Part shown: positions 1 to 64,000 of the stretch, piece by piece
Numbering within the stretch: the first letter of the stretch is position 1
Layout of the letters: each line of letters begins with the position of its first letter
Origin: Ylistrum balloti
Lineage: Eukaryota
DNA: 64,000 nt
Reading direction: 5' to 3'
Assembly (NCBI RefSeq): GCF_031769215.1
Contig: NW_026783133.1
Location: 1-64,000, forward strand
Made by a program: the position numbers and the translations under genes
Notes under the pieces: generated by a model
Databases searched by the model: none
Told to the model about the DNA's origin: nothing
Seen by the model: only the letters and a program-made list of their open reading frames with translations

Positions 1-1644
1 ATGATTTCATTTTGCAAAGACGATGTAACCCAGCGATGACCAGATTACATTGATATTTGCATGAAAATTGTGGAATTTGTTAATTTATCATAATTTTTTT
101 TTCGTCGGGGAGTGGATTCAGATTGTTGGATTTATTCTGTCTACTAATGACACAAAACTTAACCTTTCCATATAGGCTACACCTTCACACTTTTGAAAAA
201 ATCAGCAGCGATGTTATCTACACCCAATATGAATGGAACTCTTGGAACTCTAAAGTGCTTCTTGTACATGTGTCTATTACAACGGCCGTAGTAAGAAACT
301 CAGAAGATGTATTGGATCATAGAATTTTGCCGACATTCGTTTCAAAAAGCTATTGAGTGTTGTATGAATACCAGAGATATACTATACATACAAGTATACG
401 TAAAAAAAACCTGCATAAAGATACAGAGATGGGTTACTGGTCCTCGGATAGAAAATGACAGTACTGAGTAAACACATACATTGATGCGAAAGTATGGCAG
501 TGCCGACCAATGAGTAAATGTGCGAAACATTTGTTTGGACCAATAAACAACGTTTACACACAGCGGGGTTGTAGCTGTGGAAACAGGATGATTATCAATG
601 CAACTTAGTAAACCCACAGAATGAATGTCCGGTATTATTTCCTTAATGTTTTTGGTAAGGAATTCACCCATTATCACTTGATTTGCCTTCCTTCATATAA
701 GTTGGTACATATGGTCACGATTCCGAGACATATAGAGTTTTCATGTCTTTACACACTTTCCTCCATTATTTGAATTTGTGGTGATCACTGATAGTTTGTT
801 AGGCTCTAACTTCAAACTCATCATTAGTTTTCAAAACTTACAGAAACTTTCTACCATATTTGTTTTGGGTACATACGTACTCATTGCAAGATAGTTTGAC
901 ATGTCCCGTAATCAACATATATGCATGCAGTTTCCTAATGTATTCCTACCTGGTATTCGTGGGTTGTGATATCAATGTGCTTTTTTGGACCATATACTAG
1001 TATCATAATTACAGCTGCCTGTATTATATTTTCCATGTTAGTAGAATAATACTTGAAAGCATTCCATAATTTTGAAAAAGAAAAAAAATTCTGGTAAACC
1101 ATGTCGATTAAAAGCAATCAAGCGACTAATATTGTGAACAAGAAAAGCTAAGAATCATATCATCGTTTTCCTAAATGAACCGTGTTCATTCTTGTAATGA
1201 TGACCTTATAAATATTCAAAGTCGTCAAGTTTATCCAAAATCATGATATGTAGCATAGATTTCTTAGCTGAAGTGATCCAAATGACGTAAAGTCATTAAC
1301 GAAGACTTGTAAAAGAAATCCTCAGTAGTGTTTTTACATTTGACATTAATTCCCTTTTTATCAAAACGTGACATTATCATTGCATATTCCAACACTATGT
1401 AAAATAAAAAAAATTAAATTAGGGAAGAAACTTTACATAAAGGGAGAAATGATCTGTACTCGTAAGGATTATCCTGAATAATTCATAGTCTACACAACAG
1501 TGTGAAATGTACTCACATCATCTACCATCTATATATGAATATTATAGGGATATCTTAATAAACAAGATCGATGTGTGTTATGGAGGGAAAATATTGAATT
1601 GTTTTATATTATAGGTAATATATTATTGCTAACCTTTATTACAG

Positions 1645-1728
1645 TTTGGATGTTTGAGTCATGCAGCATCCGGCGGTCACATAGATATTGTTAGACTACT
1701 ACTGGACAGGGGAGCTGATCCAAATAAG
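1645..1728 (+). CDS. Ankyrin-repeat internal exon 1 (84 nt, phase 0): FGCLSHAASGGHIDIVRLLLDRGADPNK
   Basis: Branch point and acceptor gctaacctttattacag| and donor AAG|gtaagt bound an open 28-codon frame matching the ANK consensus L-x-x-A-A-x-x-G-H-x-D-I-V-x-L-L-L-x-x-G-A-D-x-N. The rest of track ORF 1654..2094 is intron read-through. Confidence 0.92.
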
Positions 1729-2409
1729 GTAAGTTTCCTTTTATTCATCTTCTTATACATGTTTTATTTATTTTTCTCAAGACATAAAATGAATTCTCTT
1801 GTTTTTCAATATCTTTTTGTTTGTAAATACATAAACTTCCGTCCCATGTCTTCAATCTCTACATTTTGCCTGCTACATGCTAATAGATTAGTAACTCGAT
1901 TGAGTATGGTTGGTGCTTATTGTTGTTTTCATGCAAAAAAGATACAGGCACTTCCAAACATAACTAAATTAAGTCATCGTTTAACATCATGTAGTCAGAT
2001 TTATTATCTTCAATCTATTCCATTACTGGAGAAATTTGTAAGCAGGTGTAAGATTGGTTTTGTAATCAATGTTATAGTTAGCATAAGTCTCTAATGATAA
2101 AGCTTAACAACTGTCATCGTTGTTGTCGTCGATACATTCATGATAAAAAAAATCATCATACACATACACAGCATACATATGTATTATTATTTTGAAAACA
2201 CATAGACCACTGGCACCACGACAGTATGCCGGTCTTTCACCTGACATGTTAAACTATTTAGATTTCCGGGTTTAGTTTATATAATTTAATGTTGTTAGTC
2301 AGAGTCTACGTTATGTTCATGTTGCTTTCTTTGTAGAGGTACCACACTGAAGTATCAGCATCTCATGAAACCACGTTCTCTCTCTTTCTCTGTATGCGTA
2401 TGTCTGTTG

Positions 2410-2413
<4 letters not shown>

Positions 2414-2467
<54 letters not shown>
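2414..2467. repeat. (GT)27 microsatellite
   Basis: Directly visible. Confidence 0.99.
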
Positions 2468-2469
<2 letters not shown>

Positions 2470-5400
2470 CTTTATTTACGAATGTGTTTATATAGGTATG
2501 AGTGTTTAGTGTGTCTGTGTGTGTGTAAAACCATCTCCAAAAATATAGCGATAATGTCGATGACCGATGATGATGAGGTGGATAATATTGATAGTGGTGG
2601 TCGTTAGGACGACAGTGAGTGAATGTAAGCGAACTTGTGGTATGTTTATATGTATGTGTGGAAAAATAAAAGAAATAAAAAAACATGCAACTGCAGGTCA
2701 GTGTCAACAGAGATATATGGAAAAATATGTTTTGATGAAGTACAAGATTAAACCTTAAGGAAAGTCCTCGATTACGCACATGCAACAGAGAAATGTAATT
2801 GTCCTCAAGTTTTTAATTTCTCAAAACATATCAATAAAATAAAAAATTCAACACTGAGAGATTAAAGTTTGGTTTTACAAGTTAGCAGAGTAAATCATGA
2901 CATTTGCAGATATATATATACTTTTTAACATTGTCCCTGTTTGTTTCATATGTGATTATTCATGAACAGCATTGGATATTATAACAAATCATTGTTAATA
3001 TTAATATTTTGTGTTAAGATACAGTAAAATGATGACCAAACTGAAACACTGTTTACGAGTTACATAATTTGTTAACAATGCGGAATTCCTACAAATCCAT
3101 TACGTTTCTTAGATCATAGCAGCATATCTTGGAATCTCTACTATTTTACGAAAAATACGAGAATCAATATATCTTGCTGATAGGTCCCTAGGAATCAGCA
3201 CGGCATGGTCGATAATTATGTACATGAGGTCTTATTTGTATAATCAGTCTAACAATATCTTCTGATTATTCAAAATGTGTATAGTTATGATATTTAAGGG
3301 AATTTGTTCCACAGATGAGATGAAGACTGATACATTTAGTGATAATTAATCTAAAATAACGGCCATCTGGGGACAGAGAGATTAAAGCGTTTAAACTACT
3401 GCTATACTTGTTTCTAATTATTCAAATCTTAAAAATCGGTAAGAGATAGTTTACATCATATTTAGCATGATGTAGGCGCGTTTCCTTATTTTAATGGATG
3501 AAATATTTCAGAACTTTCCTGTCATTATTTTTTCCTTATTTTAAGGTTTTGTTGAATATTTGTCTTTAGCTTTGGATGGCATTTCCAAAATATCCTTTAA
3601 CACTTTTGATAGGTGTGGTTTTAAGCATATGTCAGTTACTTATATTTCGTTTGATGACAAATGATTTCTAGAATGTTAATATTTCACTAGTATAACATAT
3701 AGATACTATTTCTCAGGTTGGAAAATATAGATTGTCTTGACCAACAAAAGAGGTCACAGAACTAAACTATGGTAAGACCCTTTAAATGGCCTTTAACCCA
3801 TAACCAACATACACAGGGTGACGAATGCCGACAGACGAATTACCTTCCACCATGAATACGTTATAAAAATGTACTCAGTAAAATTCTGGTTTTCAGAAAT
3901 GGTCAAAATTGTAATAGGAATCCCTATGAGCCTTATCTAAATTTATTTTTTCAAGGTGGAAAGGGTAGATATTTTACAATAAAGAATTTTTGTATTTCAT
4001 TTCACAGGGCTAAGTTTGTTAAGACTTATCAAATGCATCCTTTTAATGACCAACATGATGGCTATATTTGGCATGTCGTATACAGATACAATTGCGACGT
4101 TTGGTTTTAAATTAAAAATCATTTAACATCCTATTAACACATATCGTGATAAATGGACTACCTCCGCATGCATGCAATATAAGTGCGTGCGTTGAATCCT
4201 GCTTGAAAGAGGCTGCGGTATGTTCGTGAACGTTTTTCTATGGTAGCGTCGAACTGAAACCTACTTAATAATGGTAGCACACAGATGAACTTCCGACGAA
4301 TCCTATAAGGACCCTTCAATATGTCATAATACTACACTATCAAAAGGCGAGCCAGTCTTTAGAGTACCAACATACTTAGCATTATGCAACGGGATATTAA
4401 TTACAACGATGTGCAATGTTATTTCTTGGTCAGAGGATAAATCCAAAAGTCTTCCTGATACACCACATTTCATGTCTTAATACACCTCGTTTGCATTTGA
4501 GGAGGTGACGTTACTTTCATAGATAGACTTATATTAAGATGACCTGTGTTGTTGATGCAGTATTCCAAAATTCTATAGGTAGTTACAATGAAATGTCCAT
4601 CAATAATGTTCTACCATACTTGATCCATAACCCTTTTTGTGGTGATCAGATGAAAAGGGAATGTGAATATGGAGTTGCAAAGCTGCTAATTGTACTCTAT
4701 CTATGAATATTTCCATGTTGTATATTGGGTGAATAAACCTATACCCGACAATAAGATTAACAAGCATGAGAGCACCGGCCTCCTACATGATTAAATTGCA
4801 TGCTACGTTAACATAGTGTTATTATATCAATTGTCAGTGAATGATCAATTACCATTGTTGCATTTAAAACAGATGTCTCCTTTTTGTCATCGACTGCTCA
4901 ATTTTCTTTAGTAGAAGTACTGATATAAAACCTAACAACGCATTAATAAGTAATTTGCAATCATTGCGTAAGACTGATCATGTTATTTATGTTATAGTTA
5001 GCTTAATTCTCCAATTGCCATACAACAGCTTCATGATGAAACGCTTCAACATACAAAATACATATCAATATATGTTTATTGTTTGATAAACAATTTACAT
5101 CACAACGGTATGCAGTTCTCTCACACATGTTATAATTGAAATTGCACGGATTGTTTTTTTATGTTTTAATGCTGCTTGAAAAAAGCTGTGATATATTCAA
5201 GAACCATCCTTTGTAGTGGTACCACACTGAATTCTACTACCTAAATTCCCTAGTTGGCCACCCTATCTTATCACAATATTTCGATAACGACTGAATCTCA
5301 AAATAAAGCTAAAACAATGCCAGTGTAAAGGTACACATATAGAAAAGCTTATGTTAATAGAAGTAAACAGATTAAACCTTAAATGACTTCATCGACTAAG

Positions 5401-8400
5401 CATAAGCACATGCAATAGGGATAGTAATGTTCCAGATTTCTTATTTTCTGGAAATAATAACCTTCATGAGCATACCTCCGTTGGTTTTGTTAAAACGTTC
5501 AACACTTATAGGTCCATGATTGAGATGTAATTGTAAAAAAATGCTTGATTATGTTTCATGGTAAGCCATTTGGTTCATTTTGAAACCTAAACATGTCAAT
5601 GATTTATCTAACTGAAAAAAAAAAAAAAAATCTCTCAAGTGGCCATAGTTAAGATCTAGATGTTAAACCTGGTGTGGCCGTTACAGCTTACATACTCATA
5701 TTCGATGTTGTTCCATGTACACAAGTTTCGTTATCATAAAATTTACAGATATCCATTCACTTCCTTAACGGTGTCCCTGTTAATATCATATCATATTGGG
5801 TTGTTCAACAATGGAAGGTAATATCATAAAGAATACTGTCATCGTTACTATCAAAGTTTTGTGTTCGGATAATACTATAGTATCACAGCGAGAAGATGAC
5901 CAAACAGGAACACTGTTTAAAACTTATTACAATATGTTTACAATGTTGAATTATTACTAATCAAACACTTTTCTTGGATCACAAAAAAGCCAAAGTCGTG
6001 GAATTTGGGGGAAAATGCAACTGTGTAACCAAAAGGCCTAGTATCGTGATATTTGACTGATAGATTCTAGAATTCAGCAGGACGTGTTAAATATTCAAGT
6101 ACACACTAGTCTTATTTTTATTATTACAACAGTTTCTGGTTATTCAAAAAGTGGTATAATCATTATATATAGCAGTTTGATTCATTGGATGACATGAAGG
6201 CTGACACATTTTGCAGTTATTGTATCTTACCTACATTTACTGTCAAACGGGGTCAAATAAGTTAATGGCGTCAAACGATTTCTAATTCACAAAGATTTTG
6301 ACGGTCAATGATATAAAATATAAACATGGAAATCATTGAACACCAGTATAATCGCAAAATGTTTCAAGTTCCTTCGTTCTCTAGGAATAAATATTTGGAC
6401 ATAGGTACCTGGTGTTGGTTTGTAGAAAGTGTCTTTCAAATACATATCCCCGAATCTACACTGGCAAAATGAACAAAGATTACAAAGCGCATTATTTTCT
6501 TTGATACTATATTAGTTATAAGTACACGGTTGATATATTTACATTTGTATAGAGTAAATTATGAATACGATACAATGAATCATTGTTTCATGGTCATGTC
6601 ACTTTTCATCACTGGATTTGTAGAGCTATGCTTGTCCGTCTGCTCTGTTTTTACCTAACCAAATCCAATCTTGTGAACATCGCTGCAGAGCTTTATATTC
6701 ACCTATAAGTGTCAAAACATCCAGTTTAATCCAGATTCTGCCTTGCAGCAGTAAAAATATATAAGTGAGCTGATGGTGTAGGGCATCGTCCTAACCTCCG
6801 TCTGATATTTTGAACTTACGACTTATATAATCTATGAGACAAAAGTCACGATATATGGATGGTCGCTTTCTGGAATGCAATTGCGTATACTGAGGTGTGC
6901 AATAATGATGAAAATGATAATGGTTTCTCTGATTAAACGAAAGACAATAAATAATAATATTTGACTGACAAGTTTAAAGACAAGCAAAATGTAGAACGTT
7001 ACAAGCGATTTATTCGTATTCATCATGGTGTTTTGATGTATACTTCATTAGATAAAGTCCGACAAGAAATTGCTTACATCCATACAGTTGGCAACTAGGT
7101 TTATTAGGTATAAAAACAATAACGAAACTTATTAAATCATGACTCTAGTCCTCCCCGTATTTATATTATGACATTTCTATACATCACTTAGGATTTTTCT
7201 CAGTTGCTTTCTAGGCTTTCATATTTAGACCCATAGCATCACTTACGTTGTCAGAAGGTGCAGTTTAGTTGATCGTTTGGCAAAACTTTGTCCTACTCTA
7301 AAATTGCTGAGCATTAGAAAGGTATGTATTGTATTCTAATTGATCAAAATGTTTCTTATGATTATTAGCTAGACATTTCGAACATTTTAATACACAATAT
7401 CTGCAAGGTTCAAGGTAACAGGTCAGCTATTTTTAATCATTGTGTGTTTAATAATTCTCATTCAAGACGCCAATGTACATTATGCATGTTGTCGGTCATC
7501 GTAACATACCTCAACCTATCTCTCTTGGTACTATGCTTTGTCAAGCCATTTATTTACTTATCTATTTGTTTATCTTTAAATGATATTCTTTATCCATACA
7601 ACTGATCCAACATCTATGTATGTCTTGTTTCCGTTAGTTTTAGTCTACAGTACATACGTTTTAAGAGTTTCCGGACGTAGTGTAAACGTTGATTCCTAGT
7701 TTAAGTTAGCAATATTAATTTTCCCTTAAAACTCTGTTGTCAGATATCTGCTTTTATATTTTTCATCTCAGTCTCTGATGCTGATAACCAATTAATTAAT
7801 TACCCAAATCAGCTGAGATTGGACAGATATTTCTATCTCGCAAATAATTTTTTTTTTAGATTTTATTAAAAATGTGTTTTCTAAAATTCAGTCGGCTCTG
7901 TGTATCCCTTATTCTTAACTTAAATACAGTAACTAACGTAATGTGGTATAGATGTATGTGTATCTGATGATATATTGAAATAAATTGCCTATTTCATTTG
8001 AGGATCAATTGTCCCCTGTCTCTTTCTCAGCCTCTTCAAAACTTGAAACAGTTATGTTGGTTGTTTGGTAACAGTTTTCTCGTTGCCCTGTGTTTTAAGA
8101 ATACACATAGGATATTATTCCATATTCCCGAAACTTCTGGATAAGCAGTTTCTTCTTTGAAAGACACAGATGTATCTTTATCGTGAGAGCGTAGGCAACA
8201 GCGTTTCAACTCCCTTTCCTTGGACTAATGTTAATATGTAGTGGTTATATAAGTTAGACATTTCTGGTTGTACCATCTCGAAGCATTTCTAGACATTCGA
8301 CTGAATTACTTAACCACTTATATTAATTGCGTTCTGGTAATTCAGTCCACACGTACCGCATATATCTACACACTATTATGACTTTGTTAAGTAACTATAC

Positions 8401-10551
8401 ATGTTGATCTTCATGCTGTCCTGTGATAGAGCTTATAACTGTACTCAGGTAAAAATTGACTATTTCGCCATTGACCAACAGAGCAATTAACTAATCGGTG
8501 TCGCTGCAATTGTAGGTCATGAATCATCTTCTCTAGCTCGTGTATTCACACTGTTTGTAATGAACATCTCTTATACCTGAGCCAATTCTAAAAACGATAC
8601 AATCAAAATTAATCACATTGGTTTTTAATTTCATAAGCATCAAGATATTGTTTGTTGATTTATTGAAAACATCCGGATAAATGTATCTAAAGAAATTATT
8701 GATTAGGAATCGAGGCTCATGGACTTTGCTTACAGTTGTATGATACATTGAAATTTCTTTAAAACTCAGGCAGGAGTTGAAAGTTCTGCTGATTACATAT
8801 CATTATGAGATTCCTTTTTCATGGAGCCTGACTTTGTCAGGTTAAATGACAGCCGCGATGGTTTTCTCGCTAAACGTTATAGAAGTCAACATGTACATTG
8901 TCTATATAATTATATAATTAGCCTTTGCCAAGAGTGTCATCTTATCAATAGTTTCCAGATGTACAATAATTAAATAGTTATTTCTAAATATAACGTTTTG
9001 GTGATAACATTTATTTTTATAAGAAATTCATTCACTCGAGTTTATCTTGGATTAATTAAAATGAATGGTAACTTTTTTTTCTCTAATCATGATGTTCCTA
9101 ACACTTTATATATGAATTGATACAAGGTCATTGCATATTATGCCGGGAAATAGTTAAGATATTTCACAAGTAATACAATAGGTAAATGCCGGAGCCAACT
9201 ATTGCAAAACAAAAAAAAATCTATCTTTTCAACTCTACTAAACTGCAGCAAGATTTAGGACCATGCTATTTATGTTAAATCCCAAAGAATACCTGCTCGT
9301 TCATGGCAATACTGAATACTGATATGAATATAAATTGCCACGAAGGTGGGGTTCCAAACCATAGTAAATCGAATTATCAAACTGGATATAACGCTATTGC
9401 ATAAAACTAAGGCAGTGACTAGATTAATATGTGAAGCTAAACAATAATCAGAAATCTGTAGCTGAATATAATTCAGCAGTGTTCTTCGAAATCGCAAAGC
9501 CATTTATCTTCTCATTTGAAAAACAATATCCAGAAATATTAAACCAACATTGTCCACATGTACTTTATACAAGGTTCCTTCAGAATGTCAATCATTTAAA
9601 GTTTTGTTACACAAATTCAGTGACAAATGTGAACATGTATAGACAACTTGAAATATATCAACCTGTTGCATGACATTAAAATAATATATAATAGTCTTGA
9701 GACCTATAATCCCTAAGACAAAAATCGTATCCTGTTAATAGGAGTCAAATACTAAAAGCGATGTCATTCACATATATATGTATATTTGGTAGTTATCATT
9801 ATGAGACCTATAATCCCAATGATGCTTACCAAGAGAAATAATTTCCTCAAAAACCAACCATCAAATGATGACCAAATTAAAGCGGGAACAAGTTTTTAAA
9901 GTTATCAAAAATGTAAGTAAAACAATCATCCATGGAATGACTAGAACTAATTCCAATAAACGTTTAGGAGGCAGGTGGGGAGGTGGTGGAATTTAGGCGA
10001 GCTACCTTTACCTGGCAAATCCTCACTGGAACGGAAACTGGTTAATGCAGCAAGGGAAGATTACTCTATGCAGTCAGGGGGCATTACTCTTATCACTAAT
10101 ACACTTGAGGTTGCATTCCACCATCTCACCATTCCCCATAACGAAACCACTTAATAATGGTTTTCCATAAATAATTTTACACTATAAAAATGTTACTTAC
10201 GTTAAATCCCAAAGAATACCTGCTCTCTCGTGGCAATACTGAATAAAAACAATAACCCCGAATTGTGTGTAAATGTCGTTTATTAAATATAAACGACTTC
10301 AGGTAATACAACAATATGTAAACCCAGAGACCAATAACCCCATAGGTCTATACAACATTAGAGACATACATTAAGTAGACCCAGAGGCCAATAACCCCAT
10401 AGGTCTATATAACATTAGACATTTTAGGTCAGACATGATGATATGAATATAAATTGCCAAGGAGGTGGGAATGTGCCCCCCACCCAGGTATTTGGGACTT
10501 AAGAAATAGTACCGTTAAAAATAATCAGATGACAAAAAGCAAACAAGGCAC

Positions 10552-10848
10552 TCAGACCTGATGTCCTGTCAAGGTGGGCAAACAAAGATATCTCCGAAAA
10601 GCATTTGATTTCCACCTGCCCATCCGTTGTATTGTATTATCCGGAATACCTGACATGTGTGCAAATGATGCAGCACCGATATGAAAACTATGACTCTTGT
10701 ATTTGTGAGGGTCTAAGTTTGAAGCAATCAAATTTCTGTTAAGTTGTGTTGAAAAATAAGCCCTAGAGATAGGTTGACAATTAGGAAAACAAAATAAGGG
10801 TCCATCTGCTGCACCACGGACTTTTACATAATCTAGCATGGCCTGTAC
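10552..10848 (-). pseudogene. Tyrosine recombinase C-terminal fragment
   Basis: VQAMLDYVKVRGAADGPLF...HSFHIGAAS...IQRMGRWKSNAFRRY. The H-x-x-R box reads HSFH (Arg replaced by His), the GRW and catalytic-Tyr region are present, and the N-terminal half is missing. Confidence 0.88.
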
Positions 10849-10888
10849 TTAAATGATTTATCGTGAAGAAAATATCAATTCTACCCCC

Positions 10889-11311
10889 TTAGCTTTGTAA
10901 ATCCAGAACCGTTGGTCTCTGCTCAAAAACCAGTGACCCCAAGTCGACAAACTTGTTAGCCCAGATTTGGGATTTCCCCTTAGCATCTACATCGCTGTCT
11001 ATTGGCCATGATGTAGTACCGCTACCTGATAATTCTGAGTTCTGTCCTAACGGACGCACTAACTCTGCCATTGTAAGATCCACACTAGGAGGGTCATCAT
11101 GGTGGTTTTCCACAGGGTCATGGGCGGTAGATTCCATTGTATTACTGGCTGTCGCCTTTTCTGAATTATTGCTGGGTTTCATAAGCTCAAATAGCTTAAC
11201 CGCTATGTCATTAGCTAGGGAGTCTCGTTTACTTGGCTGTGGTACCTCCTTCGGCTGGGTCCGTTTTTTTGGCAACCAGTTTGGTTCGGTCGATTTCCTT
11301 TTCCTTGGCAT
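10889..11311 (-). pseudogene. Truncated gag-like ORF1 of the DIRS/Ngaro element
   Basis: Basic MPRKRK start, a low-complexity linker, then PIDSDVDAKGKSQIWANKFVDLGSLV, which resembles DIRS-order ORF1 as I recall the family. It ends at the internal deletion. Confidence 0.6.
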
Positions 11312-11360
11312 GTTGATTTGGTGAAATATTCAAAGATAATAATTATGCCACGGGTGATTA

Positions 11361-11868
11361 ACACTATGACAACCACTGATGTCAAATACATAATCAGATA
11401 TAGAAACAACCACTGTTGTCTATAGCAATATGACAACCACTGTTGTCAAATACATAATAAGATATACAAACAACCACTGTTGCCAATTATATATAATCAG
11501 ATACACTTGTTGTCAAATACAAAATTAGATATACCGACAACCTCTGTTGTCTATAACAATATGACAACCAATGTTGTGAAATACATAATCATATATACAA
11601 AGAACCACTATTGTCTGCAGCACTATGACAACCACTGTTGTCAAATATATAATCATATATACAAACAACCACTATTGTCTGCAGCACTATGACAACCAAT
11701 GTTGTCAAAGTACATAATCAGTTGTACAGGCAGCCACTGTTGTCAATTATATTATCCAACATACAAACAACCACTGCTGTCTGTAACGATATGACAACCA
11801 TAGTTGTTGTCACATATATGTGATCAGATAACTTTTGTTGCTGAATGCTATGACAACTACTCTTGGCA
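11361..11868. repeat. ~64-bp minisatellite with palindromic core GACAAC-CACT-GTTGTC
   Basis: Cores alternate with ~22-nt and 11-nt AT-rich linkers that resemble each other. About 8 higher-order units. Confidence 0.95.
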
Positions 11869-12029
11869 CCTGAACAGATTCGTCATTTTGATTGCACCAT
11901 AATGAAACGCTACCCCGAAAATTTCAGTTTATATACTTGATATATAAAGAAAAACACTGCTGCAATTGATCTAAGTATAGTTAAATCAGCCATACCAGAC
12001 TTGCATTGACCTATATGCATTTGCGTCAT

Positions 12030-13600
12030 GATAGATGCAAGAGTGTAATTTGTATTGCCATCTGATTGGATTTCCAGTAAATATATTGTAACCATATTTC
12101 CAATACACACTGCGTTGCTGTGACATAACATATTAAATCATGTAAAATAAATGTGAAATTGAACAGCCCTGACCATGTATCTGTACTGGTAAGTGATATA
12201 AATGGTTGAATGAACCGATTGAATACGTTTATATACTTATTTGTCTTAACTTTATAACAGATTATAAGTATGAAAGTGCATTTCATCGTTGAGACATCAT
12301 GAGACATGAATGAGATATTGCAGTAATGGTTCTGTACACTTATTTCAGCTAAAGCTGTGTTTGTTTCCTGTGCTTATACATAACAATCAATCAATCAATT
12401 TTATGGGGGAATTTGTTTAGATATTTTGTCAGGTGGTTTCAATTTTTTTCTTATTTTTTTTTTTTTTTTATAAACATACATTTTTAAGGTAGTATGTCAA
12501 AACATCATATACACATGACATAATTATATATTAAATAATGATGATTCAATGCAGGTATATTCAGCATGCCATTTGTATTGATTCTTAAAAATCATTATTT
12601 CAGAAATCTGAGTAATCAATAAGTAATCAATTAAGCATTATGAAAGATAGCATTTTGGTATTTCTTGAAAAAATACCCTATACACCTCGATATTGCGGGT
12701 ATAATCGATGCAAAAAAACTGCATTAAACTAGATAATGAGTAGTAGGGGCCACGTTGACAACGTGGATACCAAGAATAGGGCTAATTATCAAATCAGTGA
12801 CTTTCGTAACTATTTGTAAAGATACAAATAAAGTAACAATGTCTTTAGATGTCTCAGATTTCTATCGCCGGTTAAAGTACGCAACCTTATATGTAATTCA
12901 GACCTGTAAGCAATATCAAGCATTTACAGACTGTACAAGTAAGGATATGACCATCAACTCTTAAAAAAGCTTAGTTAGCATGGCTCATTATCAATTCAAA
13001 CAGGCATTGATATATGGTATCACCTTTTTTAAAATGGTTAAATTTCCATGAGCTGATATAACTTCATAGCATGCGGTTTACTTCTTTAGATACGCCACGG
13101 AAACACGTGTTCGAATGTTAATTTCTCTGTTGTGAAATAATGAATAACGGGTTTTCTTTGATAATAATAATTCTTATGTAATGGTACTCTGCTGAAAGTT
13201 ACATTAGATAAATTTGAAATAGCACAGGGGCTTATGCAAGAACGTGGATCATTTTGTTAGGGTATCTTATAAGCACAGAACAACCCATCTTTCAACTTCT
13301 TTAAATGAAAAAAAAAAAAAAAAAAAAAAAACTAGATCTAACTTCAGGGACATCGAACCGCGCACCTCATGTATTCCCTTGAGGGGACGAAATAATTAAT
13401 AATAGTGGTCTTGACCTTTAACATGCCTGATATAATATATTACTATATGAAATGTAAAATGTTATCGAGCTCTCTTTAGTAAGCTGGTAAAACGAAAAAA
13501 AAAAAAATAAAATAAAAAAGATTAGCCAGCACGTGTATGCTAATATTGGCCACTACAAAATAACAGCAAAGAATGTATTGAAATAACCTCCTGCATTATG
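12030..13600 (+). repeat. Non-coding module A (six copies, both orientations)
   Basis: Homologs at ~24297-24978(-), 25040-26350(+), 45340-47290(+), 51730-52980(+) and 54090-55400(-). Confidence 0.85.
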
Positions 13601-14369
13601 GACGCCACGATGTATACGATGCGGTAATTTCCATGAGCAATTTGACTAGATCGCGTAATCATATGATTTTTTTTTTTTTTTCGTTTTCGTAATATCTTTA
13701 TGAGTTTCAGGGCTAAAATGTACAATACCCATGAATAAATACATACATGTGTATTTAACTATTAATAAAAGCATCAACACCCTAAACAGTTTTATTTCCC
13801 AAACGAGAGCTGGACGACCCGTCACTACATATCGTGCTCCTTATAAACTAATTTTGGAAGGTTACTTTTGATAAACACACATTGCTCCACCCGCTATCAT
13901 AGAAGCATCTACGAATAGAAGAAAAGAAAAAAGACAAAAGAAAACATTGATACATTCATGTTGATTGACATTGACATCAATGTTGATTTTTCAAAAGTAT
14001 AAACGTGTAGCCTATACGAACAGGGAAACAACCGCGTCGACAGAATGAAACGAAAATCGCGCATCATCATGTGATTTAATCTCCCCTTTTAAAATCGAAT
14101 TAAGAAAGATACTAAAAAAATCATTACTTTTTGAATACTTAGACAATGCTTTTCCTGGTGTTACAAAGTTTGCATCACATTAATATCATTCCGTTTTTGT
14201 ACTTTGCAAAACTATGTCGATGTTAATTTTCCACATATTCTTGTCAACTAATTTAAGGCACAGTGCACATGAACCCGAAACATCACTATAATGTGTGGGC
14301 GATACATATGAAGAAAACCCATGAAAATCTGTTCTGACCTATTCTAGTTTTATTGTTAAATAATGCAAA

Positions 14370-14860
14370 CGTTACCTATTCGTTCGAGACATATAGAGTT
14401 TTTATTGTTATACCTCTTTTCTCACTTTCCTCCATCATTTGAAGTTGTGGTGATCACTGACATTTTGTTAGGCTCTATCTCCCATGTCATCGTTAGTTTT
14501 ATTGTTTAATGAATTCACTTGTTCTCCATTCTTGGATAAGACTGGTCTTGCAATCAATTTTATAGTCTCCAATGATAAAGCTTAACAACTGGCGTCGTTG
14601 TTGTCGTCAGTTATCTTATAATAAAAAAAACATTTTCTTATACACAAACACAGTAGACATACGTAATATTATCATGAAAATACAAAGACAACTGGCACCA
14701 CAACGATATGCGGTCTTTCACATGTTAACAGCTATTTCAATGTCCTGCTATAACTTACATGATTTAATGTTATAATGCTGTTTGTCAGAGTCTACGTTAT
14801 GTTCATGATGTTTTTTTTGTAGTGGCACCACCCTGAATTATACTAATTATATAGGTTTGA

Positions 14861-14948
<88 letters not shown>

Positions 14949-15660
14949 ATTAATGTTAAAACAATGGTTTGTGAATTTAAACATCAAAAATAAAATGGAT
15001 ATAAAAACATACAGCTGCAGACAAAAGCAAGGCCAATGCCAATGGAGATATATGGAAAAATACGTTTAGACTAGGTCCTCGATTACGCACGTGAAACAGA
15101 GGGATGGCAATGTTCCTCAATTTTCTTAATTTCTCAAAAGCTTATCAATAAAAACCTTTGTGTTGAAAAAATCAACACTTAAAGATAAATTTGCAGAGTA
15201 AATCATGGCATTCGCGGAATGTATTATTTTTATTAACCTTTCCCCTGCTTGTTTCATATGTGATTGTTCAACAACAGAATGTAATATTATTATTAATCAT
15301 TGTGAAAATCAATATTTTGTGTTAGGATAATCTTATAATTTCACAGTTATAAGATGACCAAATTTAAAACACTGTTTACAAGTTACATGGTAATTTGTTA
15401 ACTATACGGAATTCCTTCTGATTCATTATGTTTCTTAGATCATAGAAACAAATCTTGGAATCTCTACTATTTGTTGGAAGGTCCCTAGGAATCAACCGGA
15501 CGTGATCTATATTCAAGTACACGGTCTCTTATCTGTTTTTACAGTCTAACAACATTTTACGAATAATCAAAATGTGTATAATTATGATATCTAGGGGATT
15601 GTGTCCACGGATGAGATGAAGACAGACACATTTATATTTCGACAAATAACATCCTGGGAA
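14370..15660 (+). repeat. Exon-less paralog of the exon-1 neighbourhood
   Basis: 14390-14510 matches 725-830 and 14570-15660 matches 2094-3340, including the GT tract. The ~1.2 kb holding the exon is absent. Confidence 0.85.
14861..14940. repeat. (GT)~40 microsatellite with one interruption
   Basis: Directly visible. It lies in the same duplicated module as 2414. Confidence 0.99.
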
Positions 15661-18625
15661 CTTACTACGTGATATAGACTAATTTTATTATACTTGTTTC
15701 ACATTCTTAAAATGACCATTATAAAATCAAGACTGCTGTGTTTTCAGTGACCTGTATCAAGTAATTAAAATATATATAGTTATATTATTCTTCATTTAAT
15801 ACCAATTACGTCTACATATTTGTCATACAACCGTATTAGAAACTGTGAAGGAAGTTGAAAATCGCGATATCAAAGCTTACATACTGAACTTCTAAAGGGC
15901 ATTATTTGTTTGTTTTTTGTATATTTTTTTGTTAAAGGTTCACCCGATGGCGAAAAGGGTTTCTAGCATAGGTTGTACCTGATATCAATTTACATATCGA
16001 CTACGGATTTATGCTTAGTTATGAGAATACATATGACCTAAGGAAAATCCCATAGGTTGTTACAGTGATATGCCCGCCAATAATGTTCTATCATACCTTA
16101 TCCTTAACTCATTTGTTTAGTGATCGGACGTCACTGTCCAGTAGAAGCATACTATCAAAAGGGAACCCGAATCATTATTTGGAGTCACCTAGCTATTAAT
16201 CTTTCTGTATCTATGAATATGTTCACTTTGTATAATGGATGACAAAAAACAACAATAGGATTAACAAGCTGGAGGGCGTTGGTCGTCCTACATGATTTAA
16301 ATGCATGTTACGTTTACATGATGATAACGATTGCATGTGAATGACCAAGGATCATTGTTGCATTTAAACAGATGTCTCCATTTCATCATCGACTCGTCCA
16401 TTCCCGTTAGTAGAATCATGATAACAGTAGATGTTTTCAGTGCAACTACTCGTAGCTATATTGTAGGACTGGCGCTGGCTTTACTCCAACATCATAGGCC
16501 CCTAGTATACTCTACATCCCTACACATTATGTTTCATGTAACACCACCCTAATATCTGGTGTTCAACAATGAAATACTAGCTACTAATTTATAGACTCTG
16601 GTATGTCTCAATAAGTTTGAAAACAAAAAAGTCTTCCTAACAACAGAAATCGAATTTTAAAGGCAAAACTTGAAGCAATGTATTAAAGACAGGAAAATGC
16701 AGAATAGACAATCGAAGTATATATATATTAGGTCATAATTTTTTAGAGGATTGGTGCATTCTATTTTCCTCATATTAGTCTCAAACCTACCCCAAAAATA
16801 TCGCCTCGTTTACATTGGCATATTGTGAAGGTCATAGAGTGAAATAGATAGAAAATGTATCAAGTTCTTTCCTTCTCAAGGAACAGATATTCGGCCAGTA
16901 GGCATCAGGTTTCGGTTAGTAGAATGTGTTTTCCAGATGTATTAGCTGGAGTGAACATGGATACAAATGGACACGTTTACATTTGTACGGAATAGATTTT
17001 AAATAATATACAATGAATCATTGTTTATGTTACATGCTTATGTCTTCTTCATCACAGTAGTTGCCAAATCTCTTCTTCTCTGTCCTATACTTAAAGGTAT
17101 GCACAATTTTTTTTAGCGAGAGACTTCAAACATTTGATTAAAAAGACTCTGATAAAGTACTATGATCTTATTTCAAGGTAACAGTTCAAATTTGTTTTAT
17201 CATTGTATGTTTTATTAGCCTTATTCAAGGTTCCAGTTTACATTACAACTTATATATTGTGTCGTAGCGTGACCAAATACTGTCTTTCTTGGTTCTATGT
17301 TTTGTCAAGTCATCTATATATTCATCTATTGATATATATTTTAACTGCAATTTCTCCCCATGCTATGGACGAAAGAACAACATCTAAGATACCTTAAGTC
17401 CAAACTAAGATGTTGATACAGTCGGTAGAGCCATATATTTAGGCTCGTGTATTTACCCTGTGCACAAGGTATATCTCCTATACATGCGCCAGTCCTAAAA
17501 AAACATGCGGAACTCGTGGACTTCAATAAGGTGAATTAGCATTATCCTAGATATTGATATATGTATCCTTAAACTTTAATGCTTAAACCGTATGTTGTCA
17601 AGATAATAACAGATTGGACCACATGTATTTGAAGAACATTGTTTTGTGATGGCATATAAAGAAGAAAAAAGTTTCTTAAAGAAATTGTGGCAGTCTGGAT
17701 ATTGGAACACAAAATTTGGTTGCAATTTGGTGATAAATTCATTACAATTAGCACTAATCTAAGTTCGAGACATACCATTACATAACATAATCGAGTTTTG
17801 ACACATAGCCTGACTGTGTCATAGGTTTAATGACAGCTGCGTTTGTCTTTTCGCTATTCATTGCAGTTGTGCATTGTGCAAGTGTATTACCCCTCCTGCG
17901 TCCACTGGTGTTAACTCATACATGAAAATATTTTTCAGATGTACTATAATTAGGTATTTTTTTTCTAAATTTAATGTTTCAATCTTGTAAGAAATAGTGG
18001 GTAAAAATGAACTGATGTGTCAAGTCTTTCAAAAGCTGTAAAGTTATACATATAACCCACCGATATATCGGATATGTAATTAATTTCAAGGTTGATTTGG
18101 CAATGTTTAAACTACATTGGCTTGATATTTGCCCATAAGTTAATGTACATACGAGGGCACTGGTTTGTTGATTTATTAGGTCAAAATGCCTGAGGGAAAC
18201 ATGGGTCTATTGTATTAGAAAGTTTAAATGGCTCTCTTTGATTAAACCACAGGGCTTTAAATCAGAATATTGGTTTTAAACTTGAAAAAGGTAACGACAA
18301 CAATGACATTGATCAATATTGGTGAGAAAAGCAGAACATTTCTTCGAAAATTTCAAATGATCTGAAATCACGATATTTGTGCTTAACAGATCTTTTGATA
18401 AAATCTGATGCAGTTTGCAAATAGACATGACATAGTCCCGTATACAAATTCATCAATTTTCAAAATTATTTGAAATTATTCCTTACGATTTACTAAACAT
18501 AATGAAATCATTATACAAATTTAACTTGGAAGCATTTAGCCCAGGTACTTATCTATGTTTCCTTAAATAGCAAGCTTCAAGTTTACAAACCCGCAATTTG
18601 TTGAGGGTTTTTGACACACCTGCTA

Positions 18626-18733
18626 CAGCTGTGTGTTTCGTTACAGGGCCATAATATCGGGAAATGATCTAAGATTTATATTATGATTTGGCAAAGCAGC
18701 TGTGTGTTTCGTTACAGGGCCATAATATCGGGA
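18626..18733 (+). repeat. Perfect 37-bp direct repeat with a 34-bp spacer
   Basis: cagctgtgtgtttcgttacagggccataatatcggga at 18626-18662 and 18697-18733. Confidence 0.95.
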
Positions 18734-21639
18734 CCTAATATATAATAATATATAACGACTTATCAATGAAAATCATTCTATACAACTGATAATAATAAAG
18801 AGAAAAAAACGAATTCCGTTTTTCCCTACCAGTATATTGTATTTTTTTGGTATTGACTGATTTCACTACTTTTCTTAGCGAGGCTACAAACTTGATTAGA
18901 ATCAAGCGATAAGTCGTTTCACTATGGCAGCCAGGAAAAAAGGCCAATTTCGTAAGTGAATCATTTCACAAGTAGATGAAGCTAAATTGACTGATTTCAC
19001 ATCGCGAAGTCATCAGTTTGGCTTACTAAGTCTGAGTCATATATGATCTCTAACAAAATCTCGGATCACTTCACTTGCCTTAAGTCACAACATCAATACG
19101 ACGGATACGGAACTTTGTGGGAGAGAACTCGATATAATATTAGGAACGGAATAACTTAGACAATACATCTTCCTTACAATGTTCAACTTCATTGGATTAC
19201 TTAAATGATTCCTTCTATGTCAAGTAGTTAAACACAATTAAACTTTACTATTACTTGTATTTTATTCAATTTCTGATCATGGAAAATGCGATGTACTAAA
19301 TTTATATAGATTATCAAAATAGCGTCGGGCATTTAGTACACGAAGACATCGAGAAAGTGTTTTGACCAATCTTCAAGTTTTTTTTTATTATTATCAAATC
19401 CGTATGATATCTTTACACTTATCATAAGACATGTATTGTTTAAAACCAATTAATAAAATCTCCCTTGTAGCTTAAAGTACGATATCGTCATAACTTGAAA
19501 GGCTCATCAATTTTTTTCGAGACTGTAAAATGTAAATGAATGACACCTAGCCTTAAGCCTGACCATAGTGTTGAAGTTGCTAGTGAATGATTGACAAACT
19601 GTTTTTTTTTTTAAATCTAAAATTCCATAGGGTCTTCTTCTCAGAAAAGTTTGCGGTAACACAGATAGTAATTTGTTGAACACTCTACATGCCTCACATA
19701 CAATACAATTTCCATTACACTTCCAACCTGACTGAAGCAGATTGGATAATATGGCTAATAGTCAGAAGCTTGGTAGAAATGTTTGAAGTTGTCATTCTTC
19801 TTAAAAGGACCTAGGAATAGTTACAGTGATCTTGACTATACAACTCAAATATAGCGTCAGATATCATCGTCATTCAGGTGTTGAAAGTATGATTGACATT
19901 TCGTAAGAAATAAAGTCACTATAACACTGATAATGGATGTGCCTAAGTACATTACAAATGAAAAGAATATCATGAATATTGGGACGCTTTTGCGTGAAAC
20001 TTTGGTTTCATCCAAACATATGTTCTGATCTTACCTCAGTGGAATTGCAGGCTCTCTATTGCATACATTCACTGTCTTTGAATGGGGATAGAGGTAGCTT
20101 CATAGCTTTTCATCACATGTACATACTGGTAATATATGAATTGTATGGTTTGATGAAAATCAAAGTGGTTTAATATATATGAACTATGTGGTCATGGAAA
20201 TAGGTCAAAGTAAATCATACGAGGAAAAGCTGTAGTTGTTTAACGCAGAAACGATCTTTTAGAGGTAGAGGATCATTGCATAAAAGCGTGGGGTTTCGCC
20301 ATGTAGCGTTAATTCGTTTCACAGTTACATATTTTACTCGTTTGCATTTGCTTCAAACTTTCTAAAATTAGATGAAAACAGACGGATGGCCATTATACAA
20401 AACACACACCAAATTCAAAGCCGTCCGAAATATAATGGTTCCTTATCGATGAATGAGATGTCATGAAAACCCTTCAAATAATTAAGCTGCTAGAACGTTG
20501 ACATGTAGCAGGTTAACCTATGTACATATACATTTCTGTGTATCCACATTAATACATTAAGTTCATTAAAGTGTGGTTTTCTGCTGCCTAAATTTTATTT
20601 TGGTTGTAAGTTAGGGGAAGCGGGTTATATTGCTATCTGTCCCATTCCGAAACAATGCACTATTTTAACAGATCACCCTCACTTAACATTTCTTCTTAAT
20701 CACTGAGTAGTTTACTCTCCTGTTGAAATTACACTCGATGATTCTGCTTATTTACTACCTTTCCCTGTCCGCTGCTGCCTCAGATTTATCGTGTTATTGG
20801 CAGCGGTATAATTGTAGTATTAAATATTAAAGATCAAAGTATATTTCCTCCTAAAATATAGTTAAAATTTCCCGATTGTGATATGCTAGAGAAATAAAAC
20901 GACACTTTCCCGGTTGTTTTCTCCTATCGCCTTCATTTGCACCTTCTAGTATAAGCCGACCTTCGTTGAGATTTCATTTTTTTTTCAAATGTAGTATGTT
21001 CATATATATATCAAATATACATTGCACGATAGTCAGTTAAGATCTCCACTTCACTGACGAAAACATTAGTGTACATATACAAGTGTATTTTCTATTTCCT
21101 CCTTTTTAAATGAGGTGCGTTAAATGGTTTCATATAAGAAAAGTGGGTTCTGTGAGAAAAATATGGAAAAGTATTACAAATCAAATTTAAACAAATGACA
21201 TCATATAATTTGATTATGGATCCAAAGAACTACACACCAATTACTATATATCATTTCTGTCCTGGTGTAAAAGTGAGTTTTTGTTGAAAAGGTAAGTGGC
21301 ATGAGACTTCTTTGATTTGGATCACATGGTGAATAAAGTAATTACATATATATGCACATATAATAACAAATACTAAATGATTTTCGCGAAATGAAGCGTA
21401 CTTCCTGAAGCATTACTCATGACATTTCCGTGATGACATGCTTACAGTTTTTGTTTCACCATGTCCAGATGAGGAAACTTTAAATGTCATCAACTTAAGA
21501 ATATAGTTCTTTTTAACATGTTTTTCTTTAGTTTTATGCCCTTGGTACATGTTAGGTTATATGTAAACAGGGATAATGGGTTCGGTGACTGACGCCTTCA
21601 TGGTGTCAGCGTGATAGTACAAACGTTTGTATCATAGAG

Positions 21640-24120
21640 CTAGCAGATGCATTTATTGGAAACTATGAAAAAAGCTGAAAATCGTGATATCAAAACCTGG
21701 CATACTGAAGTCCTAAAGGACATGATACGTTTGACTATTTCTGTATGATCAAATGTCCACCAAAGACGGAAATTTGCTACTATATGTTGACTTATTATCA
21801 GTTTACATATCGTCTCTGAAGATAAACTTGTTGATGATATGACATCCGCAACACAAATGTTCGATAGATTGTTATAGTAATGTACCCTCCAATAATGTTT
21901 TGCCATACATTATCTTTAATCCATTTTATTTGTGATTGGAATTCGCTTTACAGTAGGGGCATACTCTAAAAAGGGGAATCTGAAACATTAAATGGTGTCC
22001 ATCAGCTACTTATTATACCACATCTATGAATATATTTATTTTCGCATTAACATTATGATAACTGCAAATCTTTTCAATACACTATTATATGTGCTTTCTT
22101 CACGTTCCATTGACATATTTTACTTCTTACAAAATACTATACACCAGCAGTGACATAGTGGACATGCTAGAATAAAGAAGAATCCTAGGTTGAATTAGAG
22201 TTATATATAATGTTAAATGTCCTATCAACAGATTTAAAATGATTACCAAAAAATATTAGCTACACTTATATGAAAAGCAGCAAGGAATTCCGTTTTCATT
22301 CAAAGCAAACGATTTATTCGTATTAATCATGTTTTTTGATGTATGAGTCTAGTCCACCCCGTGATTGACATTTCTATACACCAATTTGAAGGTGCAGTTA
22401 AGTTGATTGTTTGGCGAAAATTTGTCTTACTCTAAATTTTCTCAGCATTAAAAAGGTATTTACTGTATTCTATTGGATCAAAGTGATTCTTATCATGATT
22501 ATTAGCTAGAAACTTCGGGCATCTAATACACAATGTCTTTAACTAAAGTTCAAGGTAACAGGTCAACTTTTTAATCATTGTGTGTTTGATAATTCTCATT
22601 TAAGATGCCAATGTACCTTATACATTATACATGGTGTCAGTCATCGTGACATAACTATCTCTCTTGGTACTATGCTTTGTCAAGCCATTTATTTATTTGT
22701 TTATCTTTAAATGATCATTTTTATCTTTTCAACTGGTCCAACATCTATGCATGTCTTGTTTGCTTTAGTTTTAGTCTACAGTTCATACGCATTAAGAGTT
22801 TCCGGACGTAGTGTAAATGCTTGTTCCTAGTTCAAATTAGGAATATAAATTTCCTCTTAATATTCTGTAAGTCAGGTACCATATCATTCTTAAAAAAATA
22901 TATTGTTTTTTCTCTAGTATAACAAGGATGTTCACGTAGTCAAGCGTAACCTTTTTCATTACTATTATTATATTTTTTGTGTATTGTAACATTTCTGTAT
23001 TTGTTCGTTTAATTTGTTGGGACATGGTAAAAGATATATCTGTTAAGTATGCTCATTTTTTGTTACAATCGGTTCAAATTCAATTCTCATTGAAAAGTTA
23101 TCTTTTTTTATATATTTTGACAATTTTTATATCAGTTTCTGCTGCTGATAACCAATTAATTGATCAAATCAGATGAGACTGAAAAGATCACGCAAACATT
23201 TTTCTGAGATTTTATTAAAAATGTGTTTTCTTAAATTCAGTTCCCTCTGTGTATCCCTTATTCTTAACTTGAATACAGTAACAACCCTAATGTGTTATAC
23301 ATGTGTATGTGATGATGATATATTGACACGAATTGCCTATTTCATCTGAGGACCATGTGCCCCCTGTCTGTTCTCCAGCCTCTTGAAAACTTGAAATCAG
23401 AGTTATAAGTGTCGTTGGTTGTTCGGTAACAGTTTTTCCCGTTGCCCTATGTTTTAAAAAAATACATGATCTCATTCCCTATTCCCTAATATTTTAGATA
23501 AGCAGTTTCTTCTTTAAAAGACACAGAAATATCTTAATATTGAGAGCGTGGGCAAGAGCGCTTCAAGTCCCTTCCCTCGGACTAATGTTAGTATGTTGTG
23601 ATTAGATAGGTGTTGTTGCAGTTATAATCAGCAAAACATTTCTGGTTGTTCCATCTTGAATCAGTTGTAGACATTTGACTGAATTATTTGACCATTTATA
23701 TCAGGTGCCTTCTGGTAATTCATTCCACACCATTCATTCATATCTACACACTCTTCTGACTGTGTTAAATAATGATATATATGGATCTTCATGTTGTCCT
23801 AAGATAGAGTGTAGCAAAGAGAGAACAAGGCAGAATAGATTACACTCGCAGTAGTAATAGTATTTCATTATATATCGAGGATCGAAAAACTGATTCAATC
23901 TCCTTCATTCTCCAGGAATAGATATTTGGCCAGTAGGTACCTGGTGTCGGCTTTTAGAAGTTGTCTTTCAAATGCATAATCCCGAATGTACATTGGCGAA
24001 TTGAACAAAAATTTCAAAGCGCATCATTTTCTTTGATACTCTGTGAGCGATAACGATACGTTTGAGATATTTGCATTTGTGAAGAATAAACCATGAATAA
24101 GATATGATCAATCATTGTTT
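21640..24120 (+). repeat. Older internal duplicate of intron modules
   Basis: Homologous to 4560-4730, 7000-8450 and 6340-6600, to parts of 15830-17030, and to 48380-50930. Confidence 0.8.
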
Positions 24121-27100
24121 GCATTAAATGACAATAATAAAAAGATATCAAGCATTGCACACTCCAATTATATTGTTAATCAAAACCTAGTTATCAACCG
24201 CTGTTGTTCATAAAACATATAAAAAGTCGTGGTGGTATCAGTGAAGATATCGAGAACTGAAACTTTTTAGATGACTGACTGTCGGGATACCTATGGAAAT
24301 ATCAATCAGGGGAATAAAACTCATAAAAGGTGGACACGTGTTTTTGTAGCGTATCTAAAGAGGTGTACGTAAGTGGACTAAGTATACCGCAATCTATGTA
24401 GTTATATCAGCTTCCGGAAATTTAACTATTTTGAAAAAGATGATACCATATATCAATGCCTGTTTAAAGTGATAATGAGCTATGCTGACTAAGCTTGTGC
24501 AGGAGTTAATCATCGTATCCTTACTTGTACAGCCTGTAAATACTTGATATTTTCTTTCATTTTTGAATTATATATAAGGTTGCGTATTGTACTCGGCAAG
24601 AGAAATCTGAGGTTTTCAGATTTCTAAAATAATGGTTTTTAATAATCAATACAAATGGCACCCTGAATATACCTAAATGGAACCATCTGTACAAAATATA
24701 GCTATTTCATGTGTTTATAATGTTTTGATATACTCTCTTAAAAACGTATGTTTATATCAGAATAAAAAAAAGAAATTATTTCTATTTATGAAGCCCCCTG
24801 ACAAACTATCCAAACAAATGTTCCCATAAAATTGAAGATTGTTATGTATAAGCGCAGGAAACAAACACAACTTTAACTGAAATAAATTTATAGAACCATT
24901 ACTGTCATATCTGATCCATGTCTCATTAAAAATAACCATTTATATCAGTTACCAGTACATATACATATCATGGTCAGGTCTCTTTGAACTATACTTTTGA
25001 TCAATACTTTGTAATCGTTACAGTAAAAGTCCAGTTCATTGAAGAAACATCAAATTGATTCACCATCTGTTATATTGAAAAAGATTTCATATACACCATA
25101 TGCACATGAAATAGGTATATTATATAGAGATGATTCAATTTGTAGTGATTCTCAAAAGCCATTATTTCAGAAATGTGATCAATCAATAAATAATCAATTA
25201 AGCATTATGAAAGATATCATCTTGGTATTTCTTGATAAAATACCCTATACACATCGCTATTGTAGGTATAATCGATGGAAAAAAACTGTATTATACGAAA
25301 TAATGAGTAGTAGGGGCCACGTTGACAACGTGGATATCAAGAATAGAGCTAATTATCAAATCAATGACTTTTGTAACTATTTGTAAAGATACAAATAAAG
25401 TAACAATGTATTTGGATGTCTTAGATTTCTCTCGCCGGTTAAAGTACGCAACTTAACATATACTTCAGACCTGTAAGCAATATCAAGCATTTACAGACTG
25501 TACACGTAAGGATACGACGATCAACTCGTGCAAAAGCTTAGTCACCATGGCTCATTATCAATTTAAACAGACATTGATATATGGTATTACTTTTTTTTTC
25601 AAAATAGATAAATTTCCATGAGCTGATATAACTACATAGCATGTGGTATACTTAGTCCACTTAAGTGCGCCTCTTTAGATACACCAAGAAAACACGCGTC
25701 CACCTTTTATTCCTCTGATTGATAATTGCTCAGTTGTGAAATAATGTATAACGAATTTTCTTTGATAATAATTATTATGTATTGGTACTCTGCTCAAAGT
25801 TACATTAGATGAATTTGAAATAGCACAAGGCTCATGCAAGAACATGGATTATTTTATTAGGGTCTCTTACAAGCACAGAACAACCCATCTTTCAACTTCT
25901 TTAAAAGAAAAGAAGTACAACTAGCTCTACTTTCAGGGGCATTGAACCGCGCACCTCATGTATTCCCCTGAGGTGAGGAAATAATTAATAATGACTTTTA
26001 ACTTGCCTGATATGATATATTACAATATGAAATGTAAAATGCTATCGAAGTGTCTTTAGTTAGCTGGTAAAACGAAAAATAAATAAATAAATGAATAAAT
26101 AAGATTAGCCAGCACGTGTATGCTAATATTGATCCCTACAAAAATAACTGCAAAGAATGCATGGAAATAACATCCTGCATTATGGACAAAAATACATTAA
26201 TACATTCATGTTAATTGACGTTCACATCAATGTTAATTTTTCAAAAGTGCAAACTTGTAGCCTATACGAAAAAGGAAGCAACCGCGTCCACAGAATGAAA
26301 CGAAAATCGCGCATCATCATGTGATTTAATCTCCTCTTTTAAAATCAAATTAAGGATGATACATAAAAAATAATGGAAAAGACAGTGATTTCATTGTGAA
26401 ACATCATATTCTTTGTGAAGTAAGCAGCTTGATGTGTTTGATACTCGTTAGTTTGTCTGTTGGTTCTTTTGTCGTATACATTGTTCTCATTTGTGAACGT
26501 AACATTACTTTCTTGGATTGACCAAGGTTTACATGGCACCTGGTATTATTACTCTTGTAACTTTTGAGTTGTCTTCTTGTTTCTTTTGTCCATATTTGCC
26601 ACTTTTATGGAATTTGAGTTTAGATTATGATTATGTTGGCATGTTGGTATATTCTTGATATTAAAAAAAGCCGCCCGCTTGTAATTGTGGATATGGGTTT
26701 GAAATTTATTTTGTGTATGTCACTTTTATAATGCTCATAAATATACTCACAATTGCTTCTTTATTTTCAGCAATACTTTGACATTGATATAATTTTAGAG
26801 AATATTTTGCCTGGAAAAAGTAAGGTTATGAATTATGATACTATATTTTATACAACAGACCGCAATTGAAAACCCATATCATTTCCCGTCGAGGTAATCC
26901 GATGTCAAACGCACAAATCTAGCTTCGAAACTATGACAAGATTAAAAAAAAATTGCATCGATTTACATTGTATTCAGTTCTCGATCATCATATCATCCAA
27001 TTGTATAATTGCTGTCATATCACCATTTTTGTACAATTGGTTATTTATATGTTATAATCAATAATCATACTCAGATGTTTTCCAGGGCTGAATATATTCG

Positions 27101-28364
27101 GTGAAGGTGACTTCCTAATGAAATAGCACTTTCATGGGAAATATAGCGTATTATATAAATAGTTTGCTTGGATCCCACGTCAAAATAGTTAACGTTCATA
27201 GCTTTATGATATGTATTTTATATAAATTAATACATGCAAGTCAAACATTACGATTGTTGTTGAAATAAACGGTGACCGCATTAGAACTGTAAAAGCATAT
27301 TATCTAGTTGGAGCAATTGTATTTTTCCTTAACTTACAGGGATATTTTGTTTCATAGGTTCCATTTTTGAAAAAAAAAAATAAATAAATACAACATCAAT
27401 TGCAGATAACATTCCTCTATCATTTTTTTTTTTCACTTTTCATGTTGAATATAACAGTTTTGTTTATGCTTATTTCTTTTATCGTTTTTTTTTTTTTTTT
27501 TTTTTTTTTAGTGGTTTGGTAGTCGATGCTTCGTCGACATTAATTTATTTATTTGCGCTAAGTACTTGAAATCATACTTAAAGTTTAGACTTAATTAAAT
27601 TTTAATGTTAGAATTACAAATGCAATTACATTCAAAATTATTAACAAATGATACTTTCTGTAAGATATTGCATTCAGAGTTTATCTTTCTTATATTGTTT
27701 AAAATAGAAAACCATTTAATAAATTACATATAAATTTATGGTTTTGCATCATATCACATTCACATATCTGATTAAAAACCAAACTGGTAAGTTACAATAA
27801 TACAGGTACACAATGTACACACTGATGGATGTTAAGCAAGGGTATCATAACCATTTATGTCATTTAATTTTGAGTTTGAATTTAGTAAATTACATGTAGC
27901 ATGATTAAAATCACGCGCGTGCTGAATTTAGTGGGGTTTTATTATAAACATTTTAAACTGTTCCACTTTTATTCGACCTCAATATTGACTAAATTATGAA
28001 GCATCTAATCATGAATTGAAGAGCAAATCTGACACACAGTTGACATATGAAAAAAATATATAAAATGATATATAATTAGACCAATCAACAAGGTTTATAT
28101 ACCACAGGGTAATGATTGTGGAAACAGGGTGATTATTGATGGGATCTAGTAAGCACACAAACTTATTGCCATTTATCTATCAATTAGTATTATTCACCCA
28201 GTATCTACGCAATGGTAGCAAAATCATTCACTTGATTTGCATTCCTCCGTACAGTTTGCTACATATGGTCAAGATTATCTCTCTTTCCTCAATCATTGGA
28301 GGTTGTGGTGATCACTGACAGTTTTTAGGCTCTAGCTTCTCAGTTATCTTTAGTAGATCATTGA

Positions 28365-28915
28365 GTTCAAGATCATGCTGGACCTGCGTATTCCTTCGTC
28401 TAGAGCTCCGACAAAAAGTTAATTTTCTACATATCCTTATAACTGGATATAAGTGGACGGTTGATTAGTTTGTAACATCTGACTTCTGAAATTCAAAATG
28501 GATTTGTGTAATTAGGCAGCTGAAGTTAGGACAATGACCTGAGACCCTACGTAGTGACTACTGTTAACGGCGTACTATATACTGTACATATACATACCCG
28601 GATTGCTATATCTGTGAAATATATGGACACTAGAACAGACTTGATGAAATCACTGCCATGCTATCTACCCTCATTACAAAGGGAGACTTTGATTCCAAGA
28701 TAAAGAATCTCAATGAAAGTATCGGAGAGGAAAACATGGAATAAATGGATGAATTGAAAGGTTGAGTTTTTGAATTGGAAATGGAAAACGAAAATCTTCG
28801 TCAGACGTTGTAACTTGGAGACACAAGTCAGTAATTTATAGTGTGTAAAGGAGGGCATGGATGCCCGTTATAACGACTTGGAACAACACGGTCGAAAGAA
28901 TTCAAGAACAATTCT
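28365..28915 (+). mobile_element. LINE 5' end / ORF1 remnant (coiled coil plus NDLEQHGRKNS)
   Basis: Heptad-rich frameshifted sequence ending in the LEQxxRKNS motif typical of the start of the ORF1 RRM. The left end is approximate. Confidence 0.65.
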
Positions 28916-29459
28916 TCATCGGACCGGTTGAGGAACGTGTGGACAAAATCATGAATTGTGTGTCTTCATAACTTGCTATGCTCGTATAGTAGCGTGGGCG
29001 GCAAGCTCTTTACATTCCGGAATGATGGAAGAAAAATACTTTTTTAGGCCATGACACTAACGGACTTAAGGAAGATTCCTATTTCTTATGATTGTAGATA
29101 TGCATTTCTCTTGGTTTATACCGATCTTATTATGTATGCATGTAGATATGCATGTTTCTTTGCTATGGATGGTTTGTGTTTTGTGTTATATGGGACCAAA
29201 ATTCTGACGTTTGATAAGCCTACAATATATAAATCATTTTGTTACAGTAATTCGTGCTTTAGTGATCTGCGGGTATGGTCCTAGTGTAATCTACCTGATG
29301 TGATAAAGTATGTATGTTGCCAGTATTCATTATATGATGACAATGGTCATAGTATGTTTTCACTTTCTCTATCTGCTCTGTTTCTCTTTGTCTCCGGGAT
29401 TGATCAACTAAACTTGTTCTTGAGGCATACGGCTGATTTTTTTTTTTTTTTTTTTTTTT

Positions 29460-32400
29460 GTCGACAAATGGTTAAATTCTTGAGGATAAGAATAAACGCA
29501 AGGATGTTTTCTCTTATCTGAGATATACAAACAGTAGTATTTTTTAAAGATAATTTTGAATTTAAAGCGCATAAAGAGAAGAAATATAATACTGATTTTT
29601 TTAGCCTTAGCTATAGAATCTTTTAGAATCACCTTCAATGATTCATATGGCCGGAATAATGATGACACCGAGTTTTACGATATTCTAACTGAAACTGTTG
29701 AAGAATTTGCGAATAAATATATCATTATCTGTGTTGATTTTACTTGGAATTGAACCCAAAATCTGAATATGATAACAATCATAAGAATCTCAATTATCCT
29801 AAAGCCAGATATAAGGTTGAAGAAATCATTGATAATTTTGGCTTGGTGGATATTTTTAGAGAGCAGCATGAAGATATTAGGAGATACACATCGAGGAAAA
29901 GCAACCCACTTACGCGAGCTCGACTAGATTTCTTTCTTCTCTCGGAGAATCTTATATCCAGTACTAACAAATTAGATATAGAATCTGATCATTCTTTTTC
30001 AACAATATCCTTAAAACTCAATGAATTTATAGCTGGTAATGGGGTATTAAAGTTTAATAATCATCTACTACAAGATCTTGTATACGTAAATATGGTGAAA
30101 ACCTGTATTATTCAGACAAGCCTAAACATTGTCTCCCAGTATATAATATTAATAATTCCAATAATATTTCAGATGCAGAAACTTCGTTTACAATATATGA
30201 TCAAATATTTCTTGAAATATTATTGATGAATATTGGAGGTAAAACTATATCCTTCTCATCACACAGGGAAAAATAAACAAACTATCAAAAAGGACATCCT
30301 TCAGAAAGTTATTCAAGTTATGGAAGAGCAAGATGAAGCAATTGTTGTTGTAGTTGAGTTATTAGCTAAAAGAGAATTACAGTCAATCAGGGAAATGAAA
30401 ACCAAAGGCAGCATAATTACATAAGGTATTTATTTTTAATCTTGAAAGCAGAGACTTCACTTAGGCCTAAATTACGACTAGAGGATGGAAAAATAAGAAC
30501 AGATTAAGATAATGTTTTGGAAGAAGTTTATTATGCTATGATAATCTTTATGATTCGAATAATGTCTTAGATGATGTTAACCTGAATGATATCTTTGAAC
30601 CATGCAATGTAAATACAATTAGTCCATGTGATTCTGAAAAGCTAGATGGTTCTATCACACTAGCAGAAGCCAGTGAAAGGTATGAAAAATAACAGAAGTC
30701 CAGGAATAGATGGTTTTAATGCTAAATTCTTCAAAACATATATTGAACTTTGTGGTCAGACCTATTAATTCAGGATATACAAAAATAGTTGTTTATCTAT
30801 TTCTCAAAAGCATGGCATTATCTCCTGTATTCCAAGGGGAGATAAACCCAGACATTTTATGAAAAATTGGAGACCCATTACTTAATGTTGTTTATGAAAC
30901 TGCATCTGGCACCATAGCACACATAATTAAAACGTTTTTAATGAAATAATTGACAAGGATCAAACAAGGTTTTAGCAGGACGTTGAATAGGGGGAAATAC
31001 AAGACTTAAGAAAATGATATCCCAGGAATGTTTTTAATGATTTATTTGCAAAAAAAAAAAGCTTTCGATTATGATACGTTTACTTAAATGATTTTATTAT
31101 TATTATTATTTTTTTGTGGTTTTAATGATAATCTCTTTGAAAGCATTACAAAAAAAGCTAGTGCTACAATTAATTAGGGTGGTAAACTGCCTTCTTTTTT
31201 GGAAATAAGAAGGGGTTGTTGACAAGGGTTTACTTAAATGCCCCCTATATTTTATTCTGTGTGCGCAATTTTGGCAAATCAATTACAGAGTTTAACTTTT
31301 ATGGAAGCATATCAGGATTAAAATTTTATGTTTCAAAAATGGTATCGATTGGTAGAAAAAAATCAGCATCGATCACTTCCCACAGCCTGGTATTGGATTT
31401 CATGTTAACTTATATCAGATACCAAAACTTAATTTTGACAAAAAAACTTATAAACTTAAATCACTTCTTAGCTCGATATCTAACCCCTAATGGTAAAATA
31501 AACATAATTAGATCACTTGCAGTTTCACAATTTATCCATCTCACTGCCAAACCCTAATGACAATATTTTTTTTTATCTGAATCAGACTCATTGTTATATG
31601 AATTTCTTTGGAACAGTAACACTTACAAAGTAAGAAGAGACATTGTTACCTAGTATTACACTGATGGTGGTTCAAATGGTTAATGTTAGAGCCTTTATAT
31701 ATTACCTTCAGCTGGAATGGATTAGAAGACTTTTCCAGTCTGCTTCAAAGTGGCAAGTAATTCTTTAAACATATGTAAACTTAGACCTGATGGCCAATTG
31801 AGGTACTGAATACATACAACGCTGTCAAAATAAATGTGAAAACATGTCTTGGTCTGATGTTTTAAAACATATAAAATCTACACCACGCTAATAACATATG
31901 AACAGATAAAAGTGAAGTATTCCTGAAAAGCCCTGTATTGTTCAACAATCAAATTACTATTGATAAGAAATCAAGTTTTATTAAGGACTGGCTAGGAAAG
32001 GGTGTCATTGTTGTGAATGATGTGATAAAGGATATTAATTCTGGAACAATCTTTACTTTTCATGAATTTACTCAAACATACCACATACAGATTATTTTTT
32101 TTCCAATATCACGGTGTTCTAAACGCTACAAAGCATTTAACCCTGATCCAGATTACCCTAAAATAAAATTAGATTATCCTTTTATCCCCTTAAACTTGGA
32201 ACATTTCTTTAAACAGCGTAAAGTTTCGAAATATGTTCATAGTATTTTAATGAAGAGCAAGGTTAGTCCATCAAGTCAGAAAAAATGAAATGAAGTCTTT
32301 GATTTTAGTGATTCTACATGGCACCAACTTGTTTAACTACCTTTTCTGATAACGACAAATACAAAGAATAAATCACCGCATTCTTACAACTTATTTTTTT

Positions 32401-32620
32401 AACTCGATTAGCTATATCCCCTTGTTTATACTATGCAACTCTGAAACTATAACTGACATTTTATGTGCATGCAGAGAGATTCAAAATCATCTGAGTAACT
32501 TTGAAGTTCTGTTAGATTCACTTATCATCCCTTTTAACTTTAATTAAGCATCCTACAAAAGTTACATAGTAAAATTGATAATAAAATACTAATTGCTTTA
32601 AACATATATATATATATATA
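29460..32620 (+). mobile_element. Decayed L1/Tx1-type LINE ORF2 (APE endonuclease plus RT) and 3' end
   Basis: Frameshifted motifs: DKNKRKDVFSYLR, LVDIFREQH..RARLDFFL..SDH, KNNRSPGIDGF, GIISCIPRGDK..KNWRPI, KAFD, RRGC*QG, SGLK, LTPNGKINIIRSL. The YADD region appears deleted. It ends in AATAAA and (TA)n at ~32580-32620. Confidence 0.9.
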
Positions 32621-34337
32621 CGGTACACAATTTACATTACCAGAAAGAGCATTGTCTAAACCATTCCGAAAGTAATGTCCATCTGAACAGTTTTCATGAT
32701 TTCATTTTGCAAAGACGATGTAACCCAGCGATGACCAGATTACATTGATATTTGCATGAAAATTGTGGAATTTGTTAATTTATCATAATTTTTTTTTCGT
32801 CGGGGAGTGGATTCAGATTGTTGGATTTATTCTGTCTACTAATGACACAAAACTTAACCTTTCCATATAGGCTACACCTTGACACTTTTGAAAAAATCAG
32901 CAGCGATGTTATCTACACCCAATATGAATGGAACTCTTGGAACTCTAAAGTGCTTCTTGTACATGTGTCTATTACAACGGCCGTAGTAAGAAACTCAGAA
33001 GATGTATTGGATCATAGAATTTTGCCGACATTCGTTTCAAAAAGCTATTGAGTGTTGTATGAATACCAGAGATATACTATACATACAAGTATACGTAAAA
33101 AAACCTGCATAAAGATACAGAGATGGGTTACTGGTCCTCGGATAGAAAATGACAGTACTGAGTGAACACATACATTGATGCGAAAGTATGGCAGTGCCGA
33201 CCAATGAGTAAATGTGCGAAACATTTGTTTGGACCAATAAACAACGTTTACACACAGCGGGGTTGTAGCTGTGGAAACAGGATGATTATCAATGCAACTT
33301 AGTAAACCCACAGAATGAATGTCCGGTATTAATTCCTTAATGTTTTTGGTAAGGAATTCACCCATTATCACTTGATTTGCCTTCCTTCATATAAGTTGGT
33401 ACATATGGTCACGATTCCGAGACATATAGAGTTTTCATGTCTTTACACACTTTCCTCCATTATTTGAATTTGTGGTGATCACTGATAGTTTGTTAGGCTC
33501 TAACTTCAAACTCATCATTAGTTTTCAAAACTTACAGAAACTTTCTACCATATTTGTTTTGGGTACATACGTACTCATTGCAAGATAGTTTGACATGTCC
33601 CGTAATCAACATATATGCATGCAGTTTCCTAATGTATTCCTACCTGGTATTCGTGGGTTGTGATATCAATGTGCTTTTTTGGACCATATACTAGTATCAT
33701 AATTACAGCTGCCTGTATTATATTTTCCATGTTAGTAGAATAATACTTGAAAGCATTCCATAATTTTGAAAAAGAAAAAAAATTCTGGTAAACCATGTCG
33801 ATTAAAAGCAATCAAGCGACTAATATTGTGAACAAGAAAAGCTAAGAATCATATCATCGTTTTCCTAAATGAACCGTGTTCATTCTTGTAATGATGACCT
33901 TATAAATATTCAAAGTCGTCAAGTTTATCCAAAATCATGATATGTAGCATAGATTTCTTAGCTGAAGTGATCCAAATGACGTAAAGTCATTAACGAAGAC
34001 TTGTAAAAGAAATCCTCAGTAGTGTTTTTACATTTGACATTAATTCCCTTTTTATCAAAACGTGACATTATCATTGCATATTCCAACACTATGTAAAATA
34101 AAAAAATTAAATTAGGGAAGAAACTTTACATAAAGGGAGAAATGATCTGTACTCGTAAGGATTATCCTGAATAATTCATAGTCTACACAACAGTGTGAAA
34201 TGTACTCACATCATCTACCATCTATATATGAATATTATAGGGATATCTTAATAAACAAGATCGATGTGTGTTATGGAGGGAAAATATTGAATTGTTTTAT
34301 ATTATAGGTAATATATTATTGCTAACCTTTATTACAG

Positions 34338-34421
34338 TTTGAATGTTTGAGAGATGCAGCATCCGGCGGTCACATAGATATTGTTAGACTACTACTGGAC
34401 AGGGGAGCTGATCCAAATAAG
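34338..34421 (+). CDS. Ankyrin-repeat internal exon 2 (84 nt, phase 0): FECLRDAASGGHIDIVRLLLDRGADPNK
   Basis: Duplicate of exon 1 with identical splice signals. It differs at 3 nt, all nonsynonymous. Confidence 0.92.
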
Positions 34422-35099
34422 GTAAGTTTCCTTTTATTCATCTTCTTATACATGTTTTATTTATTTTTCTCAAGACATAAAATGAATTCTCTTGTTTTTC
34501 AATATCTTTTTGTTTGTAAATACATAAACTTCCGTCCCATGTCTTCAATCTCTACATTTTGCCTGCTACATGCTAATAGATTGAGCGTGGTTGGTGCTTA
34601 TTGTTGTTTTCATGCAAAAAAGATACAGGCACTTCCAAACATAACGAAATTAAGTCATCGTTTAACATCATGTAGTCAGATTTATTATCTTCAATCTATT
34701 CCATTACTGGAGAAATTTGTAAGCAGGTGTAAGATTGGTTTTGTAATCAATGTTATAGTTAGCATAAGTCTCTAATGATAAAGCTTAACAACTGTCATCG
34801 TTGTTGTCGTCGATACATTCATGATAAAAAAAAATCATCATACACATACACAGCATACATATGTATTATTATTTTGAAAACACATAGACCACTGGCACCA
34901 CGACAGTATGCCGGTCTTTCACCTGACATGTTAAACTATTTAGATTTCCGGGTTTAGTTTATATAATTTAATGTTGTTAGTCAGAGTCTACGTTATGTTC
35001 ATGTTGCTTTCTTTGTAGAGGTACCACACTGAAGTATCAGCATCTCATGAAACCACGTTCTCTCTCTTTCTCTGTATGCGTATGTCTGTTGGTGAGTGC

Positions 35100-35103
<4 letters not shown>

Positions 35104-35167
<64 letters not shown>
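35104..35167. repeat. (GT)32 microsatellite
   Basis: Directly visible. Paralog of 2414-2467. Confidence 0.99.
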
Positions 35168-35169
<2 letters not shown>

Positions 35170-38100
35170 CTTTATTTACGAATGTGTTTATATAGGTATG
35201 AGTGTTTAGTGTGTCTGTGTGTGTGTAAAACCATCTCCAAAAATATAGCGATAATGTCGATGACCGATGATGATGAGGTGGATAATATTGATAGTGGTGG
35301 TCGTTAGGACGACAGTGAGTGAATGTAAGCGAACTTGTGGTATGTTTATATGTATGTGTGGAAAAATGAAAGAAATAAAAAACATGCAACTGCAGGTCAG
35401 TGTCAACAGAGATATATGAAAAATATGTTTTGATGAAGTACAAGATTAAACCTTAAGGAAAGTCCTCGATTACGCACATGCAATAGAGAAATGTAATTGT
35501 CCTCAAGTTTTTAATTTCTCAAAACATATCAATAAAATAAAAAATTCAACACTGAGAGATTAAAGTTTGGTTTTACAAGTTAGCAGAGTAAATCATGACA
35601 TTTGCAGATATATATATACTTTTTAACATTGTCCCTGTTTGTTTCATATGTGATTATTCATGAACAGCATTGGATATTATAACAAATCATTGTTAATATT
35701 AATATTTTGTGTTAAGATACAGTAAAATGATGACCAAACTGAAACACTGTTTACGAGTTACATAATTTGTTAACAATGCGGAATTCCTACAAATCCATTA
35801 CGTTTCTTAGATCATAGCAACATATCTTGGAATCTCTACTATTTTACGAAAAATACGAGAATCAATATATCTTGCTGATAGGTCCCTAGGAATCAGCACG
35901 GCATGGTCGATAATTATGTACATGAGGTCTTATTTGTATAATCAGTCTAACATTATCTTCTGATTATTCAAAATATGTATAGTTATGATATTTAAGGGAA
36001 TTTGTTCCACAGATGAGATGAAGACTGATACATTTAGTGATAATTAATCTAAAATAACGGCCATCTGGGAACAGAGAGGTTAAAGCGATTAAACTACTGC
36101 TATAGTTATTTCTAATTATTCAAATCTTAAAAATCGGTAAGAGATAGTTTGCATCATATTTAGCATGATGTAGGCGCGTTTCGGAACTTTCCTGTCATTA
36201 ATTTTTCCTTATTTTAAGGTTTTCTTTAACATTTTTCTTTAGCTTTGGACGGCATTTCCAAAATGTCCTTTAACACTTTTGATAGATGTGGTTTTAAGGA
36301 TTTGTCAGTTACTTATATTTCGTTTGATGACAAATAATTTCTAGAATGTTAATATTTCACTGGTAAAACATATATATATTATTTCTCAGGTTGGATAATA
36401 TAGATTGTCTTGACCAACAAAAGAGGTCACAGAACTAAACTATGATAAGACTCTTTAAATGGCCTTTAACCCATAACCAACATACACAGGGTAACGAATG
36501 CCGACAGACGAATTACCTTCCACCATGAATACGTTATAAAAATGTACTCAGTAAAATTCTGGTTTTCAGAAATGGTCAAAATTGTAATAGGAATCCCTAT
36601 GAGCCTTATCTAAATTTATTTTTTCAAGGTCGAAAGGGTAGATATTTTACAATAAAGAATTTTTGTATTTCATTTCACAGGGGTAAGTTTATTAAGACAT
36701 ATCAAATGCATCCTTTTAATAACCAACAGGACGGCTATATTTGGCATGTCGTATACAGATACAATTGCGACGTTTGGTTTTAAATTAAAAATCATTTAAC
36801 ATCCTATTAACACATATCGTGATAAATGGACTACCTCCGCATGCATGCAATATAAGTGCGTGCGTTGAATCCTGCTTGAAAGAGGCTGCGGTGTGTTCTT
36901 GAACGTTTTTCTATGGTAGCGTCGAACTGAAACCTACTTAATAATGGTAGCACACAGATGAACTTCCGACGAATCCTATAAGGACCCTTCAATATGTCAT
37001 AATACTACACTATCAAAAGGCGAGCCAGTCTTTACAGTACCAACATACTTAGCATTATGCAACGGGATATTAATTACAACGATGTGCAATGTTATTTCTT
37101 GGTCAGAGGATAAATCCAAAAGTCTTCCTGATACACCACATTTCATGTCTTAATACACCTCGTTTGCATTTGAGGAGGTGACGTTACTTTCATAGATAGA
37201 CTTATATTAAGATGACCTGTGTTGTTGATGCAGTATTCCAAAATTCTATAGGTAGTTACAATGAAATGTCCATCAATAATGTTCTACCATACTTGATCCA
37301 TAACCCTTTTTGTGGTGATCTGATGAAAAGGGAATGTGAATATGGAGTTGCAAAGCTGCTAATTGTACTCTATCTATGAATATTTCCATGTTGTATATTG
37401 GGTGAATAAACCTATACCCGACAATAAGATTAACAAGCATGAGAGCACCGGCCTCCTACATGATTAAATTGCATGCTACGTTAACATAGTGTTATTATAT
37501 CAATTGTCAGTGAATGATCAATTACCATTGTTGCATTTAAAACAGATGTCTCCTTTTTGTCATCGACTGCTCAATTTTCTTTAGTAGGAGTACTGATATA
37601 AAACCTAACAACGCATTAATAAGTAATTTGCAATCATTGCGTAAGACTGATCATGTTATTTATGTTATAGTTAGCTTAATTCTCCAATTGCCATACAACA
37701 GCTTCATGATGAAACGCTTCAACATACAAAATACATATCAATATATGTTTATTGTTTGATAAACAATTTACATCACAACGGTATGCAGTTCTCTCACACA
37801 TGTTATAATTGGAATTGCACGGATTGTTTTTTATGTTTTAATGCTGCTTGAAAAAAGCTGTGATATCCTTTGTAGTGATACCACACTGAATTCTACTACC
37901 TAAATTCCCTAGTTGGCCACCCTATCTTATCACAATATTTCGATAACGACTGAATCTCAAAATAAAGCTAAAACAATGCCAGTGTAAAGGTACACATATA
38001 GAAAAACTTATGTTAATAGAAGTAAACAGATTAAACCTTAAATGACTTCATCGATTAAGCACATGCAATAGGGATAGTAATGTTCCAGATTTCTTATTTT

Positions 38101-41100
38101 CTGGAAATAATAACCTTCATGAGCATACCTCCGTTGGTTTTGTTAAAACGTTCAACACTTAAAGGTCAATGATTGAGATGTAATTGTAAAAAAAATGCTT
38201 GATTATGTTTCATGGTAAGCCATTTGGTTCATTTTGAAACCTAAACATGTCAATGATTTATCTAAATGAAAAAAAAAAAAAAAAAAAAAAATCTCTCAAG
38301 TGGCCATAGTTAAGATCTAGATGTTAAACCTGGTGTGGCCGTTACAGCTTACATACTCATATTCGATGTTGTTCCATGTACACAAGTTTCGTTATCATAA
38401 AATTTACAGATATCCATTCACTTCCTTAACGGTGTCCCTGTTAATATCATATCATATTGGGTTGTTCAACAATGGAAGGTAATATCATAAAGAATACTGT
38501 CATCGTTACTATCAAAGTTTTGTGTTCGGATAATACTATAGTATCACAGCGAGAAGATGACCAAACAGGAACACTGTTTAAAACTTATTACAATATGTTT
38601 ACAATGTTGAATTATTACTAATCAAACACTTTTCTTGGATCACAAAAAAGCCAAAGTCGTGGAATTTGGGGGAAAATGCAACTGTGTAACCAAAAGGCCT
38701 AGTATCGTGATATTTGACTGATAGATTCTAGAATTCAGCAGGACGTGTTAAATATTCAAGTACACACTAGTCTTATTTTTATTATTACAACAGTTTCTGG
38801 TTATTCAAAAAGTGGTATAATCATTATATATAGCAGTTTGATTCATTGGATGACATGAAGGCTGACACATTTTGCAGTTATTGTATCTTACCTACATTTA
38901 CTGTCAAACGGGGTCAAATAAGTTAATGGCGTCAAACGATTTCTAATTCACAAAGATTTTGACGGTCAATGATATAAAATATAAACATGGAAATCATTGA
39001 ACACCAGTATAATCGCAAAATGTTTCAAGTTCCTTCGTTCTCTAGGAATAAATATTTGGACATAGGTACCTGGTGTTGGTTTGTAGAAAGTGTCTTTCAA
39101 ATACATATCCCCGAATCTACACTGGCAAAATGAACAAAGATTACAAAGCGCATTATTTTCTTTGATACTATATTAGTTATAAGTACACGGTTGATATATT
39201 TACATTTGTATAGAGTAAATTATGAATACGATACAATGAATCATTGTTTCATGGTCATGTCACTTTTCATCACTGGATTTGTAGAGCTATGCTTGTCCGT
39301 CTGCTCTGTTTTTACCTAACCAAATCCAATCTTGTGAACATCGCTGCAGAGCTTTATATTCACCTATAAGTGTCAAAACATCCAGTTTAATCCAGATTCT
39401 GCCTTGCAGCAGTAAAAATATATAAGTGAGCTGATGGTGTAGGGCATCGTCCTAACCTCCGTCTGATATTTTGAACTTACGACTTATATAATCTATGAGA
39501 CAAAAGTCACGATATATGGATGGTCGCTTTCTGGAATGCAATTGCGTATACTGAGGTGTGCAATAATGATGAAAATGATAATGGTTTCTCTGATTAAACG
39601 AAAGACAATAAATAATAATATTTGACTGACAAGTTTAAAGACAAGCAAAATGTAGAACGTTACAAGCGATTTATTCGTATTCATCATGGTGTTTTGATGT
39701 ATACTTCATTAGATAAAGTCCGACAAGAAATTGCTTACATCCATACAGTTGGCAACTAGGTTTATTAGGTATAAAAACAATAACGAAACTTATTAAATCA
39801 TGACTCTAGTCCTCCCCGTATTTATATTATGACATTTCTATACATCACTTAGGATTTTTCTCAGTTGCTTTCTAGGCTTTCATATTTAGACCCATAGCAT
39901 CACTTACGTTGTCAGAAGGTGCAGTTTAGTTGATCGTTTGGCAAAACTTTGTCCTACTCTAAAATTGCTGAGCATTAGAAAGGTATGTATTGTATTCTAA
40001 TTGATCAAAATGTTTCTTATGATTATTAGCTAGACATTTCGAACATTTTAATACACAATATCTGCAAGGTTCAAGGTAACAGGTCAGCTATTTTTAATCA
40101 TTGTGTGTTTAATAATTCTCATTCAAGACGCCAATGTACATTATGCATGTTGTCGGTCATCGTAACATACCTCAACCTATTATTAAAAATGTGTTTTCTA
40201 AAATTCAGTCGGCTCTGTGTATCCCTTATTCTTAACTTAAATACAGTAACTAACGTAATGTGGTATAGATGTATGTGTATCTGATGATATATTGAAATAA
40301 ATTGCCTATTTCATTTGAGGATCAATTGTCCCCTGTCTCTTTCCCAGCCTCTTCAAAACTTGAAATCAGTTATAAATGTTGGTTGTTTGGTAACAGTTTT
40401 CTCGTTGCCCTGTGTTTTAAGAATACACATAGGATATTATTCCATATTCCCGAAACTTCTGGATAAGCAGTTTCTTCTTTGAAAGACACAGATGTATCTT
40501 TATCGTGAGAGCGTAGGCAACAGCGTTTCAACTCCCTTTCCTTGGACTAATGTTAATATGTAGTGGTTATATAAGTTAGACATTTCTGGTTGTACCATCT
40601 CGAAGCATTTCTAGACATTCGACTGAATTACTTAACCACTTATATTAATTGCGTTCTGGTAATTCAGTCCACACGTACCGCATATATCTACACACTATTA
40701 TGACTTTGTTAAGTAACTATACATGTTGATCTTCATGCTGTCCTGTGATAGAGCTTATAACTGTACTCAGGTAAAAATTGACTATTTCGCCATTGACCAA
40801 CAGAGCAATTAACTAATCGGTGTCGCTGCAATTGTAGGTCATGAATCATCTTCTCTAGCTCGTGTATTCACACTGTTTGTAATGAACATCTCTTATACCT
40901 GAGCCAATTCTAAAAACGATACAATCAAAATTAATCACATTGGTTTTTAATTTCATAAGCATCAAGATATTGTTTGTTGATTTATTGAAAACATCCGGAT
41001 AAATGTATCTAAAGAAATTATTGATTAGGAATCGAGGCTCATGGACTTTGCTTACAGTTGTATGATACATTGAAATTTCTTTAAAACTCAGGCAGGAGTT

Positions 41101-42843
41101 GAAAGTTCTGCTGATTACATATCATTATGAGATTCCTTTTTCATGGAGCCTGACTTTGTCAGGTTAAATGACAGCCGCGATGGTTTTCTCGCTAAACGTT
41201 ATAGAAGTCAACATGTATATTGTCTATATAATTATATAATTAGCCTTTGCCAACAGTGTCATCTTATCAATAGTTTCCAGATGTACAATAATTAAATAGT
41301 TATTTCTAAATATAACGTTTTGGTGATAACATTTATTTTTATAAGAAATTCATTCACTCGAGTTTATCTTGGATTAATTAAAATGAATGGTAACTTTTTT
41401 TTCTCTAATCATGATGTTCCTAACACTTTATATATGAATTGATACAAGGTCATTGCATATTATGCCGGGAAATAGTTAAGATATTTCACAAGTAATACAA
41501 TAGGTAAATGCCGGAGCCAACTATTGCAAAACAAAAAAAAATCTATCTTTTCAACTCTACTAAACTGCAGCAAGATTTAGGACCATGCTATTTATGTTAA
41601 ATCCCAAAGAATACCTGCTCGTTCATGGCAATACTGAATACTGATATGAATATAAATTGCCACGAAGGTGGGGTTCCAAACCATAGTAAATCGAATTATC
41701 AAACTGGATATAACGCTATTGCATAAAACTAAGGCAGTGACTAGATTAATATGTGAAGCTAAACAATAATCAGAAATCTGTAGCTGAATATAATTCAGCA
41801 GTGTTCTTCGAAATCGCAAAGCCATTTATCTTCTCATTTGAAAAACAATATCCAGAAATATTAAACCAACATTGTCCACATGTACTTTATACAAGGTTCC
41901 TTCAGAATGTCAATCATTTAAAGTTTTGTTACACAAATTCAGTGACAAATGTGAACATGTATAGACAACTTGAAATATATCAACCTGTTGCATGACATTA
42001 AAATAATATATAATAGTCTTGAGACCTATAATCCCTAAGACAAAAATCGTATCCTGTTAATAGGAGTCAAATACTAAAAGCGATGTCATTCACATATATA
42101 TGTATATTTGGTAGTTATCATTATGAGACCTATAATCCCAATGATGCTTACCAAGAGAAATAATTTCCTCAAAAACCAACCATCAAATGATGACCAAATT
42201 AAAGTTTTTAAAGTTATCAAAAATGTAAGTAAAACAATCATCCATGGAATGACTAGAACTAATTCCAATAAACGTTTAGGAGGCAGGTGGGCGAGCTACC
42301 TTTACCTGGCATCCTCACTGGAACGGAAACTGGTTAATGCAGCAAGGGAAGATTACTCTATGCAGTCAGGGGGCATTACTCTTATCACTAATACACTTGA
42401 GGTTGCATTCCACCATCTCACCATTCCCCATAACGAAACCACTTAATAATGGTTTTCCATAAATAATTTTACACTATAAAAATGTTACTTACGTTAAATC
42501 CCAAAGAATACCTGCTCTCTCGTGGCAATACTGAATAAAGACAATAACCCCAAAATGTGTGTAAATGTCGTTTATTAAATATAAACGACTTCAGGTAATA
42601 CAACAATATGTAAACCCAGAGACCAATAACCCCATAGGTCTATACAACATTAGAGACATACATTAAGTAGACCCAGAGGCCAATAACCCCATAGGTCTAT
42701 ATAACATTAGACATTTTAGGTCAGACATGATGATATGCATATAAATTGCCAAGAAGGTGGGAATGTGCCCCCCACCCAGGTATTTGGGACTTAAGAAATA
42801 GTACCGTTAAAAATAATCAGATGACAAAAAGCAAACAAGGCAC

Positions 42844-43140
42844 TCAGACCTGATGTCCTGTCAAGGTGGGCAAACAAAGATATCTCCGAAAAGCATTTGA
42901 TTTCCACCTGCCCATCCGTTGTATTGTATTATCCGGAATACCTGACATGTGTGCAAATGATGCAGCACCGATATGAAAACTATGACTCTTGTATTTGTGA
43001 GGGTCTAAGTTTGAAGCAATCAAATTTCTGTTAAGTTGTGTTGAAAAATAAGCCCTAGAGATAGGTTGACAATTAGGAAAACAAAATAAGGGTCCATCTG
43101 CTGCACCACGGACTTTTACATAATCTAGCATGGCCTGTAC
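42844..43140 (-). pseudogene. Tyrosine recombinase C-terminal fragment (duplicate)
   Basis: Translation identical to 10552-10848. Confidence 0.88.
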
Positions 43141-43180
43141 TTAAATGATTTATCGTGAAGAAAATATCAATTCTACCCCC

Positions 43181-43603
43181 TTAGCTTTGTAAATCCAGAA
43201 CCGTTGGTCTCTGCTCAAAAACCAGTGACCCCAAGTCGACAAACTTGTTAGCCCAGATTTGGGATTTCCCCTTAGCATCTACATCGCTGTCTATTGGCCA
43301 TGATGTATTACCGCTACCTGATAATTCTGAGTTCTGTCCTAACGGACGCACTAACTCTGCCATTGTAAGATCCACACTAGGAGGGTCATCATGGTGGTTT
43401 TCCACAGGGTCATGGGCGGTAGATTCCATTGTATTACTGGCTGTCGCCTTTTCTGAATTATTGCTGGGTTTCATAAGCTCAAATAGCTTAACCGCTATGT
43501 CATTAGCTAGGGAGTCTCGTTTACTTGGCTGTGGTACCTCCTTCGGCTGGGTTCGTTTTTTTGGCAACCAGTTTGGTTCGGTCGATTTCCTTTTCCTTGG
43601 CAT
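43181..43603 (-). pseudogene. Truncated gag-like ORF1 (duplicate)
   Basis: One amino-acid difference from copy 1 (T/N). The frame here stays open upstream into the minisatellite (track ORF to 43705). Confidence 0.6.
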
Positions 43604-43652
43604 GTTGATTTGGTGAAATATCCAAAGATAATAATTATGCCACGGGTGATCA

Positions 43653-44412
43653 ACACTATGACAACCACTGATGTCAAATACATAATCAGATATAGAAACA
43701 ACCACTGTTGTCTATAGCAATATGACAACCACTGTTGTCAAATACATAATAAGATATACAAACAACCACTGTTGCCAATTATATATAATCAGATACACTA
43801 ACAACCACTGTTGTCAAATACAAAATTAGATATACCGACAACCTCTGTTGTCTATAACAATATGACAACCAATGTTGTGAAATACATAATCATATATACA
43901 AACAACCACTGTTGTCTATAGCAATATGACAACCACTGTTGTCAAATACATAATAAGATATACAAACAACCACTATTGTCTGCAGCACTATGACAAGCAA
44001 TGTTGTCAAATATATAATCATATACAAACAACCACTATTGTCTGCAGCACTATGACAACCACTGTTGTCAAATATATAATCATATATATATTGTCTGCAG
44101 CACTATGACAACCACTGTTGTCAAATATATAATCATATATACAAACAACCACTATTGTCTGCAGCACTATGACAACAATTGTTGTCAAATATATAATCAT
44201 ATATACAAACAACCACTATTGTCTGCAGCACTATGACAACCAATGTTGTCAAAATACATAATCAGTTGTACAGGCAGCCACTGTTGTCAATTATATTATC
44301 CGACATACACACAACCACTGCTGTCTGTAACAATATGACAACCATAGTTGTTGTCACATATATGTGATCAGATAACTTTTGTTGCTGAATGCTATGACAA
44401 CTACTCTTGGCA
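43653..44412. repeat. ~64-bp palindromic minisatellite, expanded copy
   Basis: Same unit, about 12 units, ~250 bp longer than the paralog. Confidence 0.95.
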
Positions 44413-45607
44413 CCTGAACAGATTCGATGATAAAAATATTGGGAACCAATATAGTACTTCTTTTGATTAATATATATATGTATATATATATATATATAAG
44501 GTCGTTCGTATTTATGAATATGGAATACGAAAATAAGCAGAAAGCCCAGTTTTTTTTACTTGTTATGTTTTACATGTGGTTTGGTAGATTATCAAATCCC
44601 CCAAAAAAACATATCAATCATTGCACACTCCAATTATTTTGTTAATCAAAACCTAGTTATCAACCACTGTTGTTCATAAAACAGTATAAAAGTCGTGGTG
44701 GTTATATATCAGTTAAGATATCCAGAACTGATTTTTTTTACATGATTGACTGTCGAGAAACATATGGAAATGTAACTAGAGGCTCATACAACACTGAAAT
44801 AATCTTCTTATATCCTACTAGTGTGAGGAATGACTGATTTACTAGTGAGTCATTTTGATTGCACCATAATGAAACGCTAACCCGAAAATTCCAGTTCATA
44901 TACTTGATATATAAAGAAAAACACTGCTGCAATTGATCTAAGTATCGAGTTAAATCAGCCATATCCCAGATTTGCATTGACCTCACTTAGCTGTGTTTTA
45001 CTCTTAAGTCATAAAAACTGAACCACTCTGCAATTCAAATTTAGAAATGATACAATAGTGCCGAAAAGAAATTGAATTACATCATACATCTATTTCTTAC
45101 TTACTTTCTTATTTTGCAAATATGATGTACCGGTAGAATGAATAAGGTGCATCATAAAACGTGATAATGGGGGATATAGCAAATTTCTGTTTATTTCGGC
45201 TCATTTTAGATAATCCTATTATTAAAAGAAACTCACATATCCCTTTAAACTATACATTTAATCAATGCTTACCGCTATTTTGTAATTATTACAGTAAAAG
45301 TCACCTTAATTAATACTAATACCTCTATATATGTTTCATTATAGATGCAAGACTGTAATTTGTATTGACATCTGATTGGATATCCAGTAAATAGATTGTA
45401 ACCATATTTCCAATACACACTGCGTTGCTGTGACCATAATAATGTATTGAATCATGTAAAATAAATGTGAGATTGAACAGTCCTGATCATGATATGAATC
45501 TGTACTGGTAACTGATATGATTGGATGAAGCAACAGATACGTCTATATACTTATTTGTCTGAACTTTATAACAAATTATAAGTATGAAAGTGCATTTCAT
45601 CTTTGAG

Positions 45608-46335
45608 TGTAACAAAATAAGTAAAAAAAAGGATTTAATGGTAACTTTGGAATTGTAGAGAGAAGCATCTTAGTTTAAGGTACATCAGGTCAAAGTCAGT
45701 CAAAGCTTGACCGAGGAAAAATTCCGTGAGTGACAGGTAGTGATGCACGCCTGATAACGGGCGAGGTGTGTACCCCATTGTGAATTACCGTGGCAGAATA
45801 TAGCCAGTATGATTGATCATGACAGATTGATGTTCTCTTTTGTATGTCTCGCGCTGGCGAACGTATTTATAAGTAAACAAGATACGAAACAATATAAGGT
45901 ATAAGGTAGATCAAAGATGGGAAGTTGATAACGGGCACTCCTACTCGCACGTGCCTTCATAATTAGATGCTCCGGGGGCTGGGTTATTGTTGTCCAATGG
46001 GGACTAGCTGAAATTAAGTATTTGAGTATTTTTTATACTAAGACAATAGCCAGCAGAAGATAGTCTAGTCTGGGATCGAGTAGCTAAAGGGAGTTAGAAG
46101 TCGGACTTAGAGACGGGCAGAGTCCCTATGGGACTTGTTCGCGATGGAGCGGGCCCTGGCCAAGTTGGCCCATGGTCATTTGTATGGAACTCTTTGATAT
46201 GGACGGGCAGGTGTTTATTTTTTGTCTGCCTTACACAGGAACTATCTTTTGTAATGGGTATTAACGCGAAGTACTAATTATGAAAAACCACTATACGATG
46301 AAATAAACGTTTCGGTCAATTGTCATTGCGTTACA
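45608..46335 (+). mobile_element. Solo LTR (728 bp), probably Ty3/Gypsy-type
   Basis: TGTAAC...GTTACA termini and a TGAG TSD (45604-45607, 46336-46339). AATAAA at 46302 and a TATA-like tatttataa at 45864. The empty site with a single tgag is at ~12290. GC-richer than its flanks. Confidence 0.9.
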
Positions 46336-49300
46336 TGAGATTTCATGAGACACGAATGAGATATTGCAGTAATGGTTCTATATTCTTATTTCTTTTAAAG
46401 TTGTGTTTGTTTCCTGTGCTTATGTATAACAATCTTCAATTTGATGGAGAAATTTGTTTAGATATTTTGTCAGATGGTTTCATTTTTATTCTTATATAAA
46501 CATATGTTTTTAAGGCAGTATGTCAAATTGAATTCAGGTATATTCAGCATGCCATTTGTATTGATTCTTAAAAATCATTATTTCAGAAATCTGAGAAATC
46601 AATAAGTCATCAAATAAGCATTATGAAAGATATCATCTTGGTATTTCTTGAAAAAATACCCTATACACCTCGATATTGCAGGTATTATCGATGCAAACAA
46701 CTGTATGAAACGAGATAATGAGTAGTAGAGGCCACGTTGACAACGTGGATATCAAGAATAGAGCTAATTATCAAATCAGTGACTTTCGTAACTATTTGTA
46801 AAGATACAAATAAAGTAACAATGTCTTTAGATGTCTCAGATTTCTATCACCGGTTAAAGTACGCAACCTTATATATAATTCAGAAATGTAAGAAAATAAC
46901 AAGCATTTACAGGCTGCACAAGTAAAGATACGACGATCAACTCGTTCACAAGCTTAGTAAGCCTGGCTCATTATCACTTTAAAAGGCATTTATATATGGT
47001 ATCACCTTTTTCAAAATAGTAAAATTTCCATGAGCTAATATAACTACATAGCATGCGGCATACTTAGTCCACTTAAGTGCACCTCTTTAGATACGCCACG
47101 AAAACACGCGAGTTTTATTTCTCTGATTGATAATTGCTCTGTTGTGAAATAATGTATAACGGATTTTCTTTGATAATAATTATTATGTATTGGTACTCTG
47201 CTCAAAGATACATTAGATGAATTTGAAATAGCACAGGGCCTCATGCAAGAACGTGGATTATTTTATTAGGGTCTCTTACAAGCACAGAACAAAAGAAATT
47301 ACTCTAAATGATTCTGCTTGTTTGCTACCTTTCTCTGTTCGCTGCTGCCTCAGATTTATCATGTGATTGGCAGCGGTATAATTGTAGTATTAAACAATAT
47401 TAAAGATCAAAGCATGTTTCTTCCTAAAATATAGTTAAACATTTCAGATTGTGGTATGCTAGAGAAATAAAACGACACCTTCCCGGTAGTGTTCTCATAT
47501 CGCCTTCATTTGCACCTTCTAGTATAAGCCGACCTTCGTTGAGATTTTATATTTCTTTTTCAAATATAGTATGTTCATATATATATCAAATATACATCGC
47601 ACGGTAGTCAGTTAAGATCTCCATTTCACTGACGAAAACATTACATTTGACTGCCTATATGGAGTAATGCTATGCATAATTTCATCGCTCTCAAGATATT
47701 TTGTTTTTCATTAATTTTTTTCTTCGATGCAGTAAAAATGGAGTAAAAATGATGAATAACGTGTCATTGGTGTACGTATACAAGTATATTTTTATTTAAT
47801 CCTTTTTAAATGAATAAAACCATACTGCGCCGCGTTAAATTTAGTAATACCATTACTGACTAGAGATGGTTTCATATAAGAAAAGTGGGTTCTGTGCAAA
47901 AAAATGGAAAAGTAGTACAAATCAAAATTAAACAAAGGGTATCATAGCATTTGAATATGGATCCATAGAACTACACACCAATTACTATATATCATTTCTG
48001 TCCTGGTGTTAAAAGTGAATTTTCCTTGAAAATCTAAGTAGTATGAGACTTCTTTGATTTGGATCACATGGTCTATAAAGTAATTTATATGCAGATAAAA
48101 CAACAAATAATAATTAAATTTCGCGAAATAAAGCGTACTTTCTGAAGCATTACTCATGACATTTCCGTGATGACATGCATACAGTTGTTGTTCCACCATG
48201 TCCAGATGAGGAAACTTTCAATGTCATCAACTCAAGAATAGAGTTCTTTTTAACATGTTTTTCTTTAGTTTTATGCCCTTGGTACATGTTAGGTTATTTG
48301 TAAACAGGGATAATGGGTTCGGTGACTGACGCCTTCATGGTGTCAGCGTGATAGTACAAACGTTCGTATCATAGAGCTAGCAGATGCATCTATTGGAAAC
48401 TATGAAAGAAGCTGAAAATCGTGATATCAAAACCTGGCATACTGAAGTCCTAAAGGACATGATATGTTTGTCTATCTCTGTATGATCAAATGTCCACCCA
48501 AAGCGGAAATTTGCTACTATATGTTGACTTATTATCAGTTTACATATCGTCTCTGAAGATAAAATTGTTGATGAAATGACATCCGCAACACAAATGTTCG
48601 ATAGATTGTTAAAGTAATGTACCCTCCAAAAATGTTTTGCCATACATAATCTTTAACCCATTTTATTTGTGATTGAAATCCGCTTGACAGTAGGAGCATA
48701 CTCTGAAAAAGGGAATCTGAAACAATAAATGGTGTCCATCAGCTACTTGTTATACTACATCTATGAATATATTTATTTTCGCATTAACATTATGATTTCA
48801 ATACATTATTACATGTGCTTTCTTCACGTTCGATTGACATATTTTACTTCTTACAAAATACTATATATCAGCAGTCAGTGACATAGTGGACATGCTAGAA
48901 TAAAGAAGAATCCTAGGATGAATTAGAGTTATATTTAATGTTAAATGTCCTATCAACAGATTTAAGATGATTACCAAAAATATTAGCTACACTTATATGA
49001 AAAGCAGCAAGGAATTCCGTTTTTTATTCAAAACATTACAAACGATTTATTCATTAATCATGTTTTTTGATGTCTGAGGGTAGTCCACGCCGTGATTGAC
49101 ATTTCTATACATCAATTTGAGTTTTTTTCAGTGGCTTTCTAGGCCTTCACATTTAGACCCATAGCATCATTAATGTTGTCTGAAGGTGCAGTTAAGTTGA
49201 TTGTTTGGCGAAAATTTGTCTTACTCTAAATTTGCTGAGCATTAAAAAGGTATGTACTGTATTCTATTGGATCAAAGTGATTCTTATCATGATTATTAGC

Positions 49301-52300
49301 TAGAAACTTCGGTCTGCGAAAATGTACTTTAACTAAAGTTCAAGGTAACAGGTCAACTTTTTAATCATTGTGTGTTTGATAATTCTCATTTAAGATGCCA
49401 ATGTACCTTACACATTATACATGGTGTCGGTCATCGTGACATAACTCAAATTATCTCTCTTGGTACTATGCTTTGTCAAGCCATTTATTTATTTGTTTAT
49501 CTTTAAATGATCATTTTTATCCATTCAACTGATCCAACATCTGTGTATGTCTTGTTTGTTTTAGTTTTAGTCTACAGTTCATACGCATTAAGAGTTTCCG
49601 GACGTAGTGTAAATGTTTGTTCCTAGTTTAAGTTAGGAATATAAATTTTCTCTTAGTATTCTGTTAGTGAGGTACCATATCATTCTTAAAAAAAAAAAAA
49701 ATTCTCTAGTATAAGAAGGATGTTCACGTAGTCAAGCGTAACCTTTTTCATTCTTATTATTATGTTTTTGTGTATTGTAATATTTCTGTATTTGTTCGTT
49801 TAATTTGTTGGGACGTGGTAAAAGATATATCAGTTAAGTATGCTCATTTTTTTTGTTGTAATTGGTTCAAATTCAATTCTCATTGAAAAGTTATCTTTTA
49901 TATATGTTTTGACAATTTTACATCAGTTTCTGTTGCTGATAACCAATTAATTGATCAAATCAGATGAGATTGAAAAGATCACGCAAACATTTTTCTGAGA
50001 TTTTATTAAAAATGTGTTTTCTTAAATTCAGTTCCCTCTGTGTATCCCTTATTCTTAACTTGAATACAGTAACAAACATAATGTGGTATACATGTATGTT
50101 TATCTGATGATGATATATTGACACGAATTGCCTATTTCATCTGAGGACCATGTGCCCCCTGTTTCTTCTCCAGCCTCTTGAAAACTTGAAATCAGAGTTA
50201 TAAGTGTCGTTGTTTGTTTGGTAACAGTTTTTCCGGTTGCCCTATGTTTTGAAAAAAAAAAAAAAAATACATGATCTCATTCCCTATTCCCTAATCTTCT
50301 GGATAAGCAGTTTCTTCTTTAAAAGACACAGATGTATCTTAATAGTGAGAGCGTGGGCAAGAGCGCTTCAAGTCCCTTCCCTCGGACTAATGTTAGTATG
50401 TAGTGGTTAGATAGGTATCGTTGCAGTTATAATCAGCAAAACATTTCTGGTTGTTCCATCTTGAATCATTTGTAGACATTCGACTGAATTATTTGACCAT
50501 TTATATTACGTGCCTTCTGGTAATTCATTCCACACCATTCATTTATATCACACACTCTTATGACTGTGTTAATTAATGATATATGTGGATCTTCATGTTG
50601 TCCTGTGATAGAGTGTAGTAAAGAGAGAACAAAGTAGAATAGATGACACTCACAGTAGTAATATTATTTCAGTATATATCGAGGATCGAAAAAACTGATT
50701 CAATCTCCTTCATTCTCCAGGAAAGATATTTGGCCAGTAGGTACCTGGTGTCGGCTTTTAGAGGTTGTCTTTCAAATACATAATCCCGAATGTACACTGG
50801 CGAAATGAACGACAATTTCAAAGCGCATTATTTTCTTTGATACTCTGTGAGCGATAACGATACGTTTGAGATATTTGCATTTGTGAAGAATAAACCATGA
50901 ATAAGATATGATCAATCATTGTTTGCATTAAATGTTCAGGTCTCTTTAATTTTAAGCTGGATTCTGTCTTGCAGAATGACAATAATAAAAAGATATCAAG
51001 CATTGCACACTCCAAATATCTTGTTAATCAAAACCTATTTATCAACCACTGTTGTTCATAAAACAATATAAAAGTCGTGGTGGTTACATATCAGTGAAGA
51101 TATCGAGAACTGAAACTTTTTAGATGATTGACTGTCGGGATACCTATGAAAATGTCACTAGAGGCTCATACAACACTGAAATATTTTGCTTATATGCTAC
51201 TATTGAGAGTTATGACTGATTTACCACGGAATCATTTTGATTTCACCATAATGAAAGGCTACCCCGAATATTTCAGTTCATGTACTTGATATATTTAAGT
51301 ATCAACTTAAATCGGCCATATCCCAGATTTGCATTGACCTCACTTAGCTGTGCATTACTCATAAGTCATAAAAACTGAACCGCTCTGCAATTCAGAAATT
51401 TTAGAAACGATGAAATAGTGACAAAAAGAAATTAAATTACATCATACATCTATTTCGTACTTACACGAATATATCTATAAAATATATTATAGTTTGCAAA
51501 TATGACGTACTGGTAAAATGAATAAGGTACATCATAAAACCTGATAATGGAGGATATAGTATATTTCTGTTTAGGTCCGCTTCTCTCTTGATTCACCACC
51601 TGTTAAATTGAAAAGATTTCAATATTTTATTGAGATTTTTACAAACAAAAAAAACAAAAAACAAAAAAACAAAAAAATCAGACCACCATACTAAATACTA
51701 ATACCTCTATTCATGCATTTGCTTCATTATAGATGCCAGACATTAATTTGTATTGCCATCTGATTGGATTTCCAGTAAATATATTGTAACCATATTTCCA
51801 ATACACACTGCATTGCTGTGACAATAATTATATTGAATCATGTGAAATTTAACGGTCCTGACCATGGTATGTATCTGTACTTTTTTAATGAGATATGGAT
51901 CAGATATGGCAGTAATGGTTCTATAAACTTATTTCAGTTAAAGTTGTGTTTGTTTCCTGTGCTTATACATAACAATCTTCAATTTATGGGGATATTTTGT
52001 CAGGGGGTTTCATAGATATAATGTTTTTTTTCTGATATAAATATACGTTTTGAAGGTAGTATATTAAAACATTCTAAACACATGAAATAGGTATATTATA
52101 TACAGATGGTTCAATCAAGGTATATTCATGGTGCCATTTGCATTGATTCTGAAAAACCATTATTTCAGAAATCTGAATAATCAATAAGTAATCAATTAAG
52201 CATTATGAAAGATATCATCTTGGTATTTCTTGATAAAATACCCTATACACATCGATATTTCAGGTACAATCGATGCAAAAAACTGTATTATACGAGATAA

Positions 52301-55300
52301 TGAGTAGTATGGGCCACGTCGACAACGTGGATATCAAGAGTAGAGCTAATTATTTCATATCAGTGACTTTCGTAACTATTTGTAAAGATACAAATAGCGT
52401 AACAATGTATTCAGATGTCTCAGATTTCTATCGCCGAGTAGCATACGCAACCTTATATATAATTTAGAAATGAAAGAAAATATCAAGTATTTACAGGCTG
52501 TACAAGTAAGGATACGATGATCAACTACTGCACAAGCTTAGTCAGCATAGCTCATTATCACTTTTAACAGGCATTGATGTATGGTGTCATCTTTTTCAAA
52601 ATAGTTAAATTTCTGGAAGCTGATATAACTACATAGCATGCGGTATACTTAGTCCACTTACGTGCACCTCTTTAGATACAAAAACACGTGTCCACCTTTT
52701 ATGAGTTTTATTCCCCTGATTGATATTTTTTCTGTAGTGAAACAATGTATAACGGTAAAATGCTATCGAGCAGAAAACGTCTACGAATAACAAAAGAAAA
52801 AAAATAATTACTTTCTTGTTGAATGGTATTAAGATCTATGTTGATTTTTCAAACGTGTAAATAGCCTATGAAAAATGAAACAACCGTGTCGACAGAATAA
52901 AACGAAAACCACGCATCATCATGAATCAATCTCCCCTTTTAAAATCAAATTAAGAAAGATAGTCATAAAACCGTTACTTTTTAAACACTTAGACAATGTT
53001 ATTCTTACTACATATTTTTGTCAAATTATTAAAGGCAAAGTGCACATGAACCCAAAACATCAAGTGGGGAATATACGTATCGACTATTGTAGTTTTAACG
53101 GTAGAATATAAGAGCGCAACACTGATGGTGATAAGTTTGTCAGTCGTATATGAGCAAGCAAGAATTACTAAACACCAAAAAAAGTAAAGTTGACAACATT
53201 GATATTCATGAACTGAAAATATGGTCTTATATTAGTATGATATTTTATTGGAATGCCACGATCAATCAAGCAAATAATATCAGTGACTTTGGTCATTTGA
53301 CTGCCATCTCGAAACGCTTACGTGCAATGTCAATGCCTTCACCGAATAAATTCAGCCCTGGAAAACATCTGAGTATGATTATTGATTATAACATATAAAT
53401 AACCAATTGTACAAAAATGGTGATATGACAGCAATTATACAATTGGATAATATGATGATCGAGAACTGAATACAATGTAAATCGATGCAATTTTGTTTTT
53501 AAACTTGTCATAGTTTCGAAGCTAGATTTGTGTGTTTGACATCGGATTACCTCGACGGGAAATAATATGGGTTTTCAATTGCGGTCTGTTGTATAAAATA
53601 TAGTATCATAATTCATAACCTTACTTTTTCCAGGCAAAATATTCTCTAAAATTATATCAATGTCAAAGTATTGCTGAAAATAAAGAAGCAATTGTGAGTA
53701 TATTTATGAGCATTATAAAAGTGACATACACAAAATAAATTTCAAACCCATATCCACAATTACAAGCGGGCGGTTTTTTTCAATACCAAGAATATACCAA
53801 CATGCCAACATAACTATAATCTAAACTCAAATTCCATAAAAGTGGTAAATATGGACAAAAGAAACAAGAAGACAACTCAAAAGTTACAAGAGTAATAATA
53901 CCAGGTGCCATGTAAACCTTGGTCAATCCAAGAAAGTAATGTTACCTTCACAAATAAGAACAATGTATACGACAAAAGAACCAACAGACAAACTAACGAG
54001 TATCAAACACATCAAGCTGCTTACTTCACAAAGAATATGATGTTTCACAATGAAATCACTGTCTTTTCCATTATTTTTTATGTATCATCCTTAATTTGAT
54101 TTTAAAAGAGGAGATTAAATCACATGATGATGCGCGATTTTCGTTTCATTGTGTGGACGCGGTTGCTACCTTTTCCGTATAGGCTACAAGTTTGCACTTT
54201 TGAAAAATTAACATTGATGTGAACGTCAATTAACATGAATGTATTAATGTATTTTTGTCCATAATGCAGGATGTTATTTCCATGCATTCTTTGCAGTTAT
54301 TTTTGTAGGGATCAATATTAGCATACACGTGCTGGCTAATCTTATTTATTCATTTATTTATTTATTTTTCGTTTTACCAGCTAACTAAAGACACTTCGAT
54401 AGCATTTTGCATTTCATATAGTAATATATCATATCAGGCAAGTTAAAAGTCATTATTAATTATTTCCTCACCCCAGGGGAATACATGAGGTGCGCGGTTC
54501 AATGCCCCTGAAAGTAGAGCTAGTTGTACTTCTTTTCTTTTAAAGAAGTTGAAAGATGGGTTGTTCTGTGCTTGTGAGAGACCCTAATAAAATAATCCAT
54601 GTTCTTGCATGAGCCTTGTGCTATTTCAAATTCATCTAATGTAACTTTGAGCAGAGTACCAATACATAATAATTATTATCAAAGAAAATTCGTTATACAT
54701 TATTTCACAACTGAGCAATTATCAATCAGAGGAATAAAAGGTGGACGCGTGTTTTCTTGGTGTATCTAAAGAGGCGCACTTAGGTGGACTAAGTATACCA
54801 CATGCTATGTAGTTATATCAGCTCATGGAAATGTATCTATTTTGAAAAAAAAAGTAATACCATATATCAATGTCTGTTTAAATTGATAATGAGCCATGGT
54901 GACTAAGCTTTTGCACGAGTTGATCGTCGTATCCTTACGTGTACAGTCTGTAAATGCTTGATATTGCTTACAGGTCTGAAGTATATGTTAAGTTGCGTAC
55001 TTTAACCGGCGAGAGAAATCTAAGACATCCAAATACATTGTTACTTTATTTGTATCTTTACAAATAGTTACAAAAGTCATTGATTTGATAATTAGCTCTA
55101 TTCTTGATATCCACGTTGTCAACGTGGCCCCTACTCCTCATTATTTCGTATAATACAGTTTTTTTTCCATCGATTATACCTACAATAGCGATGTGTATAG
55201 GGTATTTTATCAAGAAATACCAAGATGATATCTTTCATAATGCTTAATTGATTATTTATTGATTAATCACATTTCTGAAATAATGTCTTTTGAGAATCAC

Positions 55301-56186
55301 TACAAATTGAATCATCTTTATATAATATACCTATTTCATGTGCATATGGTGTATATGAAATCTTTTTCAATATAACAGATGGTGAATCAATTTGATGTTT
55401 TTCATGTTGAATATAACAGTTTTGTTTATGCTTATTTCTTTTATCTTTTTTTTTTTTTTTTTTAGTGGTATGGTAGTCGATGCTTCGTCGACATTAATTG
55501 ATTTATTTGCGCTAAGTACTTGAAATCTTACTTAAAGTTTAGACTTAATTAAATTTTAATGTTAGAATAACAAATGCAATAACATTCAAAATTATTAACA
55601 AATGATACTTTCTGTAAGATATTGCATTCAGAGTTTCTCTTTCTTATATTGTTTAAAATAGAAAACCATTTAATAAGTTACATACAAATTTATGGTTTTG
55701 CATCATATCACATTCACATATCTGATTAAAAACCAAACTGGTAAGTTACAATAATACAGGTACACAATGTATTCTTTGTTCATATATAGTTGCTAATATA
55801 CATGTATTATTCCATGTTGTATGGCATCAATAGCGTTTGTTTGATTAGTTTTTGATAACCTATTTCACTCATTTCGTAGCTATAAACACATATTGCGACA
55901 ATGGGAAATGAGAACGAATCTTCCGTTCGTTTTCTTATTCCTTCCCTCTACAGCTATGTTCCATTGGGGTATATAGTATCTGGCGATATAAGCATAATAC
56001 AAAATATCAACCAACGACGAAAATGATTATTAACATTACTAACAATACTTAATATATATCTAGTTTATAGGAATAAAAATATCAACAGTGACATTCTTAA
56101 TGATGACGGAACATTACTTGATTGATAGTGAATATGTACACACAACTAACTTTCATGCAACAAATTAACATCAACCTTTACTACAG

Positions 56187-56270
56187 AGTAATTGTTCATA
56201 ACACGCAGCACAATTCAGTACCAAAGATGTCGTTAGACTTCTACGGGACTGAGGGGCTGGCCTTCATTCC
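56187..56270 (+). pseudogene. Dead ankyrin exon: SNCS*HAAQFSTKDVVRLLRD*GAGLHS
   Basis: Acceptor caacctttactacag| is nearly identical to that of exon 1. It aligns without gaps to exon 1 (C3, H6, A7, A8, D14, V16, R17, L18, L19, D21, G23, A24 shared). It has two in-frame stops and no canonical donor at +84. Confidence 0.8.
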
Positions 56271-57149
56271 TGTTATACTTATGTTTGTCTTACATTTTTT
56301 TCTCTATATATCTGTAATTATCACAAAGAATGATATTTTTTATCATCTTATTGCTAATCATACATCACCTACAAGCTCTGTTGTCATACCCATGTATAAG
56401 TTCATGGTCAATAGATAAGTAATTCGAATTAGTGTGAATGTGATTCCATTGTTGCTAACAATGTTCGTACTTAAGAACTTAACGTTGCCTGCGTGGATTG
56501 ATCACAGTATAGATAGATGGTATTGTTAATAAAGCAGCTTTAAAAACACACACCCTGTCATTTAATGTTGGTATTGTTCGGGAGTCTAAATAAAATATTG
56601 CCCTTTTTAGCAAATGTCATTCAATTTTGAGTTTGAATTTAGTAAATCACATGTAACATGATTAAAATCACGCGCGTGCTGAATTTAGTGGGGTTCTATT
56701 ATAAACATTTTATACTGTTCCATTTTTATTCTACCTAAATATTGACTATAGACTGCAAATGATGAAGCATCTAATCATTAATTGAAGAGCAAATCTGACA
56801 CACAGCTGACATATGAGAAAATGTAAAAAAATATAATTAGGCCAATTAACAAGGTTTATACACAACAGGGTAATGATTGTGGAAACAGGGTGATTATTGA
56901 TGGGATCTACTAAGCACACAACTGAGTGCCATTATCTATCAGTTGGTATTATTCACCCATTATCTACGCAATGATAGCAAAATTTATCACTTGAATTGTA
57001 TTCTTCCGTACAGTTTGGTACATATGGTCAACATTACGAGATATATAGAGTTTTCATAGTATAAACTCTTATCTCACTTTCCTCAATCATTGGAAGTTGT
57101 GGTGATCACTGACAGTTTTTTAGGCTATAGCTTCCAAATTATCTTTAGT

Positions 57150-57830
57150 AGATCATTGAGGTCAAGATCATGCTGGACCTATGTATTCCTCTGTCTAGAG
57201 CTCCGACAAAAAAGTTAATTTTCTACATATCCTTGTAACTTCTTCATTTATCTTTTTGAATGGGGTCCGAAATACGTTGACGGTTGATCAGTTTGTAACA
57301 TATGACTTTTGAAATTCAAAATGGATTTGTGTAATTTTTGTGTAATTAGGCAGCTGAAGTTAGACAATGGCCTAGGACCCTACGTAGTGACTACTGTTAA
57401 CGACGTACTATATATATATATTGTACCTATACATACCTGAATCGCTATATCTGTCGGTTGAAAACAAAGCACGGGAGGCTCACCAATTAAGAATACGTGG
57501 TCTGACAAGAATATCGAGAACAGACTTGATGAAATCTCGACCATGTTATCTACCCTCATTACAAAGAGAGACTTTGACTCCAAGATAAAGAATCTCAAGA
57601 AACGTATCAGAGTGGAAAACAGGGAGTAAGTGGATGAATTCAAAGGTTGAGCTTTTGAATTGGAAATGGAAAAAGAACATCTTCGTCAGACCATTTGTAA
57701 CTTGGAGACACAAGTCAGTGATTTACAGTATGTAAAGGAGGGCATGGATGCATGTTATAACGACTTGGAACAACACGATCGAAAGAATTCATGGTCTCAA
57801 GGACAATTCCGCATCGGAATCGGTTGAGGA
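57150..57830 (+). mobile_element. LINE ORF1 remnant, paralog
   Basis: IENRLDEISTMLSTLITKRDFDSKIKNL...ELEMEKEHLRQTICNLETQV...YNDLEQHDRKNS with two stops. It is not followed by ORF2 here. Confidence 0.68.
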
Positions 57831-58326
57831 ACGTGTGGACAAAATCGTGAACTGTGTGTCTTCATAACTTGATATTTTCGTATATTAGCGTGGACGGCAA
57901 CCTCTTTACAATTCTGAATGATGGCAGAAAACGACTTTTTTTATGGCATGACACTTATACCGATTTTATTCAGTTTGCATGTAGATATGAATGTTTCTTT
58001 GCTATGGATAGTTCGTGTTTTGTGATATATTGGACCTATAATTCTGACGTTTGGTAAGTCTATAGTATATATATCAAGGTTTTTGTTACAGTAATTCGAC
58101 GTACGCAGAGCCTGGGTATCGCATTGAATATTATGTGGAGTGTTTCCCGCTACTTCCAGAACTTTTCTCTTCTCATTTGGTACATTTTTATCGTCAGTAT
58201 CGAAAATACTATTTGACTTGAATCATTGTAAAATTGTGTCTTTTTTCAAAGTTGTTTTCAATGTGTCCGGAAAATTATTTTTCTGCCGGAACCATTAGTT
58301 ATTATGCCTCCACTTCCGGTACTTAC

Positions 58327-58370
58327 TTCCTGCTCTAGTGATCTGCGGGTATGGTCCTAGTGTAATCTAC
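58327..58370 (-). other. Candidate second antisense exon (44 nt)
   Basis: On the minus strand: atactttctcatatcag| and GAA|gtaagt. The donor is deleted in the paralog at ~29255. Confidence 0.3.
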
Positions 58371-59326
58371 CTGATATGAGAAAGTATGTATTTTGCCTGT
58401 ATTCATTATATGATGACCATGGTCAAAGTATATTTTAATTTAGCTTTCTTACTGTTTTTACTTTCTGTATCTGCTCCGTTCCTCTTTGTCTCCGGGAATG
58501 ATCATGGATCTCCATTTGAAAGAAACGACCTGACAACTACAGACGAGTATCCCGTCATGATCTCTTGTCGATGCCTCTCCACGTACGCTATCCGTCGTTC
58601 TACCGGTCTGCTTTTGTAAACGAATACCTTTACCGTTTATAGATAGACATGATGAATTCCATGTATGTACACCAGGAATCACAATAAATAGCACTTTAGG
58701 AATGTAATGCACACAGAGCAATATATTGCGCATTTTAATTTGTGCCGACCTTCATCATGACCCAAATCTATCGATAACTTAACTGGACAGTAGGCGAAAT
58801 TATGGTTGAAAAGAGAAGTTAGATTGGTCAAAAACAAGGTGAGGGACCTTTCGAATAAGATTATATATATCTTGCTCTTTGTTTAAATACGTTGATATTG
58901 CTATATTAACAACACTTTCAGACTAGTGTATATCAGAATGGGGATAGTTTCACCTTATTCAATTGCTAGAATAAAACTCTGTATTGAATAAACATAACCG
59001 TATAAACGTAAAAGCAATATTAGGGCATGTAACCTAATCCTCCATCATTTTGAAAAATGTTATTCGTGAAAAAACAAAAAAAAAAAAAAAAAAAAAAAAT
59101 CTTTATAAGTCGTGCACAAATTAACCAATTTTCCGTGACTACATATCTATGCGTTCTTTTCCATTCAAACTCGTGTGAATTTCTTATTATCAACAAAGCA
59201 TGTTGGAGACAATATTTTGCTACCAAAAACCAGTCTCATAAATATTCCACGGCTTTCCCAACTCGAAGAGGACGGGTTATTGCAATGCTAATGGGAGGTA
59301 GCACTCAATAACAGGTAGTTACTTAC

Positions 59327-59541
59327 CTCGAAATTTACAAATCGACTCTAAGTCAGTTAACTTTATGTCTCAACGGTACGGGAAGAGTTGATGATAGACC
59401 AAAAATCCGGTCATCCATCGGTATCGTTGCGATGTCAACATCGGTTGACTGGAGTTCCCAGCTTGTGTGACACGAGATTATTGACAACCGAAAAAGCACG
59501 AAATAACAATGGTAATGGAAACCTTCGAATCCTGCCATCAA
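59327..59541 (-). other. Candidate antisense exon (215 nt, no read-through frame)
   Basis: On the minus strand: branch point and acceptor ccctaatctatttctcacag| and donor GAG|gtaagt, in a locally GC-richer stretch. Confidence 0.45.
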
Positions 59542-60369
59542 CTGTGAGAAATAGATTAGGGAGGCAAATTTACGCCGATGCCGCAATTACGTTGATTTGA
59601 CATTGCCACGTTGACGTCGAATCTGCCGTGTGTGATAAGTTGACAGCACATGTGCCCAGACGTATGAGACGTTGGAGTTCCATCTTTATTATGGAATCGA
59701 GATTTCTTTTATACTAGATACACATATGTACATACGAACAAACGGAGAATTTCCCCTCCCCCGACATTCGTTGCAATCTGATAATAACAATCATTACTGA
59801 CGTTAACATTTAATTAATAATTTATCTGATATGAAATTTGGAAATACCTATAGTGTTGGTGACAAAATCATGTAAACACTGAACCAGCAGGTCCTTGACA
59901 ACGCGTTCAACATTTGTGTAGTTGGTAAAGTGATTTAATAAATTGGTGCATTTTTATCTAATTCCATATCTTGTTGAGTTATCTTTAGATTTTTTCAGCC
60001 TGTCTCTAGATATATCAATGTATTATTGATAGAAAGTTACTGTGGTATGGCTTTTTTATTCTGTTATATTTGATTCCGTCAATTTCATTTTGGGACTACG
60101 AGAAAGATAAACATATACCGTATATATTAAAATCTAGGTCGCAAGGTATTTAACTGAACAGCGTAAGGTGACGTGACGTAGTAATTTAGAAATAGGTTGT
60201 AATGGGAAAGAACCCCTATCTTCTCTCTACATTCGATTTCCTAACGAATGAATAAATTCTGTCTACTGACAATGATACCACTAAATCAAAGCACTTATGA
60301 CGATATACTTTGATGAAACGATTGTCAACTCAAATGGAGTAAGAGCGTTAAAAAATTGAACAAAAAATA

Positions 60370-61730
60370 CAAATTCAAAGATGAAGGTTGATAAAAATAA
60401 CGGAAACAGCAATAATGATCTCATCGAGAAATAGCATAGTGAAGTATGCAGCTTGATGTGCTTGATAATCGTTTGTTTCTCTGTTGGTTCTGTTTGGGTA
60501 TACTCATTTGTGAACGTAACATTACTTTCTTGGATTGAACAAGGTTTACATGGCACTTGGTATTATTGCTCTTGTAACTTTTGGGAGTCTTCTGGTAAAT
60601 CTTTCTTTTATCCATATTTGCCTCGGCTCGAAGGAAAAAGTAAGGTTATGATTTATGATACTGTATTGTAAAACAACGGATCACAATTTTAAAAAAAAAA
60701 TCAAGATAATTTCCGGTGTCAAACGGGCAAATCTGGTATCGAAGGTATGACTAGATTAAAAAAAGACATTTGCATCGATTTTTGTACAATTGGTTATTTT
60801 ATGTTATAATCAATAATCGTACTCAGATGTTTTCCAGAGTTGAATGTATTTTGTGATTGTGACATCCTAATGCCATTGCACTGTCATGGGATATATAGCA
60901 TATTACAGAGAAATAGTTTGCTTGGATCCCACGTCAAAACCGTTCATTTTCATAGATGCATTATATATCTTTTTATAAATCTATACATGAAAGTTGTAGA
61001 AACAAATGGTGATTGCATTAAAACTGCAATAGCATTTTTCTTTTCTGTTTTTGAAAAACAAATACAACTTCAACCGAAGATATAACTACTCTATCATTTA
61101 CCAACTTTTCATGTTGAAAAGAACAATTTTGCTTGTTTTGTTTAATATTTTATATCTTTTCTGTTTTAGTAATTTAGTGATCGATGCTAAATAGACGTTG
61201 ATTTATTAATTTTCGCGGAGTACGTGATAATCATACGTATTGTTTTGGCCTTAATCAGAATATAATGTTAGAATTCCAAATGCAAGGACATTCAAAACTA
61301 ATGTTATTATTATTAACAAATGATATGTTATTTAAATATTGCATCATGGAGCTTCTCTGACTTATATCGTTTACAATATATATCATTTAATGTGTTATAT
61401 ACACTTTGATAACATTGCATCATATTACATTAACATGTCTGATTAAAACCAAACAGATAAGTTAAGATAATACAGATACACAATGTATTGTGCGTTCATT
61501 TATCTGCTATTATACTTGCATTATTCGGTGCTGTATGGTATCAATATCGTTTTGTAATAAGTTTCTGATAAGTATGAATCACTCATTTCGTAGTTATAAA
61601 CACGTGTTGCAACAGTTGGAGATGAAAACTAATCTTCCATTCATTTTCTTATTCTGTCCCTCCTTATAGCTATGCTCCATCGGGGAACATAGTGTCTGGT
61701 GATATAAGCATAATGCAAAATATCAACCAA
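60370..61730 (+). repeat. Third, older paralogous unit preceding exon 3
   Basis: Homologous to 26350-27810 and 55400-56010. It shares the spurious MPCKP ORF. Confidence 0.85.
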
Positions 61731-62357
61731 CTGAAGGGTCTTAAATACCATGACGCCCCCTTTATTAAATGGAATATATATATATAGTGAGAACTATGTT
61801 AACATTTCTATTACGTGTTATGAATAATATTGATATAGCTAAACACGCACAGATAGACATGTCATAGTAGTTTAGAATGAGAATTATGGAGACTTTCTGA
61901 CTTATAGATTGAATAACGGAACTGATTTATACCCGAAATAGTATGCTCTATATCGATATAAAAGTAGCCATGATTTAACTCGGGGTTTAGCCTAAAACTG
62001 TGGAAGAAGAGAAAAATTTGATTTTAAGTTCCTCGCATACATTGTACATTTGATGCTTGCGCCCATCGCATACAGAATTCACTTTTCGATTGGGGATGCA
62101 TTTATTTTATAATCTTATCATAATGAACTGATATAAAAATCAGGATTTCACTGAAGTCAACCATGTAGCCCAACAACACAATCTGTATACTTAATTAGTT
62201 AAATTTATTAGTAAATCCTTTTCCCGTTCTCATATTATACAGAATTACATTTTGAATTATTTCATGTTGATCATCTTTTTCAACATTATTAAACTTGTAA
62301 TGGTATGGAGATTGCCAGCCGTTATGTTGTTAATTAACGATTGCCTTTTCGTTCCAG

Positions 62358-62441
62358 TCTGAAGCTTTAGCAAAAGCAGCAAGAAAAGGACATTTAGAAA
62401 TTGTGAAGTTACTGCTCGACCGAGAGGCAAACCCAAACACG
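62358..62441 (+). CDS. Ankyrin-repeat internal exon 3 (84 nt, phase 0): SEALAKAARKGHLEIVKLLLDREANPNT
   Basis: Acceptor ccttttcgttccag| and donor ACG|gtgagt. Same length, phase and register as exons 1 and 2, with a clear ANK consensus. Not in the ORF track. Confidence 0.9.
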
Positions 62442-63435
62442 GTGAGTATATGTTCATAGATTTGACTTTAAGATGGTGATTGGTTTTGATATTGATCATG
62501 CACCCAACAATCATACATGTAATATATGTAATACGAGCAATGAAGATTTTCATGTCATCATCCACTTGTGTAACATAAAACACCTAATGTATAAATATGA
62601 AACCTTGGTTATATAAACCCACACATTTTTCTTTATTGTTATTATTGCCACCATTCTATCATTTGCTACAAAAACATGCATCGTTCGTCCACAATATATA
62701 TCATATTTTCAGCACATTGGATGTTCGCACGGTATTCCCTGCTGTTTGTGTATCAAGAACCTGTATCGAAACTCTTTTACTATATGAAAAACGCTTCACA
62801 AAACATATCCAATACACAAAGATTTATATCTGTGTTTGGCTGAGAGCCTTTGATATTTATCAAAATTCTGATGATGATTTTTACAAATTCGTCTGAATTA
62901 CAAAACAAATATAATAGTTACTTTATCACAGTTTCTAACAAATCGTATTTGATTAGAGGAATTTCATAGTACGATAAACAGTTCAAACTTTGCAAATGAA
63001 TGTGAATAATCGATATTCTAAAAAGATTATACCAAATCTAACAGAACACTTACTTTCAAAGTGTACGTCCATTACACGTAAGTCCACAACGGGTACTGAC
63101 AAAACCGCCCAAGACAAGGATACAAGTGCGTTCTGACCGATGGAACAAACCTATCCACATAAACAATTTTACATACCTGACGAAATAAAAACCATATCCT
63201 AGGGCATCAACGTCACGAAACATACCTTACGAGCACAAACACACACATGTAAACGTGACATCACAGCAAGGGACATAATACACATGTGCGTGATTTTTAC
63301 ACAAGCATTCGAGTACATTTAGATAAAATAAAGAATGTTACCCTGCTACATTATCTACCGTTTAGTAAAATGTCGTTCACTACCAATCTGAAACAGATTA
63401 CATGGAGGTTATTCTGAAATTAAACTGATAAGATT

Positions 63436-63580
63436 CCTTGGATTCAGCAGGACGTGTTAAATATCCAAGTACACGGTAGTCTTATTTTTATTATTATTAC
63501 AGTTTCTGGTTATTAAAAAAAGTGGTATAATCATTATATTTCGCATTTTTTTCCTCCGATGACATGAAGGCTGACACATG
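63436..63580 (+). repeat. Fragment of the intron module at 6068-6210
   Basis: ttcagcaggacgtgttaaatat...gatgacatgaaggctgacacat is shared. Confidence 0.85.
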
Positions 63581-64000
63581 TAAAAACCAATGTGTCTCCT
63601 ATGATATTGGAATGTTGGCGTAAACGAGGCTTTTTTAAATGATCTACAGTAACAAACGTGCTAAAGGAAAAAAAACCTTAACAAGACTATAATAAATTGA
63701 TGAAAATACCTATTGTAATAATTGATCCTTATCATTTTTCATTCGAACTTTGTTGATATGGATAAGGAATAGTTGATATTATAGTTCGTATGTTATCGGT
63801 ATGTTTCTGTAGGTGTCAATGTCACATTTCAGCATGTCAACAATCCAATATTGCCGTATCAAGTCTTATGTCATAAACATGAAAAGAGAGCCCACTATAC
63901 GTCATACAAAATATATCAAATAAAATGTTTGCTGTCACCTGTTCCATTACATAATGTCAATTAGAAGAATGTGATGTCTTTCAATTTTTACACTTAGCAT

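Follow-up and report, generated by a model that had tools for sequence, protein, structure and literature searches.

Candidate 28-residue ankyrin repeats without a beta-hairpin finger, encoded by tandem cassette exons in the scallop Ylistrum balloti

The genome of the scallop Ylistrum balloti harbours a family of ankyrin-like cassette exons whose codons stop short of the beta-hairpin turn, and we consider it rather probable that the live members of this family are spliced directly to one another, with no turn supplied from elsewhere, to give finger-less repeats of 28 residues. Ankyrin repeats are among the commonest of protein-recognition modules; their beta-hairpin "finger" is counted as half of the binding surface, and surveys have portrayed the repeats as intolerant of deletions. 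If our reading is true, a helix pair alone suffices to build a solenoid and recognition can be concentrated on a single face of one helix, so that engineered binders might be built on a smaller scaffold. Such repeats would then occur in a scallop and, as a by-product of the present analysis, in fungal NACHT proteins. The localised nonsynonymous variation among scallop copies that are otherwise about 99% identical makes the family a candidate for a fast-evolving recognition system of bivalves.

The stretch of DNA analysed here (hereafter the window) comprises the first 64 kb of an unplaced contig of 115,851 bp (C1276), in a genome of 648.5 Mb with about 33% G+C. A six-frame scan together with tblastn located three live cassettes in it, all on the plus strand (Table 1), and it is to these three, of which A1 and A2 are copies inside one tandem duplication, that the "every exon" of a first-pass annotation of this DNA refers. 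Scored singly against the Pfam profile PF00023, the window exons reach 27-30 bits (cut-off 21.1); the acceptor of A1 is preceded by a pyrimidine tract. Residues 4-27 of each exon align to profile positions 6-29 of 33, so that each exon corresponds to positions 3-30 and the beta-turn (positions 31-33 and 1-2) is left without a counterpart. Extension of the exons by 15 nt is blocked at both ends, either by in-frame stops (the nearest lie five codons upstream and six codons downstream) or by the lack of AG or GT where one would be required, and hence a 99-nt version of the exon is impossible. The first-pass annotation had claimed that the ankyrin exons all lack the same five residues, and for these 84-nt, non-extendable window exons the claim is borne out. 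No other coding exon was identified in the window, its two longest open frames having no Pfam match.

Table 1. Cassette exons, putative introns and duplicated units in the 64-kb window
Feature	Position	Strand	Description
Cassette A1	1645..1728	+	84-nt phase-0 exon, FGCLSHAASGGHIDIVRLLLDRGADPNK; bounded by ttattacag and gtaagt; Pfam Ank 30 bits; family profile 67.8 bits
Cassette A2	34338..34421	+	Duplicate of A1, FECLRDAASGGH...; AG/GT-bounded; three nonsynonymous differences from A1 (codons 2, 5, 6)
Cassette B1	62358..62441	+	84-nt exon, SEALAKAARKGHLEIVKLLLDREANPNT; bounded by ccag and gtgagt; Pfam Ank 26.9 bits
Dead C-type cassette	56187..56270	+	Two in-frame stops; GT donor absent
Putative 32.6-kb intron	1729..34337	+	71 open AG-15-GY candidates, none x[DN]xxG; longest open frame without Pfam match
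Putative 27.9-kb intron	34422..62357	+	66 candidates, none x[DN]xxG; contains the dead cassette
Duplicated unit, first copy (carries A1)	1..11744		Self-BLAST
Duplicated unit, second copy (carries A2)	32696..44042		Self-BLAST

The 84-nt length is not a matter of chance: other contigs carry four diverged types of cassette in which it is found again. Searches with single cassettes and with a gapless profile of 28 columns, built from 13 cassettes, put the family at about 35 members in the scallop genome; members score at least 51 bits against this profile and ordinary ankyrin repeats at most 36. An ordinary ankyrin exon of the same genome, also with one repeat per exon, measures 102 nt and retains T-A-L-H and N-T-R-D. 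Two contigs carry compact arrays. C603 has on its minus strand an unbroken run of five exons, 78, 84, 84, 84 and 81 or 87 nt long and all AG/GT-bounded, which are separated by introns of 380-660 bp and score 20-26 bits against Pfam Ank (cut-off 21.1); the first and last repeats (26 and 27-29 residues) are more divergent and resemble capping repeats. On C734, seven full-length cassettes succeed one another with a period of 1.21 kb, followed by three more. Directly downstream of the C734 cassettes lies what is left of a transposase open frame of mariner/Tc1-like type (...SPDLAPSDFNIFHNFK...; L027, C734:10323-11819 in gene orientation). Elsewhere, the C-type cassettes L016-L019 (C345:671456, C1076, C1309 and C706) still have an open ankyrin frame, but neither the AG acceptor (caa in its place) nor the GT donor survives in them.

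When the open frame of A1 was used in a word search (candidates of 84-268 aa), generic 33-residue metagenome ankyrin proteins alone were returned; a word search with the frame of C603 exon II (46-145 aa) returned no match, and a scallop multi-cassette protein is absent from the best 150 matches of an exhaustive protein search with a C734 cassette as query. The top match of the exhaustive search is a canonical ankyrin giant of abalone. Six isoforms are annotated for an ankyrin protein of Haliotis rufescens of 3,700-3,840 residues (P0026, P0176-P0180; XP_048244845-50); their lengths are graded in increments of about 33 residues, a pattern that would follow from the skipping of single-repeat exons.

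In the canonical ankyrin repeat, T4, P5 and H7 dictate the fold, G2 terminates the beta-turn, and G13 and G25 terminate the helices (PMC9611651). Aligned residue for residue with the canonical family (PF00023; ankyrin-R 1N11, consensus 1N0R, DARPins), the cassettes show the same helix-1/GH-turn/helix-2 core and the same G-A-D-x-N linker; G13 and G25 have conserved equivalents in G11 and G23 of the cassette, and P26 is invariant, as is L18-L20 in the hydrophobic core of helix 2. Where the canonical repeat has a period of 33, a beta-turn with G2, and TPLH, however, the cassettes have 28 codons (the period in the protein being that which the exons imply), no beta-turn and no counterpart of G2, and variable residues at the equivalents of T4, P5 and H7 (cassette positions 2, 3 and 5). 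Among the best 150 ankyrin proteins of the exhaustive search, repeats that follow a spacing of 25-29 residues (n=115, not independent of one another, as eight proteins give most of them) have T or S at T4 in 16% of instances, whereas repeats with the canonical spacing of 32-34 residues (n=1544) do so in 79%; the corresponding figures are 3% against 54% for P5 and 9% against 38% for H7. In nature, therefore, loss of TPLH accompanies loss of the hairpin, and by their TPLH residues the scallop cassettes belong in the short-spacing class. Deletions have been recorded in 1.4% of 1.2 million ankyrin repeats and are typically of up to three residues (PMC7314423), and the period of solved ankyrin structures peaks at 33 residues (PMC4687027); in the light of these surveys, arrays that lack five to seven residues in every repeat are a rare variant. 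Our own profile search of the PDB returned 33-residue-period ankyrins only, and in the literature we found nothing specific either on 28-residue or hairpin-less ankyrin repeats or on ankyrin microexons.

Ankyrin-like runs with periods of 26-28 residues are nonetheless present in 8 of the best 150 exhaustive-search matches. The NACHT protein P0031 has 20 repeats of exactly 26 residues each, KAF9891903.1 (P0123) of Aspergillus nanangensis has five of 26 residues, and KAI1451315.1 (P0105), an NPHP3_N/NACHT protein of Annulohypoxylon moriforme, has five of 28 residues adjoining canonical ones. Short repeats of 26 or 28 residues without hairpin and TPLH were noted in these proteins and likewise in P0046, P0167 and P0174, several of them NLR-like fungal NACHT/NPHP3_N proteins; the papers searched contained no description of this class of proteins. 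The 28-residue repeats of KAI1451315.1 have the cassette boundaries (...GADPNL/EDLLRDA...) and share up to 18 of 28 residues (64%) with the cassettes. Like the cassettes, the fungal NACHT/NPHP3_N arrays combine periods of 26-28 residues with boundaries of the form ...GADPNx/xxxLxxAA..., with absence of TPLH and with variable positions 2, 5, 6, 9 and 10. The two systems differ in that residues 63-1162 of KAI1451315.1 are encoded by one uninterrupted genomic open frame, so that no microexon is possible there, whereas the scallop has an exon per repeat; and in that the fungal arrays are joined to a STAND NTPase, whereas the scallop cassettes are known here from cassette exons alone.

These natural fungal-type analogues served as a proxy for the scallop sequence in a fold test of concatemers. 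AlphaFold2 without alignment modelled segment 736-1066 of the fungal protein KAI1451315.1 with a mean pLDDT of 83.6 and a pTM of 0.71, as helix pairs every 28 residues joined by linkers of 6-9 residues and followed by canonical repeats with 13-residue loops; Foldseek matched this model to a 12-repeat DARPin (6mol) and to ankyrin-R (1n11) with query TM scores of 0.71-0.72. Eleven 26-residue repeats were modelled with a pLDDT of 95.0 and a pTM of 0.82. The natural arrays of 26-28 residues are thus predicted to be ankyrin-like solenoids, and by analogy hairpin-less short repeats are plausible in the scallop.

The cassettes are also distinguished by where they vary. A1 and A2 differ at 3 of 84 exon sites and at 5 of 1353 flanking sites, and between copies with 99.3-99.9% identity over the 1.35 kb of flanking intron, 3.6-4.8% of the sites in the exon are different. 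Over eight A copies, 13 of the 39 sites in the first 13 codons are variable, against 76 of 1275 in the flanking intron (p=5e-7); the changes at variable codons 1, 2, 5, 6, 9, 10, 12 and 28 are all nonsynonymous, synonymous changes are confined to codons 26 and 27, and codons 14-25 are invariant. B1 and B2, the latter a B-type exon on C1276 beyond the window, repeat the pattern with 7 differences in 84 exon sites against 18 in 2991 flanking sites (p=3e-6), located in codons 2, 5, 6, 9 and 23, to which codon 24 adds a single synonymous change. An open frame and consensus AG/GT sites are preserved in each of the 13 copies of types A and B. The spacing of codons 1, 2, 5, 6, 9 and 10 (i, i+1, i+4, i+5, i+8, i+9) places them on a single face of helix 1, and the same positions are variable in the 26- and 28-residue fungal arrays. 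The hypervariable segments of the window cassettes lie at 1645-1683, 34338-34376 and 62358-62396; within them the density of differences between copies exceeds that of the flanking intron by a factor of 10-30, and every difference is nonsynonymous.

In the ankyrin repeats of fungal NLRs, sites on the concave face are under positive selection (PMC4986451), and the variable positions of the cassettes match them. Judged from the sequences, diversifying selection is the most likely cause of the cassette pattern, with short-tract gene conversion between cassettes as the alternative. Purifying selection, as it might be read from a copy on C1271, was rejected, since the low identity of the flank of that copy is due to a breakpoint lying upstream of the exon by 85 nt and not to divergence.

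We propose that each symmetric 84-nt exon would encode the pair of ankyrin helices together with a linker of six residues, G-A-D-P-N-x, that the beta-hairpin turn would be missing from the protein with no outside supply, and that neighbouring cassettes would be spliced directly, to give a 28-residue helix-turn-helix solenoid; the expected junction would join ...AATAAG to TTTGAATGT or TCTGAAGCT. Recognition would proceed through residues 1, 2, 5, 6, 9 and 10 of the cassette, which lie on the exposed side of helix 1, and new cassettes would arise from tandem duplication of the whole exon-plus-intron unit, some of them subsequently dying. We infer that the cassettes are transcribed, joined in series and able to bind a ligand by their variable face, perhaps as an immune-type sensor. 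Serial splicing is less certain for the window than for the compact paralogues, because the window cassettes stand 28-33 kb apart in a young and repeat-laden array with dead and cassette-less copies; with such spacing, on a repetitive unplaced contig and among dead cassettes, they may not share one transcript.

The first-pass annotation had offered two explanations for the missing segment, of which the one by 28-residue repeats gains indirect support from the compact arrays, from the loss of TPLH and G2 and from the solenoid models of 26-28-residue arrays encoded in a single open frame. The other, in which a hidden 15-nt exon or several smaller pieces would supply x-D-x-x-G and restore mature repeats of 33 residues, found no support and is in our estimation highly improbable. 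It draws on the fact that the missing residues fall exactly at an exon junction, and the two long window introns do contain about 70 open AG-15nt-GY sites each; but not one of these (0/71 and 0/66) encodes x-[DN]-x-x-G or is otherwise turn-like. The introns of the compact arrays allow a much sharper test. C603 introns 3 and 4 hold no 15-nt candidate at all, and in the compact paralogues every ordered chain of 3-, 6-, 9-, 12- or 15-nt pieces summing to 15 nt would encode a hydrophobic peptide, such as QWKCY, FITLF or QQFNC; in the C734 intron (1,126 nt) candidates of 6 or 12 nt are absent, and there are one of 3 nt and three poor ones of 15 nt (FGHFE, FMGVN and LALVH). No conserved island is common to the four diverged C603 introns, which have nothing but chance AT-rich 8-14-mers in common. 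Single-codon microexons may be compatible with the sequence of the cassette introns. Against a restored turn there are also the loss of the hairpin anchors G2, T4, P5 and H7 from the cassettes and the encoding of equivalent 28-residue repeats in an intron-free fungal frame. For annotation the lesson is that a "missing" consensus segment is, taken alone, a poor ground for inferring microexons.

The same exons could also be alternative ones, mutually exclusive or skipped, with one or a few entering each transcript between constitutive exons that complete the repeat; on this view the array would offer variants to choose from and would not form a solenoid. Tandem cassettes of equal length, equal phase (0-0) and similar sequence bear the usual marks of a mutually exclusive exon cluster, their variation sits on the putative binding face, and the abalone isoforms XP_048244845-50, with their steps of about 33 residues, suggest that repeat exons are skipped in molluscs. 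We nevertheless regard this use as unlikely: the cap-like, divergent ends of C603 enclose three internal repeats as would be expected of one folded domain of five repeats, no constitutive flanking exon was identified, and to our knowledge a single helix pair is an unstable ankyrin unit. A further reading is that the window cassettes are untranscribed relics of a gene broken up by segmental duplication, so that their 28-codon length would be without consequence for any protein. The contig is unplaced and repetitive and its cassettes are spaced by 28-39 kb, it also holds a C-type cassette that is dead as well as old copies of the downstream intron that lack a cassette, and a gene model was not found, either by word searches or among the best 150 matches of the exhaustive search. 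We give the relic reading little credence, however, since 13 of 13 A and B copies have kept their frame and splice sites, and since the dense, exclusively nonsynonymous differences in codons 1-13, next to invariant codons 14-25, form a localised pattern that is not one of neutral decay.

A close parallel among known systems is that of the fungal NLR sensors with ANK, TPR or WD repeats (Dyrka et al. 2014, PMC4986451). There too near-identical repeats carry a few positively selected sites on the concave face of the inner helix, and the arrays expand by duplication of units. The high inter-repeat conservation and the hypervariable sites on a putative binding face that characterise the NLR-type repeats are both found in the cassettes. 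Unlike the fungal unit, the duplicated unit of the scallop is an exon-plus-intron block of 1-33 kb, and the fungal ankyrin repeats are handled in that study as canonical, modelled on the designed repeat protein 4GPM. A bolder and rather doubtful extension is that the scallop arrays are the animal counterpart of these hypervariable sensors, with a finger-less scaffold whose inner-helix face diversifies under selection and with combinatorial exon inclusion as a possible source of many receptor variants per locus.

The units that carry A1 and A2 form a 32.7-kb tandem duplication of 98% identity, in which self-BLAST matches 1-7519 to 32696-40180 (98.07%) and 7863-11744 to 40180-44042 (98.1%). Cassettes are 28-33 kb apart in the window and 28-39 kb apart on C1276 as a whole, where two further exons, B2 (101377) and one of A type (111215), lie beyond the window. 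DNA flanking the A cassettes is confined to eight related contigs, which indicates one locus together with unplaced copies or haplotigs; the idea that a dispersed mobile element carries the cassettes was rejected on the same ground. The second duplication unit contains, at 53336-55404, an inverted copy (98.6% identity) of a 2.07-kb segment at 25040-27107, and the units have thus been rearranged in addition to being copied. The intron segment that immediately follows the A cassette also exists in older copies, 71-76% identical, at 14537-14841 and, on C1276, at 75758-76070 and 83954-84545. None of them is preceded by a recognisable cassette, and by their sequence they are probably leftovers of earlier rounds of unit duplication.

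A sequencing run (X1) covers positions 1-6000 at about 50x, evenly over exon and intron and with no joints, and must accordingly be one of DNA. It carries A>C at 1722 and T>C at 1725, both synonymous (CCA>CCC and AAT>AAC); the copies on C345, C321 and C1309 have the same bases in codons 26-27, so that the variants probably derive from a paralogue or from another haplotype. Contigs assembled from this run break at a long (GT)n microsatellite (2405-2530) in the intron, about 0.7 kb downstream of A1. A tandem array with a period of 64 bp occupies matching places in both units, with about 6 copies at 11365-11744 and about 10 at 43654-44288, and has expanded in the second of them.

Follow-up and report, generated by a model that had tools for sequence, protein, structure and literature searches.

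Tandemly duplicated 28-codon ankyrin cassette exons in the scallop Ylistrum balloti, candidate parts of a variable ROCO gene

The window (the whole 64-kb stretch of DNA analyzed here) comprises the first 64 kb of C1276, an unplaced contig of 115,851 bp in the Ylistrum balloti assembly (648.5 Mb, 1372 contigs), and is AT-rich (GC ∼33%) with no ambiguous bases. Its plus strand carries four homologous 84-nt, phase 0 ankyrin segments, three of them intact (A1, A2, and B) and one dead (D), separated by 32.7, 21.8, and 6.2 kb (table below). The first-pass annotation had reported these four exons, and their coordinates, borders, and spacings of 6.2–32.7 kb are confirmed. A1, A2, and B each contain 28 open codons preceded by a pyrimidine tract and AG and followed by GTAAGT or GTGAGT, and with a length that is a multiple of three, phase 0-0 and AG/GT borders they have the features of symmetric cassette exons. 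RefSeq omits these exons from its annotation, and the sole Pfam signal among the longer intron open reading frames of the window is a weak tyrosine-recombinase match. The D type is dead in every copy read; a further copy on contig C345 also lacks the donor and has AA in place of the acceptor AG. We considered and rejected D as the first exon of the gene, as the window copy retains its acceptor AG and most resembles an internal cassette.

A scan of the flanking contig for more such exons and for other domains of the gene, as proposed in the first-pass annotation, was successful for the former, adding three ankyrin exons (two intact and one dead) for a total of seven on C1276, all in the same orientation. 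The latter were not found: a tblastn search of C1276 with 47 family proteins recovered ankyrin exons only, and no Roc, COR, or other family exon.

Table. Features of contig C1276 (the window is positions 1–64,000) and of the homologous region of contig C1076
Feature	Position	Strand	Remarks
Exon A1	C1276:1645-1728	+	Intact, 28 codons, phase 0-0, AG and GTAAGT borders
Exon A2	C1276:34338-34421	+	Intact copy of A1
Exon D (dead)	C1276:56187-56270	+	Two in-frame stops; AG kept; TGTTAT at donor position
Exon B	C1276:62358-62441	+	Intact cassette exon
Second dead D copy	C1276:95144	+	Rest of contig; 1 nt different from window D
Second B-type exon	C1276:101377	+	Rest of contig; intact
Third A-type exon (A3)	C1276:111215	+	Rest of contig; intact
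Unit I	C1276:1-32695		Carries A1; D and B exons absent
Unit II	C1276:32696 to about 71800		Carries A2, dead D, and B
Unit III	C1276: to about 109570		Exon A gone without trace; dead D and B-type exon kept
Unit IV	C1276: from about 109570		Begins with A3
Unit I head	C1276:1-11744	+	Duplicated at 32696-44042 (98%); 96.5% to 109572-115851
Unit II head	C1276:32696-44042	+	Carries A2; 94-99% identical to C345:676400-686000
64-bp minisatellite, unit I	C1276:11365-11744		At end of 98% block
Same 64-bp minisatellite, unit II	C1276:43654-44288		
Older intron module	C1276:20725-24304	+	91% to 47295-51157
Inverted segment	C1276:25040-27107		Counterpart 53336-55404 inverted, 98.6%
Deletion scar, unit I	C1276:27818-27856		Lacks about 840 nt, the D exon among them, that unit II has at 55772-56613
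Start of D and B block	C1276:55399-64000	+	Duplicated at 94362-103931 (98%)
D-type exon	C1076:21963	as unit tail	
First annotated exon of LOC132563880	C1076:31929-32036	as unit tail	
Linker exon	C1076: about 42031	as unit tail	Opens in phase 0
Roc exon	C1076:42804	as unit tail	

Contig C1276 is a tandem mosaic of 26–39 kb units. The duplicated intron modules described in the first-pass annotation proved to be real: in addition to the 98% blocks (1–7519 matching 32696–40180, and 7863–11744 matching 40180–44042), the window contains older duplicated blocks of 78–91% and one inverted block, with block identities overall ranging from 70% to 99%. The minisatellite at which the 98% block of unit I ends recurs in unit II and is a plausible crossover point. 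The deletion scar in unit I is flanked on both sides by sequence that is contiguous with the D exon in unit II (27437–27817 matches 55399–55771, and 27857–29254 matches 56614–58098). Growth of the array by multi-kb unequal exchange and loss of exons by deletion or point mutation are supported by these comparisons, in line with the earlier proposal that repeat number evolves by multi-kb unequal crossover.

An assembly artefact, such as two haplotypes laid end to end, might also give rise to a duplicated window, and C1276 is a small, unplaced contig (115.8 kb) of a 1372-contig assembly, parts of which are found on other contigs at 99–100% identity. An artefact of this kind is very improbable. 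The units are structurally unlike one another (unit I lacks D and B, unit III lacks A, and one block has the opposite orientation) and diverge by 2–16% along their length, unlike one region laid down twice. Furthermore, run X1, an independent read set with DNA-like contigs, contains yet another variant of exon B, the third. X1 was the sole set recovered in a search for sequencing runs matching this stretch, which yielded no RNA run, and its alignment provided variants rather than splice junctions. Contigs C1235, C1126, and C1271 repeat parts of C1276 at 95–100% identity and may represent alternative haplotypes of these parts, in which case some of the copies would be alleles.

The peptides encoded by the three intact exons, each searched individually and by itself, match the Pfam Ank model (PF00023) with 26.9–30 bits, above the cut-off of 21.1 (E 5e-7 to 5e-6; A1 scores 30 bits, E 5.4e-7) and cover model positions 6–29 of 33, bearing out their earlier assignment to a single family of ankyrin cassettes. 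They depart from the canonical ankyrin repeat in lacking the 33-residue period, the beta-hairpin and an intact TPLH motif, the Thr and His positions of which are variable. Among 15 related proteins with 1 to 10 repeats, repeat starts are spaced by exactly 28 residues in 43 of 53 spacings. The predicted model of a nine-repeat array from Pecten (pLDDT 86.7) has nine helix pairs and zero strands, and its best matches in the PDB are DARPins, ankyrin-R/B and RNase L (TM 0.6–0.68). As modeled for this Pecten relative, the family repeats form a helix-turn-helix ankyrin solenoid without beta-hairpins. We rejected the possibility that hidden 15-nt microexons restore a 33-residue period. In RefSeq models the 84-nt exons are spliced straight to one another, and the array of 28-residue units is predicted to fold well; therefore the missing five residues represent a true loss of the hairpin. 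Like canonical 33-residue ankyrin repeats and DARPins, the scallop unit builds a helix-turn-helix solenoid, but it is five residues shorter, hairpin-less in the model, and variable at two TPLH residues, Thr and His. Of its variable codons, 1, 9, and 10 presumably correspond to DARPin library positions 5, 13, and 14. A natural 28-residue ankyrin unit without a beta-hairpin frees the TPLH positions for variation, which may be of interest to designers of repeat proteins. Our literature search returned no paper on a 28-residue ankyrin unit.

The proteins to which these exons are related are ROCO GTPases similar to LRRK2 and DAPK1. A full-library search with a paralogous P-loop exon, located on contig C1076, recovered 20 proteins, and in a word search the family was restricted to four scallops (Argopecten, Pecten, Mizuhopecten, and Ylistrum). 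Of the proteins recovered, seven (P0001–P0007) were scanned with Pfam; all contain Roc and most contain COR-A; ankyrin repeats are present at the N terminus of several, and the match to a death domain is significant in one. In the family plan, tandem 28-residue ankyrin units, each encoded by one 84-nt phase 0 exon, precede the Roc GTPase, COR, and a death-like tail. Two of the partner domains suggested in the first-pass annotation, Roc-COR and death, are domains of this family. The Pfam matches of P0001–P0007 include zero kinase families. Contig C316 was set aside as a family member because it carries an ordinary ankyrin gene with many repeats. Our literature search returned no paper on scallop ankyrin-ROCO genes.

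A compact paralogue in Ylistrum balloti, LOC132558396 (P0001; RefSeq XP_060078932.1) on contig C603 (263,626 bp), illustrates the plan. Five consecutive phase 0 exons of about 78, 84, 84, 84, and 87 nt (read by eye), separated by introns of ∼0.55 kb, precede the P-loop exon, and the RefSeq model splices them directly to give five tandem 28-residue units ahead of Roc-COR. LOC132558396 shares with the window 84-nt phase 0 ankyrin exons at 55–63% protein identity, followed by Roc-COR, and differs from it in being a complete annotated gene with five adjacent repeats, a coiled-coil-like N-terminal region and short introns. In an Argopecten relative, a compact gene of 12.7 kb with ankyrin exons 0.5–1.1 kb apart, isoforms X1 and X2 are annotated as differing by exactly one 28-residue ankyrin cassette, an example of the frame-preserving skip that was expected of symmetric exons. 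The first coding exon of this relative had no match in the Ylistrum balloti genome when used as a query.

None of the Ylistrum proteins recovered in the family search, which fall into three clusters, contains the exons of the window, and a contig search for loci encoding the Roc-COR protein P0031 gave no match. The link between the window exons and a Roc-COR gene is suggested by the homology of units across contigs. With 99% identity, positions 1–5952 of C1076 match the part of the C345 unit that lies downstream of its exon A (the unit tail), and the same C345 stretch is 99% identical to window positions 40180–43695. On C1076 this homologous unit tail lies 37–43 kb upstream of a Roc exon on the same strand, as judged from match coordinates, from which the layouts of C1235 and C1126 were also derived. 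The Roc exon belongs to LOC132563880, the nearest Roc-COR gene by homology, with Pfam matches to Roc and COR-A and a weak death match (E 0.0036). The positions of its exons (table) indicate introns of about 10 kb within LOC132563880 itself, with an array unit immediately upstream of the gene. Its RefSeq model starts without ankyrin exons, with a first exon that bears a weak likeness to an ankyrin cap, and may be truncated at the 5' end.

The exons may instead be divided among at least two separate copies of a ROCO gene, or among haplotypes, with C1276 stringing together the 5' arrays or partial duplicates of near-identical genes. Three RefSeq loci on three small contigs encode Roc-COR proteins that are at least 90% identical, unit identities form a mosaic of 84–99%, and C1235 parallels units II and III but carries other variants of exons A and B, all of which would be expected of separate copies. 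We give this explanation real weight while considering it unlikely, because the seven exons of C1276 share one orientation without any start, Roc, or COR exon in the intervening sequence, which means that a single unit does not amount to a gene.

Comparison of the exon copies revealed a highly uneven distribution of differences. In all seven A-type copies read, the acceptor and donor are the same and codons 12–28 are nearly invariant, whereas codons 1, 2, 5, 6, 9, and 10 differ between copies, almost always by changes that alter the amino acid. At these six codons there are up to 9.5 nonsynonymous differences per 14.3 sites, as opposed to 0–2 per 49 sites at the other 22, where synonymous differences amount to about 2 per 16.7 sites; nearby intron sequence differs by ∼6%. 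In a 6.6-kb alignment of C345 and C1309 (0.94% mismatches), differences are most concentrated at the start of exon A, where a 33-nt window contains seven mismatches compared with four in the next-best window (P about 1.9e-8). Similarly, the densest window in a 9.5-kb alignment (0.75% mismatches) of exon B and its copy at contig position 101377 is the exon start, with five mismatches in the first 33 nt (P about 4.4e-6). The exon B variant from run X1 differs by nine changes in the exon and five in 327 nt of flanking sequence (P 3.5e-4), and its changes, in codons 2, 5, 6, 15, 23, and 24, all alter the amino acid on translation. Exons A1 and A2 have three differences, all amino acid changing (codons 2, 5, and 6), between an identical 400 nt upstream and a downstream flank in which 3 of 388 nt differ; this patch of three mismatches in the first 33 nt (P about 2e-3) is not the top window of its alignment. 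The two dead D copies on C1276, which differ by a single base, have no such excess. Family-wide, codons 5, 10, 9, 6, and 2 are among the six most variable positions, and position 13 outranks codons 2 and 1. What is new here is hypervariability at the level of codons, in one patch, against a background of nearly identical introns, splice sites and remaining codons (22 of 28).

The spacing of the six codons (i, i+1, i+4, i+5, i+8, i+9) corresponds to one face of helix 1. To judge from the sequences, neutral decay cannot be the source of this pattern, which points to purifying selection that preserves the framework and splice sites combined with diversifying selection on one surface. The exons are therefore presumably translated, or were until very recently. 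Gene conversion between alleles in short tracts may contribute to the reshuffling of variants or to the clustering of differences. These observations bear directly on a third explanation, that the exons are unexpressed relics of a segmentally duplicated 5' gene fragment and look intact only because they are young. Absence from the annotation is consistent with relics, as are an exon spacing 10–60 times that of compact relatives, the death of the D type in every copy read, and the deletion of other exons. We nevertheless consider relics improbable. Neutral decay is even, whereas amino acid changes here concentrate in six codons at a level far above intron divergence; the dead exon lacks such an excess; and splice sites and framework are intact even where BLAST puts the flanks at 84–85% identity, owing to substitutions at about 6% and to indels.

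In the explanation that we favor, with a probability of about 0.58, the segments form part of the ankyrin cassette array at the 5' end of a ROCO gene specific to scallops, or of near-identical copies of that gene in a small cluster, and the product is a candidate innate sensor with a variable surface. The array would here be stretched out, with each exon inside a 26–39 kb unit, and the units would multiply in tandem by unequal crossing-over followed by gene conversion, losing exons through deletion or point mutation. Intact exons would be retained as coding sequence, with conserved splice sites and 22 framework codons, while selection makes the copies diverge at the six codons that line one helix 1 face. 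In the resulting protein, a variable binding surface would likely act through the GTPase switch on a death-fold output. From this we infer that the exons of the window are transcribed and spliced, that they are joined to a Roc-COR gene, and that the product functions in immunity. Intron size counts against this explanation, being 0.5–1.1 kb in the compact relatives and 6–33 kb here.

To our knowledge, bivalves lack antibodies and depend on innate receptors that are expanded and variable, and few of the candidates for such receptors are as poorly understood as the ROCO proteins. An array in which exon number changes, and six surface codons change faster still, has the signature expected of an arms-race receptor, and the variable recognition protein envisaged in the first-pass annotation fits the excess of amino acid changes at the six helix 1 codons. 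More speculatively, and in our view with low probability, this may be an animal ROCO sensor gene that draws its binding domain from a long array of hypervariable, hairpin-less ankyrin cassettes, the content of which varies by haplotype and, as a result of alternative inclusion, by transcript. If so, individual scallops would each possess a distinct set of recognition surfaces coupled to both a GTPase switch and a death-fold output, and the gene would be an animal, ankyrin-based counterpart of the LRR-ROCO receptors of brown algae.

Among animal proteins, DAPK1 (kinase-ankyrin-Roc-COR-death) shares with the scallop family the order of ankyrin repeats, Roc, COR and a death-fold tail, and the Pfam model for Roc takes its name from DAPkinase. 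DAPK1 differs in having the N-terminal kinase expected of an orthologue, absent from the seven scallop proteins scanned, and in repeats of 33 rather than 28 residues. Unlike DAPK1, the scallop family was recovered from scallops only in the word search. Fusion of Roc-COR to immune adaptor domains has been described in a mollusc, in the immunome of Aplysia (PMC9334734).

The closest described system appears to be the LRR-ROCO family of brown algae. In Ectocarpus and Saccharina, each LRR of these genes is encoded by one 72-bp exon in phase 2 (PMC11378527, citing Zambounis et al. 2012), and the repeat exons undergo exon shuffling, duplication and alternative splicing (PMC11378527). Positively selected sites lie on the presumed binding (concave) face, and the proteins have been proposed as immune receptors (PMC11378527). 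The algal and scallop genes have in common a ROCO GTPase, an N-terminal repeat array and one repeat per short exon of 3n length. The hallmarks of an exon-shuffled ROCO gene, one repeat per exon and an excess of amino acid changes on the binding face, are both found in the scallop, with ankyrin rather than LRR as the repeat. The two differ in that the brown algae have 72-bp phase 2 LRR exons in compact genes, whereas the scallop has 84-nt phase 0 ankyrin exons in units of 26–39 kb, with putative splicing.

The 98%-identical block shared by the heads of the two tandem units ends exactly at the position of a 64-bp minisatellite (table). Further into the units, a 2.07-kb segment of unit I recurs in unit II in the reverse orientation, the product either of an inversion that happened recently or of an insertion in the inverted direction. 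The 95-aa ORF encoded within the duplicated unit, with its weak tyrosine-recombinase match, may be what is left of a mobile element of the DIRS or Crypton type.

Coordinates of features associated with the duplicated units and with related or matching loci
Feature	Location	Strand or orientation	Remarks
64-bp minisatellite	window 11365-11744 and 43654-44288		short palindrome inside the repeat unit (ACAACCACTGTTGT)
95-aa ORF	window 10552-10839	-	weak tyrosine-recombinase (Phage_integrase) match, E 0.006
2.07-kb segment	window 25040-27107 (unit I) and 53336-55404 (unit II)	opposite	98.6% identity
Three RefSeq Roc-COR loci	three small contigs: C1076, C1371 and one of 146 kb
Many-repeat ankyrin gene, ordinary type	L012-L013 (C316:88001-108000)		found as a weak match
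Mab-21 domain protein gene	L022:1-6225 (Argopecten irradians, CM084265.1)	opposite to ankyrin-Roc-COR gene

Within the scallop Roc-COR family, two proteins from Pecten and Argopecten (P0003 and P0038) have a paralogous Roc-COR core in which an N-terminal HEPN_DZIP3 domain replaces the ankyrin repeats, and the sensor end seems to have been exchanged between family members. The Roc-COR proteins encoded by LOC132563880, LOC132564976 and LOC132562812 are at least 90% identical, so that the loci represent either haplotypes left uncollapsed in the assembly or genes duplicated very recently. The ankyrin gene on contig C316, which we take to resemble ANKHD1/ANKRD17, was set aside as unrelated to the ankyrin cassettes of the window.

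In Argopecten irradians, the compact ankyrin-Roc-COR gene adjoins a gene for a Mab-21 domain protein. Because Mab-21 domain proteins make up the cGAS-like family, the neighbourhood of the compact gene may be immune-related.
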